IMG/VR virus record: IMGVR_UViG_3300034117_002447
Coordinates: 124,001-188,000 of that record
DNA length: 64,000 nt
Reading direction: 5' to 3' (one strand)
In this document: piece after piece, positions 1 to 64,000 of the stretch
Numbering within the stretch: position 1 is the stretch's first letter
How the letters are laid out: each line of letters starts with the position of its first letter
The notes under the pieces: generated by a model
Told to the model about the DNA's origin: nothing
Database searches by the model: none
What the model saw: the letters and a program-made list of their open reading frames with translations, nothing else
Position numbers and translations under genes: made by a program

Positions 1-206
1 TTCTCGAACTCTTCGTTCTTCTCAAAATGTTTTATCATAGTCCATATTGCTTGAGTCTTATCTTCAACTGGACTCTTATCATGTATTACATCTTTAAATT
101 CTCCAGTCAAGGCTTCGTACAAGCGATTCATAAAGGCCGAGTAATCCGTCTGTCTTAGATGGATGAGGTCCAATAGAATCTTTGTATAATTATTTAAGTC
201 TGACAT
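1..206 (-). CDS. Small hypothetical protein with UVR-like EE[FY]EK(C) motif (runs off window start)
   Basis: Manual translation from ATG at 206: MSDLNNYTKILLDLIHL...KHFEKNEEFEK, no stop before position 1; preceded by a TAGTATAAT box at 236-244. Confidence 0.7.
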   Translation of the reverse strand, partial: MSDLNNYTKILLDLIHLRQTDYSAFMNRLYEALTGEFKDVIHDKSPVEDKTQAIWTMIKHFEKNEEFE

Positions 207-295
207 AACCTTTTTATTTATTTTGGCTATATCTATTATACTAAAAAAGGGGTCAAAGATTCTCGCCTTGACCCCTTTAGTTAAAAGATGGATTA

Positions 296-556
296 TTATT
301 GTTCAGTTAAACACTCTTTGCATAGACTCGAGAACTCGTTAATACTCTGTGTAAAGTACGGTCCGTCGAATCCGTTTCGCTTGGCAATGATTGCGTTCCA
401 AAGCGGTTCGGATTCCGTATGGTAATTGACATCTTCAAAAGAATCGTGCAATTTTTCCAAGTCTTCTAGAGAAGTATCCACTGTTACTTCCGAGCCAGCC
501 TTTAGCATTCCGTCGTAGTCGAAGTTGTGCGACCATTTGTTTCCTAATTTATACAT
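296..556 (-). CDS. Hypothetical protein
   Basis: 86-aa ORF co-oriented with neighbours, followed by a hairpin at about 247-275. Confidence 0.65.
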   Translation of the reverse strand: MYKLGNKWSHNFDYDGMLKAGSEVTVDTSLEDLEKLHDSFEDVNYHTESEPLWNAIIAKRNGFDGPYFTQSINEFSSLCKECLTEQ

Positions 557-574
557 GGTTTTAGATTTTAAATA

Positions 575-790
575 TTAGTTACTGTTTTTCTTGGCATTTT
601 CCAGACAGGCTTGGAACTCTTCTTCGGTTAAGAAGTCTGAATCTTCTATAACCAGCTTCTTTAAGGTTGCTGCCTGGATCTCTTTTACTAGGGAGTCCTT
701 ATCTACCTTACCTTTAAATAGATCTCCTTCTGCAAAGAGTATATCTACCGCCATCTCGGCCATGGTACTTGCGTGTTCCATTGTTAGCAT
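575..790 (-). CDS. Hypothetical protein
   Basis: 71-aa acidic ORF; start overlaps the end of the sigma gene. Confidence 0.6.
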   Translation of the reverse strand: MLTMEHASTMAEMAVDILFAEGDLFKGKVDKDSLVKEIQAATLKKLVIEDSDFLTEEEFQACLENAKKNSN

Positions 791-1512
791 GATACTACCT
801 CCTTTCTCATTTGCGCTCTAGCAACTTTAAGAGAACGATTTACTTCTGATGGAGTCTTACCAATTAACTCTGCAATTTCTTTTGTTGATAATCCATCGCC
901 AACCAATCCATAAAATAACTCTACGATTTGGCGATCGCTTGCTTTTAATTTGCCAAGTAATCGGGCAAGAATCATGTCTCTCTCTTGGTTCTCGAATGGA
1001 TCAGCGAAATCGGTCTTAAGAATCAAGTCGCCGATTGTTGTTGCACTGTCCTCGTCCCCGACTGGTTTGTCAATCGCAACGTTAGTAAGATTGATTTCTT
1101 CGCCTTTCATTTTACGTTTGTAAAGATCGTATTCCTGATTTACTGGAATTCTAACGGTTCTTCCCAAGTCGCAAAGAGCAAGGTTAAGACGCTTGCGAAT
1201 CCAGAACTGAGCGTAAGTAATAAACTTAACATCTTTGTCTGACGTAAACTTGCGAGCGGCTTCGATTAGACCAGCGTTTCCTTCTTGGATGAGGTCATCG
1301 ATTGGCAGACCCATACCAATAAACTTGTTGGCTAAGGTTACAACGAACTTAAGGTTCGCGGTGACTAGGGAGTTAAGCGCTTCGTCATCTCCTAACTGGA
1401 TTCTGTCAGCTAACGCTCCTTCTTCGCATTTACTTAACGGTCTAGCCAATCCGTCCAGGCTTTTAAAGTATTGGGGTAGTCCCGCACTTGTTTCGAATCT
1501 TGTATTTTTCAT
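784..1512 (-). CDS. RNA polymerase sigma-70 family factor (RpoD/RpoH-like, no region 1.1)
   Basis: ANLKFVVTLANKF, DDLIQEGNAGLIEAARKF, KFITYAQFWIR, RTVRIP, region 4 HTH LSTKEIAELIG; start moved to ATG 1512 downstream of early promoter. Confidence 0.92.
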   Translation of the reverse strand: MKNTRFETSAGLPQYFKSLDGLARPLSKCEEGALADRIQLGDDEALNSLVTANLKFVVTLANKFIGMGLPIDDLIQEGNAGLIEAARKFTSDKDVKFITYAQFWIRKRLNLALCDLGRTVRIPVNQEYDLYKRKMKGEEINLTNVAIDKPVGDEDSATTIGDLILKTDFADPFENQERDMILARLLGKLKASDRQIVELFYGLVGDGLSTKEIAELIGKTPSEVNRSLKVARAQMRKEVVSC

Positions 1513-1612
1513 GGTTTGATTTTTTAATTGATTAATATGATACAAATATAAAAAGAATAATTGATATAAAAAAATATTTTATGACTTATTTTTAAAAAGT
1601 TTTACTAGGGAG

Positions 1613-2053
1613 TTAAGCAGCTACTTCCTCTTGGCTGTTTCGGACGAACGCTTTGTCTGCCCAAGTCTTAGCGTTACACAGTCTGTAATTAGTTTGACTG
1701 TATAGATTACTATTAGACCAGTCCTGATTGATATCGCCTACCTCCATTTCAAGAAACATTGCAGTATCCATTAGGATTATCGTGTTACCTTTGCGGGCGA
1801 AGACAGTTAACCATGTATTAAAGCCTTCCGCTCTGAACTCGATGGTTTGTAAAGCTCCCTTCTTGAATCCGCGGAAAACATCCATTGCTGTCTTCCAGCT
1901 TGCGCCGCTAGACCATTTAGACTGGATTCCATGGTCGTTTACTACCGTCATGAATCCGGCCTGAACTTTAACGATTGCGCGGTATTCGCCTGCTTGACCT
2001 GTTATAAAGTCTACTTGGCCGATTCTTTCTGAGTTAATGATTTGATTTTTCAT
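1613..2053 (-). CDS. Hypothetical early protein
   Basis: 146-aa ORF downstream of promoter 2085. Confidence 0.8.
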   Translation of the reverse strand: MKNQIINSERIGQVDFITGQAGEYRAIVKVQAGFMTVVNDHGIQSKWSSGASWKTAMDVFRGFKKGALQTIEFRAEGFNTWLTVFARKGNTIILMDTAMFLEMEVGDINQDWSNSNLYSQTNYRLCNAKTWADKAFVRNSQEEVAA

Positions 2054-2148
2054 GTTGGTTTGATTTAAGAGTTAATTGATATAGCAAATATAAAAAGAAT
2101 AATTGACACTAAAAAATTTATTATGACTTATTTTACTAGGGAGTCCGA

Positions 2149-2630
2149 CTATGCGGTAGGCAGGAATCCGAATTGGGATAGAACTCTTAGACCCAAAAGT
2201 TCCAGGTCCGTAAGTCGATTGAAAACATTCCGGTCCAATCCAAAACCAGACTCGATACTTCCGGGTGGGTTAACTTGCGGCCGCACTTGCAACAGGCACC
2301 AGCATGCTGGATTTCTGTGTTGCGTAGGCTAGCTGGATTCGATAGCACTCTCACCAACCAGTCCGTGATTTGGATTTCTCTATCCGAAATATTCGCTGCT
2401 CGCTTGAAGCGACGAGTATCCGAGAAGAAGGCTCCAACGTAGCGGTAGCCGATTTCGCCGTCGCCCAATAGAGCAAGACTCATGAAGTAACAGTTGCTTA
2501 GCTGGCCAGTTGTACGGTCCTTGCGGCGTTTCATCTTGATTTTTATCCATTGGCCTGTAGTTGGATTAGTAATAGTCAACTGTGCTTTTCCAGCAAGGGC
2601 AGCGATAGCGAAGTGATTAGGATTTATCAT
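2149..2630 (-). pseudogene. DUF6011-like Zn-finger protein with frameshifted C-terminus
   Basis: CCKCGRKLTHPE, then the motif SIESGFG..PEC appears in other frames; one A missing at 2259-2260, TTGGA tandem duplication at 2234-2243; alternative frame stops at TAG 2149-2151. Confidence 0.6.
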
Positions 2631-2839
2631 ATTGGTAATAATTAATTGATTAAGTAAATATAACAAGAACTTTTGACAATAAAAAATTTTTGGCTAATTA
2701 TTTTCAGAAAAGTTATTAACAATCTAAAAAGTTTATTGTAGGTCGGAGTATACCCTCTGCGCTTGTTAGGCGAACCGTTTAATTATAAAGCTAATATAAG
2801 CAGAATACTTGACAGTAAAAAACTTTTTGTGAATTATTT

Positions 2840-3076
2840 TTAAACTCGTTGGATGGATGGATCGACAACTCTCCACGGTCTCGAGGGATCGATCACGGAT
2901 ATAATGTTAGGAATCAAATTATTCTCTATCCATCGGGAAAATGTTTGACCACCGAACTGCATGTCTCGATTTAAGCTCTCATGAAGCTCCATTGGAATAT
3001 CAACACTTGCGGAAATTCTACCGGTTTGAGATCGTGAATCCGTGTATTCAACTGTAAATGTTATGTTAGACGCCAT
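2840..3076 (-). CDS. Hypothetical early protein
   Basis: 78-aa ORF with ATG. Confidence 0.7.
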   Translation of the reverse strand: MASNITFTVEYTDSRSQTGRISASVDIPMELHESLNRDMQFGGQTFSRWIENNLIPNIISVIDPSRPWRVVDPSIQRV

Positions 3077-3103
3077 AGTTTCTAGATTTTAAAAGATTAA
3101 TAA

Positions 3104-3226
3104 TTATCCGCAGTATACTGATTTACCGCAGTCTCTGCATTTTACGAGCTTCATTCCTGAAGCATGACGAACCGCAACGTAGGTATTTACGTGTTGGCAA
3201 GCTGGTTTCTGTTCTTGATTTTTCAT
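3104..3226 (-). CDS. Small Cys/His Zn-ribbon-like protein (40 aa)
   Basis: MKNQEQKPACQHVN...KCRDCGKSVYCG; ATG 3226 just downstream of promoter 3231. Confidence 0.65.
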   Translation of the reverse strand: MKNQEQKPACQHVNTYVAVRHASGMKLVKCRDCGKSVYCG

Positions 3227-3535
3227 AATACAAATATAACTAAAAAAGCCGAGACTAAAAAATCCCGGCTCATTTATTTTTAAAATAATTTTAGGCTTCG
3301 TCGCCGATGAGGTCCCATGCGGTTTCGCCGGTTCCGCGGCCGTCGCAGGTAATTTCATAGTTTGGGTCCATGCCGCTCGAGAGCACGTCGTCCAGTAATT
3401 CGGAGATTGAGCGAAATTCTTTGGTGTAGTAATTACATTTTAAACTGTACATATTTTCTTGTTTTAATTGGTTAATACAAATATAACAAAAAAAGCCGAG
3501 ACTAAAAAATCTCGGCTCATTTATTTTCAAAAAAG
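3227..3535 (-). repeat. Two near-identical ~60-bp direct repeats (3227-3290, 3474-3535), each a terminator hairpin fused to an early promoter
   Basis: aatacaaatataac(t/a)aaaaaagccgagactaaaaaatc(c/t)cggctcatttatttt present twice. Confidence 0.9.
3291..3452 (-). CDS. Hypothetical early protein (53 aa)
   Basis: MYSLKCNYYTKEFRSISELLDDV...; ATG 3452 downstream of promoter 3478. Confidence 0.75.
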   Translation of the reverse strand: MYSLKCNYYTKEFRSISELLDDVLSSGMDPNYEITCDGRGTGETAWDLIGDEA

Positions 3536-3537
3536 TT

Positions 3538-3915
3538 TTATCCAAAGATAATGTCTTCGTAAAATACGGTTTGAATAATTACGTCCGCCGTTTCCGCATC
3601 GTCGTTTTCTTCAACCATTTGCAACAAGAATCTCAATGGAGTTTTATCCACTCGAGCATGGACATCAGCTAACGTAATCGTTCGCGTATATTCTCCTTCG
3701 CATTCTTCGTCTACCATAGTTAGACCTTTTCCGTCTCGTAAAATCTGTAACAAGACATCTTCGTAACAAGGAGATTCCAATTTCTTGCGCGCTTCTTCGT
3801 AATCCGCCTTCTCGAAAGTAAGATCTAATCCATAGCCTGACATATAGCCTAGCCCGTTGCAAAGAGCAGTATGAAAAAATTCTTCTGCTTCTTTTTGATT
3901 TAATTTAATTTCCAT
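3538..3915 (-). CDS. Hypothetical early protein
   Basis: MEIKLNQKEAEEFFHTALCNGLGY...ADVIIQTVFYEDIIFG; ATG 3915 downstream of promoter 3958. Confidence 0.8.
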   Translation of the reverse strand: MEIKLNQKEAEEFFHTALCNGLGYMSGYGLDLTFEKADYEEARKKLESPCYEDVLLQILRDGKGLTMVDEECEGEYTRTITLADVHARVDKTPLRFLLQMVEENDDAETADVIIQTVFYEDIIFG

Positions 3916-4020
3916 TTCTTTTTTGGTTTTAAAGTTAATTAATATTATTATACAGTACAAATATAAAAAGAATACTTGACACTAAAAAATTTATTTTTAA
4001 ATATTTTCTCTTTAACCCAC

Positions 4021-4044
4021 AAAGGAATCTTATCTTAAGATTCC
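4021..4044 (-). terminator. Intrinsic terminator after the tRNA-like RNA
   Basis: GGAATCTTA-AGA-TAAGATTCC-TTT on the minus strand. Confidence 0.65.
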
Positions 4045-4079
4045 AATGAGGTATCAATCAACCAAACCAATAGTTGTTG

Positions 4080-4187
4080 TGGAGAGATCCGGATTCGAAC
4101 CGGATGGACGAACTCAAGCAACTGTTTGACGTACAGCGTTTCGTCCTCACTTTTGTCAAATACCTCGTTCCAACGAGGATTCTCTCC
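4080..4187 (-). ncRNA. Atypical tRNA-like RNA (108 nt) with a 57-nt non-canonical centre; no encoded CCA
   Basis: Acceptor GGAGAGA/TCTCTCC + A73; D-arm CCTC-GTTGGAAC-GAGG; T-arm TCCGG-TTCGAAT-CCGGA; no canonical YU-NNN-R anticodon loop. Confidence 0.75.
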
Positions 4188-4192
4188 TTGTC

Positions 4193-4471
4193 TTAGTTAA
4201 GACTTATTCCAAGACCAGCAAGCATTGAGCTTAACGAGTCTTCTTCTTTCTTCTGCACCGGCTCGTTTGCTCGAGCAGAATATTCTTTAATCATAGATTC
4301 CAAAAGCTGAATTCCTTCTTCCGTTTCTACTGCACCAATTGCTGCGAGTAGAGTCTTGCCGATTACCAATAATTCAGGTTCTTGTTTTTTTAGACCGCCG
4401 ATAATCAAGCTCTGTGCTAGATCGGTTAAATCCAATAAGATCTTTGTTTTATCTGAGCTTATATTTTGCAT
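4193..4471 (-). CDS. Hypothetical protein
   Basis: 92-aa ORF; TAGTATAAT box at 4504-4512. Confidence 0.75.
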   Translation of the reverse strand: MQNISSDKTKILLDLTDLAQSLIIGGLKKQEPELLVIGKTLLAAIGAVETEEGIQLLESMIKEYSARANEPVQKKEEDSLSSMLAGLGISLN

Positions 4472-4562
4472 GGTCTGTTTCTCCTTCCGTTTGTTATATA
4501 ATTATTATACTAAAAAGCCGGACCCATTGGACCCGGCTTCTAGAGAAAGAGATTCGGATAGC

Positions 4563-4733
4563 TTAGTATCCGTTTAATCTTTTGTTTTCCGCATAGACGC
4601 TGGTCCAAAACTCGTTGAATCCTAATTTCTCGTCCGGCTCGACTGTGCGCGCAACGCGTAGAGTTCCGTACGTTAAATCAATTGTTTCTCCTTGTGGTTC
4701 TCCAAAGAATAATTTAGCTAAGAATTTTTGCAT
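4563..4733 (-). CDS. Hypothetical early protein (56 aa, not in ORF track)
   Basis: MQKFLAKLFFGEPQGETIDLTYGTL...RLNGY*; downstream of promoter 4760. Confidence 0.7.
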   Translation of the reverse strand: MQKFLAKLFFGEPQGETIDLTYGTLRVARTVEPDEKLGFNEFWTSVYAENKRLNGY

Positions 4734-4817
4734 GGTTTCTGGTTTTAGTTGTTATAATACAAATATAATAATAATCTTTGATACTAGAAAATATTTTATC
4801 CTAGAGTTATTAACAAT

Positions 4818-5765
4818 TTACCAACCGCTGCCAAACGGGGTATATGCAATGGCTGACTCTCGGAAATTAGGATTAAAATATCTTAACTTATCTTTTTGAT
4901 TCTTCTTTAATAATTTAAAAGATAATTTAATCCGTTGTCTAACCGTCTCGACACTGCAATCGAATTCTTCCGCTATTGTCTTTATTGGAGTCGGTTGGTA
5001 TCCATCGAGACCGTAATGCTTTACTATAAACAAGCGATTATCTCCTTTCAAGGTTTTGAGCATTGCTTCAACCACAGACTCTTTCTCGAGACCAAGCAGA
5101 TCTGAATCAGTTGATATACTTGAAGCAAGGCTGTCTATAAATTCTTCGTTCGAGTCCGGGTCTATCTTTTGATTAAGACTCTTTTCCCAACTTGTTGCGG
5201 TTAAGACCTCAGCTATTCTAGACGCAGTTACCTTGGTATCTGACATTGCTGGATCCGCCGCTACGATATCTGCTATTTCTTCAAACGTTGCGCTACGCTC
5301 GGTCTTGTGCTCAACCTGCTCCGCCGCTTTTAGAGCCCGAGTTACAATTAGTTGGGCAGAGTTTGGAACACGAACCGTCTTGACATTATGTTGAAGACAA
5401 TCTAGTATTGCTTGTTTAATCCAAAAAACCGCGTATGATATAAACTTAAACCCACGGTCCGGCTCGAACCTGTGAACCGCCTTGACCAGACCAAGATTAC
5501 CTTCAGAAACCAGATCTTCCAGTGTTAGGCTGGTCTTGTTGACTAGGCTTGAATACTGTTTGGCAACCGTAATTACAAAAAGCAGATTCGCTTTTATAAT
5601 CCGCTGTTCCGCGGTCGGGTCTCCAGCTTTAAACCGCCTAAACAATGCTATCTCTTCCTCGCTCGAGAGAACCGGAGTCCGGCGGATTTCCTGCAAATAC
5701 CGGTTAAAGCTTTCGCGGTTATCAGCAACTGTTCTAACTATATTCTTTGAATCTATCTTCTTCAT
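4818..5765 (-). CDS. RNA polymerase sigma factor, Bacteroidetes RpoD-like
   Basis: YLQEIRRTPVLSSEEE, KANLLFVITVAKQY, DLVSEGNLGLVKAVHRFEPDRGFKFISYAVFWIKQAI, region 4 IAEEFDCSVETVRQ. Confidence 0.95.
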   Translation of the reverse strand: MKKIDSKNIVRTVADNRESFNRYLQEIRRTPVLSSEEEIALFRRFKAGDPTAEQRIIKANLLFVITVAKQYSSLVNKTSLTLEDLVSEGNLGLVKAVHRFEPDRGFKFISYAVFWIKQAILDCLQHNVKTVRVPNSAQLIVTRALKAAEQVEHKTERSATFEEIADIVAADPAMSDTKVTASRIAEVLTATSWEKSLNQKIDPDSNEEFIDSLASSISTDSDLLGLEKESVVEAMLKTLKGDNRLFIVKHYGLDGYQPTPIKTIAEEFDCSVETVRQRIKLSFKLLKKNQKDKLRYFNPNFRESAIAYTPFGSGW

Positions 5766-5833
5766 AAAGTATATCTTACCAAAAAAAGAAAGGGCCGATC
5801 TCTCGGCCCAGTACATCAGTTCTTCAGTAATGG

Positions 5834-6010
5834 TTAATCTTCTTCGAATCCAGTAAATGGAAGTAACTCTAACTCTGCTGCTACTAACGTGGCTCTTGCT
5901 TCTGAACCGGTTAGGTAATCGTTAATAATGAAATCGAGTATCGCTGATTCTTGAATTCCTTGTGCTCTAAGATTTTCAAGGCTGGCTACTGCTTTTTGTC
6001 TGTCTGTCAT
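5834..6010 (-). CDS. Hypothetical protein (58 aa, not in ORF track)
   Basis: MTDRQKAVASLENLRAQGI...FTGFEED*. Confidence 0.65.
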   Translation of the reverse strand: MTDRQKAVASLENLRAQGIQESAILDFIINDYLTGSEARATLVAAELELLPFTGFEED

Positions 6011-6028
6011 GTCGCTAGATTTTACGGG

Positions 6029-6169
6029 TTAAAATTCAAAACTTGCAGTTCCGTGTACGTTTCCAGTTAAGACATTAAATGCTGCGTATCCAATTCCTAC
6101 TACGACCATTGCCATTAGCGTGAACGCCCATACCATCATAACTCCTTCTAAGATAATTCCCTTTTTCAT
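6029..6169 (-). CDS. Small membrane protein (46 aa, not in ORF track)
   Basis: MKKGIILEGVMMVWAFTLMAMVVVGIGYAAFNVL...; downstream of promoter 6204. Confidence 0.65.
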   Translation of the reverse strand: MKKGIILEGVMMVWAFTLMAMVVVGIGYAAFNVLTGNVHGTASFEF

Positions 6170-6270
6170 AATGTTTTGTTTTTAATTGGTTTGATTTATA
6201 AAGTAAATATAACAAGAACTTTTGAGACTAAAAAACTTTTTGTGATTTATTTTTCAGAAGTTATTAACAA

Positions 6271-6498
6271 TTACCAAGAGTCTTCTTCATCTTCATCATG
6301 GTCCGAAAGGGATACATCCCAATCTCCGTATCTGTCTCTAAACGCAATACCTCCGTGGATCTTCGGACCCACCTCGCCTATCCAATCTTGAATACTTAGG
6401 TTATCTTCATTGTGGTTTTTTAGATTCCACTGGGCTAGATCCTGTCTTACAAGTCTCCACCAGTCCTGCTTGTCTTTTGCGATTACTTCATTGCCCAT
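6271..6498 (-). CDS. Hypothetical early protein, acidic C-terminus
   Basis: 75-aa ORF downstream of promoter 6526. Confidence 0.75.
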   Translation of the reverse strand: MGNEVIAKDKQDWWRLVRQDLAQWNLKNHNEDNLSIQDWIGEVGPKIHGGIAFRDRYGDWDVSLSDHDEDEEDSW

Positions 6499-6657
6499 AG
6501 TACTGTAGTTTAATTGGTTATACTGTAAATATAATACTAATCTTTGAGACCCAAAAACTTTTTGTGAATTATTTTCAGTAGAGTTATTAACCGGTAATAT
6601 ATAAAAGTATAACCGTTGTTGAAACGTCTAGCTCAAATTTAAAAAATAATAAAAACA

Positions 6658-7269
6658 ATGAGTATAGACAAAAAGACCCAAAGATTACAAGAGTTAACTA
6701 GCATCGCGCCAACCGTCTCAATCAGACTAGACATGGAATGGTTAGCCTCAACTGAAAACACGGCAGACTTCCTGATTAGATTAACAAATACCAATACGAC
6801 AACCGTTAAATTTAACGCGTTGATTATTCGAGGAGTTCATTCCCCAAAGATAACAACTGGAACTATAACATGGAAAGCACTGAATAATAATATTGACCGG
6901 TCCTGGTTGGGCTGGCCTAGAGTAACTGCTAACTTGCCCTATATTTCAGGCCAGCGAAAGTTAAATTTCTCTTCCGCAACTAATATCTTTACCAACGAGA
7001 CCGCGCCCACCATACCGGCTGGAGCTGGAGTAGAGGTTGGAATTTTTAGGATTTCAACCTCAACCGCATGGAACCCAAACTCTAATTTTGGTTTTACTTG
7101 GGAAATGACTACCGGCGGAGTGATTGCTTATCTGGTTCCGGCCAAGCCGTCTTCGACTTCAGCGCTAGCGATTGGCATTATGCACTACGGTCCAATAACA
7201 TCTAATACATTGGGTAAATGCTTAACTGTGCAGGCTTCAAGCGAGCAGACCCTAAATAAAAAACCCTGA
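6658..7269 (+). CDS. T/N/S-rich predicted beta-sandwich protein
   Basis: 203-aa ORF, the only credible plus-strand gene in the early region; A-rich leader; hairpin 7260-7290 after the stop. Confidence 0.7.
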   Translation: MSIDKKTQRLQELTSIAPTVSIRLDMEWLASTENTADFLIRLTNTNTTTVKFNALIIRGVHSPKITTGTITWKALNNNIDRSWLGWPRVTANLPYISGQRKLNFSSATNIFTNETAPTIPAGAGVEVGIFRISTSTAWNPNSNFGFTWEMTTGGVIAYLVPAKPSSTSALAIGIMHYGPITSNTLGKCLTVQASSEQTLNKKP

Positions 7270-7313
7270 ATCTAAAAAATCCAGGGTCTATTATTTTTTA
7301 AAAAGATTTACTC

Positions 7314-7532
7314 TTATTTCTTAGACTCTAACTTGGTCTTTGGAAAAATAAGATGGGCAAGGAATACTAGACCCCAAGCCTGCACTGCGCTAATTGGTTT
7401 AGCACCAAAAATTTCGGGTACCAACCAGTTCCACAACCATTTTACTGGAAAAGCAACAACGATAGAAGCCAGCAAGCCAATCGCTAGAGCTCCAAGTATA
7501 GTTGCAATCTGTTCTGTTCTTTTTGAATTCAT
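7314..7532 (-). CDS. Small two-TM membrane protein
   Basis: Hydrophobic ILGALAIGLLASIVVAFPVKWLWNWL and AWGLVFLAHLIF. Confidence 0.7.
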   Translation of the reverse strand: MNSKRTEQIATILGALAIGLLASIVVAFPVKWLWNWLVPEIFGAKPISAVQAWGLVFLAHLIFPKTKLESKK

Positions 7533-7569
7533 AATCCTATGGGTTATTTTTGTTTAATAATATTATATC

Positions 7570-7767
7570 TTACTCTCTCCATAGCCAAGGTTCCCTGGCT
7601 CTAGAGCGTAACAGCTCTTTGCAACGTCTATGCAGAAGTCCGCGTTCTACATTTATCTTCTTGTCCAGGAGTCTGGCCTGTATTCCGGTCCAGTCAATTA
7701 GACCCGGCCCGTTAAGCTCGAGAATTATCTCTTGGTCTATAACATCCGGTCGGTTAGCATTGTACAT
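7570..7767 (-). CDS. Hypothetical protein
   Basis: 65-aa ORF overlapping upstream gene end. Confidence 0.5.
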   Translation of the reverse strand: MYNANRPDVIDQEIILELNGPGLIDWTGIQARLLDKKINVERGLLHRRCKELLRSRAREPWLWRE

Positions 7768-8065
7768 ATTCAGATTCGGTTTTTTTAGGTTCTATTCCAA
7801 GCTCTACCAGCCTGGCCGTTATTTCATGCGCCCATTCAAACTCCTCTAAGCCTATTGCCTCGGTTCTTGCGAGGACCAGGGCTTCCACGATTCTGGACTC
7901 TAAATACTCTTCTAACTCCTCGGACCAAGGATCGTCCTGGGCGATTGACGCCCGGACCTCTGCTTCCAATCCGCGTATTGCCCATTGGATACGGTGCCAG
8001 TCCCGGCCGCTGCGGTCTAGAATTCTTAGGAATTCCGCAACTAAATACTCTGTAACTTGACTCAT
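7754..8065 (-). CDS. Hypothetical protein
   Basis: MSQVTEYLVAEFLRIL...; amphipathic helical; GTGTATAAG box upstream. Confidence 0.6.
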   Translation of the reverse strand: MSQVTEYLVAEFLRILDRSGRDWHRIQWAIRGLEAEVRASIAQDDPWSEELEEYLESRIVEALVLARTEAIGLEEFEWAHEITARLVELGIEPKKTESEYVQC

Positions 8066-8141
8066 CTCTAATCTGTAATTATATTTCTTATACACAGCGG
8101 TAGACCAAAGTTCTAAGCTCTAGAGCAGAAAGACGGGTAGT

Positions 8142-8200
8142 TGCTAATTTTCGGCGGGGCTTAACAACTTTCGGCGGGGTCTAACAACTTTTGGCCGGGC
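8142..8200. repeat. Three imperfect tandem 20-bp repeats (taacaactttcggcgggg-like)
   Basis: gctaattttcggcggggc / ttaacaactttcggcggggt / ctaacaacttttggccgggc. Confidence 0.8.
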
Positions 8201-8326
8201 GGAATAACGACTAGCCTGCTCTAGACCCGGCCAGCTGGATCCGAACTAGCTAAGATCTGCCGGAGTCCGGACCAGATCAGTAGCCGGACCGGTCCAGTAC
8301 CGGCTGAATAGTACCGGCCAGGACAG

Positions 8327-8460
8327 CCCCCAGGAGCCGGCCAGGGTCACCGGCCAGGTGACTCCAGGAGCAGTACCCAGGTGACTCCAGGAGTGGTACC
8401 GGGCAGCTGAATAAGTGCTCCAGGAGTGACCTTGCTGACATAAAAAAAGTACTCCAGGAG
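8327..8460. repeat. Cluster of CTCCAGGAG quasi-palindromic repeats
   Basis: CTCCAGGAG at 8362, 8385, 8418, 8452; CCCCAGGAG at 8328; CCAGGTGACTCCAGGAG twice. Confidence 0.85.
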
Positions 8461-8683
8461 GCGGTGTGCTGCACTTTACTTTCTTCTGATTTCTCCACGG
8501 CCTGGGAATAGCGCTCTGGCCAATGCAGCCGATTTCCGTCGAGGTCCTTGGTATCTGCGGATTCCCGGTCTAAACTACCCGAGGAAACCTCGTCTACCTA
8601 ATAGCTTTTTAGAAATTCTCCCCGAGCTAGACTCTCTGCCTGGAGCAAATTCTCCCCCGGGTAGGGGCTGTATAAATAACCAC

Positions 8684-9115
8684 ATGCAGAATTATATTAC
8701 CGATTTCAATGGATTTGCGCTAACTGAGTCGGCTCAGAATTACACCGATCAGATGGAACTCCATAGGCTGGGGATTCCCATTCCTGGGTTTCGTGTGCTG
8801 ATAGTCCGGGTAGACTGGGAAAAGATTGGTCGAAAGGATTTTTCCGGTAATCTAGAAACCTTTATGAAGTGTTGGTTCATGGAGGCCTATCCGGCTCCCA
8901 ATGCTGACGGTGAGGACTCTTGGTACGAGTATCCACCGGCTGAACTTATTCGCATGGTCAAGGCCGACGAGCCTGGAGATGTTGAGTTTGTTGACGGGTT
9001 TATCATGAATCTAGCTAAAGAACACGATGTAGATCTTATTTGGGAATTGGGAGACAAGACCTGGCGGGAAGTACCCAGCGGGCGATCTGTACCCCGACTG
9101 GATCTCTTAAGATAA
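8684..9115 (+). CDS. Acidic late protein with capsid-targeting-like N-terminus
   Basis: MQNYITDFNGFALTES; TATAAATA at 8671. Confidence 0.75.
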   Translation: MQNYITDFNGFALTESAQNYTDQMELHRLGIPIPGFRVLIVRVDWEKIGRKDFSGNLETFMKCWFMEAYPAPNADGEDSWYEYPPAELIRMVKADEPGDVEFVDGFIMNLAKEHDVDLIWELGDKTWREVPSGRSVPRLDLLR

Positions 9116-9117
9116 CC

Positions 9118-9210
9118 TTAACCTCTACGTTCTATCCTCTTCAATCCGGAGTAGACTATAATAGCTAGGAACCACAGGGTAACCCCCAGCCACACATATA
9201 CCGTTTTCAT
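9118..9210 (-). CDS. 30-aa single-TM peptide (not in ORF track)
   Basis: MKTVYVWLGVTLWFLAIIVYSGLKRIERRG*; follows hairpin 9231-9260. Confidence 0.5.
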   Translation of the reverse strand: MKTVYVWLGVTLWFLAIIVYSGLKRIERRG

Positions 9211-9283
9211 GAAGTTATCTATATACCCCAAAAAGGGATCCCTTCTGAGGATCCCCTTTCTTTGTTTTGGGCTAAGTGTTGTG

Positions 9284-9664
9284 TTATGCAGTTACCTTAC
9301 GGCCACGTACAGTATTGTATAGGGCATTCATAACTCGCATGTCTGACTTACGGCCAGTTACGACAGCGCTTACCAATTTAGAGTCTACCCCTAATTTCGT
9401 AGCTACCATTGAGTTATCTCCACGACGTTTGCGAGCAGAGATTACCTCTAACTTTTGAGCTGGAGTTAACTTTGCGTAACTCATACCTTTACGGCCAGCA
9501 TTACGACCCGTTGAAACGGTAGCTGTTACGGTTACCGCTGAAACAGTAGACCCAGTAGATTTTTTAGACTTCGCAGTTTTTGCGGTCTTTGTTGTTGAAG
9601 GAGTTGCGGCCTTTACCGCTGGTGCAGATACCTTGGTAGCTGCGGTTGCTTTTGATTTTCTCAT
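9284..9664 (-). CDS. Histone-H1-like basic protein with C-terminal HTH-like domain
   Basis: K/A/T/S-rich N-half (KSKATAATKVSAPAVKAATPSTTKTAKTAKSKK), then SMVATKLGVDSKLVSAVVTG. Confidence 0.7.
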   Translation of the reverse strand: MRKSKATAATKVSAPAVKAATPSTTKTAKTAKSKKSTGSTVSAVTVTATVSTGRNAGRKGMSYAKLTPAQKLEVISARKRRGDNSMVATKLGVDSKLVSAVVTGRKSDMRVMNALYNTVRGRKVTA

Positions 9665-9929
9665 GTTAAACAAATTATTTTTGATTTAAGGTTAAGGTAC
9701 CAAAGAATCCCGGCAATTGGTCGCCCGGCCTGAAAAAGATTGGGCGTGCCTGCACCGCCGCAAAAACCCCCTAGGCGGGGCCGCGACGTGGAGACCTCTG
9801 TGAAGCTGCGGAAGACCCGTGACTATTATGTACCGGTGAGACGGTCGCCTAATCAGTCGGAAAGCTGTTCAGGTAATAAAAAAATGGGAACCTGCTCAAG
9901 ATAAATAACTTAAAATATTTTAGTATACT

Positions 9930-11183
9930 ATGAACTTAATTAAAGGCTATAGCCAATGGTTAAACGAAAACCTAAACGCTATAAACGAAAACTGGTCAAT
10001 CGATTCAGTTACTCTCAGTACTGATGACTTTAGCATTGACGAGGCAAAATACGATCAGTACATCGCAAGTCAAGCTGGAGCACAATTTAGACTATTCACG
10101 CAAGAGGTTGCAAAGTCTAACATCCAAAACATTAAAAAGAAAGAGGCTCATCAAGAAATTTTGGGAAGCCTTGCTAAACACGGCCAAACGGCTAAAAAAG
10201 GTTTCTTGGGAATCTTTGGCGGTAAGAGCCTAGACGAAGTAGTTACCGCTACTCTTGATAGTTTGATTGCAGGTCAATCAAAAATTGCCTACAGCAAAAC
10301 AACGGTGGACTACAATCCTGGAGCTGACGGTACAGGTAGAATCATGACTCAGGGTCGAATTGGGATTAATTCACTGGAAATTGATACTGATCCACGTTGG
10401 AGTAAAGCAACCTCTAGTACAGGTATGTTGTTGGGATTTGTTAACGCATATAACCAAAATGCATTTGAAATGGGTCAAGGTCAATTCATCTTGAGCCAAA
10501 GAATGGGAGAAGACGGTTACCTAGATATTACAACTACTCCAGTAGTAGACGCTGACAATCTATATTTGTACACTCAACAATTACTTGGCGACCTTGCTGC
10601 AGGTAAGGATCTTAAAGTAGACGTTGCTCAAACTGGAGGTTCCGATGCAGTTACTGGCAAATTCGCTGCAGAATTCGCAGCTGGTTCTGACCAAGTTACT
10701 CCAGCTATTCAAGCTGAGGTTGCAAAAGCAGTAGAGTTATGTTTAGCTAAATTCCCAGCAGGATCACGCCCTGATAAATTTACTTTAACTTCTGGTGCAA
10801 GTACTGAATGGAACGGTAAACAAATGCCTAAGGCTGACGGAACTGGTGCAGTAACTCCAAAGGATGATGCAACTAAAAATCAAGATCTTGCTTACCGTCG
10901 TGGTGTTGCTTTCATGAATGCTCTTAACTCTGGACTTAAAGCAAAAGGACATCCAGGTTTTGATGCATACGAAGTTGCATGGTCAATCGGTGCAAGTGGT
11001 CAACCTGCAAATGCAGCTGACCGTTTCGTTGACCTAAACATTGAAAAAAATGCAGTTAAGCCTAAAGCTGTAGAAACTACTAAGACTACTGCTGTTTCAA
11101 CTGGAAATGCAACTACTAACGTTAGAGGAAAAGCTCAATTCTTTGAATTGAAACTTACTTTAACTGCAGCAGCCGCTAAATAA
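9930..11183 (+). CDS. Late protein, capsid-targeting-like N-terminus, C-terminal OmpA-like domain
   Basis: MNLIKGYSQWLNEN; FAAGSDQVT...SGASTE...NQDLAYRRGVAF resembles the OmpA_C N..LS..RA motif. Confidence 0.7.
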   Translation: MNLIKGYSQWLNENLNAINENWSIDSVTLSTDDFSIDEAKYDQYIASQAGAQFRLFTQEVAKSNIQNIKKKEAHQEILGSLAKHGQTAKKGFLGIFGGKSLDEVVTATLDSLIAGQSKIAYSKTTVDYNPGADGTGRIMTQGRIGINSLEIDTDPRWSKATSSTGMLLGFVNAYNQNAFEMGQGQFILSQRMGEDGYLDITTTPVVDADNLYLYTQQLLGDLAAGKDLKVDVAQTGGSDAVTGKFAAEFAAGSDQVTPAIQAEVAKAVELCLAKFPAGSRPDKFTLTSGASTEWNGKQMPKADGTGAVTPKDDATKNQDLAYRRGVAFMNALNSGLKAKGHPGFDAYEVAWSIGASGQPANAADRFVDLNIEKNAVKPKAVETTKTTAVSTGNATTNVRGKAQFFELKLTLTAAAAK

Positions 11184-11203
11184 TAAGTTTAAACTTAATA
11201 CAC

Positions 11204-11236
11204 AAAGGGACCGATAGAAATATCAGTCCCTTTTTT
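11204..11236. terminator. Bidirectional intrinsic terminator
   Basis: aaagggaccgata-gaaa-tatcagtcccttttt between convergent genes. Confidence 0.85.
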
Positions 11237-11254
11237 ATTTGATTAGTGTTTTAC

Positions 11255-11758
11255 TTAATACTTTTTATCTAGTGCATGGTAAGATGCAGTTACTCTAAAT
11301 GAGTCTTTGCCAAATTCCATAACTGTGGTAATCGTTGACTCAGCTGCAAATTTACTTGCAATTCTAAAATTATGATTAGGCGAATCGATCCAAGCCTGTA
11401 CCACAATTTTTGCGATTTCCTGCAATACCTCATCAGTTAAAGCATTCACACTGTATTTTTTAGAAACAGTTGTCCCACTAGTCTTATACATGTAGATACA
11501 CTCAGTATTATATCCAACAAAAGTACTGTCTCCACGGGTATGATCAATTTCAGGTCTACCTGCATTAAGATTAGTTAACTGATAACTTCTTTTACGTAAA
11601 GCACCATTATTGAATTTGGTTACTGGTGAACCACCCAAGCCCAAACGGTACACGTTAATTTCTTGCCAGATCAAAGAGTCTAATCTACTAGATCTAACTT
11701 GTTGCGCTTGGGCAGAGATTGAGATTAGGATTGCGAATAGGATTGCTAATTTTTTCAT
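11255..11758 (-). CDS. Secreted CAP/SCP-domain protein
   Basis: Signal peptide MKKLAILFAILISISAQA; IWQEINVYR, AWIDSPNH. Confidence 0.75.
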   Translation of the reverse strand: MKKLAILFAILISISAQAQQVRSSRLDSLIWQEINVYRLGLGGSPVTKFNNGALRKRSYQLTNLNAGRPEIDHTRGDSTFVGYNTECIYMYKTSGTTVSKKYSVNALTDEVLQEIAKIVVQAWIDSPNHNFRIASKFAAESTITTVMEFGKDSFRVTASYHALDKKY

Positions 11759-11843
11759 GGCTTGTTTATTACTTGGTTATATAGTTATTATACCTAAAAA
11801 CTCGAATAAATAACCTAGTACAAAATAAAAATAGACATAGTTA

Positions 11844-13463
11844 ATGAAACATTCAATTATTAAAGGCTACTCTAGCTGGTTAAACGAAAACTTGTTAATC
11901 GCAGAAGCTGAAGGAACTGATATTGGTGCTCTTTACAAAGCTGGCGATCGTGCAGGTTTAGTAAATGCAGCAATGGCAGCAGACTCTGCTGAAATAAAAG
12001 CTCACCCAGCTTACGAATCTGTAATGCAATGGTGGAAAAACGGAGAGGGCGACCTCAACTTATTCAAATCGCTTCTTAAAAAGAGTTCATCTGCTAAAAC
12101 TGACAGATTACGTTCCCTAAAATCGATATATTACTGGACAGGCGGCGGTACGGTTAAGGGTGCAGCTCCTAGAGCAGATATGTTTTATAAAGTAGCAGAT
12201 TCAATTATTGCAAACGGTGCAAAGGCTGGGGTAACTCCAGAAAAGCTAGCTCAACTTAAACAAGCGGTTGACTTATTAAAGACTGCAAAGACTGAAGGTT
12301 TCGAATTAAGAACATCAGCTCTATTCGGTTCAATTATACCAGGTGCTCTAACTGATGGAGTATTCGATACTGGCGGTAAAAAAATTGATGTGATTGCTGA
12401 ACTAGCCAAGCCTCAGGTCATGGATACTCTTAAGAAAGCACTAACTGCTTACCGATTAAATACTAATGCAAGCAAGGAATTAATGGTAGATCCTTTAACT
12501 TCTGCTAAATTCCTGATTGCACAGAGAACCAATAAAGCAACAGTCAGTCAATACTGGATAGCCTCAATGTCGTTAAGCGATACTGAAAAGAAGTCTATGC
12601 TAGATAACTTTAAAGCAAAAGCTGAAGCGTATGCTGCTCGTAAAAAGGATCCTAATGTAACTTTCGATAAAGCAATTTTAGTTGCTACGAATTTATACAT
12701 TGCACCAAAGAACGAAAAAATTACAGTTGTCGCTGGAACACCAGCTGCACCAGCTGCCCCAGTTGTTCAGGCTTTTTCATATCCTGAAAGTGCAAACGGT
12801 AACGCTAAGAGCCCAGCTTTCCAAAAGGGTTTACAGTTATTTCCAGATGATGGAGTGACTATTCAACCTACTGCTCAAGCTGAATTAGCCGCAACTGTTA
12901 AATCTGCAGTAGATGCAGTTAAAGCAGCCGGCGGTACAATTACAGCTGTTTCAACTTGGGGTTATGCAAGTACTTCACAAGTAGGAACGACTTACAAGTC
13001 AGCTGATAAAACCTCAAAGAAGGAAAATAACGTTGCGTTAGCAAACGATAGACTTGCGTCTATTAATAGCGCGCTAGCTGCCGCTCTTACTGAAAACGGA
13101 ATAACTATTGCACCAACCGTTGATGCTAAAAATTTAGCTGAACCGAATAGAGGTCCTGACTGGACTGATAAAGATAAAACTGATGCTAAGTGGGGTAAAC
13201 CTGGAGCAAGAACTCCAGAGTACCAAGCAACTTACGGACCATGGAGATATGCAGTTGCGTTCTTCCAGTTAACGTATACAATCACATCAACCGAACCTAC
13301 TCCAGTTAAGTCAACTGCAACTCCTAGTGGAGAATGGAACTCAGTAATTACATGGTCTGATGAATCATTCCAAATTGAGTTACCTAGAATTCAATTCGGA
13401 ACCGCTTTACCTAAAGTACCAATGTATAAAGGTGGAAGCTCTACTGCATGCCCGATATTTTAA
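11844..13463 (+). CDS. Late protein, capsid-targeting-like N-terminus, C-terminal OmpA-like domain
   Basis: MKHSIIKGYSSWLNEN; FPDDGVTI...GYASTSQV...NNVALANDRLASI. Confidence 0.7.
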   Translation: MKHSIIKGYSSWLNENLLIAEAEGTDIGALYKAGDRAGLVNAAMAADSAEIKAHPAYESVMQWWKNGEGDLNLFKSLLKKSSSAKTDRLRSLKSIYYWTGGGTVKGAAPRADMFYKVADSIIANGAKAGVTPEKLAQLKQAVDLLKTAKTEGFELRTSALFGSIIPGALTDGVFDTGGKKIDVIAELAKPQVMDTLKKALTAYRLNTNASKELMVDPLTSAKFLIAQRTNKATVSQYWIASMSLSDTEKKSMLDNFKAKAEAYAARKKDPNVTFDKAILVATNLYIAPKNEKITVVAGTPAAPAAPVVQAFSYPESANGNAKSPAFQKGLQLFPDDGVTIQPTAQAELAATVKSAVDAVKAAGGTITAVSTWGYASTSQVGTTYKSADKTSKKENNVALANDRLASINSALAAALTENGITIAPTVDAKNLAEPNRGPDWTDKDKTDAKWGKPGARTPEYQATYGPWRYAVAFFQLTYTITSTEPTPVKSTATPSGEWNSVITWSDESFQIELPRIQFGTALPKVPMYKGGSSTACPIF

Positions 13464-13479
13464 TACTAATTTACACCAG

Positions 13480-13508
13480 AAAAAAGCCGAACCTAGTTCG
13501 GCTTTTTT
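13480..13508. terminator. Bidirectional intrinsic terminator
   Basis: aaaaaagccgaac-cta-gttcggctttttt. Confidence 0.88.
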
Positions 13509-13509
13509 G

Positions 13510-14055
13510 TTATAGCTTAACCGCAAACAGACAGTTTGCGTATGCTGAGAATCGGTTCTTTTGAGTATCATAGCCGCCGTTTATATCGAATGCTGCTACT
13601 GTTACTTTTGGGTCGAGCAGCGCTGCATTATGACTAGCTGATTTAACCCATTCGTTGAATATTATAATAACGGTTGATTTATCAACGTTAACCGATTTTA
13701 GTGAGTTATAATTACTGCTGATTTTATAATGAGCACCGACATTTTCTCTGAAACTATATCGTGAAAAGTGTTTCTTCCAGTCCTGATCAAATTTTTCAAT
13801 TCGGGTAAGAGGGCCGGTGTAGTAAATTCCATCTGGAGTTAATGGATATTCGTAGTGCTCCAATGTGTCAGCACGTATCATCCAATTGACATGAAGAGTT
13901 ACAGCAGAGTCGAGAGTAGCTGAGTATTCTACTGGACTAAGCCCGTGACTTGCTCTGTGAGCATTCACCAATTCTAAAAAGATTTTATTTTCAGAATCTT
14001 GAGCAGTTGCGCTAATCGCAAAACTAAAAAGTATGATATGTATTAGCTTTTTCAT
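13510..14055 (-). CDS. Secreted CAP/SCP-domain protein
   Basis: Signal peptide; LELVNAHRASHGL, LEH, ENVG, EWVKSASHNAALLDP. Confidence 0.85.
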   Translation of the reverse strand: MKKLIHIILFSFAISATAQDSENKIFLELVNAHRASHGLSPVEYSATLDSAVTLHVNWMIRADTLEHYEYPLTPDGIYYTGPLTRIEKFDQDWKKHFSRYSFRENVGAHYKISSNYNSLKSVNVDKSTVIIIFNEWVKSASHNAALLDPKVTVAAFDINGGYDTQKNRFSAYANCLFAVKL

Positions 14056-14118
14056 ATAGTTATTATACTTAAAATCCGGATAAATAACCTAGTAAAAAAT
14101 AAAAATAAAAATACACGT

Positions 14119-15081
14119 ATGAGTAAAGTTAGAATATTATCAATAGACGGTGGTGGATTAAGAGGAATCGTTCCATTACTTATCCTTAAAGAAATTGAAA
14201 ATCAGCAAGGTAAAAAAATACACGAATTATTTGATGTCATAGTAGGTACCTCAACTGGCGGTATTATTGCATGCGGATTAACTTGTACGAAAGACGGAGT
14301 TAATCCTTATTTAACAATCGACCAGCTAATAGAACTTTACACAACTAAAGGTAATGTTATTTTCCCTTATAGTAAAAATATATTAGCTAAAGTAATTAGA
14401 GGAGTTAATTCAGTATTTAATCCTAAATTCTCTCCAAAAGGTTTAGACGGTTTATTGGAAAATTATTTTGGTGATATGATGATATCGCAATCACTAAAGC
14501 CTATCATCGTTAGTTCGTATGACCTAAAGAACAATGAAGTTATTATGTTTAAAACTAGAACTGCTAAATGGTCTAAAGAACGATTTGATGTTAGATTAAA
14601 AGATGTTTGTCGGGCTACGTCAGCCGCGCCGACCTACTTACCGTCATACGAAATGGTGTTTGATGGCAAAGACCGGATCTTAGTGGATGGTGGTGTTTAC
14701 ATTAACAATCCAGCAATGGCAGCAGTTGCTGAAGTTCTTAAAACAAGACCGGGTATTAAGATAGAAGATATTGAATGCTTATCGTTAGGCACCGGAAATC
14801 ATTCAGAATCGTTAGGTATTAAAACTGAAAGTTGGGGTATAGCTAATTGGGCACAACCTATAACAACAGTTATGATGCAAGCCTCTTCTAAATCAGTTGT
14901 TTACGAATGTCAACAAATATTAGAAAAGTATTTAAGAGTTCAATTAGAGATTGATGATGAAAAGAAAAGCGACATGTCAGATTCAAGACCGGCTACTACT
15001 CAATACATTGTTGATAAAGTAAATAAAGATATTATTAGTAATAAAAAAACAATGACTAATATTAAAAATTTCCTTAAATAA
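14119..15081 (+). CDS. Patatin-like phospholipase
   Basis: ILSIDGGGLRG, GTSTGG (GxSxG), SAAPTY, DGG. Confidence 0.95.
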   Translation: MSKVRILSIDGGGLRGIVPLLILKEIENQQGKKIHELFDVIVGTSTGGIIACGLTCTKDGVNPYLTIDQLIELYTTKGNVIFPYSKNILAKVIRGVNSVFNPKFSPKGLDGLLENYFGDMMISQSLKPIIVSSYDLKNNEVIMFKTRTAKWSKERFDVRLKDVCRATSAAPTYLPSYEMVFDGKDRILVDGGVYINNPAMAAVAEVLKTRPGIKIEDIECLSLGTGNHSESLGIKTESWGIANWAQPITTVMMQASSKSVVYECQQILEKYLRVQLEIDDEKKSDMSDSRPATTQYIVDKVNKDIISNKKTMTNIKNFLK

Positions 15082-15086
15082 AGAAT

Positions 15087-15740
15087 ATGAAAACCGTTAA
15101 ATTATTCATAGTATCACTAATTTTATTAATTACGGCTACTGGCTTTGTTCCAGAGCCAACTACTGTTAAATTAGAACACAAAGGCTATACTGCTTATTAT
15201 AGTAAGCAGTTACACTATTCTCTTAAGGTTGAATGGTGGGACACAAAAGCCCGTCTTGAATGTCCAGGCTCAAAGGTTGCACGCAAGGACAGATTCGCGC
15301 CAGATCCATTACTTCCAGCTGAAACTGATCTTATGGAAGATTATGTAGGTTCAGGAACCGATAGAGGTCACATGTGCCCGGCTGCAGATAACCAGTGCAG
15401 CCCAGTTCTACAAGAAGAGTGCTTCTACTTTTCAAACATGGCTCCTCAATACCATTCCTTAAATGCTGGAGACTGGAAAAGATTAGAGGTCCGAACCAGA
15501 GAACTTGCTAGCCAATACGATTCAGTTATGGTATGGTGCGGTTCAGTCGGAGCAGCCAAGAAAATTGGAACGACGTCAGTGCCGACTAAATGTTGGAAAG
15601 TTATTTTTATTAAGAGGACAAAAACGTTTGAGGCTTATATTTTTAATAATACACCCGACAAACCGGTGGGTCTTGATAAATGGAAGGTTAAACCAGCTGA
15701 TGTAGAGAAATTGACAGGATATAGGTTCAAGGTTAAGTAA
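15087..15740 (+). CDS. DNA/RNA non-specific endonuclease (NucA/EndA-like) with signal peptide
   Basis: DRGHMCP, SNMAPQ...NAGDWKRLE, VPTKCWKV. Confidence 0.93.
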   Translation: MKTVKLFIVSLILLITATGFVPEPTTVKLEHKGYTAYYSKQLHYSLKVEWWDTKARLECPGSKVARKDRFAPDPLLPAETDLMEDYVGSGTDRGHMCPAADNQCSPVLQEECFYFSNMAPQYHSLNAGDWKRLEVRTRELASQYDSVMVWCGSVGAAKKIGTTSVPTKCWKVIFIKRTKTFEAYIFNNTPDKPVGLDKWKVKPADVEKLTGYRFKVK

Positions 15741-15785
15741 TAATGAAACTGTGTTTGGATAAATAATAAAAAAACCAGATTACAA

Positions 15786-16382
15786 ATGGCAGACATCGCA
15801 CAACAATTTGCTGGATTACCAATTGAAGACCTTATTGTGTCTCCGATTGTAGGTATGGCAAAAGGGCAAGCAAAATTAAACGATGTAACGTGGAAATATA
15901 TTTCTGAAGTTGCATTCGTAACAGACAAAGACGGCAAAACTCAAGCTCGTTCTTTGGATGTAGAAATGAACCGAGTTGTTACTGACGGTACAACCGGCGA
16001 ACAAACAGTTCAAACTTTATACTCAAAGGTTCCTATGTTACCTTTAGTTCCACTTCCTTCATTAGCTATCACATCAGCTGATATTGAATTCTCAATGGAA
16101 GTAAAAACTTCTGAAGTAGACAAATCAAGCACTGATACTGAATCTTCAATTCAAGCTTCTGCTTCTGGCGGATTCTGGGGAATGAAGTACTCGGTGAGCA
16201 TGGCTGGTAAAGTTGCGACTCACAAAGAGAACACACGTAGCACAGATAACTCTGCAAAGTACAATGTAAAAGTACACGCTGAGCAATTACCTGCAACTGA
16301 AGGTATGTTAAAGCTTTCTGACTATTTGACTCAAATGTTAGAGCCAACTTTAATTCCTCTTACGGCTGATCCAAACAAGTAA
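15786..16382 (+). CDS. DUF2589-family protein
   Basis: FAGLPIEDLIVSP...Q.KL; VPMLPLVPLPSLAI..ADIEFSMEV; AKYNVKVHAEQLPATEGM. Confidence 0.8.
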   Translation: MADIAQQFAGLPIEDLIVSPIVGMAKGQAKLNDVTWKYISEVAFVTDKDGKTQARSLDVEMNRVVTDGTTGEQTVQTLYSKVPMLPLVPLPSLAITSADIEFSMEVKTSEVDKSSTDTESSIQASASGGFWGMKYSVSMAGKVATHKENTRSTDNSAKYNVKVHAEQLPATEGMLKLSDYLTQMLEPTLIPLTADPNK

Positions 16383-16407
16383 TCAGTAATCGGACAATAA
16401 ACCCCTA

Positions 16408-16436
16408 AGGAGACCAGTTTATCTGGTCTCTTTTTT
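16408..16436 (+). terminator. Intrinsic terminator between the DUF2589 genes
   Basis: gagaccag-tttat-ctggtctc-tttttt. Confidence 0.8.
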
Positions 16437-16489
16437 GTTTAAACCGATTCAGCTTGAGTAGTATAATTATTAATACAAATCGCACAACT

Positions 16490-17203
16490 ATGGCTAAAAT
16501 TAATCTAGAAGAATTACTCGGCGGTCTACAAGAAGCAGCGTTAATCGTTCTCGGTATTCAGGAAAGACAACACATTAATACTATTTCAAAGTACTTTACA
16601 CCGGAAGGCGAACCTCTGACTAAAACATTTTTGCTCGGAGACAAGACCTTGGAAATTCCTCTCTATATCTTAGCTGACCATTCGTCAATGGGACTAGAAG
16701 AACTGGAAATAGACTTTGATATCAGATTACTTGCATCAGACGATAAGACACCATCCAGTCTTAAAGAGAATATTTTACCGATTTTTAAGAAGATTGAGGA
16801 TCAAACTATTCGTGGAGTTCAAGAGGCTCTAGTTAAATTAGGAGAGCCATATAAGACTCTACTTGGGAAAACCGGCGCCAAGAAGAATGGAGTTGACGGA
16901 GTTATTGGCCCAAAATGTAGAGAAGCCCTAATGCGTTACCAATTAAAAAACAGGATTCCGCAGACTGGTGAAGCAGACGACGAGACTTGCAAACTGCTTG
17001 GAGTCTCAACTGCGTCTGACTACACGCATACTGTAACCAATATTTCAGTTGACAGTAATGCACCAAACTCTGATAGCAAAGCTGGCATGGCAACCGTGAA
17101 AGTTAAATTCAAAAAGGACGAAAAACCTGAAGCCGTTTCCAGACTGGTTGAGATGTTAATTCAAAAATTAGATGATGTAGGTCATACTGACAAAACCTCT
17201 TAA
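16490..17203 (+). CDS. DUF2589-like partner protein with inserted peptidoglycan-binding domain
   Basis: LEELLGGLQEA..., IPLYILADHSSMGLEELEIDF; insert VQEAL...GVDGVIGPKCREALMRYQ...TGEAD; ends ATVKVKFK...PEAVSRL. Confidence 0.7.
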   Translation: MAKINLEELLGGLQEAALIVLGIQERQHINTISKYFTPEGEPLTKTFLLGDKTLEIPLYILADHSSMGLEELEIDFDIRLLASDDKTPSSLKENILPIFKKIEDQTIRGVQEALVKLGEPYKTLLGKTGAKKNGVDGVIGPKCREALMRYQLKNRIPQTGEADDETCKLLGVSTASDYTHTVTNISVDSNAPNSDSKAGMATVKVKFKKDEKPEAVSRLVEMLIQKLDDVGHTDKTS

Positions 17204-17204
17204 T

Positions 17205-17408
17205 ATGGCATTACCTTGTCCAGCATGTAGAACTCCATTAGGTATCGACCTACAATTCATAATGCAACATCCTGTATCGGTTTGCCCGAACTGTCAAGTT
17301 ATATTAGACTTCACAGTAAACGATGAGATCAAGGGCAAGTTTAACGCAGCAATGGCCGAGATCGAAGATATTAAGAAGCGGTACAAGAGCATTGCAAAAT
17401 TCGGCTAA
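17205..17408 (+). CDS. Small Zn-finger (CPxC...CPxC) coiled-coil protein
   Basis: CPACR...CPNCQ then amphipathic helix; starts 1 nt after upstream stop. Confidence 0.8.
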   Translation: MALPCPACRTPLGIDLQFIMQHPVSVCPNCQVILDFTVNDEIKGKFNAAMAEIEDIKKRYKSIAKFG

Positions 17409-17487
17409 TATTTGGTTACTGTAACCAGTACAGTCACTCACTAGATCACACTGGCCACACCCAAACCTTTCCCATAATATTCTAATC

Positions 17488-17535
17488 ACATAAAAAAATC
17501 CGAGATCGGTAGCGACACTTTTCTCGGATTTTGTG
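17488..17535. terminator. Terminator-like long hairpin with 16-nt loop between convergent genes
   Basis: aaaatccgaga-tcggtagcgacacttt-tctcggatttt. Confidence 0.7.
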
Positions 17536-17569
17536 TTACTTGCGTAACTTTACGGTCCTAAGTCCGTTA

Positions 17570-17758
17570 TTAGTGTTGATAATCGTCTTCGTAATCTTCT
17601 TCGTCTTCTTCTGCTTCACAATGTTCTTTACAATCAGAGCAAATATCGCCCATCATAATAGGAGCACCGCAACAGTTTGAAGTCTCACCAGAGAAAGCAT
17701 CACTTGGATCCCAGCTCTCGTTTACGAATTTCGTAAAACTGTTAACTAAATTTTTCAT
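17570..17758 (-). CDS. Small Cys-rich acidic protein, capsid-targeting-like N-terminus
   Basis: MKNLVNSFTKFVNES; SNCCGAP...ICSDCKEHC. Confidence 0.8.
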   Translation of the reverse strand: MKNLVNSFTKFVNESWDPSDAFSGETSNCCGAPIMMGDICSDCKEHCEAEEDEEDYEDDYQH

Positions 17759-17778
17759 GTTACCAGAGTTGATATTTT

Positions 17779-18240
17779 TTAAGGTTCGTACTCTTCAGAG
17801 GTCTCATCATCTGCTAACCCTAAGGCTTCAGAATTAAAGTTGTCCCAAGCTTTAATAGAGTCTTTCATTGTCTTATTAAGTTCAACTAATTCGCTCTTTA
17901 ATGTCTCGACCTTTGTTTTATCAGCCTCTTCGACTGGACTCTTACGAATCTCATTAGGAATTTCTAAAAATTCTTCTTGTTTCTTTTTAAAGGCTTTAAT
18001 TGCATCTCTTCTAGCTGTGTCTAGTTCTTGATACTTTTCAATTTCTGATTCGGCTGTGTCGTCTTCAACCGGAGCCTCTGCTGGAATCCCGGCATCAACT
18101 GGAGTCTCAGCTGGAACTTCTGCAACCGGTTCCGCTGGAACTTCTGCTGGAGCTTCAACTGGAGCGTCTGGTGTTACCGGCGTATCAACTGCCTCTAGTT
18201 TCTCAGATTCATCAAGCCATTGTTGATATTTATGAATCAT
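17779..18240 (-). CDS. Pro/Ala/Glu-rich coiled-coil late protein, capsid-targeting-like N-terminus
   Basis: MIHKYQQWLDES; PAE repeats; late box at 18258. Confidence 0.8.
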   Translation of the reverse strand: MIHKYQQWLDESEKLEAVDTPVTPDAPVEAPAEVPAEPVAEVPAETPVDAGIPAEAPVEDDTAESEIEKYQELDTARRDAIKAFKKKQEEFLEIPNEIRKSPVEEADKTKVETLKSELVELNKTMKDSIKAWDNFNSEALGLADDETSEEYEP

Positions 18241-18291
18241 TACTTATGATTTTCTTGTTATTTATCTGCGCTTGGGATAAATAAACCTGTA

Positions 18292-19089
18292 ATGAAACTT
18301 TTATCAACATATAGCGATTGGTTAAATGAAAATCATAATCCAAGACCCCTAAGGAAGTTAACGGAACTTGATATTAACAGAAAATTCGGACGTAATCCAC
18401 AAACTGGAGATAAGTACGAAACTGAGCTATTTCCAATGTTTAGAAGACTAAAACCTCGAATTGAGGCTCTGTCTAAAAAACCTAGCCTTGAAGAATGGTT
18501 CGCAATGATGCAGAATTCAGATAATCAATTTTACTCAATGGTTCAGGCAGATACACTTGCCCAGCCAGACGTCAGAGAATTATGGAGAGACTTAACTGGT
18601 CAACGTGCTTCAAAAATGAAGAAGTATAACTTATCTGAAAGCGCAGAGGATGCGGTTTGGAAAAGCGAAATTGATCCCGAATGGACAGTCATTGTTCTTT
18701 TCTCGGACGATGAGCTCTATGCAAAAGTTGCAAAAATATTTGATAGCTTAGGAATTGCTTTCGCTGATATGGTTTCAAAAACAATATTCGTCGATGGACA
18801 GGAAGTTGAGTCTCAGAATCTAGGAGACGACCATCTGTTGGCAATCGAAGCACATGAAATTTCGCATTCACTACTAAATCACGGAGGCTCTGACCGAGGA
18901 ATGGCAGCTTACGACGAGAGACAGGAGAGAGAAGCTGACTGGTTAGCTATCCGAATCCTAGAGAATTTAGGATACGGTGAAGCTTCTGCAATTTTAGAGA
19001 AACGATATAACGAATACTATGACGAGCAATCGTCAGAACTTGAGAACACAGACACACTTGAAGTGGCACTTCAAGATTACGTCAACTAA
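18292..19089 (+). CDS. Late protein with C-terminal HExxH zinc-metallopeptidase-like domain
   Basis: MKLLSTYSDWLNEN; AHEISH...EREADWLAIRIL. Confidence 0.75.
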   Translation: MKLLSTYSDWLNENHNPRPLRKLTELDINRKFGRNPQTGDKYETELFPMFRRLKPRIEALSKKPSLEEWFAMMQNSDNQFYSMVQADTLAQPDVRELWRDLTGQRASKMKKYNLSESAEDAVWKSEIDPEWTVIVLFSDDELYAKVAKIFDSLGIAFADMVSKTIFVDGQEVESQNLGDDHLLAIEAHEISHSLLNHGGSDRGMAAYDERQEREADWLAIRILENLGYGEASAILEKRYNEYYDEQSSELENTDTLEVALQDYVN

Positions 19090-19096
19090 AAAAATC

Positions 19097-19405
19097 ATGG
19101 CTAATATGAAAATTCAAAATCTCGGAGACATTAAGAAGTTTTCATTCGGTGAAATGACATCAAACGACAGCGGTAAAACATCTGGAACATCAAGCGCTGG
19201 ACTTTACATCATTTTTATTGGAGGAATCTGTTTTTTTCTAGGTTGCATTGACAAAATGTTTATAGACAAGTCTATTGACATTATTAATCAATCAGTAATG
19301 TTCACTACAATTGGAGCAGCTCTACTTGGAGTTAAGAACATAGTTAATGGGAAAAAGGTTAAGGCTAAAGAAGAACCTACTTCACCTGAACCTTTAAATT
19401 CTTAA
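19097..19405 (+). CDS. Two-TM membrane protein (possible holin)
   Basis: AGLYIIFIGGICFFLGCI and VMFTTIGAALLGV, charged C-terminus. Confidence 0.65.
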   Translation: MANMKIQNLGDIKKFSFGEMTSNDSGKTSGTSSAGLYIIFIGGICFFLGCIDKMFIDKSIDIINQSVMFTTIGAALLGVKNIVNGKKVKAKEEPTSPEPLNS

Positions 19406-19408
19406 TTT

Positions 19409-19438
19409 AAAAAGCAATCGCCCCAATGGGGCGATTGT
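19409..19438. terminator. Intrinsic terminator between convergent genes
   Basis: gcaatcgcccc-aat-ggggcgattgt. Confidence 0.8.
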
Positions 19439-19447
19439 TGTGTGAAG

Positions 19448-19636
19448 TCATTTGATATGACCAGTAATCTCTTTGTAATACGCCCATAACTCTTGGCACT
19501 TTTCGTATTCTTCCTTGCTTTCCAAGTACTTAATTATATCTAGGACTTCATTCCAGTAGGCGGATGTGATTCCTTTTTTATCGACATCTTTATACTTTCT
19601 AGTCCATTCTCTCTCGTTTGCTATATCGATTGCCAT
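19448..19636 (-). CDS. Small protein with UVR-like EEYEKC motif
   Basis: IKYLESKEEYEKCQEL. Confidence 0.65.
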   Translation of the reverse strand: MAIDIANEREWTRKYKDVDKKGITSAYWNEVLDIIKYLESKEEYEKCQELWAYYKEITGHIK

Positions 19637-20594
19637 GACTGTACCCGAATTTTTGGCGAGGCTGTACCTCTATAGTATATTTAACCTTGGATCCAAGTAA
19701 TTCAGTAATGCATTCAACGAAATCCGCTGTGTGTAGACTTAGAACAGAGTCGTAATGGTCATCCCGATAACCTCCAAAAAGAGCACATGAAACCGGTAGA
19801 GGTTTTCCCAATAATTCGTCCATTTCTTTTACCCATCTCCAAAAAAGAGTAGAGCAAGCAACCCAATAATCAGTTTCGCATTGGCTTCCTAAGTTGTCAT
19901 CTGCATGAGAATCCGCTCCGTGACACCAAACAACATAGCCAATTTTACCGGCAAGGATCGCCGCCTTTGTTCGTTCCAACCAAATTGCCAAATCTTCTAA
20001 GTATCGATCATCATGGCCTATTGGATTAATATTGAAATCTCTAGGAACTGCCTTATTTAAGTCTTTGCAAAAAGTTCGGCTGTCCTCAATTGAATTTCCG
20101 AAATGACCGTCAAGATCAAAGTACGCTCCGCTTAATCCAAACTCTTCGTATATTTTAAGTGATGCAATTACCTGTCCACTAAACGTACAGAAACCGCTGC
20201 CTCCGCTTGGGCGAGCATGGTGAAATCCACTGGTTGGGCTGAAGCTTACTTGATCTGGATTTACGATTGAATTTCTGATCGCTGAGTACAACGAAGAGTT
20301 TGTGTATCTTATTGATTCAGCGAATTGAGGTGACCAAGACAATCCATTAGAACAGTATCGACCCCTTCCTTTGAAAAAGTCTTTCACGTAACTTTTTTCA
20401 TGGGCAATTCTGAAATCAGCATTCGAATATGGATTAAACTCTGAAGTAATTTCAAAATTATCAATTAGTCCGTGCATTTCAAGGTATTCCAATAAAAGCT
20501 TAGGCTTTAATGGAGACTTGCTGTAATTTGAAGTTTTATCGTTTTGTAAAACCTGCTTTGGATTATAAAACGTCTTTATTTTAGTAGATCGCAT
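19599..20594 (-). CDS. Zn-dependent histone deacetylase family (HDAC/AcuC-like) protein
   Basis: GFHHA, GSGFC, DLDGHFGN, GADSHADD, GGY. Confidence 0.93.
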   Translation of the reverse strand: MRSTKIKTFYNPKQVLQNDKTSNYSKSPLKPKLLLEYLEMHGLIDNFEITSEFNPYSNADFRIAHEKSYVKDFFKGRGRYCSNGLSWSPQFAESIRYTNSSLYSAIRNSIVNPDQVSFSPTSGFHHARPSGGSGFCTFSGQVIASLKIYEEFGLSGAYFDLDGHFGNSIEDSRTFCKDLNKAVPRDFNINPIGHDDRYLEDLAIWLERTKAAILAGKIGYVVWCHGADSHADDNLGSQCETDYWVACSTLFWRWVKEMDELLGKPLPVSCALFGGYRDDHYDSVLSLHTADFVECITELLGSKVKYTIEVQPRQKFGYSHGNRYSKRERMD

Positions 20595-20678
20595 AATTAG
20601 GTCTTTTGTTAAATATAATATACCAAAAAAGCCCGATTAATATCAGGCTTTCTGTATTCTACCAATAGACTTCGTGAA

Positions 20679-21389
20679 TTAGCTTCGAATATTCTTATTT
20701 TTAAAAAAATCGTCCAAGTCTTCCATGTGCTCGAATAGTTCAGTTGAACTAAGTGGAGGTAAATTATCCAGGTCAGATTTTGGAAAAACGCCAGTAACAA
20801 ATGAATAAGTGGTTAACTCATTCGCTAGGGTTCTGATAAAATCAAAAAGGCTCCAGCTCGTAATTCCACCGAACTGCGATTCCATAGATTCGTCAACGTA
20901 CTCAAGAAGATCATCGATGACCAGAGGCTTGTCTAATAGCTGGGTGATTGATATTTCGTGGATGCTGATGAATTCATCTTCATCAGAGCCTTCATCGCCA
21001 GATTCATCTAGTGCCATCAGAGTAGGATACGCGTCAAGTTCAGCATCTTCCTCGTCGAGTGGCTTAACTTGGCCGACCCACAACATACAAATTAAACCAA
21101 CCTCTTCAATTGAGTCTTCACGGTCCGCTCCAAATAATGAATCTAGTAGACCCTCAAATGAAACTGTTTTTAGATAATTAATAAAAACAAAATTAATTTG
21201 TTCAGCGTAAGGTTTTAATAGAGTAAGTACCTCCCGAATGGTTACACCTTCCTCAACGAATACTTCGTACGGTAAGTACCAAGTAATAGGTAATTCAGAT
21301 TTGGAAATATCTCGGTCTTGCCAGTCTTCTGCCGTTTCATCCCAGAAGGAGACTTGAATGGATTTCTTATGGAATGTGATCTTTTGCAT
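20679..21389 (-). CDS. Very acidic hypothetical protein
   Basis: 236-aa ORF; ATAGATAA variant box upstream. Confidence 0.8.
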   Translation of the reverse strand: MQKITFHKKSIQVSFWDETAEDWQDRDISKSELPITWYLPYEVFVEEGVTIREVLTLLKPYAEQINFVFINYLKTVSFEGLLDSLFGADREDSIEEVGLICMLWVGQVKPLDEEDAELDAYPTLMALDESGDEGSDEDEFISIHEISITQLLDKPLVIDDLLEYVDESMESQFGGITSWSLFDFIRTLANELTTYSFVTGVFPKSDLDNLPPLSSTELFEHMEDLDDFFKNKNIRS

Positions 21390-21471
21390 AATTTCGTTTT
21401 GTTTATCTATTTTACTACATTAGTACCACCGGATTCATGAATAAATAACTCAAAGAAATTTTTATTACATT

Positions 21472-23442
21472 ATGATAAATTCCTTAAGAGACATAGTTAA
21501 CGAGTCCGCTTTTAATCAAGACGGCCTGGTTGGCGAAATGGGAGTTAAACGACCAGAGAGACTTGCTCAAAGTCACATGGGTAGAGTTAGACAATCAACA
21601 ATTGACAGAAATCAACAATTAGCAAACAGGCCAGAGACCCGATCGTTTGCGGAAATTTCAGTAGATCTAGTTAGAGCCCTTAAGGGAGTTCGACGATTGG
21701 ATATTACAATGGAAAAACCTTCAAACTCCAGAGATTATTACCCTAAATTTCCACAACCTATCGTTGACTTAATGGCTGAACTTAAAAATGTTGACGCTAG
21801 CCGATTCGCTAATGAATTCGGAAGATGGAGAGACGTTTACCCAGGAGACGATAATGCAATTCACTTTCGTACTGAAGGACCTTCGGATTTTCAACGAAGC
21901 CACTTTCCAAATGGAGGTATTCCAAGCGGATTAAGAGGAGCTGGTTTGGGTTATAAAATGTACCGAACTCTATTAAAATACGCAGACTATATTTCGTCTA
22001 ATCCATCTGGTACTACTGAGAAGGATAAAGCATGGGGATCAATGTTGACTTACAAATCCAACCCAGATGGCTCTCCATCAGAAGATGATGCTCACGCAAT
22101 TATCGGCGCAGGCAACTGGATGGCAATGGATAAATCCATGTCAACCGCTGCAAAAATTGATGTGGCTAACAGATTTATTGAAAGAGTAATTGGTAGAGAT
22201 AAAACAAAGCCTGATCGTTTTGATATGGACGATGAATTACTTGCAATTTTACCCGATGAATCACTAGTTCTATTAAATAGAGATTATCTTAATTCATTAG
22301 TTACGGATAATCGATTAACACCTGAAAGAGTTCAGGCTATCTTGGCTGCACGAACTGAGGCTCAACGAAGAGAAGAAGAACAAAGAGAACGTGAAAGAGT
22401 TGAAGCAGCTGAACGTAGAACTCGTGAAGAGGCAGCAACTCGTCAAAGACTAGCTGACCGAATTACACAATACGGAGCAGATCCTGATGCTGAATGGAAC
22501 GTTGGAGACTTTATCGTAGTTAAGAGCTACTTATACGATGCATCATATTCGTCTCTACCAATTCGACGAGTTATTTTAGATAGAAATGGTTCGTATGTCG
22601 CTGCCTCAATTTCTAATGCTATACAGATTGACAATGGTAACCTTGAGCCAGGAAATGCTGGAGATACTAGAACGACTACCGATAAATCACAATGGATTAA
22701 AGTAATCCCAGAAGCAATTCCGGATCTTAGTCGTGTTAATTTATCAACAGTTGAACAAGAGTACATGAGATCATTCATTGATCCTGAGGAAATTGAAAGA
22801 CGTCGAGAAACTGAAAGACAGGCTGCTATTACTAGAAGAGAAGCTGAACGTACTCAAAATGCAGAACGAGCTACTCGACCTGGAGTATTTGCGGAAATGC
22901 CACAGAGCGGATCTGATCTTAAACGTCGAGTTGAAGCACGTGGACTCTTACCGGAACTTGACTTATTGAAAAAGATTAGAACCGGCGACTTTGCTAAGTT
23001 CATTGTACTAGGTCCTCAAGAGAGAGAAGCGTTTAGATCATCTTTTGGTATCCCAGTTTATGTAGCATTCAGTAGAGCAGGAAGATCAATTCGTCCAGTA
23101 GATTCAGTTGACGACCTATTGAACCGCACTGGTTACGATGCTAAATTAATAAACGTTGTAACTGGCCATATTATCGAAAGACCATTTGCTGGTCTTGGAC
23201 TGATGGCATACGAATTGGAAACAGTAACTGAGGAAGATAAATTAAGAGCTAGAGCAGGAGACCGTTACTATATCGCTAATCACATGAATAATTGGGGAAT
23301 CTTTGCTAGTTGCGATTACACTACCCGAAATACAGCAAATCAGCCATTTATCTACTTAAATACATTCGGTGGAGCTACTCGACCTACACCAGTTAGATTA
23401 GATCTTTTACGTAAAGTATCAGGTCAGCCTATTGAATTGTAA
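21472..23442 (+). CDS. Large late protein with GNAT-like acetyltransferase domain and coiled coils
   Basis: MINSLRDIVNES; IPSGLRGAGLGYKMYRTLL...ISS...T.E..KAW (acetyl-CoA-binding RGxGxG-like motif); R/E-rich helices. Confidence 0.65.
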   Translation: MINSLRDIVNESAFNQDGLVGEMGVKRPERLAQSHMGRVRQSTIDRNQQLANRPETRSFAEISVDLVRALKGVRRLDITMEKPSNSRDYYPKFPQPIVDLMAELKNVDASRFANEFGRWRDVYPGDDNAIHFRTEGPSDFQRSHFPNGGIPSGLRGAGLGYKMYRTLLKYADYISSNPSGTTEKDKAWGSMLTYKSNPDGSPSEDDAHAIIGAGNWMAMDKSMSTAAKIDVANRFIERVIGRDKTKPDRFDMDDELLAILPDESLVLLNRDYLNSLVTDNRLTPERVQAILAARTEAQRREEEQRERERVEAAERRTREEAATRQRLADRITQYGADPDAEWNVGDFIVVKSYLYDASYSSLPIRRVILDRNGSYVAASISNAIQIDNGNLEPGNAGDTRTTTDKSQWIKVIPEAIPDLSRVNLSTVEQEYMRSFIDPEEIERRRETERQAAITRREAERTQNAERATRPGVFAEMPQSGSDLKRRVEARGLLPELDLLKKIRTGDFAKFIVLGPQEREAFRSSFGIPVYVAFSRAGRSIRPVDSVDDLLNRTGYDAKLINVVTGHIIERPFAGLGLMAYELETVTEEDKLRARAGDRYYIANHMNNWGIFASCDYTTRNTANQPFIYLNTFGGATRPTPVRLDLLRKVSGQPIEL

Positions 23443-24184
23443 TAGGAGGATTCTTTTTATAAAAGTCAGCTAATCTTTCTCTGAATTTATAATAGTACTC
23501 ACGCATTTCGACCTGGTCCATTCTAAAGTACTGGGGTTGAAGGTGCATTTCGTTTGAGATCCAAATTCGGCAAGTAACAGCTTTGATCTGCATTCTATCC
23601 CAAACGGCAACTGAATACGCAGCGACCTGATGCTTGTAATCCTCAATCCATTTCTCTTCCTTGGGTTTACGCGCTGTTTTAAAATCAACTATTGCAACGT
23701 CATTAGTTATTAACTCAGAAACATTATCGACTGTGCCAGCATAACCGCCGTCTCTTGGAGTCCATAGAAATCTTTCTTGTGCAATTACTCTCTTTATTTC
23801 ATCGAATGAGTTTGACTTAACGAAGTTGTAGAATAACATTCCACCCACAATTTTGGCTCTACTGTCAAACTCGTCAATTTCATCGTCTAACCTAGATAGC
23901 AAAAGACACTCTTCTAATCGATCCTTGGGTTTCATAGACGCGGGCAAACTTAAATAGAGTTCACACAACCTGTGCATGACCGTTCCGCGATTGGCGGCAT
24001 CTCGACCTATTCGATCAGCTGCCTCATGTCCTACCCGGTTTCGCCAAGCATCAAGACCTGTCTTATCGGAGGTTTCTCCAAGAACTGAAGTGACGCTTGG
24101 GAATGTGCCAATTATCCCAGATGAGTCAGATACTTCGTAATACCTAAATCCGTTTAACTCTACTCTCTTTATTTTCTCACTCAT
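23429..24184 (-). CDS. PD-(D/E)xK exonuclease (Cas4-like, T4-like phage type)
   Basis: FPSVTSVL, RGTVMH, AGTVD, IVDFKT, QVAAY. Confidence 0.88.
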   Translation of the reverse strand: MSEKIKRVELNGFRYYEVSDSSGIIGTFPSVTSVLGETSDKTGLDAWRNRVGHEAADRIGRDAANRGTVMHRLCELYLSLPASMKPKDRLEECLLLSRLDDEIDEFDSRAKIVGGMLFYNFVKSNSFDEIKRVIAQERFLWTPRDGGYAGTVDNVSELITNDVAIVDFKTARKPKEEKWIEDYKHQVAAYSVAVWDRMQIKAVTCRIWISNEMHLQPQYFRMDQVEMREYYYKFRERLADFYKKNPPITIQ

Positions 24185-24235
24185 TAAGGATAAATAATTT
24201 AGTATCTATTACAAAATAAACAGGTAAAGTTTAAC

Positions 24236-24601
24236 ATGATTCATAATTTTAATCAATTCACAGAAAAAACAAATGAGGGTTTTTGGGACTGGCTTACCGG
24301 CAAGAAGGAAGAGACCTCTGCTCAGAAAAAAGAAGACGGCACACTCCTAGACGATAAGGTCGAAGCGTTCTATGCTACATTGGAGGATTTTGCAAATTCT
24401 GGAAAATCAGTAGCTGTCCAAAACGGCGGAACCTATACCTATTCTAAATTAGTAGAAGACATTCAAGCAGCGCTAGAGTTCTTAGGTTACGAATTACCTG
24501 AACACGGAGTTGATGGTTATTTTGGACCAGAAACAGCAATAGCTATTCAGAAATTCAATGAGGATACTACAAAAATCAGCACTTCAGATAATGGAAAATA
24601 A
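24236..24601 (+). CDS. Peptidoglycan-binding-domain protein, capsid-targeting-like N-terminus
   Basis: MIHNFNQFTEKTNE; IQAALEFLGY...GVDGYFGPETAIAIQKF. Confidence 0.85.
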   Translation: MIHNFNQFTEKTNEGFWDWLTGKKEETSAQKKEDGTLLDDKVEAFYATLEDFANSGKSVAVQNGGTYTYSKLVEDIQAALEFLGYELPEHGVDGYFGPETAIAIQKFNEDTTKISTSDNGK

Positions 24602-25844
24602 GATATTAAATTTCAAACAGTTTTTAACTGAAGCCGCAAATGGCCGACTTGATACTACTGGATTAGAACCTATCGCTGGTGCAGGACAACCGACTAAAGG
24701 TCATAAATTAAATTCAATTGCAGCGAAAGCATACGAAGAAATGAGAGCTGCTGCCGAAGCAGACGGAATAACTTGGGGAATTACTGACTCGTACAGAGAT
24801 TACGATTCGCAAGTTGATGTCGCTGCACGTAAAGGTCTCTATAAAAATGGAGGACTTGCGGCAGTTCCTGGAACTTCCAATCACGGATGGGGAAGCGCTC
24901 TTGACTTAGACCTTAGTGCTGAAGCTCTTCAGTGGTTGAAGGACAATGCTGCAACTTATGGATTCACAAATATTCCAAGAGAGTCTTGGCATTGGGAACA
25001 CAAAGGCAGCGTTGAATTTGCAAAGACTGGTAAAGAGGGAGCCGGTCGAACTACTGACTCTGTTTTAATTGATGCAAATCTTATTAACCGACTAATCACA
25101 GCCCTTAAAGATAAAAACTTTTCACAAGCTGATCTAGATAAACACACAACTCTTACCCCAGGAAAAGGGCAGAATTTTAAATCTACCTCAAAATTCCCTG
25201 AAGAAAATATGGATGCCTTACTAAAGGCGATGGATCAAAACGGAATAACTAATGAATTTGCTAGAAAGGCAGTACTTGGAGTTATTTCAAAAGAGTCTCC
25301 TAATTTAACTAGTGAAATTTCTTATTTCGGTACCCCTATTTCAAGAATACGTGAGGTATTTCCAAGCAAATTATCCCAATACACCGATGAACAAATTGAG
25401 GGTTGGAGGACCCAAGGCCAAGAATTATTCGATAGCCTATTTTGGGAAGCAGTATACGGTGGAAAATACGGAAACGTTTCTCCAGGAGACGGAGCTAAGT
25501 ATAGAGGCCGTGGATTTAATGGAATAACGTTTAAAGGAAATTACGAAAATCTTCAAAGAATATACGACCAAATGGGAGCTAAACTTGGAAAAGTTAATAT
25601 TGTTGAGAATCCTGAAGAATTGGAAAAACCTGAAGTTGCAGCAGAATTCGCAGTAATTTATTTCATTGATTCGTTTGATCGCAAAGGAAAAGATCCAAAT
25701 GCATATACTGACTTAGACAGTGCAGTACAAGACTACGTTCAGGCAAATGCCGGATGGGGCTCTTCATTGGGATCAACTGTCGGTAGAGAAGCTATAGCGA
25801 AAGCAAGCGCCTTCGCTAAGAGCCTAGATGCAGAAGTTGCTTAA
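24591..25844 (+). CDS. Bifunctional cell-wall hydrolase: M15B D,D-peptidase plus GH19-like glycoside hydrolase
   Basis: MENKILNFKQFLTE; DSYR, PGTSNHGWGSALD, ESWHW; YRGRGFNGITFKGNY. Confidence 0.88.
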   Translation: MENKILNFKQFLTEAANGRLDTTGLEPIAGAGQPTKGHKLNSIAAKAYEEMRAAAEADGITWGITDSYRDYDSQVDVAARKGLYKNGGLAAVPGTSNHGWGSALDLDLSAEALQWLKDNAATYGFTNIPRESWHWEHKGSVEFAKTGKEGAGRTTDSVLIDANLINRLITALKDKNFSQADLDKHTTLTPGKGQNFKSTSKFPEENMDALLKAMDQNGITNEFARKAVLGVISKESPNLTSEISYFGTPISRIREVFPSKLSQYTDEQIEGWRTQGQELFDSLFWEAVYGGKYGNVSPGDGAKYRGRGFNGITFKGNYENLQRIYDQMGAKLGKVNIVENPEELEKPEVAAEFAVIYFIDSFDRKGKDPNAYTDLDSAVQDYVQANAGWGSSLGSTVGREAIAKASAFAKSLDAEVA

Positions 25845-26200
25845 TTTAAGCGGTAATTCTTAAAGTGAGTTGGAATACTTATCGTTTCATCATACCATTC
25901 GAATGAGTCAAGGTTAACCTCTTTCATTGATTCAAGCAGAGCATCATACTCCATTCCAGTTTCGTAATAGTTTGCAACGAACCATGCAACTCTCTCTTCG
26001 TATGTAGCTTCGCGATTCGCTTGATCGTCTAAATAGAATTCACGATTAGGATCGCCGTTCTCAGCGTTATCTCTCCCAAGAGCAGACTTAACCCAGTTAG
26101 CTAATTGTTCATCCGCACACGTTGCAACGGTTCCTTCTTGACTAATTGATCCAGTATCTGGGTCAATGTCTCTAAATTTTACTAGTATCATAGATTCCAT
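25841..26200 (-). CDS. Hypothetical protein
   Basis: 119-aa ORF. Confidence 0.7.
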   Translation of the reverse strand: MESMILVKFRDIDPDTGSISQEGTVATCADEQLANWVKSALGRDNAENGDPNREFYLDDQANREATYEERVAWFVANYYETGMEYDALLESMKEVNLDSFEWYDETISIPTHFKNYRLN

Positions 26201-26319
26201 TTGTTTTTAATTTTAATAAAGTACTGATCCTGCTTACGACCGTTTACGAAAAACCAGCCAATGTACAAATCCCAAAACTGTTCAAGTCTTTTGATCCTGG
26301 ATAAAGTTTCAGTTTTCAT
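26188..26319 (-). CDS. Small hypothetical protein (43 aa, not in ORF track)
   Basis: MKTETLSRIKRLEQFWDLYIGWFFVNGRKQ...; fills the gap between thyA and the next gene with coupled ends. Confidence 0.6.
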   Translation of the reverse strand: MKTETLSRIKRLEQFWDLYIGWFFVNGRKQDQYFIKIKNKWNL

Positions 26320-26320
26320 G

Positions 26321-27487
26321 TTAGTTACTTAGTGGTGCTTTAATTGATGGGTGTGATTGATAATCGACTAATTCAAAATCATCAATTAACCAATGTTCTG
26401 GCGTGAATGATGGTTCGTTTTTAAAATGCAATTTGATATTGCACTTAGGTAACTCAAATGGTTCTCTTGTACGGTACGGAATTTTATAAGCATCGTAGTA
26501 CTCAGACATACCTCCACCGAATGGCATCAGTTCATTAACTGCTTTGTTATATAAACGCAAGCTCATAGCATCCTTTAACATGGTCTCCCTTTCTTCTGGT
26601 GTATACTTTCTACCAATTTGTTCCTTTGCTTGTTCAATGTGGTTCAAATATAAATGAGTATCTCCTAAGTTTCCAATCAATTCATCAGGAATCATATTAA
26701 CTTCTTTTGCAATGATTTCTAGAAGAAGTCCGTAACTTGCAATATTGAACGGAAGGCCTAAGAATGTATCTACTGAACGTTGATTCCACATAAGGGAGAT
26801 TGCTCTGGTTGGAACATTCCATTGATTGATTTCAGAATGGGATAAGGTATCCGGCCCACCTCCATTATAGATTTGATTAAACATTTCTTGACTGACTAAG
26901 GATCTTCTTTCTTCTAAACTTAATTCTCTTGTATAACATTGAAATCCATAATGACAAGGTGGAAGTGTCATTTGGTCTAATTCACCTACATTCCATGCAT
27001 TTACCATTAATCGTCTTGAGTCTGGATTTGTTTTAAGGTCGTTGATTAGGTTTTGGATTTGGTCTACTCCTCCATCAAATATAGCGCCCCAATTTCTCCA
27101 TTGTCTACCATAAATTGGACCTAATTCACCCCAGGTCTTTGCTCTTAACGAATCATTTTTTATTGTATCAATAAACTCCATTATTGATAATGTATGGTCT
27201 GCTGTACTTTTGTATTTCTTATAAGCATCACCATCCCAAATATGACAATTATTGTCAACCAAATACTTAATATTTGTATCACCACGCAAGAACCACAATA
27301 ATTCAGTTACAATTGTTTTGAATGGCATCTTCTTAGTTGTAAGTAAAGGAAACCCTTCACTCATTTTATGACGGATCTGTCTACCGAATACTGAAATTGT
27401 TCCAGTACCGGTTCGGTCACTCTTCTCCACTCCATAATCTAAAATCGATTGAAGAAGATCGGTGTATTGTTTATCGAGTCGGTTCAT
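26321..27487 (-). CDS. thyA: Thymidylate synthase
   Basis: DRTGTGT, FPLLTTKK, ELLWFL, LPPCH, QRSVDTFLGLPFN, DTHLY; two in-frame insertions. Confidence 0.97.
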   Translation of the reverse strand: MNRLDKQYTDLLQSILDYGVEKSDRTGTGTISVFGRQIRHKMSEGFPLLTTKKMPFKTIVTELLWFLRGDTNIKYLVDNNCHIWDGDAYKKYKSTADHTLSIMEFIDTIKNDSLRAKTWGELGPIYGRQWRNWGAIFDGGVDQIQNLINDLKTNPDSRRLMVNAWNVGELDQMTLPPCHYGFQCYTRELSLEERRSLVSQEMFNQIYNGGGPDTLSHSEINQWNVPTRAISLMWNQRSVDTFLGLPFNIASYGLLLEIIAKEVNMIPDELIGNLGDTHLYLNHIEQAKEQIGRKYTPEERETMLKDAMSLRLYNKAVNELMPFGGGMSEYYDAYKIPYRTREPFELPKCNIKLHFKNEPSFTPEHWLIDDFELVDYQSHPSIKAPLSN

Positions 27488-27620
27488 TGATAATTTCTCT
27501 TAATCTTTTAATTTCTGCAATTACATCATCGCCTAATTCAATTTTAGACATTATTGTTAGGTCTGCAACTTGGTCCATCAATACCTCGATTAGTGCATCC
27601 TTTGCTTGATCTGGTGTCAT
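27471..27620 (-). CDS. Small hypothetical protein (49 aa, not in ORF track)
   Basis: MTPDQAKDALIEVLMDQVADL...; overlaps thyA start. Confidence 0.6.
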   Translation of the reverse strand: MTPDQAKDALIEVLMDQVADLTIMSKIELGDDVIAEIKRLREIINEPTR

Positions 27621-27640
27621 ACTTTTTCTATTTTTTAGGT

Positions 27641-27874
27641 TTATAATAAATCGTCCAATCCATTGGACTCTTGGTTTAATTCTTCAATTCGAGTATCTAC
27701 GTAACTCTTTAATTCGCTAGCCGCTTTTAAGTAAGCCTCTCTAAGTTCATGGAATTTAGGATCCTTTACCTCTTCGAAACTTGAATAGTGCTCAAAGCAA
27801 TAGTGCATACCTTCAGCTCTCATTCGGTAGCTAACGTTTTCAAATTGTTCTATTTGAGTATCTAAGTCTGCCAT
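27641..27874 (-). CDS. Hypothetical protein
   Basis: 77-aa ORF. Confidence 0.75.
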   Translation of the reverse strand: MADLDTQIEQFENVSYRMRAEGMHYCFEHYSSFEEVKDPKFHELREAYLKAASELKSYVDTRIEELNQESNGLDDLL

Positions 27875-27882
27875 AATTATAA

Positions 27883-28596
27883 TTATTTGTACCAGCCAGT
27901 AAAGCTGATTCTTTTATTTTTGCAACCTTGAGCAATTTCAGTAACGAAATGCGGAGCTCCACTAGCTGCATTTCCAAATACATTAAACATAACCAAGTTA
28001 TTAAATTTAGGAACCACTATTGCATCCGCGTTTTTCCAATCCCAATCCATTCTAACAAAAAGTCCACCGTTCCACGGTTTCCAATTTTTGGAAAGGTGAT
28101 ACACAAACGCAATTCGGCCATTTACTCCATCAGTATGAGGTCCATTGTAATGGCCTTCCTCATAGCAATTCATAAACGTGTAATTAGGATCAAGCGTAAT
28201 TCCAGAATATCCAGTAATGTACTCAAGAGCTTCAATGAATTCAGCTGATTTAAAAACTTCCAAGTTATAATGATGATCTTCTGTTCTTCTATACGTGTAG
28301 GAGAATTGGTTTTGATCATTTAATTCCCTAATGTATGCTAATCTTTCTGGAATGGAAGGATCTCCAGGCTTGCATCTATAAATTGGATAGGCTGCTGACA
28401 AGTTATATTGGTCTGGATAAATTGCCAAATCCCAATAATCAGCAGGCTTATTAAAGTAATATTGTTGAATTTGCTCAGCATCAGCATCCACCAAAAAATC
28501 CTCAAAAGAAATGAAGTTTTTTTCGATCCATTGCTGACGTATCTTTTCTACATTAAAAAGGTTTATTGCCATTGCTATAAGTTTATTTCTCGCCAA
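27883..28596 (-). CDS. 2OG-Fe(II) oxygenase (prolyl-4-hydroxylase-like)
   Basis: PHTD...AFVYHL...W...GG...PKFNNLVMF...PHFV...RISFTGW. Confidence 0.9.
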   Translation of the reverse strand: MARNKLIAMAINLFNVEKIRQQWIEKNFISFEDFLVDADAEQIQQYYFNKPADYWDLAIYPDQYNLSAAYPIYRCKPGDPSIPERLAYIRELNDQNQFSYTYRRTEDHHYNLEVFKSAEFIEALEYITGYSGITLDPNYTFMNCYEEGHYNGPHTDGVNGRIAFVYHLSKNWKPWNGGLFVRMDWDWKNADAIVVPKFNNLVMFNVFGNAASGAPHFVTEIAQGCKNKRISFTGWYK

Positions 28597-28934
28597 GGAG
28601 TTTCATTATTCCAAAATTCAAAAGTATCTCCGTCCTGTGGATTAACGTTTCTGGATTGAGGGCTAATCTCCTTCATTATCCGTTGAGCCGCGATTAACTC
28701 TTTTTGAAATTTAGAGTCCTTCCAGGCTGCATCTAATTTGGCAATTTCAGGATCCTCAAAATTATAGGTTAAACCTGCTTCTTCTACTATAATCCAATTA
28801 GCTGAATCAATTACAAACCACGTATTTCCCATTGTAATTCCATACAGGAATAGCGTACGAGACTCTTCAAGTTCCCTGTGTTGTTTTATTAGATGACTAA
28901 ATACCTCATTTCCGAGGTCGATAATATCTTTCAT
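28575..28934 (-). CDS. Hypothetical protein
   Basis: 119-aa ORF; TAGTATAAT box at 28941. Confidence 0.7.
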   Translation of the reverse strand: MKDIIDLGNEVFSHLIKQHRELEESRTLFLYGITMGNTWFVIDSANWIIVEEAGLTYNFEDPEIAKLDAAWKDSKFQKELIAAQRIMKEISPQSRNVNPQDGDTFEFWNNETPWREINL

Positions 28935-28946
28935 GCTACTATTATA

Positions 28947-29753
28947 CTATAATTGTAGACTTGGAACCCAATGAGTGGTTCTTCCGTCTAAGGTTTCTTC
29001 CCTAACCACCAGATTGCCCAATAGATCGGTCTTTTGTGCATACACTTCAAAGTCAAAGGTAAATCCACCTGACTCACCAGTTACCTGTCGATAATTTCGG
29101 ATACTGGCGCCGCCTTGTGTATAGGAAGATCGCATGATTAATTTTCCCCAATTCCATAATCCACAAATATCTTCCTGAGTTAGGTCGCTGACCAGTCGAT
29201 ATGGGGATATTCTGCACCGGTAAAGCATTTCACATTTGATATAGTTACCGACCCCGGCAAATAGCGACTGGTCCATTAAAGCTTCAGCTACAGTTTTCTT
29301 CTGAGCCTTAGGTAACTCAACTTTTCTAACAAAATCGTACATGCTTGAGGTCTGATCGTTTAGCATATCAAGCCCCAAGCCGGCCAGTTTTTTTGCAAGA
29401 TCTGAAGTTTGCATGAACTTTAGTGTACCGAATCTGCGTTGATCAACGAAATATAACGAAGTGCCATCATCGAAGCCTATACGGAAATGGCTGTGTGGTC
29501 TCAAGTCAGTTGACCAGAACCCGCTCATTCCCAGTGTTATCCAGAGGCAGGTCTCGTCACTTAATTCAAGCCAAATGAATTTGCCTTTAACTCCACCGCC
29601 CACTACTCTGGTGGGTAAACTGGGGCTAACGACTAGGTCCGGTGCTCTCTTTAGGAAGCGGCCGCCTAATACTTCAAATTGAGTAACCGTCTTTCCTTTG
29701 GAAAATTCGGCAATTCCTTCGTACACTCTTCTACATTCAGGTCCTTCTGGCAT
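28947..29753 (-). CDS. mutM: Fpg/Nei-family DNA glycosylase/AP lyase
   Basis: N-terminal MPEGPE, KGKF, LGMSG, DQRRFG, H2TH LMDQSLFAGVGNYIKCE, GRTTHWVP..Q. Confidence 0.93.
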   Translation of the reverse strand: MPEGPECRRVYEGIAEFSKGKTVTQFEVLGGRFLKRAPDLVVSPSLPTRVVGGGVKGKFIWLELSDETCLWITLGMSGFWSTDLRPHSHFRIGFDDGTSLYFVDQRRFGTLKFMQTSDLAKKLAGLGLDMLNDQTSSMYDFVRKVELPKAQKKTVAEALMDQSLFAGVGNYIKCEMLYRCRISPYRLVSDLTQEDICGLWNWGKLIMRSSYTQGGASIRNYRQVTGESGGFTFDFEVYAQKTDLLGNLVVREETLDGRTTHWVPSLQL

Positions 29754-29790
29754 GGATAAATAAATTTATTAAAATTATACCAAAAACATA

Positions 29791-30267
29791 ATGAAACGAT
29801 ACGTTGCACTATTTGAAAGTTTCGAAGAAAGCTTTGACGATTTTCACCAAAAAGCGGATATGAAGTCAGACCGATTCTATCACGAAACGGCTAGAGAATT
29901 AATTGAATTGGCGAATCAATACAGCTCAGCAGGCATTGATATTGACCCTTACTCTGAAAAATACGGCACTGCTACCCGATTAACAGACCTTGAGAATGAC
30001 TTAATTGTTATGATTAATGACGAAATGGGAGAGGCAATTGCTGAAGAATTCGCAGATGAAGCTGATACTCTATTGGCTCAGTATGCAGAAGGTTCTGATC
30101 TTAACGAAAAGAAGAAGACCAAGAAAATGAATGGCGATAAAGTATTCAAGAAGGACAAAGAGGTAAAGGATAATAAAATTATGCAAGCCAATCCTGTAAA
30201 ATCTAGTTTTGAGTCTCCTGGTAAAAGGTTATCGATGAGATCTAATCAAGCAGCTGCTAAACAGTAA
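29791..30267 (+). CDS. Late protein, capsid-targeting-like N-terminus, basic C-terminal tail
   Basis: MKRYVALFESFEES; late box at 29756. Confidence 0.8.
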   Translation: MKRYVALFESFEESFDDFHQKADMKSDRFYHETARELIELANQYSSAGIDIDPYSEKYGTATRLTDLENDLIVMINDEMGEAIAEEFADEADTLLAQYAEGSDLNEKKKTKKMNGDKVFKKDKEVKDNKIMQANPVKSSFESPGKRLSMRSNQAAAKQ

Positions 30268-30312
30268 ACCTAATCCAGATTCTCAGTATAACACTCTATA
30301 AATTTATAAATT

Positions 30313-30510
30313 ATGTATTACTTAGCAAAATTAAGATTCGAGTCGGAAGACGACAACGGCAAAACAAAAAAGATTCGTGAACAGTACTTAGTTGAGGCAA
30401 GCTCAGTAGGAGAAGCTGAACAGAAATTACTTGACAGATTTGGAGAAGGAATTTCCCCATGTCAGTTAGAGGCAGTTCAGGAATCAAGAATATTGGGACT
30501 TATTGAATAA
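30313..30510 (+). CDS. DUF4494-like protein
   Basis: YLAKLRFE...NGKTKKIREQYLVEASSVGEAE. Confidence 0.75.
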   Translation: MYYLAKLRFESEDDNGKTKKIREQYLVEASSVGEAEQKLLDRFGEGISPCQLEAVQESRILGLIE

Positions 30511-30529
30511 GTTTACAGATATTAAAAAG

Positions 30530-30557
30530 AAAAAAGGGAGCACTTGCTCCCTTTTTT
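30530..30557. terminator. Bidirectional intrinsic terminator
   Basis: aaaaagggagca-ct-tgctccctttttt. Confidence 0.8.
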
Positions 30558-30813
30558 ATTGTGGTTTAGTTTGTAACAAGTCAACTATTTTTGCCTGATC
30601 TTCTGGCGTTACCAGGATATTATCAAAGTGTCCATACCTGGACCGGTAGCCAAATGCATACCTTAAGCCTGCCCATAATCTCCGAAAGAAGCCTGGAGTT
30701 GGACATAGGTGGACCTCCAACCAAACCTCTTGATCAGTGGTGTCCTTGATTAGGATAAACTGGTGTTCTGGACAGTGACAGTCACAAATAACTACGTGTT
30801 TTTCTAAATTCAT
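30556..30813 (-). CDS. Hypothetical protein
   Basis: CDCHCPEHQ...EVHL...FFRRLWAGLRYAFG. Confidence 0.75.
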   Translation of the reverse strand: MNLEKHVVICDCHCPEHQFILIKDTTDQEVWLEVHLCPTPGFFRRLWAGLRYAFGYRSRYGHFDNILVTPEDQAKIVDLLQTKPQ

Positions 30814-31097
30814 CTCTTTACTTTTATTTTTTGAATTATTGCCATTTTACCGACTGGCGACCATCTGGCCTCCTCCTCGTATTGAAATTTCCCAGTATCC
30901 CAAAGAAATACTTGACCGTTTCGGTTCATTACAGTTAGGGCTGCACGCTCTGGCAGATTTGGGAATGAGATGCCCTGCTCAAATAGTGCAAGTTTATAGG
31001 CTGACCGGAATGTGCTTGAAACTCCGCTATGTACTTCAGTTTCACCAACTCTTAGTGTTACTAAACAGACATCATTAGCTCTTAACGGACTCGCCAT
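30810..31097 (-). CDS. Hypothetical protein
   Basis: 95-aa ORF coupled to neighbours. Confidence 0.6.
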   Translation of the reverse strand: MASPLRANDVCLVTLRVGETEVHSGVSSTFRSAYKLALFEQGISFPNLPERAALTVMNRNGQVFLWDTGKFQYEEEARWSPVGKMAIIQKIKVKR

Positions 31098-31314
31098 TGA
31101 AATAGGTTGGAAATTTTTTACGCAAGCTCTGCATCACAGTTGCATCATCTTTACCTAAGGTCACCTCTTCATAGATGTGATCTAGTATATCTATGCTGAC
31201 TGGATTTCCGATCACTGCATCTATTTTTCTGGAGATAAAAGCCTTTGGCCCTTTCTTCTTTACTAGATCAGCAACCACTTCTGGTTCTGGAATAAAATAT
31301 TTATTAAAGCTCAT
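31075..31314 (-). CDS. Hypothetical protein
   Basis: 79-aa ORF; TAGTATAAT box at 31321. Confidence 0.7.
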   Translation of the reverse strand: MSFNKYFIPEPEVVADLVKKKGPKAFISRKIDAVIGNPVSIDILDHIYEEVTLGKDDATVMQSLRKKFPTYFNGESVKS

Positions 31315-31405
31315 GCTATTATTATACTACAGTAGAGAATAAAAGGTTACATCGAAGACTTGCTAAACTTTCGCAAATAAATAAATTCAAATAATTTTAT
31401 ACACT

Positions 31406-32548
31406 ATGACACCAAATCCAGTATGTTATAATCGCCTTAGCCAATCACCGGCAGCGATTCATATAGGAACCGTTTCTTTGGGACTTACTCCTAAGGATTA
31501 CCGAGCGGACACTGCTCGAAAATGGAGAGCGGGTATTTCTCCAAACACAAATATAGTTCTGTATTCAGATACTTTTAGTAGAGGAATAGACACCGAAGAT
31601 AATGCAGTACCGCGTATCTGGTGGATCGATGGAACTGGAACCTACACTGACAAAATCGCCGAATTAGTAAGTAGACTACCTGACCGAAGTGCAAATAATT
31701 ATGCACTGATGAGTTACACAGAGACACTTGCCTGGTTAAAGGCCAGCGGCAAATATGCACTAATTAACTGTGATTACCCAGAATATACGTTCGCAGAGTC
31801 ACTGACTGGTTGTCAAACGGTTGCGAATATTGAATCAGGTTACTTGGGAAGCTATTACGGCGGAGGAGACACTGAAATGTTTAACTTAGCAAATCCCACA
31901 ACATCCGTTGGATTTGGAACACACGCTCCAGCTGCATTCAAAGTTAAAGATTTTAATTTAATTAGCGCGACTGGAGTCACCCCAAATGGTAACGGCCTTG
32001 GCTCGGAGGGCGGATTTGTATTAGGAGGAGCAGGCGGTCTTGTACAGACCACAGCAACGGCTGCAAGCGTTTACTCGAATGGCTTTGTATTTGAGGGAGT
32101 ATTTGGAGAACTTGTACCTGACAAAACACTTTTTGAATTATATGACACTGTCGCAAATAAAGCAATTTACCAAGTTCGAACAGCTGATTCAGGTATTCAG
32201 GTGTTGAATATCAGTGGATCGATTTGTTATCAAGTCGACTATGACTTGGCTCTAACTCAACCGTCCACGTACATTACCTTCGCTCATAAAGCTGGAGAAA
32301 CTCCGATCATTCGAGCGAACGGCGGAGAGAGCCGCAATTTATCAGTAATTACGCCTATTACCTGGACAAACACTACTAAATGGGTAGTTGGATCACATTT
32401 AAATGCTGGAACATATAGTGAGCAAGTACAGACCGTTAAGTCTTTTAAAATACACTTAGCTAATGATTCAGCTGCTGGCCATAGGGATTTACAGCAACTT
32501 TTACATTCCGCTAATTATCCAATTGTAAGTAGTCTGTATACAGTTTAA
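31406..32548 (+). CDS. Putative virion fibre/structural protein
   Basis: Late box at 31377; N-terminal about 120 aa resembles ORF 62761; beta-rich G/T/S C-terminus. Confidence 0.6.
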   Translation: MTPNPVCYNRLSQSPAAIHIGTVSLGLTPKDYRADTARKWRAGISPNTNIVLYSDTFSRGIDTEDNAVPRIWWIDGTGTYTDKIAELVSRLPDRSANNYALMSYTETLAWLKASGKYALINCDYPEYTFAESLTGCQTVANIESGYLGSYYGGGDTEMFNLANPTTSVGFGTHAPAAFKVKDFNLISATGVTPNGNGLGSEGGFVLGGAGGLVQTTATAASVYSNGFVFEGVFGELVPDKTLFELYDTVANKAIYQVRTADSGIQVLNISGSICYQVDYDLALTQPSTYITFAHKAGETPIIRANGGESRNLSVITPITWTNTTKWVVGSHLNAGTYSEQVQTVKSFKIHLANDSAAGHRDLQQLLHSANYPIVSSLYTV

Positions 32549-32566
32549 TCGGTTAATATAACTAAC

Positions 32567-32595
32567 AAAAAAGGACTCTTAAAGAGTCCTTTTTT
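32567..32595. terminator. Bidirectional intrinsic terminator
   Basis: aaaaaaggactc-ttaaa-gagtcctttttt. Confidence 0.85.
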
Positions 32596-32836
32596 GTTTA
32601 ACAAGTTTTTTATATCGCCAACGAAAGTAGAAAGAGCAGCCAAAGAATAGTGCCGCTATGCAGTACAAAACGAAGTTGGCTCTCCATAAACTGCCAGTTA
32701 CCTGCATTAGCCAATACTGTACGATATCGAAACCGAACGGATTGAAGAACAGTGCGATCATCATGCACCATGTTGCCAGGTTGGCCATTAAGGTTTGTCT
32801 CCAAGTTTTGACTCTCACTGTCCATAGGGTTATCAT
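32579..32836 (-). CDS. Small membrane protein
   Basis: MIALFFNPFGFDIVQYWL...FVLYCIAALFFGCSFYF; two hydrophobic segments. Confidence 0.65.
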   Translation of the reverse strand: MITLWTVRVKTWRQTLMANLATWCMMIALFFNPFGFDIVQYWLMQVTGSLWRANFVLYCIAALFFGCSFYFRWRYKKLVKQKRTL

Positions 32837-32894
32837 TTTTCAAAGAGTCAGTGATTGACTCTAGGAAATTAAAAGTAAATTTCAAGATTATTTA

Positions 32895-33155
32895 TTACCA
32901 CTTAGGTTGCTCGCCTATTTGATCTAGCGCGCAGTGAAATCCTACCAGTCGAGTCTTTGCTTCAAGAAAACAGCCGCATATTCCACATTGGGATAGGGTC
33001 TCTCCAAAATGAGGACACTGTTTGCAAATGGACATTCGGTGATTCTTTAGATCTTCACTAACAAACACTTTATCGATGATTCGGCTAAGTACCGTAGGTT
33101 TTGGAGTTGCTGGCGTTGAACCGCATCCGCAGTCTTCAGTAGTTTGATCAGTCAT
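32895..33155 (-). CDS. Cys-rich protein (DUF6171-like)
   Basis: RMSICKQCPHF...QCGICGCFLEAKT...C...KW. Confidence 0.75.
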   Translation of the reverse strand: MTDQTTEDCGCGSTPATPKPTVLSRIIDKVFVSEDLKNHRMSICKQCPHFGETLSQCGICGCFLEAKTRLVGFHCALDQIGEQPKW

Positions 33156-34130
33156 TTAGTCTGCTATTTTTTCAAAGTATCTTTTATCATCGAACTCCAA
33201 GTAGTTTTCAAGAAGACTCACAGAAGAGTCACGATACTTAAGTACGGCTAGGTCTTTTGCCTTGGCCTCTATCTCAATATCGAAACTGCGATTATAAGTA
33301 TTTATCTGTTCGTAAACGTAATCAGCATGGGATCTGGCAATAACTGACGGATCTTCAAATGTTTTTTTACTACTAGAGTAATGAGTGAGCGGAGTCACGC
33401 GTCCCCAGGTAGTGGCAGCTAGGGCGAGTGCAGCTTCCTCAGTAAGATCGCTGGTGTTAAAACGGTGATGATGGAAATCAAATGTAATTGGCGTGCCAAT
33501 ATTCGTATAGACTAATTGAAAAAGATCGAGTACCGAGTACTGTGTAGCCTTATCGTCGTTTTCGACAACAAGCCTGGCCTTAGTATTTTCGTGGAGACGT
33601 TGAAAATTCTGACAGAATCGTTGAGCAGCGGACTCCTTATCGCCATAGGTCCCACCGACATGAATGTTAATTGGATAATTATGGTCAATTGGCAAGCCCA
33701 TTAAGGTCATAATTTGCGCATGCTGGTCCAGATCCTTGACTGTTTTTGTGACAACCGCTGGATTGGGAGATGGCAGAACATCGAACTGGCCTGGATGCAT
33801 TGAGATTCGCATGCCGTTTGCAATTACAAACTTGCCGATTGCCTGCATGTCTGGCAAGATTTCCATAAAGTTTGGAAGCTGAGTAATTTCGTACTCTGAC
33901 ATCCATGGAAAAATATCGCTTGACATTCGATATACGTAAATGCCATTAGCTAAATTCCATTGTAGAATTTTTAGAACATCTTTTATATTTTGATGCGCAA
34001 GCTCAGCACAATATGAAACGCCCTTTTCTTGAAAGGTTTTACGGATCATACCTCGATTGGCTGTAATTTTTTGGTCGGCTAGAGACAAGTTAATGCAACA
34101 GTAACCCAAACGGACGTTAGTATCTTTCAT
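33156..34130 (-). CDS. uvsE: UV damage endonuclease (UvdE)
   Basis: LGYCCIN, YRMSSDIFP, RISMHPGQF, NIHVGG, LVVENDD, FDFHHH, HYSS, HAD, EAKAKD. Confidence 0.95.
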   Translation of the reverse strand: MKDTNVRLGYCCINLSLADQKITANRGMIRKTFQEKGVSYCAELAHQNIKDVLKILQWNLANGIYVYRMSSDIFPWMSEYEITQLPNFMEILPDMQAIGKFVIANGMRISMHPGQFDVLPSPNPAVVTKTVKDLDQHAQIMTLMGLPIDHNYPINIHVGGTYGDKESAAQRFCQNFQRLHENTKARLVVENDDKATQYSVLDLFQLVYTNIGTPITFDFHHHRFNTSDLTEEAALALAATTWGRVTPLTHYSSSKKTFEDPSVIARSHADYVYEQINTYNRSFDIEIEAKAKDLAVLKYRDSSVSLLENYLEFDDKRYFEKIAD

Positions 34131-34142
34131 GTAGTTATTATA

Positions 34143-34415
34143 CTACAAAATTGTATTGGCTAGTTGAACCGATAACCAAATTCCTAAATATGACCCGGCT
34201 ACTGAGCCAGTAACATAACCAAACCATTGGTGTAGTGAATCTTCGCTCTTTGCAATTTTTCGGATTACGAAAAAATTTAGTGAAGCTATTGTAAAATCAC
34301 TAACTGCTGCTAAGTGATATTGAGTTTCAGCAACTGCTCTAAAATTTATGCATAAAATTCCATACAGTACAAGCTGAATTGCAAATAATAATAAACATTC
34401 TTTTAATTTTGTCAT
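34143..34415 (-). CDS. Small multi-TM membrane protein
   Basis: Three hydrophobic segments; GSVAGSYLGIWL. Confidence 0.75.
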   Translation of the reverse strand: MTKLKECLLLFAIQLVLYGILCINFRAVAETQYHLAAVSDFTIASLNFFVIRKIAKSEDSLHQWFGYVTGSVAGSYLGIWLSVQLANTIL

Positions 34416-34421
34416 AGACAA

Positions 34422-35012
34422 TTAGTTATATAAAAAGTTACGAATTAATAGTTTAATATTTTTGAATATTAAAGATTTCCTAGAATTAAGAGATTTGGTA
34501 AAAGAAACTGACCAGTTTGAAGCATTATTTGCCTCAATTGACTTACTGTCAAATTTGTAACCAATCATAAAGCCTACATCAAATAACGATTCCACTAATT
34601 GTATAATTTGATTCACTAAGTCTGAGTCAGTTTTTTGCGAATCAAAGTCAGCAGCGGATGGAGCCAGTAATTTAAGTGCTGATTTTTTAAGTGTACCAAT
34701 TGACTTTAATTGATTTTGTATTTCCATATAAATGAAAGTATATGCCTCAATTACCAGTTTATCAGCAGTTCCTGGCGAATTTAATAGAGCAGCTTGGACC
34801 ATTGCTGGAGTTTTACCAACTAGCCAGGTACTAAATTTATCAATTACCTGGTATACGTTAACAATCTTATTTGCTTTATCTAACTCAGTTTTATAAGTAC
34901 TTTTAAATTCAGAAATACTCTTAAGTTGATTAGCTGTACACTCATTAATTGAACTAGTTAAAATAGCTGGACTAAGTGCTTCATTTGTAAAAGTTTTAAA
35001 GGTCTTAATCAT
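34422..35012 (-). CDS. Hypothetical protein, capsid-targeting-like N-terminus
   Basis: MIKTFKTFTNEA; ATAGATAA variant box upstream. Confidence 0.75.
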   Translation of the reverse strand: MIKTFKTFTNEALSPAILTSSINECTANQLKSISEFKSTYKTELDKANKIVNVYQVIDKFSTWLVGKTPAMVQAALLNSPGTADKLVIEAYTFIYMEIQNQLKSIGTLKKSALKLLAPSAADFDSQKTDSDLVNQIIQLVESLFDVGFMIGYKFDSKSIEANNASNWSVSFTKSLNSRKSLIFKNIKLLIRNFLYN

Positions 35013-35048
35013 AACACGTAATATTTTTATAATGTTATCTATTTCAGC

Positions 35049-35675
35049 CTAATTAATATTAACAAAGTTATAATTACTAGTTACAGTTCGGATGACTCTA
35101 ACTACATCTAATGCATCTTGCAGAGCATCATGGGTTACTTCTCCAGATAATTGGCATCGATCCATGCACGTCTGTAAATTAGGTAAGCTCTCGTCAGTTT
35201 TCCAATTCATTAACAGAATGGCTGGATCCAAGATTCTCTGTCTAATCTGCACGTTTGAACTCCAGTTTGGAAGTTTCTGCAGAAATACTTTGTCAAAACT
35301 TGCAAAGTTCTTACCTGCTGCATTAATTTTTACGCAACCAGTCGCCTCAGCTGGGATACCATTTGAAGCTAGCCACATTTGAAATGAGTGGGCTACTAGT
35401 CCAACCGGTAAAATGTTATGATACTTTCGGTATGCGAGACGTTCGTCCTTTGTTAGATTCTCTAAACCGCCAAGAATTTTTAGAATCCAAGAGTTTAGAG
35501 ATAGGGCAAATGGACTTCCTACATACGTAGTGTGTTCCACAATACACTGAAATTTAGGTAGTTCTTCCAATGAGGCTGGATTTAGGGTGTCCTCAATGAC
35601 AGCTCCAATCTGTAAAATTTGACAGGTCTCTGGATCAAGACCCGTCGTTTCAATATCAATCGATACGTATTTCAT
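35049..35675 (-). CDS. DEDDh 3'-5' exonuclease
   Basis: SIDIETTGLD, GKNFASFD, HDALQDA. Confidence 0.9.
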   Translation of the reverse strand: MKYVSIDIETTGLDPETCQILQIGAVIEDTLNPASLEELPKFQCIVEHTTYVGSPFALSLNSWILKILGGLENLTKDERLAYRKYHNILPVGLVAHSFQMWLASNGIPAEATGCVKINAAGKNFASFDKVFLQKLPNWSSNVQIRQRILDPAILLMNWKTDESLPNLQTCMDRCQLSGEVTHDALQDALDVVRVIRTVTSNYNFVNIN

Positions 35676-35677
35676 AA

Positions 35678-36106
35678 TTAAAAGTCGAATGGTAAATCGT
35701 CATCAGTCAAAGTAGACTGAGTCGATGTTGATTTTTTTGGTGCAGAGGTCTCAATTCCAAGGCTACGGAAGATTTCGTCATCGTCCTCATCATTAAAATC
35801 AGAAGCAGGTTTACTTACGTTAGCTCTCTGCTGTCCGTTGATTCGGTAAGCCTCAAGGCTATTAAAGTATTTTGTCTGACCTGACTTGTCTGTCCAGTCT
35901 CGGCCTTTTACATCAAACGCAACTGAGACAGTATCTCCGATTCCATAAGAATCAATCATGTCACATTTGTCCTGTACAAGTCCAAATACAATTTTTTGCG
36001 GGTACTTATCTCCCGATTCAATTACAAATTCTCTCTTACGAAAGCCTTTATTGAAAGTCTGTGCTGGGAAAATCTCAATGATTATTCCGTTTAGTTCAAA
36101 TGCCAT
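35678..36106 (-). CDS. DUF3127 OB-fold protein, probable single-stranded DNA-binding protein
   Basis: FRKREFVIE..DKYPQKIVF..VQDKC...GREW-like GRDW..YFNSLEAYRI; acidic tail DDDLPFDF. Confidence 0.85.
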   Translation of the reverse strand: MAFELNGIIIEIFPAQTFNKGFRKREFVIESGDKYPQKIVFGLVQDKCDMIDSYGIGDTVSVAFDVKGRDWTDKSGQTKYFNSLEAYRINGQQRANVSKPASDFNDEDDDEIFRSLGIETSAPKKSTSTQSTLTDDDLPFDF

Positions 36107-36107
36107 A

Positions 36108-36587
36108 TTAGAAATCGTGGTTAGTTATTTTTATATCATAATTTGTGAAGCCTTCAAAATCTTTACGATCGGCCTCTAATCGTCTGTCTACTGAATCACC
36201 GGGCATGTCTCGGTCCATCATACGTTGACGCCTAACATCCTCAGCAATATCAAAGAATATTACCAATGACTCTTTACGCGCATCATCAGACAGGTGAGCT
36301 AAGCCACTAGGTGTCATGATGAATACGTCATCCTCATCGAATTGGTCACGAGTAGTTCCGTAAATCCAGCCATTAAACTCAACGTATTCATAGAACTCGT
36401 CATTTTTAATTAGATCAGCTGCCTGTTCTGGACTTAAGAAGAAGTAATCTCTTCCTTCAACTTCCCCTTCGCGTGGAGGGCGTGTTGTGTAACTTACTGC
36501 GTACCTAAAACCTCTATCTTCGAATTTTTTACGAAGAAAATCTTTTCCGCTTGCGGCTCTGCCGACTACAATTATTCGTTTGCTCAT
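36108..36587 (-). CDS. gmk: Guanylate kinase-like protein
   Basis: GRAASGKD, SYTTRPPREGEVEGRDYFF, YGT. Confidence 0.9.
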   Translation of the reverse strand: MSKRIIVVGRAASGKDFLRKKFEDRGFRYAVSYTTRPPREGEVEGRDYFFLSPEQAADLIKNDEFYEYVEFNGWIYGTTRDQFDEDDVFIMTPSGLAHLSDDARKESLVIFFDIAEDVRRQRMMDRDMPGDSVDRRLEADRKDFEGFTNYDIKITNHDF

Positions 36588-36594
36588 ATATAAA

Positions 36595-37884
36595 TTAAAA
36601 TTCTCTCTTTTGACCGTGGATTGCTTTGAATACTGGAAATCTTAGGGAATGAGCTCCGTGTTGATCAGTAGTTTCTTCAAAGAATTGAACGGTAATTGTT
36701 TTACCTAAAATTTCATTTGGGTTTTTGTGATAGTATCTTCGCTGTTCAATATTAAAACCTGAACCCACTCTAACTGTATTGCCTTTATGCTCTACGATTA
36801 CTGCTTTCAACATGACCTCCTCAACCTCTTTTCCCATGTCAATGATACGATTTACGTCAGATTCAAGATCAATTACGACGTATTCTGCATCGTGCATCTT
36901 TTTAACTTTAAGCAGATTCTTTGAGCGTTTGCCTTCGTAACCAATATCCTTACGCATCATTACTCCTTCGTAACCCATTTCAGTTGCATCAGCTACAATC
37001 TTTTCAAATTCGTCAACCGATTTTATTTGAAATTGTGGAAGTGGTTCTGCATAGGTTAAGTCAGTTACGATTGCATTTAAGATAATTAATCGAGCTGAAA
37101 GAGAAACTTCCCCTGCTTGATTATTAAATTCAGCCATTTCTAAGAAGTCAAATACGTAATACTTTGGAGTCTGAATCGTATGGTTCTTTCTGCCGATCTC
37201 CTTGATAATTCCTTGGAAATCTTCAAGTCCACCTTCTTTCATAACGCAAACTTCTCCGTCCAATACTTTGTTTCTGAGACCAAGTTTCTTAATGTCCTCT
37301 GCTAAAACTGAAAGAGTTAAGAATTCATTGCCCGCTCGTGAATAAAATTTAGGTTCTCCGTGTTCGTCAATTATTGTAATACACCGAACTCCATCAAGCT
37401 TACGACTTGCCCACCATTCTCCAGATTCGAAATTTACCTTCTTTTCATTTCCGTCAAACTTCTCAGCGAGAGCGACATCAAAAGTAGGAACCGTTCCGGG
37501 CATTACTGAGTTAATTAAAGTAGCCGTAGCTCTAGTCTTTAAGTTACGATCTATCACATCATAGATCACATCTGCGAACTCCTGATTCTTGGCAATAAAA
37601 CCATTAACTACCTGTATAGCATTATGGCCAGTGACACGACGTTCATTCAGATCGTCAAGTAATTGAAACAAGTTATCGTAACTATCGACAGTAAGATCTT
37701 GACGCTTTTTCAAGTTATCTGAGGTAACGTAGTACTGCTTAAACGGAGAGTATACGTATTCAAATAACTTACGCAAGGTCGAGGTATCATACTTTTTAAG
37801 TATCTCCTTTTTATCGTTGGTTGAAGAAGTAGCCTTCATTTCTTCAATGAACTCGGCAACCTGTTTAAAATCTGATGTTTTCAT
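36595..37884 (-). CDS. ATP-dependent DNA ligase
   Basis: KLDGVR, LDGE, YEGVM, KRS.NLLKVK, VGSGF; start moved to ATG 37884. Confidence 0.95.
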   Translation of the reverse strand: MKTSDFKQVAEFIEEMKATSSTNDKKEILKKYDTSTLRKLFEYVYSPFKQYYVTSDNLKKRQDLTVDSYDNLFQLLDDLNERRVTGHNAIQVVNGFIAKNQEFADVIYDVIDRNLKTRATATLINSVMPGTVPTFDVALAEKFDGNEKKVNFESGEWWASRKLDGVRCITIIDEHGEPKFYSRAGNEFLTLSVLAEDIKKLGLRNKVLDGEVCVMKEGGLEDFQGIIKEIGRKNHTIQTPKYYVFDFLEMAEFNNQAGEVSLSARLIILNAIVTDLTYAEPLPQFQIKSVDEFEKIVADATEMGYEGVMMRKDIGYEGKRSKNLLKVKKMHDAEYVVIDLESDVNRIIDMGKEVEEVMLKAVIVEHKGNTVRVGSGFNIEQRRYYHKNPNEILGKTITVQFFEETTDQHGAHSLRFPVFKAIHGQKREF

Positions 37885-37947
37885 ATTGATTATTATACTA
37901 AACAAAAAAAGCCGCTGTCGCGGCTTTTTCATAAAATTTATAAATTA

Positions 37948-38514
37948 TTAGCTAGGGTTTACAACCTCTTCGTTAGCCAAGTTATCAAGTTCGTCTTGTT
38001 TCGCCATTCCAACTTTGATAGTTTGGATAATACGATCAAGCTCTTTCATTTCCATTACTGAAGTGTTAAGAGCTACTGCGATACGAAATACACGTTGTGC
38101 TGATTCAAGGCTAGATCCTTCGAACTTGTTAAGTAGAATTGCTGCAGCTTCTAGGGCAGATGCCTGAATTTGAACTGCTCCACTCGATTCAGTGTTTTCG
38201 TCCTGTTCCTGCTCCAATCGCGCAATTGCAGAAGAGAATCCCAAGAAACAATTCATTACCATGAATGCTTCATTAGGGCCAGTGAAAGTAAATTTACCTC
38301 CATTGCATGCATTTTTGATCCATTTAAGATCAGCTAATTCTAATTTAACTGGGAAGTATCCAGTACGACGATTGATAAGCATGTCAAGTTCTGACATTTC
38401 TTGTACAGGCTCTTCGCCGCCTTCTTGTGTTGGTTCCATTTCTGGAGAAGTTTCTTCGACCATTACAGTTTCTTCAACTAATAAGTCGGTTGCTAGTTCT
38501 TGTGAGTTTTCCAT
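37948..38514 (-). CDS. Acidic hypothetical protein
   Basis: 188-aa ORF. Confidence 0.8.
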   Translation of the reverse strand: MENSQELATDLLVEETVMVEETSPEMEPTQEGGEEPVQEMSELDMLINRRTGYFPVKLELADLKWIKNACNGGKFTFTGPNEAFMVMNCFLGFSSAIARLEQEQDENTESSGAVQIQASALEAAAILLNKFEGSSLESAQRVFRIAVALNTSVMEMKELDRIIQTIKVGMAKQDELDNLANEEVVNPS

Positions 38515-38567
38515 TTGAATAAAGATATTGTTTAGATTATTATTCTACTAGGAAACTTGAACTAGTT

Positions 38568-39038
38568 TTAGGAAAGTCTGTCTAAAATTATAAGTTGGGC
38601 TCGCGAAACTTTTGAGTAAGCCTCTTTGATATCGATGAATCCGGCCCAGTCAATCTCTTCTGCCTGAAGTTGGCTCTTTGGAATAGTTAATGACTCCAGC
38701 TCAATCTCAGATAGATCCTCAATTCGGAAAACGAAATAGTGTAGTGCATTCTTGTACTTGCCGTCTTTATCGTAAACTTCAACTGTCTGCACGGGCAATT
38801 CTAATTTATCTGGAGAAAGATAGATTCCTGTCTCTTCGCTAAGTTCTCGTAGAGCAGCATTCATTAGGTCTTCGCCAGCTTCGACCTTGCCCTTTGGAAT
38901 TCCCATGATTGGTCTAACCCAACTTCCATTAGTTGGATGAACTAGTAAAATTTTTTGATTGTATAATATTGCTACACCGGCCGTATCGTGGCCAGCTGAT
39001 GACTCAGCTAAGAATTCAGAGAATGCTTTAATCTTCAT
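38568..39038 (-). CDS. NUDIX hydrolase with capsid-targeting-like N-terminus
   Basis: MKIKAFSEFLAES; Nudix box GKVEAGEDLMNAALRELSEETGI. Confidence 0.92.
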   Translation of the reverse strand: MKIKAFSEFLAESSAGHDTAGVAILYNQKILLVHPTNGSWVRPIMGIPKGKVEAGEDLMNAALRELSEETGIYLSPDKLELPVQTVEVYDKDGKYKNALHYFVFRIEDLSEIELESLTIPKSQLQAEEIDWAGFIDIKEAYSKVSRAQLIILDRLS

Positions 39039-39045
39039 TTAGTTA

Positions 39046-40044
39046 TTATACTAAAGCTGCCTTTATTGCTGCGATACTCTCAGTATACGTGACCGTATCG
39101 AATCTGTATGCTGTGTAAAAACCGGACCAAAGCGTGAGACCTCTTATTCCAACTGTCCAGGCCGCAAATTTTTCAGGCCATTTTTGGGTAGTACCCATAA
39201 TCTCGTCGATTTCCCCAGCAATACCTGTTAAAAAACCGCCAGATTTACCGGACGCTGTCCACATCTTGGCAAGTTGATCAGCGGAGAATTTTGGTGAAAT
39301 TAGCATGTACAAACCGTGCATAGCTGCACTATCAGCAAATGATGTAACTGTCTCATTTAGCTTAAGATCAACTGCGTCCATGATCATCTTAATATCAGCA
39401 TCTGACTCAACTGAGCCGGCTTTCTTGTATTTTGAGGTAATTGTGGTTACTTGTGTAGGTAAATCTCCACCGGTCAGCTTAATCCAATTGTCTGCGATAT
39501 TACCGTCACCTAGTAAAAAGCTGGCATTTGCTGCTTTTTCGATTCCTGCGAAGGAGCCGCCTAATGCTTTAACCTTATTGGTTTGAGCAGTAACCCATTT
39601 AATATGATCAGGAGTCCATGCCTTTCCGAATTTTTGAATCGATATTGTGATTAATGCAGCAATAAATTCATACATTTTACCCTTTGGGTCATATTCGGCA
39701 ATCTTATTAATGTCAATAGATGAGCCGGAAACTGGAGACGACGAGGTTGCCGCTGCTAGCTTAAGACTTCCTTTTACTGGCTTTAAGTCTGTTCCGATTT
39801 GATAAGCGACGTTAATCATGTCTTTTCCGTTATCGTGTTTAACCATGAACGTATAGTTACCAGCTGCCTTCTTTGATTCAACTTCATCCATGAATTGGTT
39901 CCATTGGTTTGCATAAGGTCCTCCATTTTGACCAGATAATAGTTTAGTTAAACCGTCAGCTGTTTGCATATCAGCGGCCTCATTGACCAGTAAGTAGCCA
40001 TGAGACTTTTTCTCTAAAATAAGCGCGTAATTTGAAATATTCAT
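39046..40044 (-). CDS. Hypothetical late protein
   Basis: 332 aa; N-terminus ...YLLVNEAAD. Confidence 0.8.
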   Translation of the reverse strand: MNISNYALILEKKSHGYLLVNEAADMQTADGLTKLLSGQNGGPYANQWNQFMDEVESKKAAGNYTFMVKHDNGKDMINVAYQIGTDLKPVKGSLKLAAATSSSPVSGSSIDINKIAEYDPKGKMYEFIAALITISIQKFGKAWTPDHIKWVTAQTNKVKALGGSFAGIEKAANASFLLGDGNIADNWIKLTGGDLPTQVTTITSKYKKAGSVESDADIKMIMDAVDLKLNETVTSFADSAAMHGLYMLISPKFSADQLAKMWTASGKSGGFLTGIAGEIDEIMGTTQKWPEKFAAWTVGIRGLTLWSGFYTAYRFDTVTYTESIAAIKAALV

Positions 40045-40068
40045 TTGTTGTAGTATATTTATTTTTTA

Positions 40069-41073
40069 TTAAAATGGACTAGGCCTTTGAACTTTACGGT
40101 CGACTGGCTTTTCTACTTTCTTATTAGCTGCATCGATTTGAGCTTGAGTTAAGTTCACAAAGGCTGCATCTAATTTAGCAGAAATCTCTGCATTAATTGA
40201 GTCAACTGGAGTACCGTTATTTACAAGTTTTCCAATTGCATTAGCTGTACCGCTTCCATATTTACCGTCTGCTCCGAATTTACCAAGAGCCGTTGCTGCG
40301 TCTCCGCCTAGTGTCTTGATCTTCTTCTGTAGATCTTGAACCTTTTGATTAAATCCTGGGGCTTTCTTAAGATCAACGAAGGTAGTTGAGTTCGATTGAG
40401 AGCCTTGTGGCGAGTCGACCGTTTGTGTAGAAGTAGTAGGTGAAACTGTCGTTGTATCAGTAGTCGTAGGTTTATCAGTAGCTGATTGGCCTTCGCTTTT
40501 CATGTAAGACGGATAAACTTTATCGATTTCAATAAGCTTGCCCGATTTATCCCTTGCTGGTACTGGCTGCGCCAACTTAATATCAATTAATTTTTCTTGA
40601 TGCCATACAGCTAACGGAATCTTTGAACCTGAAACGGTCGCGGTTGCGATTGGTTCAGCTTTAGTTACATCATAGAATACGTCGGCTGCAGGTTTGTCAA
40701 CTCCAGCAGATTCGCCTGTGTGTTGTCTTCTATACGTAACAAAGGCAATTTCAGCTTTAGCTACCTCTTTTCCAACTAAATTCGTCTTGTTCATAACTCC
40801 ACTGTACACAATACCAAGGGTCATGCTCGCAGGAGTTCCTTCAAATTTAGTAGTAGTCCACCAATTTTTAAAATCGCCGTTCATTACTAAACTGTCGATA
40901 ATCGACTGAATTGGTGTTGCATTGCTGATTGAATCAGCAGATCCACTCTTTAGTACAACTTTCCATCTAGCAAGTTCGCCGGCTTCTGGTGAAATCTTAG
41001 TTATGTTTGCTTTATCGACTGCTTCAGTTAACGAAGTTGCTCTAAAGCTTTCAAATGTTTTAACAAAGGTCAT
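40069..41073 (-). CDS. Late protein with C-terminal peptidoglycan-binding-like domain
   Basis: MTFVKTFESF...LTEA; VQDLQKKI...GADGKYGSGTANAI. Confidence 0.75.
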   Translation of the reverse strand: MTFVKTFESFRATSLTEAVDKANITKISPEAGELARWKVVLKSGSADSISNATPIQSIIDSLVMNGDFKNWWTTTKFEGTPASMTLGIVYSGVMNKTNLVGKEVAKAEIAFVTYRRQHTGESAGVDKPAADVFYDVTKAEPIATATVSGSKIPLAVWHQEKLIDIKLAQPVPARDKSGKLIEIDKVYPSYMKSEGQSATDKPTTTDTTTVSPTTSTQTVDSPQGSQSNSTTFVDLKKAPGFNQKVQDLQKKIKTLGGDAATALGKFGADGKYGSGTANAIGKLVNNGTPVDSINAEISAKLDAAFVNLTQAQIDAANKKVEKPVDRKVQRPSPF

Positions 41074-41094
41074 TTGTTTCTGTTATTATTTTAA

Positions 41095-43365
41095 TTATTT
41101 ATTTCCGAATGAAAGGCCTTTAACTGAGAAGAGCCCTTCGTTTACTGGAGGTAACTTAATTTCAGGTTCTTCGCCCGATTGAATAAGTTTCAAGGCTTCT
41201 GCTTTTATACCAGCAGCCTCTTCCGGTCGGATTTTTCCCATACGAACCATCTCTTGAATGGTGCTGTCTAACCGAGACTTATCGACTAGATTTACATTAA
41301 TTACTCCAGATTCAGGATCGTAAACATCTGCGAAATAGGCTTGGACGACAGGCTCATTATAGTCAAGAGCATGTTGAACATCAATTGATGTATCTAATCC
41401 TAGTGAAGCTAGTACCTGTTTTGAGTAGTCTGTGCTCTTCTTTTGGAATTCAGCTGCTTGTGCAGGATCTTCTCCCATGTTAGCAGTTCCTCCTAAATTT
41501 GCAGTACTTCCTGGAAAATCTGCAACGAATGAGCCGGTTGTTGCTTGAACAGCCGCCGCCTGTAATCCGCAATCTACCTTTGCGACAGTCCTTTGTGGGT
41601 TTGAACTTTCTTCTGCTTCTTCCAATGCAGATATTCCTGTTCTAACTAACGATGAAGTTGCGCCAAGAGCTACATCTCCTGCTTTATTTGCGCCGGCTTG
41701 GATAATACATTCAAGTGATCCGTATTTTTGCCAAACTAATCTAGCTACCAGGTTAAGAACTCGCTTGAAAGGTACGGCTCTCATTCCAATAGCGCCGCCT
41801 TTCTTTGTGAGAATTTCAAGAGTCTTAACGCTACCATTAAATTTAGCAACTCCCTCGATGAATGCTTCCGGCTTAGCAACAAACGGTGCAAATGCTCTAA
41901 TTTCAGATTTAGATAAGTTCTTAGCTATTGCTGGATTAGTTAAGAACACTTCAAAGAATTTCTTAACTTCTTGAGGGTTTCCTCCTCTAGCTAATCTAAT
42001 TAAGTGATCTCCACCTGGTCTCCAGCCGGCTGCACCTAACAGTTTAACTGCCTCAGGATCTTTCATTATCCTATCAACTGACAGTTTAGCTTGTCCAATT
42101 AATTCATTTTCCATTTTTGCAGCGATCGCAATGTCTTTCTGCTTGGAAGATAATTGGCTAATTGAATCCATGAATTTCGTATTTGAAGTAACTGTCTGCT
42201 TTAGATCACTTAAGTAACCTCCTCTAGCTCTAATGTACTTATCTGCTTGAGTTGCATCAAAGTCTTTAAGTGCTGCACTGATATCTGCTCCGACTTCAGA
42301 TGAAGTTTTTCCAGCTTTAAGAGCTTGATCTTGAGCACCTAGGGCAACTTCTTTACGAGCAGCTTTAGCCAAGTCATCCGCACTTTGAGCAATTTCTTTT
42401 CCTACTCCAGGCTTTGTAAGAATTTGAGTAGCTGTATCGAAATTTCTACCAATCATCGAGACGTTCACTACAATAGAGTCTACTAATTTTGAAATTTTAA
42501 ATCCAAATTTTCCAGCCATACCAAAGGTTGCAAGATTAATCGCAGTATCCATAAACCCGGCGATCATTCTAACTACTGAGACTGCGGTGTTTAGGAAAAA
42601 CTTAGCAAGTCCTTTAAATAAGCTAATCACATTGTCTAATAAACTCTTTCCGCCGATTCGGATAATTCCATCTTTTAGTGCAATTACTCCTTTTTCTAGA
42701 GCAACAACGTCCTTCCCAGATCTAAATATGAGAGGTAGAATTTTTTCCAATAACGGCATTGCTGGTTTTAGTACTATCTTCAATACATCAGAGGCTTGAG
42801 TAATATCAATTGCTGAAAGAAGGCTTAATACCATTGAGACGTACTCCCCTTTATACAATGAAATTAGAGCAGATAGAACGTTTGCAACAATATCAATAGG
42901 AAAACCTACCCATGTGAATGGCACAAGTCCAATAATATCCAGCACAAGACGTAAGATATTAAGACCCATTTCTACTGGATCCGGATCACTTACTAGGCTA
43001 GCTAAGAAGTCTCCAATAGACCCTAATAGACCCTCGTTAAGAGTTTCAATTGTTTCTAAATAAGATTCATTGATTCTTAATTCAATCGTATCATATCCAG
43101 CTCGAGCTAAAAAATCTTCCTTTCGAATAATATCTTGAATATCTTCAAAATTCTCAAATAAGTATACTTGGTGAGCAAAAACTTCTGATTCAGAATGTTT
43201 TCTTTTGATTGTAACTGGCGTTGCCAAAATACTAAAATCAACTTTATCTAGAGCCTCAAAAAAGGCAGCAGGTATTTGATTAAAGTATTGGGTCAGCTTA
43301 TCAGTAGAGTTTCCTGAAGTCGATAACGATTCAAAAAACTGTTGGGACGAAACTACGTATGACAT
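41095..43365 (-). CDS. Large late protein with pre-toxin-TG-like hydrophobic segment
   Basis: LDIIGLVP...DIVANVLSALISLYKGEYVSMVLSL; several LNE/FE motifs near the N-terminus; late box at 43388. Confidence 0.7.
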   Translation of the reverse strand: MSYVVSSQQFFESLSTSGNSTDKLTQYFNQIPAAFFEALDKVDFSILATPVTIKRKHSESEVFAHQVYLFENFEDIQDIIRKEDFLARAGYDTIELRINESYLETIETLNEGLLGSIGDFLASLVSDPDPVEMGLNILRLVLDIIGLVPFTWVGFPIDIVANVLSALISLYKGEYVSMVLSLLSAIDITQASDVLKIVLKPAMPLLEKILPLIFRSGKDVVALEKGVIALKDGIIRIGGKSLLDNVISLFKGLAKFFLNTAVSVVRMIAGFMDTAINLATFGMAGKFGFKISKLVDSIVVNVSMIGRNFDTATQILTKPGVGKEIAQSADDLAKAARKEVALGAQDQALKAGKTSSEVGADISAALKDFDATQADKYIRARGGYLSDLKQTVTSNTKFMDSISQLSSKQKDIAIAAKMENELIGQAKLSVDRIMKDPEAVKLLGAAGWRPGGDHLIRLARGGNPQEVKKFFEVFLTNPAIAKNLSKSEIRAFAPFVAKPEAFIEGVAKFNGSVKTLEILTKKGGAIGMRAVPFKRVLNLVARLVWQKYGSLECIIQAGANKAGDVALGATSSLVRTGISALEEAEESSNPQRTVAKVDCGLQAAAVQATTGSFVADFPGSTANLGGTANMGEDPAQAAEFQKKSTDYSKQVLASLGLDTSIDVQHALDYNEPVVQAYFADVYDPESGVINVNLVDKSRLDSTIQEMVRMGKIRPEEAAGIKAEALKLIQSGEEPEIKLPPVNEGLFSVKGLSFGNK

Positions 43366-43410
43366 TTATAAAAATAGTAATTTCTTATTATTTATTCGTG
43401 GGCCCTGATG

Positions 43411-44469
43411 CTAAAGCGCCTTTGCGATTTCTCGAAGTATTTTAAAATAGTCACCCGATGAGCACTCGGAAAGGAACTTGCAAATCTCAAAGAAGTCATC
43501 TACTGTTTCAAATGTCATTGCTGAATGGTGGCCTTTCATATATGAAACTGGAATTACTCCAAAAATAATGGATTCGTACACTCTAGCTGGAGTAAAACCT
43601 GCCTGTAAATAAAGATCTTTACTTACATTAATTGATACGAGCGAGTTAGTGAATGAATTCCAAATCGCTTCACGATTCTGTCTAGGAATCAAGTACGCTC
43701 GATCTAATGAATTGATCCAATTAGTTAAGTCCTCAGTTTCTTTAGCCGATACAGTTAATTGAAAAGTATCACCGTTGAACATTTTCACATTTTCCACCTG
43801 AGTAATAATATCATTTATTATTGGGTTTTTTGTGTGACCTTCTTTATAATTATCAAATGACAGATTTCCGTAATATAGTAAGCTGTTAACAGTCGGCTTT
43901 ATTGAGTTCTCATGCACAGACAAACACGAATCTAAGAATTTTGATCCTATTCCTGGAATAGTTACTGAGACAATTTCTCTAGTTATCCCAAGATTCTCAA
44001 TCGTTTCTAAGAATTCCGGACTTAGAGATAAGTCAGTATCTAAAATAACGATGTCAGATGGAGCGTATCCGCAAGCCAATGCATGTTTTATAAATGTCTC
44101 AAATCTCTGAGCATCCTTTAACTTCTTTTGGAGAGTTGAAAGATTTCTGAATCTAGCCTTTAAGAAAATTTTATCGTATTCTTTATTTGACATATTCAGA
44201 AGAACATCCTCATAGCCAATTCGATACTCCTTGATTAAGTGTTGAGTAAAACCCTCAAACACCTGTCCAAGTATTCCGTCTGGATATATCGGCCTAACGG
44301 CAAATGCACGTTCTGTGTCCATGTAATTATAGAAATCGAAATTCTCGTTTCCGTATTTTTCAGAGATTGCATCAAGTAATCCAATTTGATAAAAAGTATG
44401 GCCTGGGATATTTTCTTCAAAAATTCCTAGTTCGCCAAAGTAGCAGTATAATGATTTTGTCTTTTCCAT
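43411..44469 (-). CDS. GT-B fold glycosyltransferase-like protein (T4 beta-glucosyltransferase-like)
   Basis: LLYYGN..., NSLVSINVSKDLY...FTPARVYESIIFGVIPV resembles the GT-B C-terminal R(V/I)(Y/W)E motif. Confidence 0.6.
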   Translation of the reverse strand: MEKTKSLYCYFGELGIFEENIPGHTFYQIGLLDAISEKYGNENFDFYNYMDTERAFAVRPIYPDGILGQVFEGFTQHLIKEYRIGYEDVLLNMSNKEYDKIFLKARFRNLSTLQKKLKDAQRFETFIKHALACGYAPSDIVILDTDLSLSPEFLETIENLGITREIVSVTIPGIGSKFLDSCLSVHENSIKPTVNSLLYYGNLSFDNYKEGHTKNPIINDIITQVENVKMFNGDTFQLTVSAKETEDLTNWINSLDRAYLIPRQNREAIWNSFTNSLVSINVSKDLYLQAGFTPARVYESIIFGVIPVSYMKGHHSAMTFETVDDFFEICKFLSECSSGDYFKILREIAKAL

Positions 44470-44846
44470 TCTAAGTATTTTACTAGAACTCCATCATTGG
44501 GTTCTATGTCAAGTCTATTATTGTAAAAAATATCCCATGAGTCTGCTGCATACTGCCCAATTCCATGAAGTTCTCGAGGATGATCCCACTCTTTTGTAAT
44601 CCACTCAGTACTAAACTTAATTAATGATCGTGACCTGCGATTATAAAAACCAAGAGGCCGAATTACTTCGGCCAATTGAATAGGATCAGCGTTTGATAAC
44701 TCAGCCGCGTCTCGATATGTGTTAAATAGTTCTTCTCTTATTCGGTCTACCTGTTTTCTACGAGTACAATTCAATAGAATACAGCAGACTTGCGACTTCC
44801 ACGGGTCATCATGATAAATTTCCTGTAAAAGTTCGTATGGGCTCAT
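44427..44846 (-). CDS. MBD4-like HhH-GPD DNA glycosylase
   Basis: DPWK..VCCILLN.T, IRPLGFYNRR, LHGIGQYAADSW.IF. Confidence 0.88.
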   Translation of the reverse strand: MSPYELLQEIYHDDPWKSQVCCILLNCTRRKQVDRIREELFNTYRDAAELSNADPIQLAEVIRPLGFYNRRSRSLIKFSTEWITKEWDHPRELHGIGQYAADSWDIFYNNRLDIEPNDGVLVKYLEWKRQNHYTATLAN

Positions 44847-45658
44847 TAACGTCCTTTAAATCCTGCGAAGTGAGTAATAAAGTGTTTGCCGTTTATTGTT
44901 TTAGGGTTAACGAAGAGTTCTCCAAAGTTAGCTCTAAAAATATCTAGGATCTCTGTAAATTTCGCTGAGCGATTTTCCAATAACCAGCTGTAGTGAAAAT
45001 GGTATTCAACTATGAATAACCTGATTTGATCTAAACTTTCTTGATTTAAAGCTTTAATCATATCGTATTCAAGACCTTCAATATCCATCTTGATCGCAGT
45101 GATACCCTTTTCTTTGATTATAGTGTTAATATTCTCAGCAGGTACGGTGGTGACCTGACGACCTCTAATGTGATGGACGCTATGCTTACCTGAATCTTGT
45201 GATAAGTAGAATTCAACTTCAGTTGAATCGTCCGCGACAATTGCTTTTTCGATAATTTCACAACGATCTTCAACACTATTCATTTGAAGGTTTTGTTCTA
45301 GGAACTCCACGTTATTATGGAAAGGTTCGTATGAGTATACTTTCTTTACTTTTGGAAATTGCGTTAGTAAACGAGTTGCAAATATGCCAATGTGGCCGCC
45401 TGCATCCAACCAAACGTCTTCGTGGTCCAAGTCTTCTAAGAGCATAGGGCCGCCGTTTTGTGCATAATGCGGTATGAACAGAGGTTTGAAGTATTCTCCA
45501 CCAGTAGGTTTAGTAGAGATATTCTGAGACACGTTAAATTTAATCTCTTCAGAAGATCTAACTAAGAATTGATAATCGTGATATTTGGTCTTCTTTTCGA
45601 AAACCTGAAGGGTGCCATTTTCGCGAGCCTCTTCAATTGAGCATAATACGTCAGCCAT
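44846..45658 (-). CDS. FkbM-family SAM-dependent methyltransferase
   Basis: LDAGGHIGIF, SYEPFHNN, IKMDIEGLE, IVEYH. Confidence 0.9.
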   Translation of the reverse strand: MADVLCSIEEARENGTLQVFEKKTKYHDYQFLVRSSEEIKFNVSQNISTKPTGGEYFKPLFIPHYAQNGGPMLLEDLDHEDVWLDAGGHIGIFATRLLTQFPKVKKVYSYEPFHNNVEFLEQNLQMNSVEDRCEIIEKAIVADDSTEVEFYLSQDSGKHSVHHIRGRQVTTVPAENINTIIKEKGITAIKMDIEGLEYDMIKALNQESLDQIRLFIVEYHFHYSWLLENRSAKFTEILDIFRANFGELFVNPKTINGKHFITHFAGFKGR

Positions 45659-45693
45659 TTGTAAGTTTCTTTTAGTAATTATACTACAGATAC

Positions 45694-45957
45694 TTACTTT
45701 TGGTCTACGGCAACGTCCTTTGTTTTAATTGAGAGTTCGTCTGGATTCTTTGGATCAGGTCCTGAAGCTTGATAATCGGTAAATTTACCAGTATCGAGTT
45801 TATCAATCTCATCAGGTTTTACTGATTTATATTGATTGTCTGCTCCCATTACTTTATAGGTTTGACCTACTGGATCGATTCCAACAATTGTAGCACTTTG
45901 CCCAGACTTTAACATGACCTTTTGGCCAGTTACGTACTTAGCTGCGGTCGCGGACAC
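45694..45957 (-). CDS. KOW/SH3-like ORF with GTG start only; probably a -1 frameshift extension of the upstream gene
   Basis: GQKVMLKSGQSATIVGIDP..QTYKV; frame is open back to the A9 run at 45987-45995. Confidence 0.6.
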   Translation of the reverse strand: MSATAAKYVTGQKVMLKSGQSATIVGIDPVGQTYKVMGADNQYKSVKPDEIDKLDTGKFTDYQASGPDPKNPDELSIKTKDVAVDQK

Positions 45958-45980
45958 TATAGTAATGTCCTCAGACTCAG

Positions 45981-47519
45981 TTAGGCTTTTTTTTTGGACT
46001 GGTCTACTAAAATGTATTGATTCTTAAGAGCATTAACGTTCTTCTCGATTGACATCTTAAGTTCATTAAGTTTCTCACGATAGTCTGCCGTAAGAGATGT
46101 ATCAGTTAAGGCCTCTTGAATTTGAGAGATTGAAGTTTCTAATTTAGCAAGATTTTGCTCAATCGTAACTTTTTCAGCATCAAGTGATTTAAGGTTGGCT
46201 TCTCTTTCCTCCAATTGAATAGAGTACATTTCGCTAACATCGTATTTGAAGTTTTCCATAACATAATTATGGAAAGTTAAACCTTTCATTTTCTTAAGAA
46301 TTCTAGTCTCAGCTAATTTCTCGAATACGTAAATATCTTCTCCGAAATTTAAAACGATCGATTCTTTACCAAGTCTTTCATTAACGATTGTTTTTCCAAA
46401 CTCTAAATTAACGATTAGGTCTAAGTTTTTGAAGATTTTAGTAAGAGCATTACGAGTATCAATGGTCTCCATTAATACGATTTCTGAAAATTTAACTGAA
46501 TCGATATTATCAATTACTGAACCATTGATTTTTAGGTTCAATGAGCCGTTTTCGTTAATTCCAAAAGCAACTGTTAAATTTCTACTAGCTGATACTAATT
46601 CTGTGCTCTTCTCTTTGAAGTTTAGGGCACTGAAGGCTTCGCAAGTTTCAAAGAAATCTGGAAAGTCTTTTGCATCGTCTGCTGATACTTGAGTAGGATC
46701 CGCATCTTCCGATACTTTGATAAATTTATTATCTACAAAGATTAGTGCTGAGTTTTCGCTAACTTTATAAAAAGGAGCAATAATAGGTTTTACGAATGCA
46801 TCGCCGTTACCAATACCTAAATTAAACGAACCAGTTTCTTTAGATTCTAGCATGCTAATTTTATTAATCAATTGGTTAACTACTGGCAAATTAGAATGAG
46901 AACGTAATTTCATTTTTAATGAATCAGCTGTCTGTACATTTTCCAATAGAGCTTGTTCCAATAGAGAACATGCATCTTTATAAAGAACTGCACCAGTTAC
47001 TCTCATTTCGAAAATTGAATTTAAGATTTCAAGTTTAATACGATTCTCATTAACGTAAGTTGATAATGATTCTAAAACTTCAGAAACAGTCGTATCGTAG
47101 TTAAACTTAGATAGACCTTCAAAGAAGAAATGGATTGCTCTAAATTCAGGCATAGATTTAACAGCTTCCTCTAGTCTAGCAACTGTATGCTTAACTACTG
47201 GATCTTTGTAAATTTGTGCCTCTTTGATAGCTTGAATCTTGATAGAAAGACCTGCTTCTTTAGCCATGTTTTGAAGACGGCTTGTTGGTTTTTCTGCCAT
47301 TTTTTTGAATTTAGCTACCACTTCTTTAATATTCTCGTTTACCAATTCAGTAGCGAATTGATCTAGTGTATTTAGAGAGTTTTCTAAAATCTGATCATTT
47401 GCAACCCCCAACATTAGTGAGTTGTTAATTGATTCTAATACTACTTTAGCAGCAATGCTAGAATTTACGCTCGAATTATTTTTGAGCTCGTTAGTTAGTT
47501 CTTGTATGAGACCGTTCAT
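45981..47519 (-). CDS. Late structural/assembly protein with C-terminal coiled coil
   Basis: 512 aa, late box at 47540, ends in SKKKA at an A9 run. Confidence 0.8.
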   Translation of the reverse strand: MNGLIQELTNELKNNSSVNSSIAAKVVLESINNSLMLGVANDQILENSLNTLDQFATELVNENIKEVVAKFKKMAEKPTSRLQNMAKEAGLSIKIQAIKEAQIYKDPVVKHTVARLEEAVKSMPEFRAIHFFFEGLSKFNYDTTVSEVLESLSTYVNENRIKLEILNSIFEMRVTGAVLYKDACSLLEQALLENVQTADSLKMKLRSHSNLPVVNQLINKISMLESKETGSFNLGIGNGDAFVKPIIAPFYKVSENSALIFVDNKFIKVSEDADPTQVSADDAKDFPDFFETCEAFSALNFKEKSTELVSASRNLTVAFGINENGSLNLKINGSVIDNIDSVKFSEIVLMETIDTRNALTKIFKNLDLIVNLEFGKTIVNERLGKESIVLNFGEDIYVFEKLAETRILKKMKGLTFHNYVMENFKYDVSEMYSIQLEEREANLKSLDAEKVTIEQNLAKLETSISQIQEALTDTSLTADYREKLNELKMSIEKNVNALKNQYILVDQSKKKA

Positions 47520-47614
47520 TGAAACGCTTGTCTTTTTTATTATTTATCCGTTTTTGATAAGTTTATTTATCTGCTATCGTCTATATTATTTATAGGATAG
47601 CCTAATTACTTACG

Positions 47615-49555
47615 TTATGTTGCATTCCTAAATCCAGCCATCGGGTTGATTGATTTAGAGGTTTCGTCAACCCTTGAGTATCTTACGCTCTTTGAACTAA
47701 CTATCTTGGTTTTAAGTTTTTCATTCTCGGTCGTAAGATCCGCAATTGACTTGTTTAAAGTTGCAATTGTTTCATACGGGTCATTTAGTAGTGCATTTTT
47801 AGCAGCATCATTTGCTCTTAAAATTGCGCCGTAGTCAGAAGAAGCCATCCATTTTCCTGTGTATAATAAAGTTTCGCTTCCGTCTACTCCAATTAATGAA
47901 ATAAACATTAGCGAGTCAGTCGATTCAAGAATCTGTTTCGCTTGATCCTTAGGTATACGAAAGGCCAGTTTTCCACTAGCTGGTTCCGAGACAGCCGGAT
48001 CACTTAGTGAATTATATGTATACTTCGAGTCTTTACCGAAGTTAAGGGTGAAAGTTGAAGTGGGATTCAAATTAGCTGGAGTCTGCTCGCTAGGTTTAGC
48101 TGGGTTAGCCTCATACACTGAAAACTTAATGTAATTGTCAGTTGGGTCAATTGGTAAAACCATGTCGCCTTGTCCAAAAATTACTTCAGACGTTCCGTTA
48201 GTAGCTTTTAGTAGAGCGTTCTTTTGGCTGATTCGAATATTTGCCTGTTTATAAAAAGTCGGAACTGCTACGTTAACTGGTTTGTCTACATACACAATTG
48301 ATGCAGTTGGCGTAGCTGTTGTTGGTATTTTTTTACCAGTAAATAAGTTACTTATCTCTAAATTCTTTTGAACAATTTTATTATAAACTTTCATAGATTG
48401 AGGCTTATCTGCCAGTTCCAATTTAGCTAAGTGCTTTCCATACTTATTTGGATTAAACAGAGACATTGACCCGGTTCTGATTACTTGATCTCCGGTCTTT
48501 TTGTTAAGTAACCGTACGATATAGTCGATTGACATTGAAACTGCAAAACCTGCATCCTTTAGAATTGGTCTGTATGATAATGGAACATCAAAATTGTCTT
48601 CTTGATAGACTAGAAAATTTCCAGAAGGAGTTATAATACTTCCAACCTGTTCGTATACTTGTAAGTTATGAATTAAGATCCAGTCATTATCTACGCCTTT
48701 TGCATTAAGAGTAGATATTAAGTCTTCTGGGAATGCGCCGTTCCATGTTGCAAAGAATTCAATATAGTCTCCATCTATTGCTTCTTGAATAACTGCTCCT
48801 AAACTATCAAATTCATTTACTTGCGCAACTGAACCTTCGTAATAATTAACAACGCGGTAGGCTTCATACTGCTCGCCGTTATCTGCAAATAGGTCTTCAT
48901 ATTCAGCTTCACTTAAAGATACGGTGATTGGTGAGTTTTTAATAAAACCAGTACCGTTCGTAATCGCATGTTCAAAGGAAGCTGACCCGAATTGCGTAAA
49001 GTCTTCATCTAGATACGAACATGCTGGGACTTTAATATCAATGTACTTATCGTAAATTGTATTTGCTAAGAAAAGCGGTTTATTGTTGAAGGTTAAAAGG
49101 TCTTGTGCAGTAACTGAAGTCACTAAAATATTAACTAGCTGGATCTGCTTTAAGTCATTTAATTTTTGGCGAGCTCCTAATATAATATTTTCAACTTCTG
49201 TAAAATTGAACCCTGATGCAAAATGGAATCGCATAGTGTCCATGACTAGAGCATTACTATAGCTATTAGATAATTCAGTTTCACTTATTGCTGGATCGTA
49301 TGCAGTATAAATTGGAATATCAGTTAAGTCAACTCTAATCAGCTTAGATCCTCCAACCGGTACTACACTTAATCCTCTTGAGTTTTTAGTCGTTGCTGCA
49401 TAGGCATCAGTATTGTAAATCTGAAACAGATCAACATGAGCATTTTCGAGAAAATAATAGTTCGTATTAATTATCTCTGGTGCAGGATCGCCCGCTGGAG
49501 TCAACATGTACTCCAATATACAATAGTCAGATAGAGTTACAAACCTTGATGTCAT
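47615..49555 (-). CDS. Large putative virion structural protein
   Basis: 646-aa ORF in late operon. Confidence 0.75.
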   Translation of the reverse strand: MTSRFVTLSDYCILEYMLTPAGDPAPEIINTNYYFLENAHVDLFQIYNTDAYAATTKNSRGLSVVPVGGSKLIRVDLTDIPIYTAYDPAISETELSNSYSNALVMDTMRFHFASGFNFTEVENIILGARQKLNDLKQIQLVNILVTSVTAQDLLTFNNKPLFLANTIYDKYIDIKVPACSYLDEDFTQFGSASFEHAITNGTGFIKNSPITVSLSEAEYEDLFADNGEQYEAYRVVNYYEGSVAQVNEFDSLGAVIQEAIDGDYIEFFATWNGAFPEDLISTLNAKGVDNDWILIHNLQVYEQVGSIITPSGNFLVYQEDNFDVPLSYRPILKDAGFAVSMSIDYIVRLLNKKTGDQVIRTGSMSLFNPNKYGKHLAKLELADKPQSMKVYNKIVQKNLEISNLFTGKKIPTTATPTASIVYVDKPVNVAVPTFYKQANIRISQKNALLKATNGTSEVIFGQGDMVLPIDPTDNYIKFSVYEANPAKPSEQTPANLNPTSTFTLNFGKDSKYTYNSLSDPAVSEPASGKLAFRIPKDQAKQILESTDSLMFISLIGVDGSETLLYTGKWMASSDYGAILRANDAAKNALLNDPYETIATLNKSIADLTTENEKLKTKIVSSKSVRYSRVDETSKSINPMAGFRNAT

Positions 49556-49565
49556 GCGTATTTAA

Positions 49566-50195
49566 TTATTTCTTTAATTTAATTTTCCAGTAGATTCCTC
49601 CTTGGATTGAAACTGCTCCGCTTCCAGCATAACCGACTCCGACACTATAAATCTTGTCGGTTTTGGTTTTTAATAATAGAGAAGGGCCTGCAAAATTAAC
49701 GATATTTACCTTGTCAAATCCTCCAACTACTCCAATGTAAACTTGGTTTTTAGGAAGTTCCTTAACGATTATTTGTTCCTTGATCGTTGTTTTATTTACT
49801 TGAGCGGTCCAAAGTCTACCGAGAAGAGAATTCTCAGAGATTGTATCATTTACTACAATGTATCCTAGTGAATCGGCTAATTTTAGAGTATCGATGTAAA
49901 CGTGCTTTGCATAAAAATCCTTAAGTATAGCGAGTGTGTCTACATCAATTGGCACTACTTGATACACTGGGACTTCATGGTAAATATCTTTACCCTTTCG
50001 GTATACAATAGTATCATGAGGTACAATTACCGTATCAATTGTGTGTTTTAATACTTCGTATTTCTTACCATCAATATTGATGATTTCTCCGGGGTTTTTT
50101 CCTGAACCGTCACACGATCTCATTAAGACTATTATAATCACTAATGCGATAAGCAATAGAGTTTTAATGTCTAGTTTAAGAAGGGATTTAAACAT
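49566..50195 (-). CDS. Membrane-anchored protein (possibly spanin-like)
   Basis: N-terminal TM LLLIALVIIIVLMRSC, DT-rich stalk, beta-rich C-terminus. Confidence 0.65.
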   Translation of the reverse strand: MFKSLLKLDIKTLLLIALVIIIVLMRSCDGSGKNPGEIINIDGKKYEVLKHTIDTVIVPHDTIVYRKGKDIYHEVPVYQVVPIDVDTLAILKDFYAKHVYIDTLKLADSLGYIVVNDTISENSLLGRLWTAQVNKTTIKEQIIVKELPKNQVYIGVVGGFDKVNIVNFAGPSLLLKTKTDKIYSVGVGYAGSGAVSIQGGIYWKIKLKK

Positions 50196-50415
50196 TTAAT
50201 TCTTGCATAATTTTGTAGTAATCAGGCTGTTCGCCTGTTTCCTTTACTATTTTATCTATTAGAGTCTTCTCCTTTTCCTTATTTGAATTTAGTGCATGCT
50301 CCAACTCAGTTTTTCTAAGCTGAAGAAGATTTGTCATTTTTTCAAGTTCAGATAAACCTGCATTGATTCGGTCGTATTCTGATATGATTTGCTTAATTTC
50401 TTTAAAGTGCTTCAT
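50188..50415 (-). CDS. Small coiled-coil protein
   Basis: 75-aa ORF coupled to neighbours. Confidence 0.75.
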   Translation of the reverse strand: MKHFKEIKQIISEYDRINAGLSELEKMTNLLQLRKTELEHALNSNKEKEKTLIDKIVKETGEQPDYYKIMQELNV

Positions 50416-50419
50416 GTTA

Positions 50420-51547
50420 TTAGTATCCTAAGGTTACTTTTATTTTTCCAGACATTAGTGCCGAGTATATTGCCTGTAAGTAATAGTCATTGTTTATGCC
50501 TGGAGCAATAGCTACTGGCTTAGAGTCAGCAGACTCAGCCTTATTCATATTTCCAGAAGTAGGACTATTAATCGTAGTTTGGTTACGTTGATCAATCTTT
50601 GCCCCTTCATTCATAACTGAGGTTGACGAGCTGGTTTGCGGCGAAATTGAAGTTACTGAGTTACTTAAGTTATTAACTGCGTCCGGTAAAGATTTAGATA
50701 AGCTAGTTACGCTTTTTTCTAACGTTTTATCTGGAGCTAGCATTTTTTTAACATTTGACGACTCAACTAATTTTGAACTTTTTACTTGAGTTAAGTTATT
50801 CGTAACCTCATCGGTTTTAGTATTAGTCGAGTCAGACTTTCCGGTAAGCGTCGAGAGTATTGAACTCTCTAATGTAGATAAATTAGAAGACTCGGCCTTT
50901 GATTTTTCAGAATTAGAGGTTACCTTCGTTAGTGAGTCTTTAGTTAATAAGTTAATTGCATCGGCATCCTTCGACCCGTTAGCTAATGATCTAAGCGATT
51001 CAATAAGAGCTGAATTGTTAACGATTGAGTTGATCGAGTCGGTCTTGCTCAAATTTTTAGTTAACGACTGTATTGACTCCATTACATTTTTACTGGAGTC
51101 TACTAATATATTAGATGAATTCACTGACGAATTTGAGGCAGCTGCTGCTAATTGACTAGGTAAAGAATTAGAAATTGACGTATTATTAACAGTAGTTGTA
51201 TTAGCTGGAGCTAATTGTAATTGGCTTTTCTCAATCTCAGCAGTTGTGACTTTTCCAGAAGTAGCGTCAGTTGGTTTTACAAGTACCTCAATAGGCTTAA
51301 GTTCAATAACTACTGGTTTATCTAAATCTACTGGGTTTAAGTCAACTCCATCAACTGTGGGCGAAGGAGTTTCAATTGGAACTGATCTAACTGAAGTAGT
51401 CGCTTGAGTATTTACATTCTTTAAGAGTTCACCTTCGAGTATCGCGTCGCCAGTTGGAGCTTTTTTACTGAAAACTCTATCTAATGCAGCAAGAAGAACT
51501 GACTCTTGATCAGTTTCAAAGGCAGAAGAGTTTTCTAGGTTAGTCAT
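50420..51547 (-). CDS. S/T/N-rich low-complexity late protein
   Basis: 375 aa; late box at 51564. Confidence 0.8.
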   Translation of the reverse strand: MTNLENSSAFETDQESVLLAALDRVFSKKAPTGDAILEGELLKNVNTQATTSVRSVPIETPSPTVDGVDLNPVDLDKPVVIELKPIEVLVKPTDATSGKVTTAEIEKSQLQLAPANTTTVNNTSISNSLPSQLAAAASNSSVNSSNILVDSSKNVMESIQSLTKNLSKTDSINSIVNNSALIESLRSLANGSKDADAINLLTKDSLTKVTSNSEKSKAESSNLSTLESSILSTLTGKSDSTNTKTDEVTNNLTQVKSSKLVESSNVKKMLAPDKTLEKSVTSLSKSLPDAVNNLSNSVTSISPQTSSSTSVMNEGAKIDQRNQTTINSPTSGNMNKAESADSKPVAIAPGINNDYYLQAIYSALMSGKIKVTLGY

Positions 51548-51595
51548 TGTGTAATCTTTTTAGTTATTTATTAAAAAAAGAAGGACTTGAGTCGA

Positions 51596-51766
51596 TTAGT
51601 CCTCAAGTCCTGTTTGAATTTCAAATGTTTCTTGAACAGATTCTCCAGACTCGTCTACTAGAAATTTAACGTAACTTAAATACTCATAGAACGGTAGAGT
51701 GTACAGTTCGGTTATCGATTGATTCAGCTTCACGGCCAAGAGACGGTTTGTCTCAAATAAGTTCAT
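51596..51766 (-). CDS. Small baseplate-hub assembly protein (T4 gp51-like position and motif)
   Basis: MNLFETNRLLAVKLNQSITELYTLPFYEY; overlaps end of upstream hub protein. Confidence 0.55.
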   Translation of the reverse strand: MNLFETNRLLAVKLNQSITELYTLPFYEYLSYVKFLVDESGESVQETFEIQTGLED

Positions 51767-52781
51767 TAAGTCTACCTGAAATAAGGAAAAGATCTTTGAT
51801 CGTGAAGCTGTCTGACGAAAAAATTGAACTGGATAATTTTGACCCACATTTAGGACAAATTGTTCCGATTGAATTATCTCGTGAAGCTTGCATCATTTCT
51901 GAGAACTTTGTAATAAATGTAAATTTATTTAGGTTCCAGGAAAATGATTCAGATTGAATAGATGAATATTGTTCCTGTCCAAACTTTGACCAGTCTTGAA
52001 TAAGGTATGGTGCAATTTTAATAAAAGATTTATCAATTTGGCGACCAGTTAATTTAGACTCAGCTATTCGTTTACGAAGTCTTTCAATTACACCGAGAGT
52101 CGGCATGTACAGGTAAAACGTCTCATTTAACTTCTGGGAAACTACTTCAAAGCATCGATATTCGTCAGAATACCAAACCTCAACTTCTTCAGGAAGATCG
52201 AATAGTTGTAACATGTTGCTTCTGACCTTAACGTCATCGCTCCAAGCACCGTCTTCTGAGCAAGTTTGAGTACACGCAATTTTAGTAAATAGCTCATTTT
52301 GTCCTTCTGGAAAAGTTATTTCGTGAATTACAAAGATGATGTACAATCGGTCGACTTCTGAAATATCTCTCCAAGTTAACCAGGATTGTCCGCCGTTTAC
52401 TTTAAAACGTGTACATTTCTCAATTATAAAATTTAGTTTGTCGTCTATGTCTAAGACATCGCTATCGTCGATAGTCGACCAGTGTCGAATCTCAGAAACA
52501 GTCGCTGCTCTAACCGTTAACTCAGAGCCTTTAGCGTAGAATAGTCCACGTGACGGTAAATTTTCTAATGGAATGTTTTTCCAAAAGTTATCATTTGCGC
52601 CAGAAATGGTCGATTGAATTGGTCCGGCTGAGATAGCTTGGCCTAAACTAGTGACTGGTTTTTCAGATTCAATTGATTTATTGGAGTTATTAGAGTTCTT
52701 GCCGTATTTAGCGTCCTCAGATTCAAGGAATGCTTGAACTTCATCCTCTTGATTAAGCGGACGGTCTTGTTCGTTGCCCAT
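51753..52781 (-). CDS. Baseplate hub/tail assembly protein (T4 gp26-like)
   Basis: LPSRG.FY...VRAATVSE...D..LN.I...C; DRLYIIF..HEITF; C-terminal CPKCG. Confidence 0.6.
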   Translation of the reverse strand: MGNEQDRPLNQEDEVQAFLESEDAKYGKNSNNSNKSIESEKPVTSLGQAISAGPIQSTISGANDNFWKNIPLENLPSRGLFYAKGSELTVRAATVSEIRHWSTIDDSDVLDIDDKLNFIIEKCTRFKVNGGQSWLTWRDISEVDRLYIIFVIHEITFPEGQNELFTKIACTQTCSEDGAWSDDVKVRSNMLQLFDLPEEVEVWYSDEYRCFEVVSQKLNETFYLYMPTLGVIERLRKRIAESKLTGRQIDKSFIKIAPYLIQDWSKFGQEQYSSIQSESFSWNLNKFTFITKFSEMMQASRDNSIGTICPKCGSKLSSSIFSSDSFTIKDLFLISGRLNELI

Positions 52782-52801
52782 AAATAAACAGTTTTTTAGA
52801 A

Positions 52802-53254
52802 TTATATCACGAAATCTAGGAAGGTTTTCGCAAGATACGATTTAGACTCATTAAGTCTATTTAAAGTTTCAGGATAAACTTCAATTACTTCCATTGTTTT
52901 TGGATCCCTAATGAAAGCTCTGATGGTTTTGTGCTTTTTATCAATTTTGAAAGCTTCAAACTTTCCGATAATATTTTCAGGTTCATGTTTCTTGTTTTTA
53001 AAAGTAGAGTTAACCTTAACTCCAGTTAATCTAGAACCCTTTTTGAATGCTTGATTTAAAGCCTTAACATCTTGGACAAAGTCGTCTACTTCAACCTGTT
53101 GAGGTCTAGACAAATCGGATAACGGTAAAATACTAATTGCAATACCGTTTGAGAAACCGCTTCTTGATGCAACAAAATTAAAATCGCCCTTCCCATAAAA
53201 AGGAAGACCTCTCATTGCTTGCTGTCTCTGACCGAATGTTAAGATTGGCGTCAT
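52802..53254 (-). CDS. Hypothetical late protein
   Basis: 150-aa ORF. Confidence 0.8.
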   Translation of the reverse strand: MTPILTFGQRQQAMRGLPFYGKGDFNFVASRSGFSNGIAISILPLSDLSRPQQVEVDDFVQDVKALNQAFKKGSRLTGVKVNSTFKNKKHEPENIIGKFEAFKIDKKHKTIRAFIRDPKTMEVIEVYPETLNRLNESKSYLAKTFLDFVI

Positions 53255-53583
53255 TATCTACTAAATGTTGTTGGTATACCTAATAGAACCATGTCAGCAG
53301 ATACTGTTAATTTAGAAAGAGTTGCATAGAAAGTTTCTCCTGGGAGAATTCGTACGTCTACGCCAGATCCTCCAATTCCTTGGTCAACGGTCCATACCGT
53401 AACAGTTTGTGCAGTAGTTTGAGGATTGTGAACTCCGAACCATGTATCAGTAAAGTAACCTACTCCAGTAGTTGCATCGGACGCAGTATCTCTAGTACTT
53501 TGAGTAGTAAAGACCGGCGTGTAATTTGTACTGTTATTAGCGGTTCCGTGTTTTTTTACAAGTTTTGCAACAATATTGTTCAT
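53254..53583 (-). CDS. Hypothetical beta-rich late protein
   Basis: 109-aa ORF, coupled stop/start. Confidence 0.8.
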   Translation of the reverse strand: MNNIVAKLVKKHGTANNSTNYTPVFTTQSTRDTASDATTGVGYFTDTWFGVHNPQTTAQTVTVWTVDQGIGGSGVDVRILPGETFYATLSKLTVSADMVLLGIPTTFSR

Positions 53584-53598
53584 TTCATTTTAGTATTT

Positions 53599-54297
53599 TT
53601 AGCAAGCACAATTGTTTGGATCAGTGTTGCTTTTTACATATACTACCAAGCCTTTAACCTTAATACTAAAGTCTAGATTTGGATTATGTATCTCTATCTT
53701 ATTTATCAGCTTAGTTGCGTTAAGAGTCTCAGGATTACTGAACTGTGAAAAGAACTGTGAAATTGGATATGAAATAGACGAACCTGTGTAGTCCGTAATA
53801 ATTATATCGCAAGATAGAGCGGCTGGCACAATGGCCTCACCGTTTTTATCAAGACTCGGATAGTCGATGTACAAGATACAGCCACGTGCGTAATTTCTGT
53901 CATTCTGTAGTAGATAATACGCTGGGCTTGAAGAAGTTCCTGCTGGAATTGCTGTAAAGTATTCTAATGGATTTGATACAGCTGGATAATTAGTGGGAGT
54001 AGTTACGTTTGCTTGGTAAGTTGGAATTATTGAATCTAGTGAATTATCATAGATCACTAAAGTTTCGCCAGGGTTTCCTCCACATACTTCAAAATCAATA
54101 GATTGACTTCCGTCTACTGGATATAGAAATTTCTCTAAATCACAAAAACTTGCTTCAGATTTTCCATTGTTAAAAATCTTAAAACAACGATCTAGTAATT
54201 TTAAAACCTTTTTAGTAGGATCGCCCGCGCATAGATTAGCAAATGAATTGTTAAATCTTTGGGCAATCGGATCGTCTTGAAATTTAATGTATGACAT
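53599..54297 (-). CDS. Hypothetical structural protein
   Basis: 232-aa ORF. Confidence 0.8.
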   Translation of the reverse strand: MSYIKFQDDPIAQRFNNSFANLCAGDPTKKVLKLLDRCFKIFNNGKSEASFCDLEKFLYPVDGSQSIDFEVCGGNPGETLVIYDNSLDSIIPTYQANVTTPTNYPAVSNPLEYFTAIPAGTSSSPAYYLLQNDRNYARGCILYIDYPSLDKNGEAIVPAALSCDIIITDYTGSSISYPISQFFSQFSNPETLNATKLINKIEIHNPNLDFSIKVKGLVVYVKSNTDPNNCAC

Positions 54298-54312
54298 TCA
54301 TGGTTGACTTTT

Positions 54313-55089
54313 TTAAATAACGTCGCTAAATAATATTCCACTTTTGTGTGAAGTAAGGCCTCTGGCTATTTTATCATCGATTGACATTTGTATATCTTTA
54401 TTATCTACCTGTGTTTCAGTTGGAATTTCTTCAATTTGACTTGGAGAAATCTCTACTTCATCCGTGATCACGTCTTCTTCAATTACAACCGGTTCGGTTT
54501 CGTATACTTCTTGCTCGCTAGCAGGAAAAGTCTCAATTTTTTCCAAATCCTCAAACAGATCATCCGATGGTATCTCAATTGCTTGAGTAACAGCGTCAGT
54601 AATTTGTGGATTTACAGGATCACCTACTATATCATTTACGGTATCATTTACGGTATCAGCCGGTTTAATGTAGTCAACTAGTGATTTAATGAAGCCTAAT
54701 GCAACGATTGGTAGAATTGCTCCACTAACAATTGAAAGTACTCGTTTTTGGTATATCAATTCTTCTTCAACTAGGCCAAATAATTCAATCCATCCTTGAA
54801 AATCCTTAAGGTGAACGTATGTGTAATAGGTATTTCCCATTGCCTGCATTGCAGTTAATAGAATAAAAAGAGCCCAAACAATTCCCTTATTCATCTTATC
54901 TAATGTGATAATTGATGCAAGAGAAGCTGCTGCTCCTACCTCAAATGCGATTGCTAGGCTAATTGCTAACCATGGTGGGTTAGACATACTAAAGAAATCA
55001 ATAACGTGGATTGTTGAAATTACTGATACTAATAAGTATAGAGTAACAAACGTCCCAATAATAAAGATTTTTGTTGCTTTGCTTGACAT
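54313..55089 (-). CDS. Multi-TM membrane protein with acidic C-terminal tail
   Basis: Four hydrophobic helices (LAIAFEVGAAASL, etc.); 12-bp tandem duplication near 54630-54660. Confidence 0.8.
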   Translation of the reverse strand: MSSKATKIFIIGTFVTLYLLVSVISTIHVIDFFSMSNPPWLAISLAIAFEVGAAASLASIITLDKMNKGIVWALFILLTAMQAMGNTYYTYVHLKDFQGWIELFGLVEEELIYQKRVLSIVSGAILPIVALGFIKSLVDYIKPADTVNDTVNDIVGDPVNPQITDAVTQAIEIPSDDLFEDLEKIETFPASEQEVYETEPVVIEEDVITDEVEISPSQIEEIPTETQVDNKDIQMSIDDKIARGLTSHKSGILFSDVI

Positions 55090-55388
55090 TACTTAGAATT
55101 TCTGATTTTTTCTATTTCTAAATCGTATTGGTTCATACGATCATCAGGTCTAACCGTTGTTCTAATAACTGAATTCCAGTCGTATAGTGTACGTTTGGAC
55201 GCTTTTAAACCTTCAACCTCAATCATTTTCTTAAGATCTGAGGTATACACTGAATCAATTCTTTGATTCATTAGCTTTTCCTGTTTTTCAACTTTTGCAA
55301 TTTTACTTGAATTATTGCACTGTTGTACCATTAGGATTAACAGTAATCCAAGTACAATTTTCTCAAAATGTAATTTAATGAATTTCAT
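55089..55388 (-). CDS. Membrane-anchored or lipoprotein-like protein
   Basis: IVLGLLLILMVQQC; late box at 55407. Confidence 0.75.
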   Translation of the reverse strand: MKFIKLHFEKIVLGLLLILMVQQCNNSSKIAKVEKQEKLMNQRIDSVYTSDLKKMIEVEGLKASKRTLYDWNSVIRTTVRPDDRMNQYDLEIEKIRNSK

Positions 55389-55414
55389 AAAAGTTATTTC
55401 TTTTAGTTATTTAT

Positions 55415-55921
55415 TTACTTTCCGTTAATAATTTGAAGAGCCGACTCTTGTATTTGGCTGATGTTATTAACTAAATAGCCAATGTAAGTTATTCCGAAAT
55501 AGGCGATTAGGGCAAACCCTAGGACTCTTAATAGATTTGAAAATTTGAATTTAGAATCGTATTTAATTAGAATTAAGAACGCGTAATACTCATCTGTTTT
55601 AATTCGAGTAGAGGACACATTAATTATTTCAACTAAATTATGATCGGCGAATCGACCCTGTATTTTAGAAACTGACTCAAATACTCGACTTTTCTCAAGA
55701 TCAGCTAGATCACCAGTCGCTAACAGAGTTTCAGGTTCAAGATTAAGAACATAATAGACACGTCTCAATAAGTCAGTTCTGGCATTCAAATCCTTAAAAA
55801 AGTTTTGAGTTTCCATCTTCTTTATCTGCTTTCTATAAAAGACATAATTATTAAGGTCCTTGATAATGTCCTTAGCCGAATTAAAGGCAATGACTGGATT
55901 TATAAAGTTTAATAGTTTCAT
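55415..55921 (-). CDS. Hypothetical protein with C-terminal TM helix
   Basis: 168 aa; VLGFALIAYFGITYIGYL. Confidence 0.8.
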   Translation of the reverse strand: MKLLNFINPVIAFNSAKDIIKDLNNYVFYRKQIKKMETQNFFKDLNARTDLLRRVYYVLNLEPETLLATGDLADLEKSRVFESVSKIQGRFADHNLVEIINVSSTRIKTDEYYAFLILIKYDSKFKFSNLLRVLGFALIAYFGITYIGYLVNNISQIQESALQIINGK

Positions 55922-55923
55922 AG

Positions 55924-56553
55924 TTAAAAGTATTCAGTTAATCGGTCTACCATTTCCGGATTTTTAGTTAAAACAGCTTCCTTTAACATTTTACGAGCTT
56001 TTCGTATTTTGGTTTTAACTGTATTTAGATTCATTGCATATTTCTCAGCAATTTCATTACCTCGCATGTGATGTAATTCCTTGTCAATTAGGATAAATTT
56101 TTCAATACAGTCAGGGAGCCCGTTTAATTCAGAAGTAGTCATGGTGTAGAGAGAGTCCATGTAAATCTCTTTTTCGAAAGTACTTACTGACTCGTCTGGT
56201 AAATTTAGAGGTTTTGCTAAATTGTCAATGCTGGTTGCGTATTGAACTTTTAACTTATGTTGGTGGAGTAGGGCTTCGTTTTTAGCGATAGTATAGATCC
56301 ACGTAGTGAACCTATAACTATCGCTGTATGAAGCAAGTCCCTTAAAGATTTTAAATAGCGTATTATGTAAAACCTCATCCGTCTCATCTGGGTCATTAAA
56401 AAACTTCCAAATGAAGTATTTTAGTTTGGGATACATTATTGAAGCTAGTCGATTTCTGTCTCTTTCCGTGTATTTGCCAGATTTAATAAGCTCCGCAAGG
56501 CTCTGCATTTCGTCATTTAGCTGCTTGTTAATTAAGTCGTACGCGCTCATCAA
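55924..56553 (-). CDS. ECF-type RNA polymerase sigma factor
   Basis: DEVLHNTLFKIF...FTTWIYTIAKNE; region 4 EIAEKYAMNLNTVKTKIRKARKML. Confidence 0.9.
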   Translation of the reverse strand: MMSAYDLINKQLNDEMQSLAELIKSGKYTERDRNRLASIMYPKLKYFIWKFFNDPDETDEVLHNTLFKIFKGLASYSDSYRFTTWIYTIAKNEALLHQHKLKVQYATSIDNLAKPLNLPDESVSTFEKEIYMDSLYTMTTSELNGLPDCIEKFILIDKELHHMRGNEIAEKYAMNLNTVKTKIRKARKMLKEAVLTKNPEMVDRLTEYF

Positions 56554-56562
56554 GTATTTTAG

Positions 56563-57276
56563 TTAAAAGTGTTTGGGATTATTTGCTTTCCATTTCTCGT
56601 ATCGATCCGTGATCTGTATTAAAATCTTATTTCGGACAATATCCTCATCTCTAAATTGGTGAATAGCCAATCCATTAATCCCATTTAATAGAGAAATAAA
56701 CTCCGGTAAAGCTACTTTACTCTTTGCGATGTCATATTGGCTAACATCGCCACAAATTAATACTTTTGAATCTTTACCCATTCGAGTAATGAAAAGCATA
56801 AGTTGTTTGAAATCAGCATTTTGTGCCTCATCCAATATCATTAAACAATTATCGAAGGTTGCTCCTCTCATATAGGCAAGAGGTCTAAATTCAATAACTC
56901 CCATGGCTTCAAGCCATCCCACATTATTCGGATCATTTAGTAATTTTACCAAATTTGATCGATAACTTTCCATAAATGGATCAATTTTATCCTTTATTTC
57001 GCCAGGTAAAAACCCAAGCTTCTCGCCGGACTCTTGAATCGGTTTTGAAAGAATAATCTTTTTAATTTTTCCGCCCATGTAAAGCTTTAGTGCGGCTAGG
57101 CAAGCAGTAAACGTTTTACTGGTACCAGCTGGGCCGTAGCAAAACGTAATGTCATTCGAAATAATCTTGTCTAGATACTCTCCTTGCGAATTTTTTAAAC
57201 TGATTTGACGTAAGTCTTTTTCATTTAACTCAATTTTTGTTATTTGCGGTTTTTTCCTAACTTGTCTTTCTGCCAT
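56563..57276 (-). CDS. phoH: PhoH-like ATPase
   Basis: GPAGTSKT, LGFLPG, PLAYMRGATF, ILDEAQN, GDVSQ.D, DIVRN. Confidence 0.95.
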   Translation of the reverse strand: MAERQVRKKPQITKIELNEKDLRQISLKNSQGEYLDKIISNDITFCYGPAGTSKTFTACLAALKLYMGGKIKKIILSKPIQESGEKLGFLPGEIKDKIDPFMESYRSNLVKLLNDPNNVGWLEAMGVIEFRPLAYMRGATFDNCLMILDEAQNADFKQLMLFITRMGKDSKVLICGDVSQYDIAKSKVALPEFISLLNGINGLAIHQFRDEDIVRNKILIQITDRYEKWKANNPKHF

Positions 57277-57568
57277 TTGATTTTGTTTTTTTATTTGGAG
57301 ACTGAATCTTGGCCAATAGAGTTTGACACTTTGAGCAAGACTCGTAGTCTTCAATCTGTTTGTAAAAATTTAGTGCTTTAGTTAAGCAGTCTGGCCAATC
57401 TTTTTCTTGGGCAATTACATCGACCTTTTCGTCGATGATAGTTAACTCTCGAATAAAGATTTTAGGTAGTTTACTTTCGTGAGCTTCTTGAATATGAGAA
57501 ACTACTATATCGAATATTTGTTTCTTGTTTCCTTCGTAATCGAAGTTGATTAGCATGTCGTATCTCAT
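57257..57568 (-). CDS. Small protein with C-terminal UVR-like EDYESC motif
   Basis: ALNFYKQIEDYESCSKCQTL. Confidence 0.7.
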   Translation of the reverse strand: MRYDMLINFDYEGNKKQIFDIVVSHIQEAHESKLPKIFIRELTIIDEKVDVIAQEKDWPDCLTKALNFYKQIEDYESCSKCQTLLAKIQSPNKKTKSNGRKTS

Positions 57569-59523
57569 CCGCCATTATTGTTATTTCCGTAAAACTGAGA
57601 GAGTAAATTACGGTATTGGTCAACCGTATTTTCATCAAACCGTTTAGTTGCTCCAGGTTTTTTTATTGCTGGAGTTGCATTTAATTCTCTAAGAGCCCCA
57701 TAATCATATCCGTTTGAGGAACTAATATAGGTTTCTCCAAGAAAATCGGCGTACACTTTTTCCAAGTAGTCTTTAGGTAATCTGTCAAGTTCTTCATTAA
57801 CGAGTTCCCAGAAATTCGGAGATTCAAAGAATGCTGCAGTTGAAACGCATGTCATTGCCAAGTCGTCATTGCCGTTTTGGCTTCTATATGTTCCATTTGA
57901 AGATTTTCCAAATGCACCAAGTTCATGAACTGTTTTAAATTCGTTAGGAAGAATTTTATTAACTGCGGCTAGGTACTTGAAACGTTCGCAATATTTTGAT
58001 TTATTCGTCTCAGTCATCTTTAAACCGGGTTTCCAGTTAGTTGAAGAGATTGTATGTTTTGAATGTATTAATTGGCCGGGCCAAAAAAGTTCGTTCTGCT
58101 GTATTTTGTCCATTACATAATCCCCTTTATGGTCTAACTCAATTAAGAGTCTGACTTTTTCAGGATTAAACAAGGAGTACGTTAAGTATTCCAGAACATT
58201 AGTGAATTCATTAATATCCTTTTTATTTGATCTGAACGAGGCTACTTGAACCAGTCCAAAAAAGTCGCCTTCATTTTTAATAAAGTCCTTAACTTGGTCA
58301 AGCATTCGATACGGTAGAGCAGTCAATTTAAAAATATTAATAACTGAGTAATCACGACCTACGCCAGACGCGGTATCGACTGAGAATATGTACATATTAC
58401 CGTCATTGCGGATATCATCAGGGGTTAACTTGCTAAAGTTAGGATGAACTGAGAAGCCATCTAATAGATTCATATTGTCTGGAGCTTGCGCCCATTCTGG
58501 GGTGACGTATGTCGTCCTGAACGTAAATATCTTTCTAAGATCCTTGGAAGGCAGTAATAGTTTATCCGAAGAGAAGAATTGCAGCCCGTATTCCTGATTA
58601 AAATCTTCTTCTGATCCTAGGTTGGCAATAGTCATCTGCTTCCATGCGTCGTCTCTGCCTGGAACTTGCCACCAGTCAACTCGTAGCGGAACGTAAGTAT
58701 TATCCCCATTCAGTGCATCCATGTAGATTTCGTAGAAACGGTTCATTCCATTCGGAGTGGATGTTATAATAATCTTGGAATTTGAGGAGGCTGAGATCGT
58801 CGGATAGATTGCTCGATAGAAGAAGTCCAAGTAAGATGGATTAATATGGGCGAACTCATCAATGTACAGTACGTGAATTGTAAAACCAATACCTGTATTT
58901 TTCGTAGTTGTTCTACCGATCAAACGACAGCCGTTGTCGAACTTAAGTGACATTACGTTATTTGAAATACATCCAGGTTTTAGAAAGAACGGTAAGTTTT
59001 CAAGTACCGATTTAATTTTATCTAATACCTCTTTAGTAGTTGATGCAATATTCGCTACAGCTAATACGTTTTTATCAGTATGAAAAATTAGGTACCATGC
59101 AATAAATACACCCGACATTACAGTCTTACCGATCTGGCGACTTGCCATTAGGCAGTTAAAGCGATTATTCTTAAATGATTTAATAATCTCTTCCTGATAA
59201 TCCCTTAGTGTAATTTGTTGAATTCCGTCTTCCGTCATTACTTGGGCGTATTTGGAAGCGAAATAAACTGGATCAGCTTTACACTTCTTTAATTCCTCAA
59301 GCTCTTCGGGTGTGTATTCAAAAACAATATTAGCTTTTTTCCAAACTGGATCATTGTCCTTAAAAGGAGAGTTTCGGATTGTCTTAATATCAATTACCCC
59401 ATTTTCAAAATCATCGAGTAATTGTTGTATCTTAACGGTTGTCCAAATTGCGCTATTCTCTTGATCGAGATTGGACAATTTCATTTGGGTTCTACCGCCG
59501 CTGTTTGCTATAAAATCTTTCAT
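57565..59523 (-). CDS. terL: Terminase large subunit (T4 gp17-like)
   Basis: LRDYQ, ASRQIGKT, LYIDEFAH, ITSTPNG, VDTASGVGRDYS, DDLAMT. Confidence 0.96.
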   Translation of the reverse strand: MKDFIANSGGRTQMKLSNLDQENSAIWTTVKIQQLLDDFENGVIDIKTIRNSPFKDNDPVWKKANIVFEYTPEELEELKKCKADPVYFASKYAQVMTEDGIQQITLRDYQEEIIKSFKNNRFNCLMASRQIGKTVMSGVFIAWYLIFHTDKNVLAVANIASTTKEVLDKIKSVLENLPFFLKPGCISNNVMSLKFDNGCRLIGRTTTKNTGIGFTIHVLYIDEFAHINPSYLDFFYRAIYPTISASSNSKIIITSTPNGMNRFYEIYMDALNGDNTYVPLRVDWWQVPGRDDAWKQMTIANLGSEEDFNQEYGLQFFSSDKLLLPSKDLRKIFTFRTTYVTPEWAQAPDNMNLLDGFSVHPNFSKLTPDDIRNDGNMYIFSVDTASGVGRDYSVINIFKLTALPYRMLDQVKDFIKNEGDFFGLVQVASFRSNKKDINEFTNVLEYLTYSLFNPEKVRLLIELDHKGDYVMDKIQQNELFWPGQLIHSKHTISSTNWKPGLKMTETNKSKYCERFKYLAAVNKILPNEFKTVHELGAFGKSSNGTYRSQNGNDDLAMTCVSTAAFFESPNFWELVNEELDRLPKDYLEKVYADFLGETYISSSNGYDYGALRELNATPAIKKPGATKRFDENTVDQYRNLLSQFYGNNNNGG

Positions 59524-60263
59524 ATTAACGAATTGACGTCTCCAGAAAAGTCTTCACCATCTTCTTCCTCGATGATTACGTTAGATAATCCTCTTTCCAG
59601 CATGACTTCTGTTTTTTTCGATGGATGAGTTAGGTGTCGAGAATCTGAATCGTCATCTTCTATCTCAATTGCGTCAATTTCTTTAATTAAATTTTTTGTA
59701 CCTGCGGTTATGTAATAGTCAGATGTGCTGGTAGGAAGGGCTCGACTGGTAGTTCCACCGCCGGATTCTCTCTGTTCAACATCTTGATTTACTTTCTTAT
59801 ACGTATCCTCTAGGAATAGCATGTAATTTGCTTGAGTTTTTACAACTGAGGTTAACTTGTCCTGTAATTGCCCAAACACCTCAAACAGTCTAGGGTGAGT
59901 GTTTCCTTGATTAATTTCTTCAGCAATTTTTTCAATTGCCATTCTGATAGTTTTTAACTGAAAGAAGATATTTTGAATACTTGAATTGTCTAGGATCTGT
60001 TTCTGCTTTACGTATTCATGTTTCTCAAGTACGCCAAGATCGACGTAGAACTTAAGCATTGAATTTGTGATATTCTTTGCCTGCTTTTCAAATTCAGAAT
60101 TCATTTCAATAAAGTCTAATGGAGGAGCTGCTGCGATTTCCGCAAGCTGATCGTCTATATTATCTTCATCGTGATTTGGTCCACCTGAATAGGTGCTCAA
60201 TAGAGACTCAAGCTCTCCCTTGATTTGAGCCTTCTTTTCTTTGGAGAATACTGGTCCAGCCAT
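59520..60263 (-). CDS. terS: Probable terminase small subunit
   Basis: HPRLFEVFGQL resembles the T4-like gp16 PRAYEV motif; directly upstream of terL. Confidence 0.6.
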   Translation of the reverse strand: MAGPVFSKEKKAQIKGELESLLSTYSGGPNHDEDNIDDQLAEIAAAPPLDFIEMNSEFEKQAKNITNSMLKFYVDLGVLEKHEYVKQKQILDNSSIQNIFFQLKTIRMAIEKIAEEINQGNTHPRLFEVFGQLQDKLTSVVKTQANYMLFLEDTYKKVNQDVEQRESGGGTTSRALPTSTSDYYITAGTKNLIKEIDAIEIEDDDSDSRHLTHPSKKTEVMLERGLSNVIIEEEDGEDFSGDVNSLI

Positions 60264-60266
60264 ACA

Positions 60267-60512
60267 TTAGTTTAGTCGATTTTCATTCTTATCTAGCGCT
60301 GGATTAGCGAAGATCTTGATTTGCTTAACTGCCTCAATATGCTCATACATATAAGCTTCTAAATAGGCAATGAACTCATCTAAGACTGGATTTGCTCCAA
60401 ACATTTGATTCGAAAGGACTCGCTTCATTAGGGCATCTTTGTATTTGTAACCTAGATGAAGACGTTGGTCTTTTCTATTATACACTGTTTGGTATAGAGA
60501 GTTTCTTATCAT
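60267..60512 (-). CDS. Hypothetical late protein
   Basis: 81-aa ORF coupled to baseplate gene. Confidence 0.75.
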   Translation of the reverse strand: MIRNSLYQTVYNRKDQRLHLGYKYKDALMKRVLSNQMFGANPVLDEFIAYLEAYMYEHIEAVKQIKIFANPALDKNENRLN

Positions 60513-62203
60513 AGTATGCCAGTATTTTTACGAACTACTTGTGCTTTAATTTGAATATTTAATGCACCTAATCCAGTATCGGAAAGGCCTTCAGCGTATG
60601 AGTTTCCTTGGCTGTCTTTCCAACCTCCTCGTAATACTGGGAATTCGTCTAGCCCAATAACAATATCGTTAAAGTCGTCAAGTCCAATAATCGAAGTAGA
60701 AGACGGGTTGGTTATTTTATCAAGCTCGTTAAGTTCACTTACGACATTAACGTTAACTGAGTCAACTCCATTAATTGCTTCAATTACTGAAATAAGATCA
60801 CTCTTTGGTACACGGTCATGTCTTTTTAATTTAATAAAGTAGTTACCGATGGCGTCCGCTATATCAGACTTAACAATGTCAGTAGAAACATCGTCAAACA
60901 TAATGATACTTACGTTTAGTGCGTACCTACTTATCTTAGGATCAAGTATTTTTAGATCAGACGAAATCATTTTTGTACCTGATTTTTCAATGTACTTCAT
61001 TAACTCATTTTTCTGGAATGTTGTTAACTTAAAGTTACTTAACGGTAAGTTAAAGTAGTCAGTTCCATTATTAAACATTTGAGATACGTCTGGCACTAGG
61101 AATAAGTTAATCATTCTGGAATCTAGAATATTACCGTTTGCGTCCTGATCAAGGAATACTTTTATGGTTGAGAACATTTGCATCTTCTGCAAAAGAACTT
61201 CATAGTTATCAATATTTACTAGGGCAAAATTCTTTGAGGCTTTTGGCGCAATTAGTCTAGTTAAGTTAGGATCCTCCGGGTCAACTCCAAAATTTGGAGG
61301 ACTTACTGTTACGATTGAAAAATAGTCATTCATTAAGATTTCTTCCCCAATTGGAGAGAATCCAGTATCAGTAAAAGTAAATTGTACTTGTCTTGGGTCG
61401 TCTACTTTTACGTTTCCGAAAGCGCCGTCCGTATTTAAGTATTCAACGACGATAGTTGATCCAGTATTAGGAATCTTTCCAAATGAGCCGTTTCCAAAAT
61501 AGATGTCTAATCCATTTGTAATACCGGTTTTAGCAAGAAAGCATTTTCCGCCTCTTGGCATATCCAAAAGAGACTCGTATTTTTGCCATTTTTCACCATT
61601 TATATAAACGTTTACCATGAAATTATCTAGGTAAAAATTGTTAGGAGCTCCCATTTGATAACTCTCAAAAGGAATTCCCTTTGCCGTAAATGTTTGTGAT
61701 TCGATTTGACCTTGTCTAATACTAAAAATAGCAGGAGTTTCTGTTCCAGTCAAGGCAAGTCTAACCTCTTCTTGCGTTAACTCAATTGCGTAAGTTAAGC
61801 CGTTATTTGCACAGGTGATTCTAAATAAATTATTGATTACGACCTTTGAGGCAGTAGGCTTTATTCCAGTTTTTCTGATTACTCTAATTTGACCAGTTGC
61901 ACCGACTGCTCTGCTTGGATTGTGTCCAGCTAGGGTAGCTAGTGAATAGATTGATGAAACTCTACTTGCCTCATTGATATTTAGCTCTGTGATTGAATCT
62001 TCAATGTAATAAAAGATAAGTTGACTCAAGTTCTCAACTACGATCAATAACTGACCGAATGGAGAAGCCGCGGTGAATACTGAGCGACTCTGTTTAAAAG
62101 TAGTTTGTAAGAACTGGATACTCTCACTAAGAATATCGCGAACTCGTATGCGAAGACTGGTGAACAGCCTGAGGTTTGTATTTTGATTAGTAAGACCTGC
62201 CAT
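60509..62203 (-). CDS. Baseplate wedge subunit (T4 gp6-like)
   Basis: SIYSLATLAGHNPSRA, IYFGNGSFGKIP..G..IVVEYL.TDG..GN, APK. Confidence 0.85.
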   Translation of the reverse strand: MAGLTNQNTNLRLFTSLRIRVRDILSESIQFLQTTFKQSRSVFTAASPFGQLLIVVENLSQLIFYYIEDSITELNINEASRVSSIYSLATLAGHNPSRAVGATGQIRVIRKTGIKPTASKVVINNLFRITCANNGLTYAIELTQEEVRLALTGTETPAIFSIRQGQIESQTFTAKGIPFESYQMGAPNNFYLDNFMVNVYINGEKWQKYESLLDMPRGGKCFLAKTGITNGLDIYFGNGSFGKIPNTGSTIVVEYLNTDGAFGNVKVDDPRQVQFTFTDTGFSPIGEEILMNDYFSIVTVSPPNFGVDPEDPNLTRLIAPKASKNFALVNIDNYEVLLQKMQMFSTIKVFLDQDANGNILDSRMINLFLVPDVSQMFNNGTDYFNLPLSNFKLTTFQKNELMKYIEKSGTKMISSDLKILDPKISRYALNVSIIMFDDVSTDIVKSDIADAIGNYFIKLKRHDRVPKSDLISVIEAINGVDSVNVNVVSELNELDKITNPSSTSIIGLDDFNDIVIGLDEFPVLRGGWKDSQGNSYAEGLSDTGLGALNIQIKAQVVRKNTGIL

Positions 62204-62299
62204 TTAAAGTGTGACTTCTTTTAGGTTATTTATCAGTTGAGTAAAACGTTTATGAAGGGAAGCCTTTTGATAAATAAAGGAGTATAATAACATTATTAT

Positions 62300-62666
62300 G
62301 GGGATGACCGGATTTGACAGGAATTATCGGTTACACCTGCACGCCGAGGAAGATGCTAAGACTCGTTAAAATGTATTAAAACTATAAGTGGCAACACTAA
62401 TTTCTGGAGTCTAGTTAACGAAAGCGTTAACGCTCCTGTTACTGAAGAGCTTTTAGCTGCATAAGTGACCAAGCGGCAACTGCTTGACTAACCCAAAGTT
62501 GCAAAACCAGCATGGCGTAACGGCCAAGTCGAACCGTTACCGACTTTAGCTTTAAGTCGTTAAAGAATAAGATATTTGGTCCAGTTAGAAAATGGGACTA
62601 AGCGTGTAAACGAAGGTCTAATTAGAGGTTTTTTGGACGAGGGTTCGAATCCCTCCATCTCCACCA
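62300..62666 (+). ncRNA. ssrA: tmRNA; predicted tag (A)GNTNFWSLVNESVNAPVTEELLAA* at 62390-62464
   Basis: 5' GGGGATG / 3' CATCTCC-A-CCA with G3.U70; GATTTGAC; T-arm GAGGG-TTCGAAT-CCCTC; GCACGC/GCGTGT pairing; tag ends LAA. Confidence 0.95.
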
Positions 62667-62672
62667 CTTCGT

Positions 62673-62702
62673 AAAAGCCAGTCTCTAGGGATTGGCTTTT
62701 TT
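62673..62702 (+). terminator. Intrinsic terminator after tmRNA
   Basis: aaaagccagtc-tctagg-gattggctttttt. Confidence 0.85.
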
Positions 62703-62760
62703 GGTAATGGTAGAATTGAATAATGTCTGATAAATAATTAGAAATTCAGTTTTACAATAA

Positions 62761-64000
62761 ATGGCAAATGGAGTAAAGTATTCTACTGGCTCAACCCCAG
62801 CAGGTTGCCTTAGAAAGGGCAATATGTTACTCGCGGTCGGGCAGCAAGATTACGGGACGTCCTTTTATTCGGGAGTTAATCCACCGGCTGGCGGATACAC
62901 GATTTACGTTAATAAGGCAACTTCTGGTCCAAGCATACACTGCCCTCGAACTGATGCTGAACTGATTAGATTAACTAATCAAATCGCTGGAGCAAATTAC
63001 ACAACAACAAGTCAGTGCTTTAGCTATTTAGCCTCGCAATCGGATAAGATAATAGTCGATTTAGCGTATCCTGATATTGCGACCTCTGGTTTACTTTTAA
63101 AGTTAGACTCAAGTTTTACAGCGTCATATCCTAAAACTGGAACTACTTGGTATGACATAAGCGGAAATAGTTCAAATGGAGTAATTTATAATGGCCCAAT
63201 ATGGAATTCGAATGGGTATTTTGAATTTGATGGGATCGATGACTATGTTGATACAAATAAAACTTTTCAATTTACTAGAGACAGTCAATTTTCAGTTTGT
63301 GGATTTATAAACATTAGAGATCATAAATCTAGAGCAAGCGCTGCTGCTGGTATTATAGGAAAGGGCCATTGGTACTCTAATAGTTGGGATGTTTGGTTAA
63401 GTAACGATAATCGAATTTACTTTGAAACTAATGGAAATAGTAATCCAAATAACGTTCATTTCCTATATAGTGATCCGTTAACAATAGACCGCTGGTATTT
63501 CTTCACCGCTATATATGAAAATGGTAGGAAACTTCTCTATCTCAACCACTCTCAATATGAAAACTTTGATGGAGGAGTCGGTGATTTCACGAACAATAAT
63601 TCTGTATTAATTTCTAGGCGATATGATGACGTATATAGAAGCTTAATGGGATACGGGGCTAACTACTCAATATACGATAGGCAACTAGAGGAAACTGAAG
63701 TATTTCAAAACTATTACGGTGGAAATATTGCGCTAGACGGATTAGTCTTATCCGTAGATGGTGCAAATATTGTTTCTTATCCCGGAACCGGTTCTACTTG
63801 GTACGATATGACTCAAAGTGAGTACTCTGTTACTAATTGCAATATACAAAAGAGTAAAAATAACTACTATTCCTTATGGAGTAATGGAAATGACGCTGAT
63901 GTTGCATCTTCCCCAATTCTAAACAATGACTATCATTCGGTAGAACTTCTGCTAATGTTTAAAGGCTCAGCGACCTATCCAAACGGATACACTGGCAGTT
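62761..64000 (+). CDS. LamG/ConA-like domain fibre protein (runs off window end; absent from ORF track)
   Basis: ATG 62761, open to end; YPKTGTTWYDISGN, FEFDGIDDYV, WYFFTAIY, repeated SYPGTGSTWYD; late box at 62730. Confidence 0.85.
   Translation, partial: MANGVKYSTGSTPAGCLRKGNMLLAVGQQDYGTSFYSGVNPPAGGYTIYVNKATSGPSIHCPRTDAELIRLTNQIAGANYTTTSQCFSYLASQSDKIIVDLAYPDIATSGLLLKLDSSFTASYPKTGTTWYDISGNSSNGVIYNGPIWNSNGYFEFDGIDDYVDTNKTFQFTRDSQFSVCGFINIRDHKSRASAAAGIIGKGHWYSNSWDVWLSNDNRIYFETNGNSNPNNVHFLYSDPLTIDRWYFFTAIYENGRKLLYLNHSQYENFDGGVGDFTNNNSVLISRRYDDVYRSLMGYGANYSIYDRQLEETEVFQNYYGGNIALDGLVLSVDGANIVSYPGTGSTWYDMTQSEYSVTNCNIQKSKNNYYSLWSNGNDADVASSPILNNDYHSVELLLMFKGSATYPNGYTGS

What the first reader, a model, noticed from the sequence alone, without database searches (positions are those of the whole stretch)
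784..56553. Three phage sigma factors and three distinct promoter classes: a possible sigma cascade
Seen: RpoD-like sigma 784-1512 lies under a host-type TATATTTG promoter. RpoD-like sigma 4818-5765 follows a TGGTAAGAT variant of the TAGTATAAT class. An ECF sigma lies in the late operon. Class II boxes precede mainly repair/metabolism genes and ATAAATAA precedes virion genes. Known: Bacteroidetes primary sigma reads TAnnTTTG rather than TATAAT, so class II probably needs a phage sigma. Region 2.4 differs between the two RpoD-likes (YAQFWIRKR vs YAVFWIKQA). Which sigma reads which class is inference.
Basis: partly seen in the sequence, partly recalled or inferred. Interest (0 to 1): 0.65.

Follow-up and report, generated by a model that had tools for sequence, protein, structure and literature searches.

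The report
Multi-sigma transcription programme of a jumbo phage
The window belongs to a 271-kb T4-related freshwater phage, probably of a Bacteroidota host, that has three real promoter classes and five sigma genes, so the proposed sigma cascade is largely right but the late sigma lies outside the window.

Summary
All three sigma genes are real (w784-1512, w4818-5765, w55924-56550). All three motif classes are far above chance and sit upstream of genes in sense orientation.

The one-sigma-per-class reading needs correcting. The window is part of a complete 270,962-bp T4-superfamily jumbo phage with five sigma genes.

- **Late class.** The box ATAAATAA is the T4-type late promoter (TATAAATA at -13 to -6). 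Its likeliest reader is a gp55-like minimal sigma outside the window, not the ECF-like sigma.
- **Early class.** Class I is a 65-nt early-promoter module with 14 clustered, co-oriented copies. It ends in TATATTT(G/A), close to the Bacteroidota sigma-A -7 box. One copy drives sigma-1.
- **Middle class.** Class II is TAGTATAAT plus an optional -35-like TAAACC. It drives replication genes, and in variant form the gp55 operon. Relatives that lack sigma-2 and sigma-5 keep class II, so sigma-1 is its best candidate reader.
- **Unassigned.** Sigma-2, the late-operon ECF-like sigma-3 and sigma-5 have no assigned promoters.

In many class II and III promoters the ATG sits exactly at the predicted +1, which would make those mRNAs leaderless.

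No transcription start site was measured, so every sigma-to-promoter assignment is inference.

The parts
784..1512 (-). sigma-1: a 242-aa RpoD-like sigma with a group-1-like region 1.2-2.4, no region-3 hit and an ECF-like region 4
   Evidence: Pfam r2 at 4.9e-13, r4_2 at 1.2e-6 and Sigma70_ECF at 1.8e-5. phrog_351. PDB SigA at 1.5e-29 over regions 1.2-2.4. Orthologues of 60-77% identity in G001, G003 and the MAG contig.
4818..5765 (-). sigma-2: a 315-aa group-2-like sigma with regions r1.2, r2, r3 and r4. It is accessory within the phage family.
   Evidence: Pfam. Best PDB hit is RpoS at 4.9e-37. 34% identical to the sigma-A of a Bacteroidetes MAG, sharing the FISYAV.WI.Q.IL pattern. No orthologue in G001 or G003. 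A 46% orthologue in the MAG contig.
5773..5781 (-). TGGTAAGAT box 16 nt before the sigma-2 ATG, directly after a terminator-like hairpin and T-run
   Evidence: Sequence. The geometry resembles class II, but the core has 3 of 9 mismatches, is not enriched and is not conserved in the orthologue.
1536..7303 (-). Class I early-promoter cluster of eleven co-oriented 65-nt modules. They lie at w1536-1598, 2076-2140, 2652-2710, 2783-2844, 3220-3285, 3468-3533, 3949-4009, 4750-4814, 6195-6259, 6516-6581 and, weakly, 7256-7303.
   Evidence: nhmmer E-values from 2.5e-13 to 1e-7, with the weak copy at 0.002. Three further copies lie just outside the window. Clusters of the same kind surround the sigma-1 orthologue in G001 and G003.
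4504..4512 (-). Class II box in the early region, 41 nt before a 92-aa ORF
   Evidence: It follows a terminator hairpin.
16459..16467 (+). Class II box 31 nt before a 237-aa ORF, with AAACC in the -35 region
   Evidence: The orthologous site is conserved in G001.
28941..28949 (-). Class II box with the ATG 15 nt from the box start, which is leaderless geometry (119-aa ORF)
31321..31329 (-). Class II box with leaderless geometry (79-aa ORF)
34137..34145 (-). Class II box with leaderless geometry before the 324-aa endonuclease gene. The predicted +1 is w34130, the A of the ATG.
37892..37900 (-). Class II box after a terminator, with an in-frame ATG 16 nt from the box start
39045..39053 (-). Class II box with leaderless geometry before the NUDIX hydrolase gene
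45678..45686 (-). Class II box 28 nt before the methyltransferase gene, with AGACC in the -35 region
235..243 (-). Class II box in tandem with a class III box (w214-221) before the ORF that starts at w206
47540..47593 (-). Three tandem class III boxes (w47586-47593, 47563-47570, 47540-47547) before the 512-aa gene. The predicted +1 positions are w47581, 47558 and 47535.
   Evidence: Metatranscriptome contigs of a close relative cover the gene up to w47603, and depth falls to about 0 upstream of that point. This is weak evidence.
62226..62233 (-). Class III box heading the late operon that contains sigma-3
   Evidence: 30 nt before the 564-aa gene. That gene is a baseplate wedge protein.
55415..62203 (-). 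Late operon, in order: baseplate wedge (564 aa), 81 aa, 247 aa (weak TerS hit), TerL (652 aa), 103 aa, PhoH, sigma-3, and a 168-aa membrane-anchored protein
   Evidence: The PhoH stop and the sigma-3 ATG are 12 nt apart. The PhoH, sigma-3, p168 order is conserved in G001 and G003.
55924..56550 (-). sigma-3: a 208-aa ECF-like sigma
   Evidence: Pfam r2 at 1.3e-8 and r4_2. TIGR02985 at 6.8e-19. phrog_1740. 76% and 59% orthologues in G001 and G003.
214..62737 (.). The remaining class III boxes that lie upstream of ORF starts. Plus strand: w8672, 9901, 11806, 14080, 15759, 18277, 21441, 24190, 29756, 31377, 62270 and 62730. Minus strand (first base): w221, 18265, 32895, 41102, 43395, 51571 and 55414.
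   Evidence: Distances to the ATG are 12-59 nt. Two further copies (w52780+, w53706-) lie inside genes and are probably not promoters.

Best explanation
The phage has no detected RNA polymerase beta homologue (the T7-like RNAP check was uninformative). It appears to run a T4/SPO1-style temporal programme on the host core RNA polymerase, in three tiers.

**Tier 1, early.** On entry, host sigma-A reads about 14 clustered class I modules. Each has an A-rich upstream block, a T6 run, TGTC, and TTATATTT(G/A)C as the -7/-10 box. These modules express small early genes, sigma-1 and, probably by read-through of a terminator, sigma-2.

**Tier 2, middle.** Sigma-1 combines a primary-sigma-like region 2 with a divergent, ECF-like region 4. 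It reads class II promoters: TAGTATAAT at -15 to -7 and, in about a third of sites, TAAACC-like at -35. Class II promoters drive the replication and nucleotide-metabolism genes. In the variant form AAAAC-N14-TAGTAGAAT they also drive the operon that encodes the gp55-like late sigma.

**Tier 3, late.** The gp55-like sigma lies outside the window. It reads class III promoters, ATAAATAA at -12 to -5 with no -35 element. These drive virion genes and the operon that carries ECF-like sigma-3.

**Leaderless mRNAs.** In 15 of 32 class II sites and 19 of 143 class III sites, the start codon sits exactly at the predicted +1. Those mRNAs would be leaderless.

**Status of the steps.**
- Shown: the genes, the motifs, their enrichment, conservation and geometry, and their gene associations.
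- Inferred: which sigma reads which class, the timing, and the transcription start positions.
For: - **Five sigma genes.**
- **gp55 homology.** phrog_234 at 1e-16. PDB 7d7c chain F, T4 gp55, residues 2-120 aligned to 2-120 at E 4.6e-4. T4 gp55 finds only this ORF in the genome.
- **T4 late promoter.** TATAAATA lies at -13 to -6, with a poorly conserved T at -13 (PMC1524935).
- **Class III conservation.** The box is kept at the orthologous position in 39 of 42 relatives. It is equally enriched in G001 and G003. No upstream conservation is seen across 145 sites.
- **T4-like core genes.** gp23, gp20 and gp17 homologues lie behind class III.
- **Class I.** Copies occur only around sigma-1, all in one orientation, in three genomes.
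- **Host clues.** Shine-Dalgarno cores are depleted (4% against 9%) and an A-peak lies at -13/-14. A 77%-related phage contig is binned in a Bacteroidetes MAG. Sigma-A of Flavobacterium reads TAnnTTTG at -12 to -5 (PMC9723704).
- **Class II.** The -35-like rACC is positionally enriched, 13 of 41 sites at -19 to -17 from the box. The class is present in G001 and G003, which carry only sigma-1, sigma-3 and gp55-like. A conserved class II-like box precedes the gp55 operon in about 20 relatives.
- **Sigma-1 recognition residues.** The region 4.2 helix differs from the primary-sigma pattern that sigma-2 and host sigma-A keep.
- **Geometry statistics.** P = 2e-13 for class II and 4e-6 for class III, with an empty gap at 17-22 nt, P = 8e-12.
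- **No phage RNAP.** No beta homologue was found.
Against: - No TSS or timing data exist. Only assembled metatranscriptome contigs were available, and one extends 10 nt beyond the most distal late box.
- No gp33 or gp45 homologue was detected. The T4 late mechanism may therefore not apply fully.
- The class I -7 box ends in A rather than G in most copies in relatives, so reading by host sigma-A is not assured.
- The host is inferred, not known.
- Bacteroidota sigma-A also has a primary-type region 2. Similarity of sigma-1 region 2 to SigA therefore does not by itself predict TATAAT reading.
- Sigma-3 could in principle read class II if it were packaged or expressed earlier.
- Gene starts come from my own heuristic caller.
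Confidence: 0.6

Rival explanations
1. Sigma-1 or sigma-2 reads TAGTATAAT, and the late-operon ECF-like sigma-3 reads ATAAATAA. The three window sigmas alone would then form the cascade.
For: All three genes and all three motif classes are real. Sigma-3 is conserved in relatives. No gp33 or gp45 partner for gp55 was found.
Against: - Sigma-3 lies inside an operon headed by the very class it would have to read, and is tightly coupled to PhoH. It therefore cannot start late transcription.
- A gp55 homologue exists, and ATAAATAA matches the gp55-type promoter.
- ECF sigmas normally need a -35 AAC element and a CGT-type -10 element. Class III has no -35 conservation.
Confidence: 0.08
2. Class II is read by host sigma-A, alone or remodelled by a phage factor as in T4 MotA/AsiA middle transcription. 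Sigma-1 would then serve another purpose, for example redirecting host genes or supporting early promoters.
For: - Class II keeps T-12, A-11 and T-7, which Bacteroidota -7 boxes also have.
- The sigma assignments are untested.
- Some class II boxes lie inside the early region.
Against: - Class II lacks the TTTG part of the host -7 box.
- Class II has its own -35-like TAAACC.
- Sigma-1 is the only early-expressed phage sigma conserved wherever class II is conserved.
- Class II and class I are sharply distinct, with no intermediates seen.
Confidence: 0.17
3. The boxes are not promoters but translation-initiation or RNA-processing signals. On this view they are A-rich elements used by ribosomes that do not rely on Shine-Dalgarno pairing.
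For: Upstream regions are generally A-rich, with a peak at -13/-14. Degenerate A-rich 8-mers are also enriched.
Against: - Only about a quarter of genes carry a box.
- Boxes follow terminator hairpins and occur as divergent pairs and as a tandem triple up to 74 nt from the ATG.
- One box precedes a tmRNA gene.
- Distances are bimodal, with the ATG at the predicted +1 in one mode. A ribosome-binding element upstream of the mRNA 5' end makes no sense there.
- The motif equals the known T4 late promoter.
Confidence: 0.05

Closest known systems
Phage T4 late transcription (gp55 sigma, gp33 co-activator, gp45 clamp; promoter TATAAATA at -13 to -6)
   Same: - A gp55-like minimal sigma is present.
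- The late box (n)ATAAATA(A) is essentially the same, with no -35 element.
- The box drives gp23-, gp20- and gp17-like virion and packaging genes.
- It is conserved across about 40 relatives.
   Different: - No gp33 or gp45 homologue was detectable.
- The gp55-like protein is 139 aa, against 185 aa in T4.
- The host is probably Bacteroidota.
- A fraction of late mRNAs look leaderless.
- No MotA/AsiA-type middle system was looked for or seen. An RpoD-like sigma seems to fill that tier.
Bacillus phage SPO1 sigma cascade (host sigma-A, then gp28, then gp33/34)
   Same: - The early class includes the gene for the next sigma.
- The middle class precedes the late sigma gene.
- Each tier has its own -10/-35 consensus.
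- The programme runs on host core RNAP.
   Different: - The late sigma is T4 gp55-type, not SPO1 gp33/34.
- There are five sigma genes rather than three.
- Homology to gp28 was not tested.
- The phage lineage is different (T4 superfamily, gp23-type capsid).
Group 2 jumbo phages of Iyer et al. 2021 (PMC7824862)
   Same: These have a gp23-type capsid, no phage RNAP, and both a minimal sigma and RpoD-like sigmas. The group includes Bacteroidota phages (Lak, PTm1). TerL and gp55-like of this phage hit those same phages.
   Different: That paper reports gene content and a gp33 orthologue. Here no gp33 was found, and promoter classes, their geometry and a proposed wiring are derived.
Bacteroidota sigma-A promoters (-33 TTTG, -7 TAnnTTTG)
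   Same: The class I -7 box is TATATTTG in 7 of the 14 G000 copies, with a T-run about 18-20 nt upstream. The 5'UTRs of about 25-40 nt resemble host ones.
   Different: Class I is a 65-nt conserved module. Most copies in relatives end in TTTA or TTAG rather than TTTG. The -33 element is a T6 run, not a clear TTTG.

Membership tests
T4-type late transcription system | gp55-family minimal sigma | tested here: met
   phrog_234 at 1e-16. PDB 7d7c_F gp55 at 4.6e-4, aligned end to end. Reciprocal phmmer hit.
T4-type late transcription system | Late promoter consisting of a single 8-bp TATAAATA-like box at about -13 to -6 with no -35 element, upstream of virion genes | tested here: met
   ATAAATAA is enriched 14-fold upstream of genes. 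No upstream information content across 145 sites. It heads the capsid, portal, baseplate and TerL operons. The position relative to +1 is only inferred from the ATG-at-+1 geometry.
T4-type late transcription system | gp33 co-activator | tested here: not met
   phrog_254 gave no hit in six frames at E <= 1. phmmer with T4 gp33 gave no hit. A very divergent homologue cannot be excluded.
T4-type late transcription system | gp45 sliding clamp as mobile enhancer | tested here: not met
   PF09116 and phrog_223 gave no hit. The clamp-loader profile gave only weak AAA hits. Other clamp types were not searched.
Phage sigma cascade (SPO1 type) | The gene for the next-tier sigma lies behind a promoter of the previous tier | tested here: met
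   Sigma-1 lies directly behind a class I module in G000, G001 and the MAG contig. The gp55 operon lies behind a conserved class II-like box. This is by sequence only.
Phage sigma cascade (SPO1 type) | Each sigma shown to direct core RNAP to its own promoter class, in temporal order | not testable with these tools
   Needs in vitro transcription or time-course 5'-end mapping. Only assembled metatranscriptome contigs were available.
Group 1/2 (RpoD/RpoS-like) sigma-70 family | Regions 1.2, 2, 3 and 4 all present | tested here: met
   Sigma-2 has all four Pfam regions and aligns with RpoS over 267 residues. Sigma-1 does not fully qualify. It has no region-3 hit, shows a gap of about 40 residues against sigma-A, and its region 4 scores best with the ECF-type models.
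ECF (group 4) sigma factors | Only regions 2 and 4 (r4_2 type) | tested here: met
   Sigma-3 and sigma-5.
ECF (group 4) sigma factors | Co-transcribed cognate anti-sigma factor | tested here: inconclusive
   A conserved 168-aa protein with one C-terminal TM helix follows sigma-3. It has no family hit. The complex prediction gave no verdict.
Bacteroidota sigma-A-dependent promoters | -7 box TAnnTTTG and -33 TTTG about 19-21 nt upstream | tested here: inconclusive
   7 of 14 G000 copies have TATATTTG. The others, and most copies in G001 and G003, have TATATTTA or TATATTAG. The upstream element is a T6 run.

The most novel reading that the evidence does not exclude
Beyond an ordinary three-tier cascade, the phage family may run a five-sigma programme with unusual features.

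1. The middle sigma is a natural chimera of a primary-type region 2 and an ECF-type region 4. It would read a matching hybrid promoter, TAAACC at -35 plus TAGTATAAT.
2. About half of middle mRNAs are leaderless, in a phylum where leaderless mRNAs are rare (5.5% in F. psychrophilum).
3. The conserved late-operon ECF-like sigma-3, with its membrane-anchored neighbour, forms a signal-gated fourth tier, or a factor carried over to the next infection.
4. gp55-type late transcription works here without gp33 and gp45.
Probability: 0.15. Interest if true: 0.7.

Novelty: new variant of a known kind. Interest (0 to 1): 0.5.

Why it matters
Transcription programmes of Bacteroidota phages and of uncultured freshwater jumbo phages are almost unstudied. 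Here sequence alone yields a concrete, testable wiring diagram: about 14 early, 30 or more middle and 55 or more late promoters with predicted start sites, and named sigma candidates. If the assignments hold, the phage offers orthogonal sigma-promoter pairs for Bacteroidota. It would also be a case of gp55-type late transcription without a recognisable gp33 or gp45, and a test bed for leaderless translation in a phylum that lacks Shine-Dalgarno use. The general principle of a phage sigma cascade is long known.

Tried and rejected
- **No close isolate.** Megablast of 20 kb against isolate phages found nothing.
- **gp33 and gp45.** Searches with PF09116, phrog_254, phrog_223 and T4 proteins by phmmer were all negative. 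The 221-aa gene before gp55-like is RuvC-like, not a clamp.
- **Phage RNAP.** The beta-subunit domain is absent. The T7-type search was uninformative because its control rang nowhere.
- **A fourth promoter class for the ECF-like sigmas.**
  - k-mer enrichment on unassigned upstream regions, and 11-mers shared by the intergenic regions of three genomes, gave only tRNA genes, terminators and degenerate class II and III variants.
  - GTAAAAGAT and GTAAGAT are not enriched.
- **Sigma-3 with the 168-aa neighbour.** Complex prediction gave no verdict, so it is neither support nor evidence against binding.
- **Host from the tmRNA.** BLAST across 401 Bacteroidota genomes matched only the universal 3' end.
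- **RNA evidence.**
  - Only two metatranscriptomes hold small parts of the stretch, as assembled contigs. These cannot show 5' ends.
- **Class III gene products in the window.** PHROGs and Pfam left most of them without any family.

Full report
**What the window is.** The window is the reverse strand of positions 193352-257351 of a 270,962-bp IMG/VR virus record (genome coordinate g = 257352 - w). The record has a 127-bp direct terminal repeat, 38% G+C, and is rated 100% complete.

No isolate phage is close at the DNA level. The large terminase is 30-38% identical to those of uncultured huge phages, Sphingomonas phage PAU, Tenacibaculum phages PTm1 and PTm5, and T4-like cyanophages. The genome has a gp23-type capsid gene and a gp20-type portal gene. 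It has no RNA polymerase beta homologue. This matches the 'group 2' jumbo phages, which are known to carry both minimal and RpoD-like sigma factors (PMC7824862).

**Host clues.** Several lines point to a freshwater Bacteroidota host.
- Shine-Dalgarno cores are depleted upstream of starts (4% against 9% in random 17-mers), with an A peak at -13/-14.
- A 254-kb relative whose sigma-1 is 77% identical is binned in an 'uncultured Bacteroidetes' MAG.
- The metatranscriptomes that hold parts of the stretch come from lake water and fresh water.

**The sigma genes.** All three window genes are sigma factors.
- *Sigma-1* (w784-1512, 242 aa) matches primary sigmas strongly over regions 1.2-2.4. It has no region-3 hit. 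Its region 4 scores best with the ECF-type models.
- *Sigma-2* (w4818-5765, 315 aa) has regions 1.2, 2, 3 and 4 and resembles RpoS and SigA.
- *Sigma-3* (w55924-56550, 208 aa) is ECF-like.

The whole genome has two more.
- A 139-aa protein at g139686-140105 belongs to the T4 gp55 family. It hits phrog_234 at 1e-16 and PDB 7d7c chain F at 4.6e-4 over the full length.
- A 174-aa ECF-like sigma-5 lies at g269583-270107.

Relatives G001 and G002 (253 kb, 93-94% complete) and G003 carry only the sigma-1, sigma-3 and gp55-like orthologues. Sigma-2 recurs only in the MAG contig, at 46% identity, and more distantly in G005.

**Class III (late).**
- ATAAATAA occurs 78 times in the genome. 54 copies lie within 60 nt upstream of a same-strand start, against a 3.2% baseline.
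- In the window there are 25 copies against 9.1 expected.
- Nothing upstream of the box is conserved.
- The box follows terminators, forms divergent pairs, and occurs as a tandem triple at w47540-47593.
- It heads the operons with the baseplate wedge and TerL, the portal, and the major capsid protein.
- It is equally enriched in G001 and G003. It is kept at the orthologous site downstream of the gp55-like gene in 39 of 42 relatives.
- The T4 late promoter is TATAAATA at -13 to -6, with a weakly conserved first T, and is read by gp55 (PMC1524935).

The simplest reading is a gp55-type late promoter. No gp33 or gp45 homologue was found.

**Class II (middle).**
- TAGTATAAT occurs 21 times, 13 of them upstream of genes. 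In the window there are 9 copies against 0.92 expected.
- About a third of sites also carry rACC, often TAAACC, starting 17-19 nt upstream of the box. That corresponds to roughly -34 to -32. The count is 13 of 41 sites, against about 0.2 per other position.
- Sites with degenerate -10 boxes tend to have a good TAAACC.
- Downstream genes include topoisomerase II, a split family-B DNA polymerase and its exonuclease, a gp32-like SSB, GroEL and a tRNA nucleotidyltransferase. In the window they include a methyltransferase, a NUDIX hydrolase and an endonuclease.
- A class II-like promoter, AAAAC(c/t)-N14-TAGTAGAAT, is conserved in about 20 diverged relatives upstream of the two-gene operon that encodes a RuvC-like protein and gp55-like. 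This links the middle tier to the late tier.

**Class I (early).** It contains AAAATAA, about 10 nt, a T6 run followed by AnTGTCAA, about 11 nt, and TTATATTT(G/A)C.
- A profile finds 14 copies in G000. All are on one strand within g250049-258880, and eleven are in the window at w1536-7303.
- The same profile finds 11 and about 13 copies in G001 and G003, again clustered around the sigma-1 orthologue.
- One module directly precedes sigma-1 in G000, G001 and the MAG contig.
- The -7 box fits the Bacteroidota sigma-A consensus TAnnTTTG (PMC9723704) in 7 of the 14 G000 copies. Most copies in relatives end in A.

'Host-type' is therefore plausible but not exact.

**Sigma-2 expression.** Two class I modules lie upstream of sigma-2. 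They are followed by two small ORFs, a terminator-like hairpin, and then TGGTAAGAT 16 nt before the ATG. That box is not statistically or phylogenetically supported as a class II member. Read-through from class I is at least as likely.

**Geometry.** If TATAAT in class II occupies -12 to -7, then +1 is box position 16. If ATAAATA in class III occupies -12 to -6, then +1 is box position 13.

Across three genomes:
- 15 of 32 class II sites have the ATG at 15-16 nt from the box start.
- 19 of 143 class III sites have it at 12-13 nt.
- The remaining sites cluster at 23-36 nt.
- Distances of 17-22 nt are nearly empty.
- The P values are 2e-13, 4e-6 and 8e-12.

The boxes thus behave like -10 elements whose transcripts are either leaderless or carry a leader of at least about 11 nt. 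This is indirect support for the predicted start sites. It is also unusual for the phylum, where 5.5% of mRNAs are leaderless in F. psychrophilum.

**Who reads what (inference).**
- *Late.* gp55-like reads class III.
- *Early.* Some sigma must act before any phage protein exists, and class I resembles host promoters. Host sigma-A is therefore assigned to class I.
- *Middle.* Class II persists in genomes whose only sigmas are sigma-1, sigma-3 and gp55-like. Sigma-3 is made from a class III operon and is tightly coupled to PhoH. Sigma-1 is made early, so sigma-1 is assigned to class II.
- *Residue patterns.* Sigma-2 and the Bacteroidetes sigma-A share FISYAV.WI.Q.IL in region 2.3-2.4 and E/R/Q in the 4.2 recognition helix. 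Sigma-1 has K and N at the positions of E. coli Q437 and T440, and a different 4.2 helix. That fits a non-TTGACA -35 element such as TAAACC.
- *Unassigned.* Sigma-2, sigma-3 and sigma-5 have no class, and no fourth motif was found.

**RNA data.** Only assembled contigs from two metatranscriptomes were available.
- One run holds 100%-identical pieces of a late gene.
- The other holds a relative of about 93% identity. Its contigs cover the 512-aa gene up to w47603, with depth dropping to about 0 upstream. This fits a promoter in that intergenic region, but it cannot place a start site.

**Verdict.** The cascade idea is partly supported and has been re-wired. It combines two classical schemes, a T4-type late tier and an SPO1-type middle sigma, in an unstudied phage lineage. 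It is a new variant of a known kind and is of moderate interest.

Noticed in passing
window 62300-62666 (+): A phage-encoded tmRNA (Rfam RF00023, 129 bits; ARAGORN tag ends in LLAA). It is preceded by a class III box (w62270-62277) and a GAGTATAAT box (w62280-62288). An orthologue of 78% identity lies in the MAG phage contig.
   Followed up: partly
genome 138918-138945 (outside the window; L107:18918-18945): A block CCCTCCCAACACCCTTATTCTACAG occurs once per genome and is strongly conserved across about 20 relatives. It lies about 40 nt upstream of the class II-like promoter of the RuvC-like/gp55-like operon. It may be an operator or a further promoter controlling the late switch.
   Followed up: partly
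window about 2740-2790 (-), with a second copy at genome 258724-258775: Two near-identical copies of a roughly 45-nt non-coding sequence lie immediately downstream of class I -10 boxes, with no ORF. They are candidate small early RNAs. G001 and G003 have a similar ACGGTTC-containing sequence after class I modules.
   Followed up: partly
window 55415-55921 (-): A 168-aa protein with a single C-terminal transmembrane helix follows sigma-3 directly. The synteny is conserved in G001 and G003, but the protein evolves faster (44% and 34% identity). It has no family hit and may be an anti-sigma partner.
   Followed up: partly
L097 / G006 contig C291 (CAIWBA010000291.1, 254 kb): A whole related jumbo-phage genome sits inside a MAG labelled 'uncultured Bacteroidetes'. 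This is either a binning artefact or a host link. The same MAG has a typical 285-aa Bacteroidota sigma-A on another contig.
   Followed up: partly
window 8001-10000: A G+C-rich patch (48% against 38% for the genome) with few convincing ORFs. A GGAGTCACCTGG repeat there is conserved in relatives. Rfam finds nothing at gathering score.
   Followed up: no
G005 (L115-L121): A more distant 137-kb phage fragment has sigma-2-like (36%) and sigma-1-like (32%) genes. Its upstream regions are enriched for canonical TAnnTTTG boxes (TACCTTTG, GTATATTTG) and for a different motif, ATATTTATA. It has no class I modules.
   Followed up: partly
genome 269555-269585 (L111), before sigma-5: Sigma-5 is preceded by a terminator hairpin and then TGGTATAGT, with the ATG 15 nt from the box start. 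This is class II-like leaderless geometry, so sigma-5 may also be a middle gene.
   Followed up: no
genome 28.4, 31-34, 48, 54 and 263-268 kb (outside the window): Many conserved blocks resemble tRNA T-arms, which suggests large tRNA gene clusters. They were not checked with ARAGORN.
   Followed up: no

What the first reader, a model, noticed from the sequence alone, without database searches (positions are those of the whole stretch)
4080..4187. tRNA-shaped RNA whose anticodon arm appears replaced by an H-type pseudoknot
Seen on the minus strand: perfect acceptor, D and T arms enclose 57 nt with two interleaved helices, TTTGAC/GTCAAA and GGACGAA/TTCGTCC (5'S1, 5'S2, 3'S1, 3'S2 order, i.e. a pseudoknot). 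An alternative fold puts a GCTGT-ACGTCAA-ACAGT hairpin inside S2, but that loop lacks U33. The RNA has a defined unit: promoter 4504, ORF 4193-4471, RNA, terminator 4021-4044. Known: G1-C72, G2-C71, A3-U70 are Ser identity pairs, A73 is a Leu determinant, and neither bacterial synthetase needs the anticodon. Inference: a non-decoding tRNA mimic, such as a decoy for anticodon nucleases or tRNA sensors, a synthetase or EF-Tu ligand, or a mini tmRNA-like molecule.
Basis: partly seen in the sequence, partly recalled or inferred. Interest (0 to 1): 0.8.

Follow-up and report, generated by a model that had tools for sequence, protein, structure and literature searches.

The report
Phage tRNA look-alike without an anticodon
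A freshwater jumbo phage carries an expressed, conserved 108-nt RNA with a perfect tRNA frame, only a vestige of an anticodon arm and an oversized extra arm; it is a real non-decoding tRNA mimic of unknown partner, but the proposed pseudoknot is only half supported.

Summary
The RNA is real, at 4187..4080 on the minus strand. It has a 7-bp acceptor stem, a D arm, a canonical T arm and A73, but no encoded CCA.

Standard detection misses it. Relaxed searches class it nearest to tRNA-Sec (Rfam 30.5 bits; the threshold is 47).

I recovered five distinct natural variants:
- **Helix S2** (GGACGAA/UUCGUCC) is proven by compensatory changes at two pairs. It sits where a class-II variable arm sits.
- **Helix S1** (UUUGAC/GUCAAA) never varies. 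A 6-bp match has about 0.045 chance expectation, and S1 competes with two inner hairpins. The H-type pseudoknot is therefore unproven.
- **A 20-nt block** inside the S2 arm is invariant.

The RNA varies less than its surroundings: 11% of columns, against 21% in the ORF and 32-38% in the flanks.

The element is accessory. One strain with a 97%-identical ORF lacks it precisely, and so does the sister phage clade.

Contigs from two lake-metatranscriptome studies cover the ORF plus the RNA as one ~400-nt unit. They end at the tRNA-like 3' end, not at the terminator.

Best reading: a non-decoding class-II (tRNA-Sec/allo-tRNA-like) mimic that is matured like a tRNA, with its variable arm as the functional part. 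The partner is unknown. A decoding tRNA, a mini-tmRNA and a neutral pseudogene are all unlikely.

The parts
4504..4509 (-). -10 box TATAAT of the ORF-RNA unit. It has no good -35 and overlaps the upstream terminator's U-tract.
   Evidence: Read from the sequence. The consensus scan did not call it. RNA contigs begin 18-35 nt downstream, at 4474-4486.
4193..4471 (-). 92-aa ORF with Shine-Dalgarno AAGGAG at 4481-4486. It encodes a conserved small helical protein of unknown function, transcribed together with the RNA.
   Evidence: It has 47 homologues, none with a Pfam domain. It has no Pfam or PHROG hit. The AlphaFold model is four helices (pLDDT 77) with no significant PDB match.
4080..4187 (-). 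The 108-nt tRNA-like RNA. Parts: acceptor stem 4187-4181/4087-4081, D arm 4178-4163, T arm 4104-4088, discriminator A at 4080. CCA is not encoded; CAACAAC follows.
   Evidence: Rfam tRNA-Sec 30.5 bits, E 1e-4. ARAGORN finds it only with the intron option. The frame has one variable column (D loop) in five variants.
4147..4162 (-). Vestigial anticodon region UAUUUGACAAAAGUGA. It contains S1a (UUUGAC, 4160-4155). Its 3' half varies among strains.
   Evidence: Rfam aligns it as a 4-bp G.U-rich stem with loop UGACAAA, which has no U33. Alignment columns 35-37 vary.
4106..4146 (-). Oversized variable arm (41 nt). Helix S2 is 4146-4140/4112-4106, and the interior pairing is ambiguous.
   Evidence: S2 covariation: pair 5 is G-C, A-U or U-A; pair 7 is A-U or G-C (G.U in an RNA contig); pair 1 is G-C or G.U. 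The two interior pairings score -37.1 and -36.7 kcal/mol.
4113..4132 (-). Invariant 20-nt block ACGUCAAACAGUUGCUUGAG inside the arm. It includes S1b (GUCAAA, 4130-4125).
   Evidence: No variable column in five variants, while 11 of the other core columns vary. It is unique in the window.
4053..4070 (-). U/G-rich 18-nt motif UUGGUUUGGUUGAUUGAU in the 3' trailer. It is also conserved in the sister clade that lacks the RNA.
4021..4044 (-). Terminator-like hairpin (9-bp stem, 3-nt loop) followed by UUUGU.
   Evidence: The stem is invariant and the loop varies among variants. A hairpin sits at the same position in the sister clade. It does not meet the scan's criteria. RNA contigs do not reach it.

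Best explanation
This is a non-decoding tRNA mimic with class-II architecture.

**What it looks like.** The frame resembles tRNA-Sec and allo-tRNAs: a 7/5 acceptor-T branch, an A-U linker, a long D stem with a UGGA tetraloop and a canonical T loop. The anticodon arm has decayed to a 16-nt remnant. The variable arm has grown to 41 nt and carries an invariant 20-nt module.

**Where it sits.** It is an accessory cargo element inserted between the stop codon of a small gene (in a region that looks like an early region) and that gene's terminator. The host is unknown.

**Shown.** It is transcribed together with the ORF. The stable RNA ends at or near the tRNA-like 3' end rather than at the terminator. 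It is under purifying and compensatory selection. It can be lost in nature.

**Inferred.**
- Host tRNA 3'-processing (RNase Z-type cleavage or exonucleolytic trimming), and then RNase P and the CCA-adding enzyme, treat it as a tRNA.
- The mature RNA then acts through anticodon-independent tRNA recognition. Candidate partners are SerRS, whose acceptor, C11-G24 and long-arm determinants are mostly present, or class-II-specific tRNA-targeting toxins of the AbiEii/MenT type.
- The conserved arm module would supply the specificity.
For: - **tRNA frame.** Seen. The best family match is tRNA-Sec, full length, 30.5 bits, E 1e-4.
- **S2 helix.** Compensatory changes at two pairs, with three pair types at one of them.
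- **No usable anticodon loop.** Default ARAGORN is negative. All candidate loops lack U33.
- **Selection.** 11% of RNA columns vary, against 21% in the ORF and 32-38% in the flanks. The 20-nt block is invariant. One metatranscriptome variant has 24 differences, of which only one lies in the RNA, and that one makes a G.U pair in S2.
- **Expression and ends.** Contigs at 4088-4474 and 4082-4479 come from two studies. No run covers 4017-4078.
- **Accessory status.** The RNA is precisely absent in L030 (97% identical ORF) and in the sister clade.
- **Precedent.** Irregular, non-translating allo-tRNA-like RNAs are described (PMC5389517). The MenT3 toxin selects tRNA-Ser through the long variable loop (PMC11162799).
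Against: - No partner has been identified. Aminoacylation, CCA addition and RNase P cleavage were not observed.
- The RNA contigs bridge the ORF-RNA junction, so a free 108-nt species is not shown.
- The discriminator is A73, not the G73 that SerRS prefers.
- U8 and A14 are absent.
- The family is confined to one species-level phage lineage, so the covariation rests on five sequences.
- The host is unknown.
- Contig ends are only approximate RNA ends.
Confidence: 0.45

Rival explanations
1. A purely cis-acting 3' module. The tRNA-like fold only serves to create and protect the 3' end of the ORF mRNA (tRNA punctuation or an exonuclease barrier), with no function in trans.
For: Two independent metatranscriptome contigs are the ORF plus the RNA as one ~400-nt unit, ending in the 3' acceptor strand. 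The element lies 5-8 nt after the stop codon in every variant.
Against: A stability module does not explain an invariant 20-nt block and a covarying 41-nt arm. The strain and the clade without the element keep a terminator hairpin at the same place, so the mRNA already has a 3' end.
Confidence: 0.2
2. S1 and S2 form an H-type pseudoknot that takes the place of the anticodon arm, with S1 stacking under the D stem. This concerns structure only and is compatible with the best explanation.
For: Both S1 strands are invariant while neighbouring positions vary. A 6-bp Watson-Crick run has p of about 0.045. The loop lengths (8, 9 and 12 nt) are sterically permissive (inference).
Against: There is no covariation: all six pairs never vary. 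S1 alone adds only -3.6 kcal/mol, against -4.5 and -4.1 for the two inner hairpins, and it cannot coexist with either. The G-to-A change in L017 and the U-to-C change in L015 each fit one of the inner pairings.
Confidence: 0.2
3. A tRNA-scaffolded antisense RNA. The invariant block pairs with a host mRNA. The candidate target is an SNF2 helicase gene next to a DNA methyltransferase (defence-like) in Pseudanabaena.
For: There is an exact 18-19 nt match in antisense orientation in 8 Pseudanabaena genomes, one of them a Lake Mendota MAG. The gene has SNF2 and DrmD-like helicase C domains and an adjacent methyltransferase. Pseudanabaena loci are close in G+C and rank among the higher tetranucleotide matches.
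Against: About 17 chance hits are expected for an 18-mer in 596 Gb, and 49 were seen. The flanks do not match. The nine hits are one conserved gene. The host of the phage is unknown and could not be established. I chose the pattern myself, so its boundaries carry no information.
Confidence: 0.07
4. A true decoding tRNA. Either a Sec-type or opal-suppressor tRNA(UCA) after removal of a 25-nt insert, or a tRNA-Asp(GUC) on a long arm.
For: ARAGORN with the intron option calls tRNA-SeC(tca). The D arm is Sec-like. The inner hairpin loop ACGUCAA contains GUC.
Against: The 'intron' would sit at position 32/33, leave G33 and a mismatched stem, and bacteria have no enzyme for such an intron. S2 covaries across the supposed intron-exon boundary. 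No spliced joint appears in four RNA runs. The branch is 7/5, not 8/5. The GUC loop has C33 and sits about 12 bp out on the arm. The window's genes read normally in the standard code.
Confidence: 0.03
5. A neutral relic (a decaying tRNA pseudogene) or a mini-tmRNA.
For: The element is dispensable in one natural strain. The tmRNA model aligns end to end, weakly (9.9 bits). A short frame ending in UGA exists in the core (read from the sequence).
Against: The RNA is conserved well above its flanks and shows compensatory changes, so it is not neutral. A3-U70 replaces G3.U70, ARAGORN makes no tmRNA call, 57 nt is too small for a message loop, and the phage already has a full tmRNA.
Confidence: 0.05

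Closest known systems
tRNA-Sec (Rfam RF01852)
   Same: A-U linker, 6-bp D stem with a UGGN tetraloop, a long extra arm directly before the T stem, and a canonical T loop. The model aligns over its full length.
   Different: The score is below threshold (30.5 against 47). The acceptor-T branch is 12 bp (7/5) rather than 13 bp. There is no UCA anticodon loop. The discriminator is A73. The extra arm is about twice the usual length.
allo-tRNAs and irregular allo-tRNA-like RNAs (Mukai et al. 2017, PMC5389517; review PMC7609411)
   Same: Sec-like D arm and long V arm. Some members have destabilised or extra stems, do not translate in E. coli, and were proposed to be regulatory or linked to mobile or toxin-antitoxin elements. 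Relatives occur in phages.
   Different: Allo-tRNAs are defined by 8/4 or 9/3 branches and keep an anticodon arm. This RNA is 7/5 with a vestigial anticodon arm.
tmRNA tRNA-like domain
   Same: An acceptor and T arm with a helix starting 1 nt before the T stem and no anticodon. There is a UUUGAC motif after the D region, as in the phage's own tmRNA (GGAUUUGAC).
   Different: It has a full D stem and A3-U70 instead of G3.U70. It has no message domain and no pseudoknot ring. The tmRNA model scores 9.9 bits.
3' tRNA-like structures of plant RNA viruses, and MALAT1 mascRNA
   Same: A tRNA-shaped module at the 3' end of a longer coding or long RNA, which tRNA enzymes use to define ends (own knowledge; PMC5723415 for the viral structures).
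   Different: There is no sequence homology. Those are eukaryotic systems. The viral structures build the acceptor with a pseudoknot, whereas here the acceptor is a plain 7-bp stem.
Phage T4 RNAC and RNAD
   Same: Small phage RNAs of unknown role encoded in the T4 tRNA region (PMC3014915).
   Different: No similarity was tested or found. This RNA is not in a tRNA cluster; the 64-kb window holds no tRNA gene.

Membership tests
canonical tRNA | 7-bp acceptor stem, discriminator, and a 5-bp T stem with a UUCRANY loop | tested here: met
   G53-C61 and the U54/A58 positions are present.
canonical tRNA | 5-bp anticodon stem with a 7-nt loop carrying U33 | tested here: not met
   The candidate loops are UGACAAA (G33), ACGUCAA (C33) and CGUCAAA (G33). 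The stem positions vary without compensation.
canonical tRNA | Detected by ARAGORN default settings or at the Rfam gathering score | tested here: not met
canonical tRNA | CCA end and aminoacylation | not testable with these tools
   CCA is not encoded. The contigs stop 2-8 nt short of the end.
tRNA-Sec | Rfam RF01852 gathering score (47 bits) | tested here: not met
   30.5 bits, E 1e-4.
tRNA-Sec | 6-bp D stem with a 4-nt loop | tested here: met
   Present in 4 of 5 variants. L015 has G.A at the sixth pair.
tRNA-Sec | 13-bp acceptor-T branch (8/5 in bacteria) | tested here: not met
   The branch is 7/5. An eighth pair would be A.A.
tRNA-Sec | UCA anticodon | tested here: not met
   Obtained only by removing a hypothetical 25-nt insert at position 32/33.
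allo-tRNA | 8/4 or 9/3 acceptor-T branch | tested here: not met
   The branch is 7/5. The definition is from PMC5389517.
tmRNA | G3.U70 alanine identity pair | tested here: not met
   The pair is A3-U70 in all variants.
tmRNA | Message domain with pseudoknots; detected by ARAGORN or Rfam | tested here: not met
   ARAGORN -m finds nothing. The Rfam tmRNA model scores 9.9 bits against 47.
H-type pseudoknot | Two interleaved helices, each supported | tested here: inconclusive
   S2 is supported by covariation. S1 is invariant, has p of about 0.045, and competes with the inner hairpins.
3'-terminal tRNA-like structure of an mRNA | The tRNA-like fold forms the 3' end of a coding transcript | tested here: inconclusive
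   RNA contigs run from the ORF start to 4082 and 4088. Contigs give only approximate ends and cannot distinguish a precursor from a mature RNA.

The most novel reading that the evidence does not exclude
The tRNA frame is a scaffold and processing handle for a phage antisense RNA. The invariant 18-20 nt displayed on the oversized variable arm would pair with the mRNA of a methyltransferase-linked SNF2 helicase (a defence-like gene) of a cyanobacterial host such as Pseudanabaena. That would make it an RNA-based anti-defence factor.
Probability: 0.06. Interest if true: 0.9.

Novelty: new variant of a known kind. Interest (0 to 1): 0.55.

Why it matters
Phage tRNA genes are usually discussed as codon-usage or anti-nuclease tools that still decode. 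This RNA keeps everything that tRNA-handling enzymes recognise but has lost the anticodon arm, has a selected and enlarged variable arm, and is gained or lost between near-identical strains, as anti-defence cargo typically is.

If its partner is a synthetase, a processing enzyme or a class-II-specific tRNA toxin, it would be a natural example of anticodon-independent tRNA mimicry in a bacterial virus. It would also be a compact scaffold for RNA engineering.

It shows as well that standard tRNA finders miss such elements.

Tried and rejected
**Searches for more distant homologues all failed.**
- Exact and gapped DNA patterns in IMG/VR returned only five identical copies of the same phage.
- The JGI metagenome scan gave one identical copy plus chance tRNAs.
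- blastn against isolated phages gave only T-arm matches.
- A covariance model built from the five variants found no paralogue in the window, in sister-clade loci or elsewhere.
They yielded five distinct RNA variants, one empty site and the RNA-less sister clade.

**The ORF gave nothing.** There is no family hit, no atlas lead and no structural match.

**The host could not be assigned.** Sigma-factor neighbours, UvdE homologues and their cluster names carry no taxon. The tetranucleotide ranking is only suggestive.

**No antisense target was found in the window.** There is no complement of 12 nt or more, and one 11-mer lies in an mRNA strand.

**Other readings rejected.**
- A K-turn reading of the internal loop, by inspection.
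- A conserved peptide frame, because it has no start codon and its start is variable.
- The weak hairpin UAUUU-GACAA-AAGUG from the MFE fold, because three variants break it.

Full report
**Context**

The window is part of a ~271-kb jumbo phage known only from freshwater metagenomes. Five IMG/VR contigs of 90-271 kb carry the identical locus.

The window encodes:
- a T4-type large terminase whose best matches are uncultured 460-640 kb phages and PAU-like or cyano-myoviruses, at 32-38% identity
- an ATP-dependent DNA ligase, PhoH, a 2OG-Fe(II) oxygenase, UvdE, Fpg and ThyA
- a full one-piece tmRNA at 62300-62666
- two sigma-70 family genes that flank the finding, in a stretch of small minus-strand ORFs

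No tRNA gene is called anywhere in the 64 kb.

**The observation**

RNA position 1 is 4187 and position 108 is 4080 on the minus strand. The parts are:
- a 7-bp acceptor stem
- an A-U linker
- a D arm
- 57 nt of core
- a 5-bp T stem with loop UUCGAAU
- A73

CAACAAC follows instead of CCA.

The MFE fold keeps the acceptor stem, D arm, S2 and T arm (-39.1 kcal/mol, z = -3.46). Default ARAGORN and Rfam at gathering thresholds see nothing here.

With permissive filters the best Rfam family is tRNA-Sec: full-length alignment, 30.5 bits against a threshold of 47, E about 1e-4. The alignment matches four things:
- the A-U linker
- the 6-bp D stem with the UGGA loop
- a weak 4-bp remnant of an anticodon stem with loop UGACAAA
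- S2, aligned as the extra arm with a 28-nt insertion

ARAGORN finds a gene only when introns are allowed. It then calls tRNA-SeC(tca) with a 25-nt insert at the non-canonical position 32/33, leaving G33.

**Related sequences**

The upstream 92-aa ORF has 47 relatives. One group is 93-100% identical and a second clade is 51-58% identical. Fetching their contigs gave five distinct versions of the RNA: the window, L015, L016, L017/L033 and L031.

Two negative cases are informative:
- In the sister clade the ORF is followed by 29 unrelated nucleotides. Then come the same U/G-rich 18-mer and a terminator hairpin, with no tRNA-like RNA.
- In L030, whose ORF is 97% identical, the RNA is absent with near-exact boundaries.

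The RNA is therefore an accessory insertion between the stop codon and a pre-existing terminator. Because L030 nests among RNA-bearing strains, loss in L030 is the simplest reading (inference).

**Structure from variation**

- The tRNA frame has one variable column, in the D loop. In L015 that change turns the sixth D pair into G.A.
- S2 shows compensatory double changes at two pairs. One pair is G-C, A-U or U-A in different strains. Another is A-U or G-C. An RNA-derived variant has the G.U intermediate, and a third pair is G-C or G.U.
- All six S1 pairs never vary, so S1 is neither supported nor refuted by variation.
- A 6-bp Watson-Crick run between the 16-nt linker and the 27 nt enclosed by S2 arises in 4.5% of shuffles.
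- S1 alone adds -3.6 kcal/mol. The inner hairpin GCUGU/ACAGU adds -4.5, and an alternative pairing GUAC/G-UGC adds -4.1. For steric reasons neither inner pairing can coexist with a full S1 (inference from loop lengths).
- The few changes in the 5' strand of the interior fit one or the other inner pairing.
- The 3' half of the linker (AAAAG) varies freely, which breaks the weak MFE hairpin.

I conclude three things. S2 is a real helix, and its position 1 nt before the T stem makes it a hypertrophied class-II variable arm. The anticodon arm is vestigial. The pseudoknot is possible but not demonstrated.

**Selection**

Across the five variants the share of variable columns is:

| Region | Variable columns |
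|---|---|
| Upstream | 32% |
| ORF | 21% |
| RNA | 11% |
| Downstream | 38% |

Within the core, the 20-nt block ACGUCAAACAGUUGCUUGAG (4132-4113) has no change, while 11 other core columns vary. At the core's average rate this has a probability of about 0.015 (my arithmetic).

The conservation of sequence, rather than of pairing only, points to a specific partner for the arm. This is inference.

**Expression**

Thirteen RNA runs were listed for the stretch, and nine hold part of it. I laid four of them on the window:
- A 387-nt contig covers 4088-4474.
- In another study, a 422-nt contig covers 4082-4479 and then runs straight into Illumina adapter sequence.

Neither contig has loose ends. No run covers 4017-4078, and there are no joints. 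Contamination by DNA would not give such boundaries.

The dominant RNA is therefore the ORF plus the tRNA-like element, ending within a few nucleotides of the tRNA-like 3' end and about 60 nt before the terminator. That is what tRNA-type 3' maturation would produce.

Three limits apply. Contigs give only approximate ends. They do not show a free 108-nt species. They cannot show CCA.

**Mechanism**

Shown:
- The RNA is an expressed, constrained, dispensable tRNA look-alike.
- It has no usable anticodon loop.
- Its 3' end defines the transcript end.

Inferred:
- Host RNase Z or exonucleases, RNase P and the CCA-adding enzyme process it.
- It then works through anticodon-independent recognition.

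Most serine identity elements recalled from the E. coli literature are present: G1-C72, G2-C71, A3-U70, C11-G24 and a long arm. The discriminator, however, is A rather than G (own knowledge; PMC7609411 for the arm and G73).

An abortive-infection-family toxin, MenT3, is documented to pick tRNA-Ser through the long variable loop (PMC11162799). A class-II decoy is therefore a concrete possibility, though untested.

**The Pseudanabaena lead**

I scanned 185,579 genomes for 18 nt of the invariant block. This gave 49 hits where about 17 are expected by chance.

Nine hits are one conserved 1420-aa SNF2 helicase gene of Pseudanabaena. The match is antisense to its mRNA, and the gene lies next to a DNA methyltransferase.

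The flanks do not match, and I could not establish the phage's host. I therefore treat this as a probable coincidence that deserves a cheap test.

**Comparison with known systems, and novelty**

The RNA fails the defining tests of canonical tRNA, tRNA-Sec, allo-tRNA and tmRNA. It shares its frame with the tRNA-Sec/allo-tRNA group.

Its closest conceptual relatives are the irregular, non-translating allo-tRNA-like RNAs (PMC5389517) and the 3' tRNA-like modules of eukaryotic viral and long non-coding RNAs. T4 RNAC and RNAD are a reminder that phage tRNA-region RNAs of unknown role exist (PMC3014915).

I rate it a new variant of a known kind, of moderate interest. The object is solid. Its function is open.

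Noticed in passing
window 62300-62666 (+): The phage encodes a one-piece tmRNA (Rfam 129 bits) with an unusually long predicted tag, GNTNFWSLVNESVNAPVTEELLAA. CCA is encoded here, unlike in the tRNA-like RNA.
   Followed up: partly
window 4053-4070 (-); L006-L014, about 30-50 nt after the ORF stop: An 18-nt U/G-rich motif, TTGGTTTGGTTGATTGAT, lies between the ORF and the terminator hairpin. It is kept in the sister clade, whose ORF protein is only 52-58% identical, so it is more conserved than the gene. It is partly replaced in L017-L021.
   Followed up: no
L030:1074-1110, compared with L031:1482-1612: This natural strain has a 97% identical ORF but lacks the 108-nt RNA. AAAG stands where the other strains have CAA + RNA + CAA. 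The boundaries are not a clean target-site duplication.
   Followed up: partly
L058:4990-5007 (within ORF 1138-5400); also L036, L037, L043, L054, L059, L066, L077: 18-19 nt of the RNA's invariant block are the exact antisense of a conserved SNF2 helicase gene that sits next to a DNA methyltransferase in Pseudanabaena genomes, including a Lake Mendota MAG. Two MAGs carry two copies.
   Followed up: partly
window 784-1545 (-) and 4818-5816 (-): Two sigma-70 family genes lie within 5 kb, in a region of small ORFs that have their own strong -10 boxes. The gene order around the 92-aa ORF is rearranged relative to the sister clade.
   Followed up: no
window 2489-2499 (-), inside ORF 2187-2666: An 11-nt perfect complement to the RNA's invariant block (AACAGUUGCUU) lies in the mRNA strand of a nearby gene in the same small-ORF region. 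About 0.3 such hits are expected in the window.
   Followed up: no
window 26321-27487 (-): The thymidylate synthase ORF is 388 aa and matches the Pfam model in two stretches, which suggests an insertion in the enzyme.
   Followed up: no
window 14119-15081, 19599-20594, 13510-14055: Unusual cargo for a phage: a patatin-like phospholipase, a protein with a histone-deacetylase domain, and a CAP/SCP-family protein.
   Followed up: no

Follow-up and report, generated by a model that had tools for sequence, protein, structure and literature searches.

The DNA analyzed (the window) is a 64,000-nucleotide stretch, positions 124,001 to 188,000 of IMG/VR record IMGVR_UViG_3300034117_002447, belonging to an uncultured ~271-kb myovirus, a distant T4 relative whose nearest relatives point to a Bacteroidota host. 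The window contains a T4-type large terminase gene (57565-59523, minus strand) and a gp16-like small terminase gene (59520-60263, minus strand), which place the phage in the T4 superfamily. PHROG terminase families were matched at an E value of 8e-51, although the Pfam DNA_Packaging hit was weak. TerL is 30-38% identical to the proteins of PAU, PTm1, cyanomyoviruses, and LR7565xx huge phages. A gp6-like baseplate gene lies at 60509-62203, and a gp15 homologue lies just beyond the window. According to the original prediction, about 15 late genes between 8684 and 43365 begin with a motif resembling the T4 capsid-targeting sequence (CTS), and the phage uses this motif as a modular address tag to package unrelated enzymes for delivery at infection. 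All 15 open reading frames exist at these positions. Genes are designated below by their low coordinate, which for minus-strand genes is the stop-codon end; the true start of the open reading frame listed at 24558 is the ATG at 24591.

Tagged genes

Eight genes start with a strict I-K-x-[FY]-x-x-[FW]-[LIV]-x-E-[SNA] tag, in which the Glu is at residue 11 to 15. Gene 9930 (9930-11183, plus strand; 417 residues, function not identified) starts with MNLIKGYSQWLNE followed by N (Glu13), contains a second INEN site at Glu20, and is preceded by a late box at 9901-9908. Gene 11844 (11844-13463, plus strand; 539 residues) starts with MKHSIIKGYSSWLNE followed by N (Glu15) and has a late box at 11806-11813. 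Its orthologues at 33-52% identity keep KSY..WL.E. A possible OmpA-like C-terminal domain is a lead only, since it was suggested by the Atlas and since Pfam and PDB profile searches were negative. Gene 17570 (17570-17758, minus strand) encodes a small Cys-rich protein of 62 residues starting with MKNLVNSFTKFVNE followed by S (Glu14). It lies 20 nt downstream of late gene 17779 on the same strand, and its orthologues have NFKDFLNES. Gene 17779 (17779-18240, minus strand; 153 residues, Pro/Ala/Glu-rich) starts with MIHKYQQWLDE followed by S (Glu11) and has a late box at 18258-18265. The tag is present in all 10 orthologues retrieved, at 46-66% identity.

Gene 18292 (18292-19089, plus strand; 265 residues; late box at 18277-18284) encodes a Zn-metallopeptidase with an HExxH motif and starts with MKLLSTYSDWLNE followed by N (Glu13). 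The AF2 model has a pLDDT of 81, but its fold matches to minigluzincin/M48 peptidases are weak (E values of 0.17 to 0.7), as is the Pfam M78 match. Gene 24591 (24591-25844, plus strand; 417 residues) starts with MENKILNFKQFLTE followed by A (Glu14) and encodes a two-domain cell-wall hydrolase comprising a VanY/M15 peptidase (Pfam VanY, E value of 1.3e-12, residues 38-139) and an endolysin-like (GH19-type) C-terminal domain (residues 201-360, matching PDB endolysins 7r6s at 1.2e-5 and 9ms6 and 4ok7 at 2e-4). This gene overlaps the end of gene 24236 and so sits in the same late transcript; relatives keep the tag although their domains are shuffled. Gene 34422 (34422-35012, minus strand; 196 residues, function not identified) starts with MIKTFKTFTNE followed by A (Glu11), has the variant upstream box ATAGATAA, and was found at 99% identity in L089, one of the related loci retrieved. 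Gene 38568 (38568-39038, minus strand; 156 residues) encodes a Nudix hydrolase (Pfam NUDIX, E value of 8.9e-15, from residue 18) and starts with MKIKAFSEFLAE followed by S (Glu12). Residue 19 aligns with residue 10 of untagged T4 NudE, indicating that the tag is an N-terminal add-on. This gene lies 7 nt downstream of gene 39046 and has its own TATAATA-type box, i.e., an early-type promoter.

Five additional genes have gapped or degenerate tags, but their orthologues have cleaner ones, YKINESA being among them. Gene 8684 (8684-9115, plus strand; 143 residues; late box at 8672-8679) starts with MQNYITDFNGFALTE followed by S (Glu15), a variant with one extra residue. Its orthologues carry the canonical SFAKFLNES or SFAEFLTES, and searches of Pfam, PHROG, and NCBIfam gave no hit. 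Gene 21472 (21472-23442, plus strand; 656 residues; late box at 21441-21448) starts with MINSLRDIVNE followed by S (Glu11), the aromatic positions being lost in this genome, whereas orthologues have SFIDMVNES or SFIEAINES. Its GNAT-like assignment remains a lead, resting on an RGxGLG motif read from an alignment consensus and on faint Atlas leads. No PDB profile hit and no relation to T4 Alt was found, and the AF2 model is poor (pLDDT of 59). Gene 24236 (24236-24601, plus strand; 121 residues; late box at 24190-24197) encodes a peptidoglycan-binding protein (Pfam PG_binding_1, E value of 1.2e-6) with the gapped tag MIHNFNQFTEKTNE followed by G (Glu14); orthologues have TFTEFNSNLNEG or KFDEFNQELNEG. 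Gene 39046 (39046-40044, minus strand; 332 residues, function not identified) has a long gapped tag, MNISNYALILEKKSHGYLLVNE followed by A (Glu22), and only a weak DUF1326 hit. It follows late gene 40069 by 24 nt, and its orthologues have MNISNYARGLELSKYKINE followed by SA. Gene 40069 (40069-41073, minus strand; 334 residues; late box at 41095-41102) starts with MTFVKTFESFRATSLTE followed by A (Glu17), a gapped tag with the same layout as T4 IPI (MKTFKEFTSTTTPVSTITEA). Its orthologues have TFEEFKKPSVIDEA, and its PG_binding_1 hit is weak (E value of 0.07).

The two remaining genes are doubtful. Gene 29791 (29791-30267, plus strand; 158 residues; late box at 29756-29763) starts with MKRYVALFESFEES, in which LFESFEES deviates by having Glu where the hydrophobic residue should be. 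It has no orthologue among the loci retrieved and only one look-alike N terminus, MKHIKLFESFSEES, at position 2700 of related locus L112. Gene 41095 (41095-43365, minus strand; 756 residues; late box at 43388-43395) starts with MSYVVSSQQFFESLS and has no [LIV]xE[SNA] in its first 30 residues. Its orthologues read ADQYFSQGAEPVNEK, and no homologue was found in GenBank phages.

Frequency, conservation, and promoter context of the tag

To determine whether the tag exceeds chance, we searched the first 30 residues of the 89 called genes for [FW][LIVT]xE[SNA] preceded by an aromatic residue three positions earlier. The eight strict genes were recovered, in comparison to 1 of 497 internal 30-residue windows and to a mean of 0.52 (maximum of 4) in 2,000 shuffles of the N termini. 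A looser form of the motif gave 11 of 89 genes, against 0.89 in shuffles. A position-specific scoring matrix (PSSM) scored the eight core tags at 20 to 33 bits (32.9 for 9930 and 17779, 30.8 for 11844, 23.3 for 34422, and 20.7 for 17570), although these tags helped to build the matrix, whereas the best internal window scored 6.6 bits. Thus, the observation is confirmed, with 13 of the 15 genes well supported.

The tagged proteins share nothing except the tag. In an all-against-all BLASTP comparison of the 15 proteins, the only pairs with an E value of <0.1 were N-terminal tag alignments of 14 to 22 residues; for example, 9930 shares only its first 14 residues with 11844. Orthologues in 14 related loci keep the tag, which is conserved in orthologues at 33-78% identity. 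For the HExxH protein, 64 homologues were found, and an alignment of 49 sequences (39-95% identity to the window protein) showed that W10, E13, and HE..H are invariant, while residues 8, 9, and 12 are variable. Conserved positions are encoded by synonymous codons (TAT/TAC, TTT/TTC, GAA/GAG, six Leu codons, and both Ser codon families), indicating conservation at the protein level.

The late box, ATAAATAA, resembles the T4 late promoter TATAAATA. It was found within 60 nt upstream of 10 of the 15 genes and of 18 of all 89 genes (Fisher P = 1.6e-5 for all 15 genes and 4.4e-4 for the 13 supported genes). The other five genes lie directly downstream of a late-box gene on the same strand (17570, 24591, 39046, and 38568) or have a variant box (34422). 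Eight of the 18 late-box genes, including the patatin-like phospholipase and DUF2589 genes, carry no tag.

Comparison with T4 and related jumbo phages

A PSSM built only from this phage clade ranked IPIII (14.2 bits) and IPII (11.7 bits) first and second among the N termini of 234 T4 open reading frames. The only hit of 6 bits or more in T4 gp23 was AQAFGSFLTE followed by AE, which places the Glu at residue 65; a 65-residue propeptide is removed from gp23 (PMC9026906). In the IPIII CTS, MKTYQEFIAE, targeting depends on residues 4 and 7 and processing on residues 8 and 10 (PMC9026906). These are the four positions conserved here. The internal proteins of T-even phages are diverse and share only the CTS (PMC3012670).

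Related Bacteroidota-type jumbo phages carry the same tags beside a gp23-type capsid gene. In related jumbo and mega phages, the gene order is gp20 portal, a protein of 610 to 730 residues, and a Gp23 capsid protein. The N-terminal ~165 residues of the 610- to 730-residue protein are homologous to T4 gp21 (hhalign, 95%, E value of 2.6e-8) and are followed by an invariant [LIV]NE[SA] and then by 14-residue repeats, Y-x-x-[YM]-[LIV]-A-E-[NKH] (42 nt × 10.7 copies in LR745206). This protein is a T4 gp21-like protease fused to a scaffold made of repeats of the tag motif. The capsid proteins carry YAEFHSINEN or YAHYHSLNEG near residue 40. Tagged open reading frames sit beside these genes (six in related locus L224 and four in LR756500), and PSSM scores of ≥12 occurred at 22 to 43 N termini against 3 to 6 internal windows out of about 10,000.

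No prohead protease, portal, or major capsid gene of the phage under study was found in the window or in the flanks examined, from 8.4 kb before the window start to window coordinate 97.6k. Four scans of the sequence collection with capsid or protease alignments returned other lineages but never contigs of this genome. No homologue of three of the cargo proteins was found in cultured phages.

Interpretation of the tag

Together, these results support the interpretation given in the original prediction, i.e., a T4-type targeting and propeptide tag used as a portable module on unrelated late proteins, and we consider this explanation likely. The tag is fused to at least 13 unrelated proteins, clustered at 8.7 to 41 kb of the window, of this uncultured jumbo phage, so that much of the putative packaged, probably injected, protein cargo can be read from the sequence. 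Of the enzymatic and binding labels originally proposed, Nudix, M15 plus GH19-like, peptidoglycan-binding, and HExxH peptidase are confirmed by sequence, the GNAT-like and OmpA-like labels are not, and nine of the 13 proteins have no confirmed function. In this view, the two aromatic residues would dock the newly made late protein onto the scaffolding core of the assembling prohead, a gp21-type prohead serine protease would cut after the Glu of [LIV]-x-E and release the mature protein inside the head, and the proteins would be packed alongside the DNA and most likely leave with it at the next infection. The analysis establishes the tag, its enrichment, conservation, modularity, and late-promoter context, its equivalence to the T4 CTS and to the gp23 cleavage site, and, in related phages, its co-occurrence with a gp21-like protease-scaffold and a gp23-type capsid protein. 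In contrast, docking, cleavage, packaging, and ejection in this phage are inferred from sequence alone, no virion proteome existing for any member of the clade. Against this explanation, no prohead protease, portal, or major capsid gene of this genome was found in the window or in the flanks examined, the tagged cell-wall hydrolase could simply be the lysis endolysin, the Nudix gene has an early-type promoter, 8 of the 18 late-box genes carry no tag, two of the 15 tags are weak, and three cargo proteins have no homologue in cultured phages.

An unlikely alternative is that the tag is a prohead-core propeptide but that the tagged proteins are assembly factors or core components, cleaved and largely expelled or degraded during head maturation, as are T4 gp22, gp67, and gp68, rather than cargo delivered to the next host. 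The same motif builds the scaffold repeats and follows the protease domain in related phages, several tagged proteins, such as 17779, are small, low-complexity, or acidic, and 9930 and 11844 have a second [LI]xE[NA] site a few residues on; T4 core proteins are cut at many such sites (PMC9026906). However, several tagged proteins (Nudix, M15 plus endolysin-like, and Zn-peptidase) are folded enzymes with no plausible assembly role, the site is single and N-terminal, with internal motif hits at background level, and the gene set varies between close relatives, as in T-even internal-protein loci.

Still less likely, the tag may be a signal for something other than the capsid, such as chaperone or membrane docking, targeting to another virion part, or degradation or regulation through a host or phage protease. 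No protease or capsid gene of this genome could be tied to the tags, three tagged proteins act on or bind peptidoglycan, as judged from domain matches, which would also fit export or tail association, and the phage tmRNA tag peptide contains F..LVNES. Against this possibility, the tag has no hydrophobic core, lipobox, or twin-arginine motif, it matches the T4 CTS and the gp23 cleavage site position by position, and the tagged genes of relatives cluster around head genes.

Finally, a shared 5′ cassette (late promoter, leader, and first codons) spread by recombination, or a translation-initiation enhancer, without function as a peptide, could account for the co-occurrence of tag and late box in a mosaic, variable region but is already disfavored, since the conserved residues use varied synonymous codons, the spacer between box and ATG varies from 4 to 38 nt, five tagged genes have no box of their own, eight late-box genes have no tag, and the tag persists in orthologues at 33-40% identity with only four positions fixed.

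Identity of the phage and occurrence of the N-terminal tag

The 43,000-62,500 stretch of the window, which was the only part compared at the nucleotide level, had no near-identical DNA in GenBank phages. The large terminase (TerL) was 100% identical to that of several IMG/VR contigs of 270-271 kb. It is of the T4 type and displays 30-38% identity with the terminases of Sphingomonas phage PAU, Tenacibaculum phage PTm1, cyanomyoviruses, and the LR7565xx "huge phages." The window also encodes a gp16-like small terminase, a gp6-like baseplate wedge protein, PhoH, and a sigma factor, and a gp15 homologue lies just outside, indicating that this is an uncultured jumbo myovirus of the wider T4 superfamily. 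The capsid-gene relatives of its nearest terminase relatives infect Bacteroidota or are huge phages of unknown host, which suggests a Bacteroidota host.

Among the 89 genes called, the strict motif [FW][LIVT]xE[SNA], preceded by an aromatic residue three positions earlier, was found in the first 30 residues of 8 genes, in 1 of 497 internal windows, and on average 0.52 times in shuffled N termini (maximum of 4 in 2,000 shuffles). A position matrix assigned 20 to 33 bits to these eight tags, whereas the best internal window in the whole gene set scored 6.6 bits. Since the eight tags contributed to the matrix, the independent tests described below carry more weight. Of the seven other genes listed in the original prediction (genes are designated by their lower window coordinate), five have gapped or degenerate tags in this genome (8684, 21472, 24236, 39046, and 40069) and two are weak (29791 and 41095). 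The Glu residue is located at position 11 to 15 in 11 genes and at positions 17 and 22 in two gapped ones. Thus, the observation that some 15 late genes share such an N-terminal motif was real and far beyond chance, although 13 rather than 15 genes are well supported.

A ATAAATAA box was present within 60 nt upstream of 18 genes, including 10 of the 15 listed genes, and this association was significant (P = 1.6e-5 for all 15 genes and P = 4.4e-4 for the 13 supported genes). Four of the five tagged genes devoid of a box of their own lie immediately downstream of late-box genes on the same strand, and the fifth (34422) is preceded by a variant box, ATAGATAA. The same ATAAATAA box precedes the gp6-like baseplate gene (60509-62203). 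Late expression of the tagged genes together with head genes is inferred from promoter motifs only. A second promoter-like box, TATAATA(ACTA), recurs before early and middle genes. The window contains three phage sigma-factor genes (4818-5816, 784-1545, and 55924-56553, all on the minus strand), one sigma-70-like with regions 1.2 to 4, one ECF-like, and one with regions 2 and 4 located beside PhoH in the late structural block.

Three results indicate that the tag is a peptide signal. First, an all-against-all BLASTP comparison of the 15 proteins gave E values below 0.1 only for alignments of 14 to 22 N-terminal residues, and different Pfam domains follow the tag. The tag therefore sits on otherwise unrelated proteins, and paralogy was rejected. 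Second, orthologues in 14 related loci (44-78% identity) retain the tag, often in a cleaner version where the copy in the window is degenerate: SFAKFLNES for 8684, SFIDMVNES for 21472, TFTEFNSNLNEG for 24236, YKINESA for 39046, and TFEEFKKPSVIDEA for 40069. Relatives also carry tagged genes that the window lacks, so the putative cargo set varies. Third, the conserved positions are encoded by varied synonymous codons, and a signal at the nucleotide level was rejected. Conservation is clearest for the Zn-peptidase family (18292), which has 64 homologues in metagenomes. In an alignment of 49 sequences displaying 39-95% identity with the window protein, W10 and E13 are invariant, residue 7 is Phe in 82% of the sequences and Tyr in others such as that of the window, residue 11 is hydrophobic in the sequences read, and residues 8, 9, and 12 are free. 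On inspection of the sequences, Sec, Tat, and lipoprotein signals were also rejected, since the tags are amphipathic and acidic with no hydrophobic run, twin-arginine motif, or lipobox, and look different from the true signal peptides of the window (11255, 13510, and 15087).

Comparison with the T4 capsid-targeting sequence and other processed propeptides

In order to compare the tag with the T4 capsid-targeting sequence (CTS), we used the matrix built only from the uncultured clade to score the N termini of 234 ORFs from 150 kb of the T4 genome. The two best scores were those of IPIII (14.2 bits) and IPII (11.7 bits), both starting with MKTYQEFIAEA. The fifth-best T4 N terminus was that of the 54-residue hypothetical protein gp61.1 (positions 18966-19130 of the T4 locus L120), which starts with the CTS-like sequence MKTFKEFIKEDM. 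IPI (MKTFKEFTSTTTPVSTITEA) has the gapped layout seen in gene 40069 (MTFVKTFESFRATSLTEA). The only hit of 6 bits or more in T4 gp23 was AQAFGSFLTE|AE, which places the Glu at residue 65, and a 65-residue propeptide is removed from gp23 (PMC9026906). The same review reports that mutagenesis of the IPIII CTS showed targeting to depend mainly on residues 4 and 7 and processing on residues 8 and 10. These are the four conserved positions of the tag, whose consensus is [FY]xx[FW][LIV]xE. T-even internal proteins are diverse and share only the CTS (PMC3012670). The comparison with T4 made in the original prediction is therefore accurate in detail.

The T4 tag (MKTYQEFIAE|A) and those found here, such as MKIKAFSEFLAE|S and NFKQFLTE|A, have in common a length of about 10 residues, aromatic residues at positions equivalent to 4 and 7, Ile, Leu, or Val at position 8, and Glu at position 10, followed by a small residue. 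In both cases, the tag is carried by unrelated proteins that share nothing else, encoded by late genes (predicted here from promoter motifs) whose set varies between relatives. However, the phage is only ~30% identical to T4 in TerL, the tag usually starts at residue 2 to 6 rather than 2, and Trp is common at the second aromatic position. There are 13 to 15 tagged genes, compared with the three internal proteins of T4 that bear a CTS or a CTS-like propeptide, and several of the putative cargo proteins are recognizable enzymes rather than small basic proteins. In relatives, the protease is fused to the scaffold.

T4 gp21 cleaves gp23, gp24, gp22, gp67, gp68, and Alt at [L/I]-x-E during maturation. 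The tag ends in [LIV]-x-E-[SNA], and T4 gp23 is cut at FLTE|A, identical to the tag of gene 24591, although the cleavage specificity is only inferred for the phage studied here. The propeptide of Alt (MELITELFDE) was not recognized by the clade profile (score of -16.5). In the giant phages phiKZ, 201phi2-1, and SPN3US, which have large genomes and big cargo sets, many head-internal proteins, some of them ejected, are processed after Glu by a gp21-related protease (PMC9026906). Those phages cut after a different short motif and remove longer, nonuniform propeptides, and no short shared N-terminal address is known to have been described for them. The phage does not fit this type of system. Its terminase relatives, the capsid genes of those relatives, and its baseplate relatives are T4-type and Bacteroidota jumbo phages rather than phiKZ-like, and the residue preceding x-E is L, I, V, or T rather than a small residue.

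The closest terminase and capsid relatives are the Bacteroidota-type jumbo and mega phages LR745206, LR756500-LR756504, Tenacibaculum PTm1 and pT24, Chryseobacterium MA9V, Flavobacterium MaF61, and the Prevotella Lak phages. LR756500 and many IMG/VR relatives carry the same N-terminal tags, whereas the first 37 kb of PTm1 show no strong tag. Our literature searches found no description of such tags for these phages.

Head genes, scaffold repeats, and interpretation

T4-type portal, protease, scaffold, and capsid genes were found neither in the window nor in about 42 kb of flanks, extending from 8.4 kb before the window start to window coordinate 97.6k. A phmmer search with 30 T4 structural proteins against all window proteins gave nothing significant. 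HMMs of the capsid and protease families gave no hit among the six-frame ORFs of the window and of the clade loci L001-L118 or among the called genes of L446, a locus extending beyond the window end. Comparison by hhalign of the 646-, 375-, and 232-residue late proteins with the capsid and protease profiles gave probabilities of ≤0.14%. Four IMG/VR scans with capsid or protease alignments, using different first sequences, each returned at least 80 loci of other lineages, and a scan of genome contigs returned two unrelated fragments. A profile search of a 5.8-billion protein set led to a 269-kb contig belonging to a different phage with a GC content of 30%. Loci L172, L208, and L366 were considered as fragments of this genome but were rejected because their GC content or late-box usage did not fit. 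One window protein looks scaffold-like but has no detectable homology, namely a 512-residue late protein (45981-47519, minus strand) that is encoded behind three ATAAATAA boxes, has a coiled-coil-like C terminus (weak Pfam hit), and contains many [LIV]xE[SN] sites (VVLES, LVNEN, YVNEN, and YVMEN; 2.3 per 100 residues).

The wider clade provides indirect evidence. In LR745206, LR756500, and many IMG/VR contigs, the gene order is gp20 portal, a 610- to 730-residue protein, and a Gp23 capsid protein. The first ~165 residues of the 610- to 730-residue protein are homologous to T4 gp21 (hhalign probability of 95%; E = 2.6e-8), covering the GELxHP and SSR motifs. This domain is directly followed by an invariant [LIV]NE[SA] and then by a run of 14-residue repeats, Y-x-x-[YM]-[LIV]-A-E-[NKH], which form 10.7 copies of a 42-nt unit in LR745206. 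Thus, in these related jumbo and mega phages, the gp21-like prohead protease is fused to a scaffold region built of tandem repeats (YSEY[LI]AEN...) of the same motif as the tags (positions 6547-8670 of L125, the LR745206 locus, 8135-9979 of L224, and 8043-9941 of L212, the latter two also being loci from related phages). The capsid proteins carry YAEFHSINEN, YAHYHSLNEG, or YAHYHELYEN about 40 residues from the N terminus. Tagged ORFs sit next to these head genes, six in L224 (FLNES, WLNEA, FINEA, and others) and four in LR756500. Over three sets of 75 to 83 loci, scores of 12 bits or more were obtained for 22 to 43 N termini, compared with 3 to 6 of about 10,000 internal windows. The capsid propeptide, the scaffold repeats, the junction following the protease domain, and the cargo tags therefore all carry the same motif, as expected if a single protease cuts all of them and the tag docks to the scaffold.

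Together, these results support the interpretation put forward in the original prediction, and a T4-type capsid-targeting and processing tag is, with good confidence, the best explanation. The existence, enrichment, and conservation of the tag rest on the sequence analyses, whereas packaging, cleavage, and ejection of the tagged proteins are inferred. The main rival explanation is that some of the tagged proteins are prohead-core components rather than delivered cargo. The mechanism is known from T4; what is of interest here is the evolutionary distance over which the code holds, the size and enzymatic content of the putative cargo set, and the link between tag and scaffold repeats seen in relatives. 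Packaged, coinjected proteins are the first phage products to act in the cell, and in T4 they include inhibitors of host defense. If the T4 address code holds in this distant lineage, the cargo proteins of uncultured phages can be listed from sequence alone, with 13 to 15 in this phage, most of unknown function, and further sets in relatives, providing a focused list of candidate anti-defense and host-takeover proteins. The code appears conserved across the T4 superfamily, which would constrain models of how cargo docks to the scaffold, and a natural modular packaging tag for Bacteroidota-type phages could be used to load reporter or enzyme cargo, as has been done with T4.

A more tentative possibility, which goes beyond this explanation, is that the tag is a one-unit mimic of the scaffold's own repeat. 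In this view, the prohead protease of this superclade of T4-related jumbo phages is fused to a scaffold built from tandem 14-residue units, Y-x-x-Y-[LI]-A-E-[NK], the capsid protein propeptide carries the same unit, and any protein acquiring one such unit at its N terminus would coassemble with the scaffold and be trimmed by the same protease. This would explain why the code has stayed the same from T4 to Bacteroidota mega-phages and would make the packaged cargo of thousands of uncultured phages, a pool of likely first-strike anti-defense and host-takeover proteins, predictable from sequence.

Putative cargo proteins and neighboring features

Four of the tagged proteins were identified by sequence. 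Gene 38568 encodes a Nudix hydrolase whose fold starts after the tag. Gene 24591 encodes a protein with a VanY/M15 domain and a C-terminal domain matching phage endolysins, including 4ok7. Gene 24236 encodes a protein with a PG_binding_1 domain. Gene 18292 encodes an HExxH zinc peptidase with a good AF2 model (pLDDT of 81) and weak fold matches to minigluzincin/M48 enzymes. The GNAT-like and OmpA-like labels of the original prediction are leads only. The former relies, for 21472, on an RGxGLG motif in an alignment consensus and on faint Atlas leads; the protein was unrelated to T4 Alt, and its AF2 model (pLDDT of 59) was too poor to use. The latter relies, for 11844, on an Atlas lead that was not confirmed by Pfam and PDB profile searches. 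The remaining tagged proteins have no recognizable family, searches of PHROGs and NCBIfam having given essentially nothing, and tblastn searches with 21472, 41095, and 11844 found no match in GenBank phages. No cultured member of the clade is known.

The tagged genes are interleaved with early or middle genes for nucleotide metabolism and DNA repair on the opposite strand, an arrangement that resembles the variable internal-protein regions of T-even phages. A gene with a histone-deacetylase-family domain (19599-20594, minus strand; Pfam E = 1.2e-15) also lies between tagged late genes. Late-box genes devoid of a tag include those for a patatin-like phospholipase (14119) and a DUF2589 protein (15786). 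The same stretch (14119-17203, plus strand, and 13510-14055, minus strand) encodes a second DUF2589 protein with a PG_binding_1 domain (16490), for which no late box was found, an Endonuclease_NS with a signal-peptide-like N terminus (15087), and a CAP-family protein with a signal-peptide-like N terminus behind an early-type box (13510).

A GC-rich (0.48), noncoding stretch of 550 nt (8100-8660) lies at the switch from the leftward early gene block to the rightward late genes. It contains iteron-like direct repeats (ACTCCAGGAG in four copies, a 20-nt unit in three copies, and a 23-nt unit in three copies), had no Rfam match, and may be an origin or a regulatory region. Just beyond the window end, positions 2614-13806 of L446 (window coordinates ~78k-89k) contain an ORF of 3,730 residues that is fibre-like by size alone. 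In another strain, this ORF is split into genes of 1,774 and >900 residues, and several assemblies break at this position, indicating that the locus is hypervariable. An island of glycosyltransferase and methyltransferase genes lies next to it. Finally, the phage encodes a tmRNA (62300-62666, plus strand; Rfam RF00023, 129 bits) whose tag peptide, as predicted by ARAGORN, is GNTNFWSLVNESVNAPVTEELLAA. This peptide contains F..LVNES, which resembles the [LIV]xE[SNA] tag and cleavage motif, possibly by chance.
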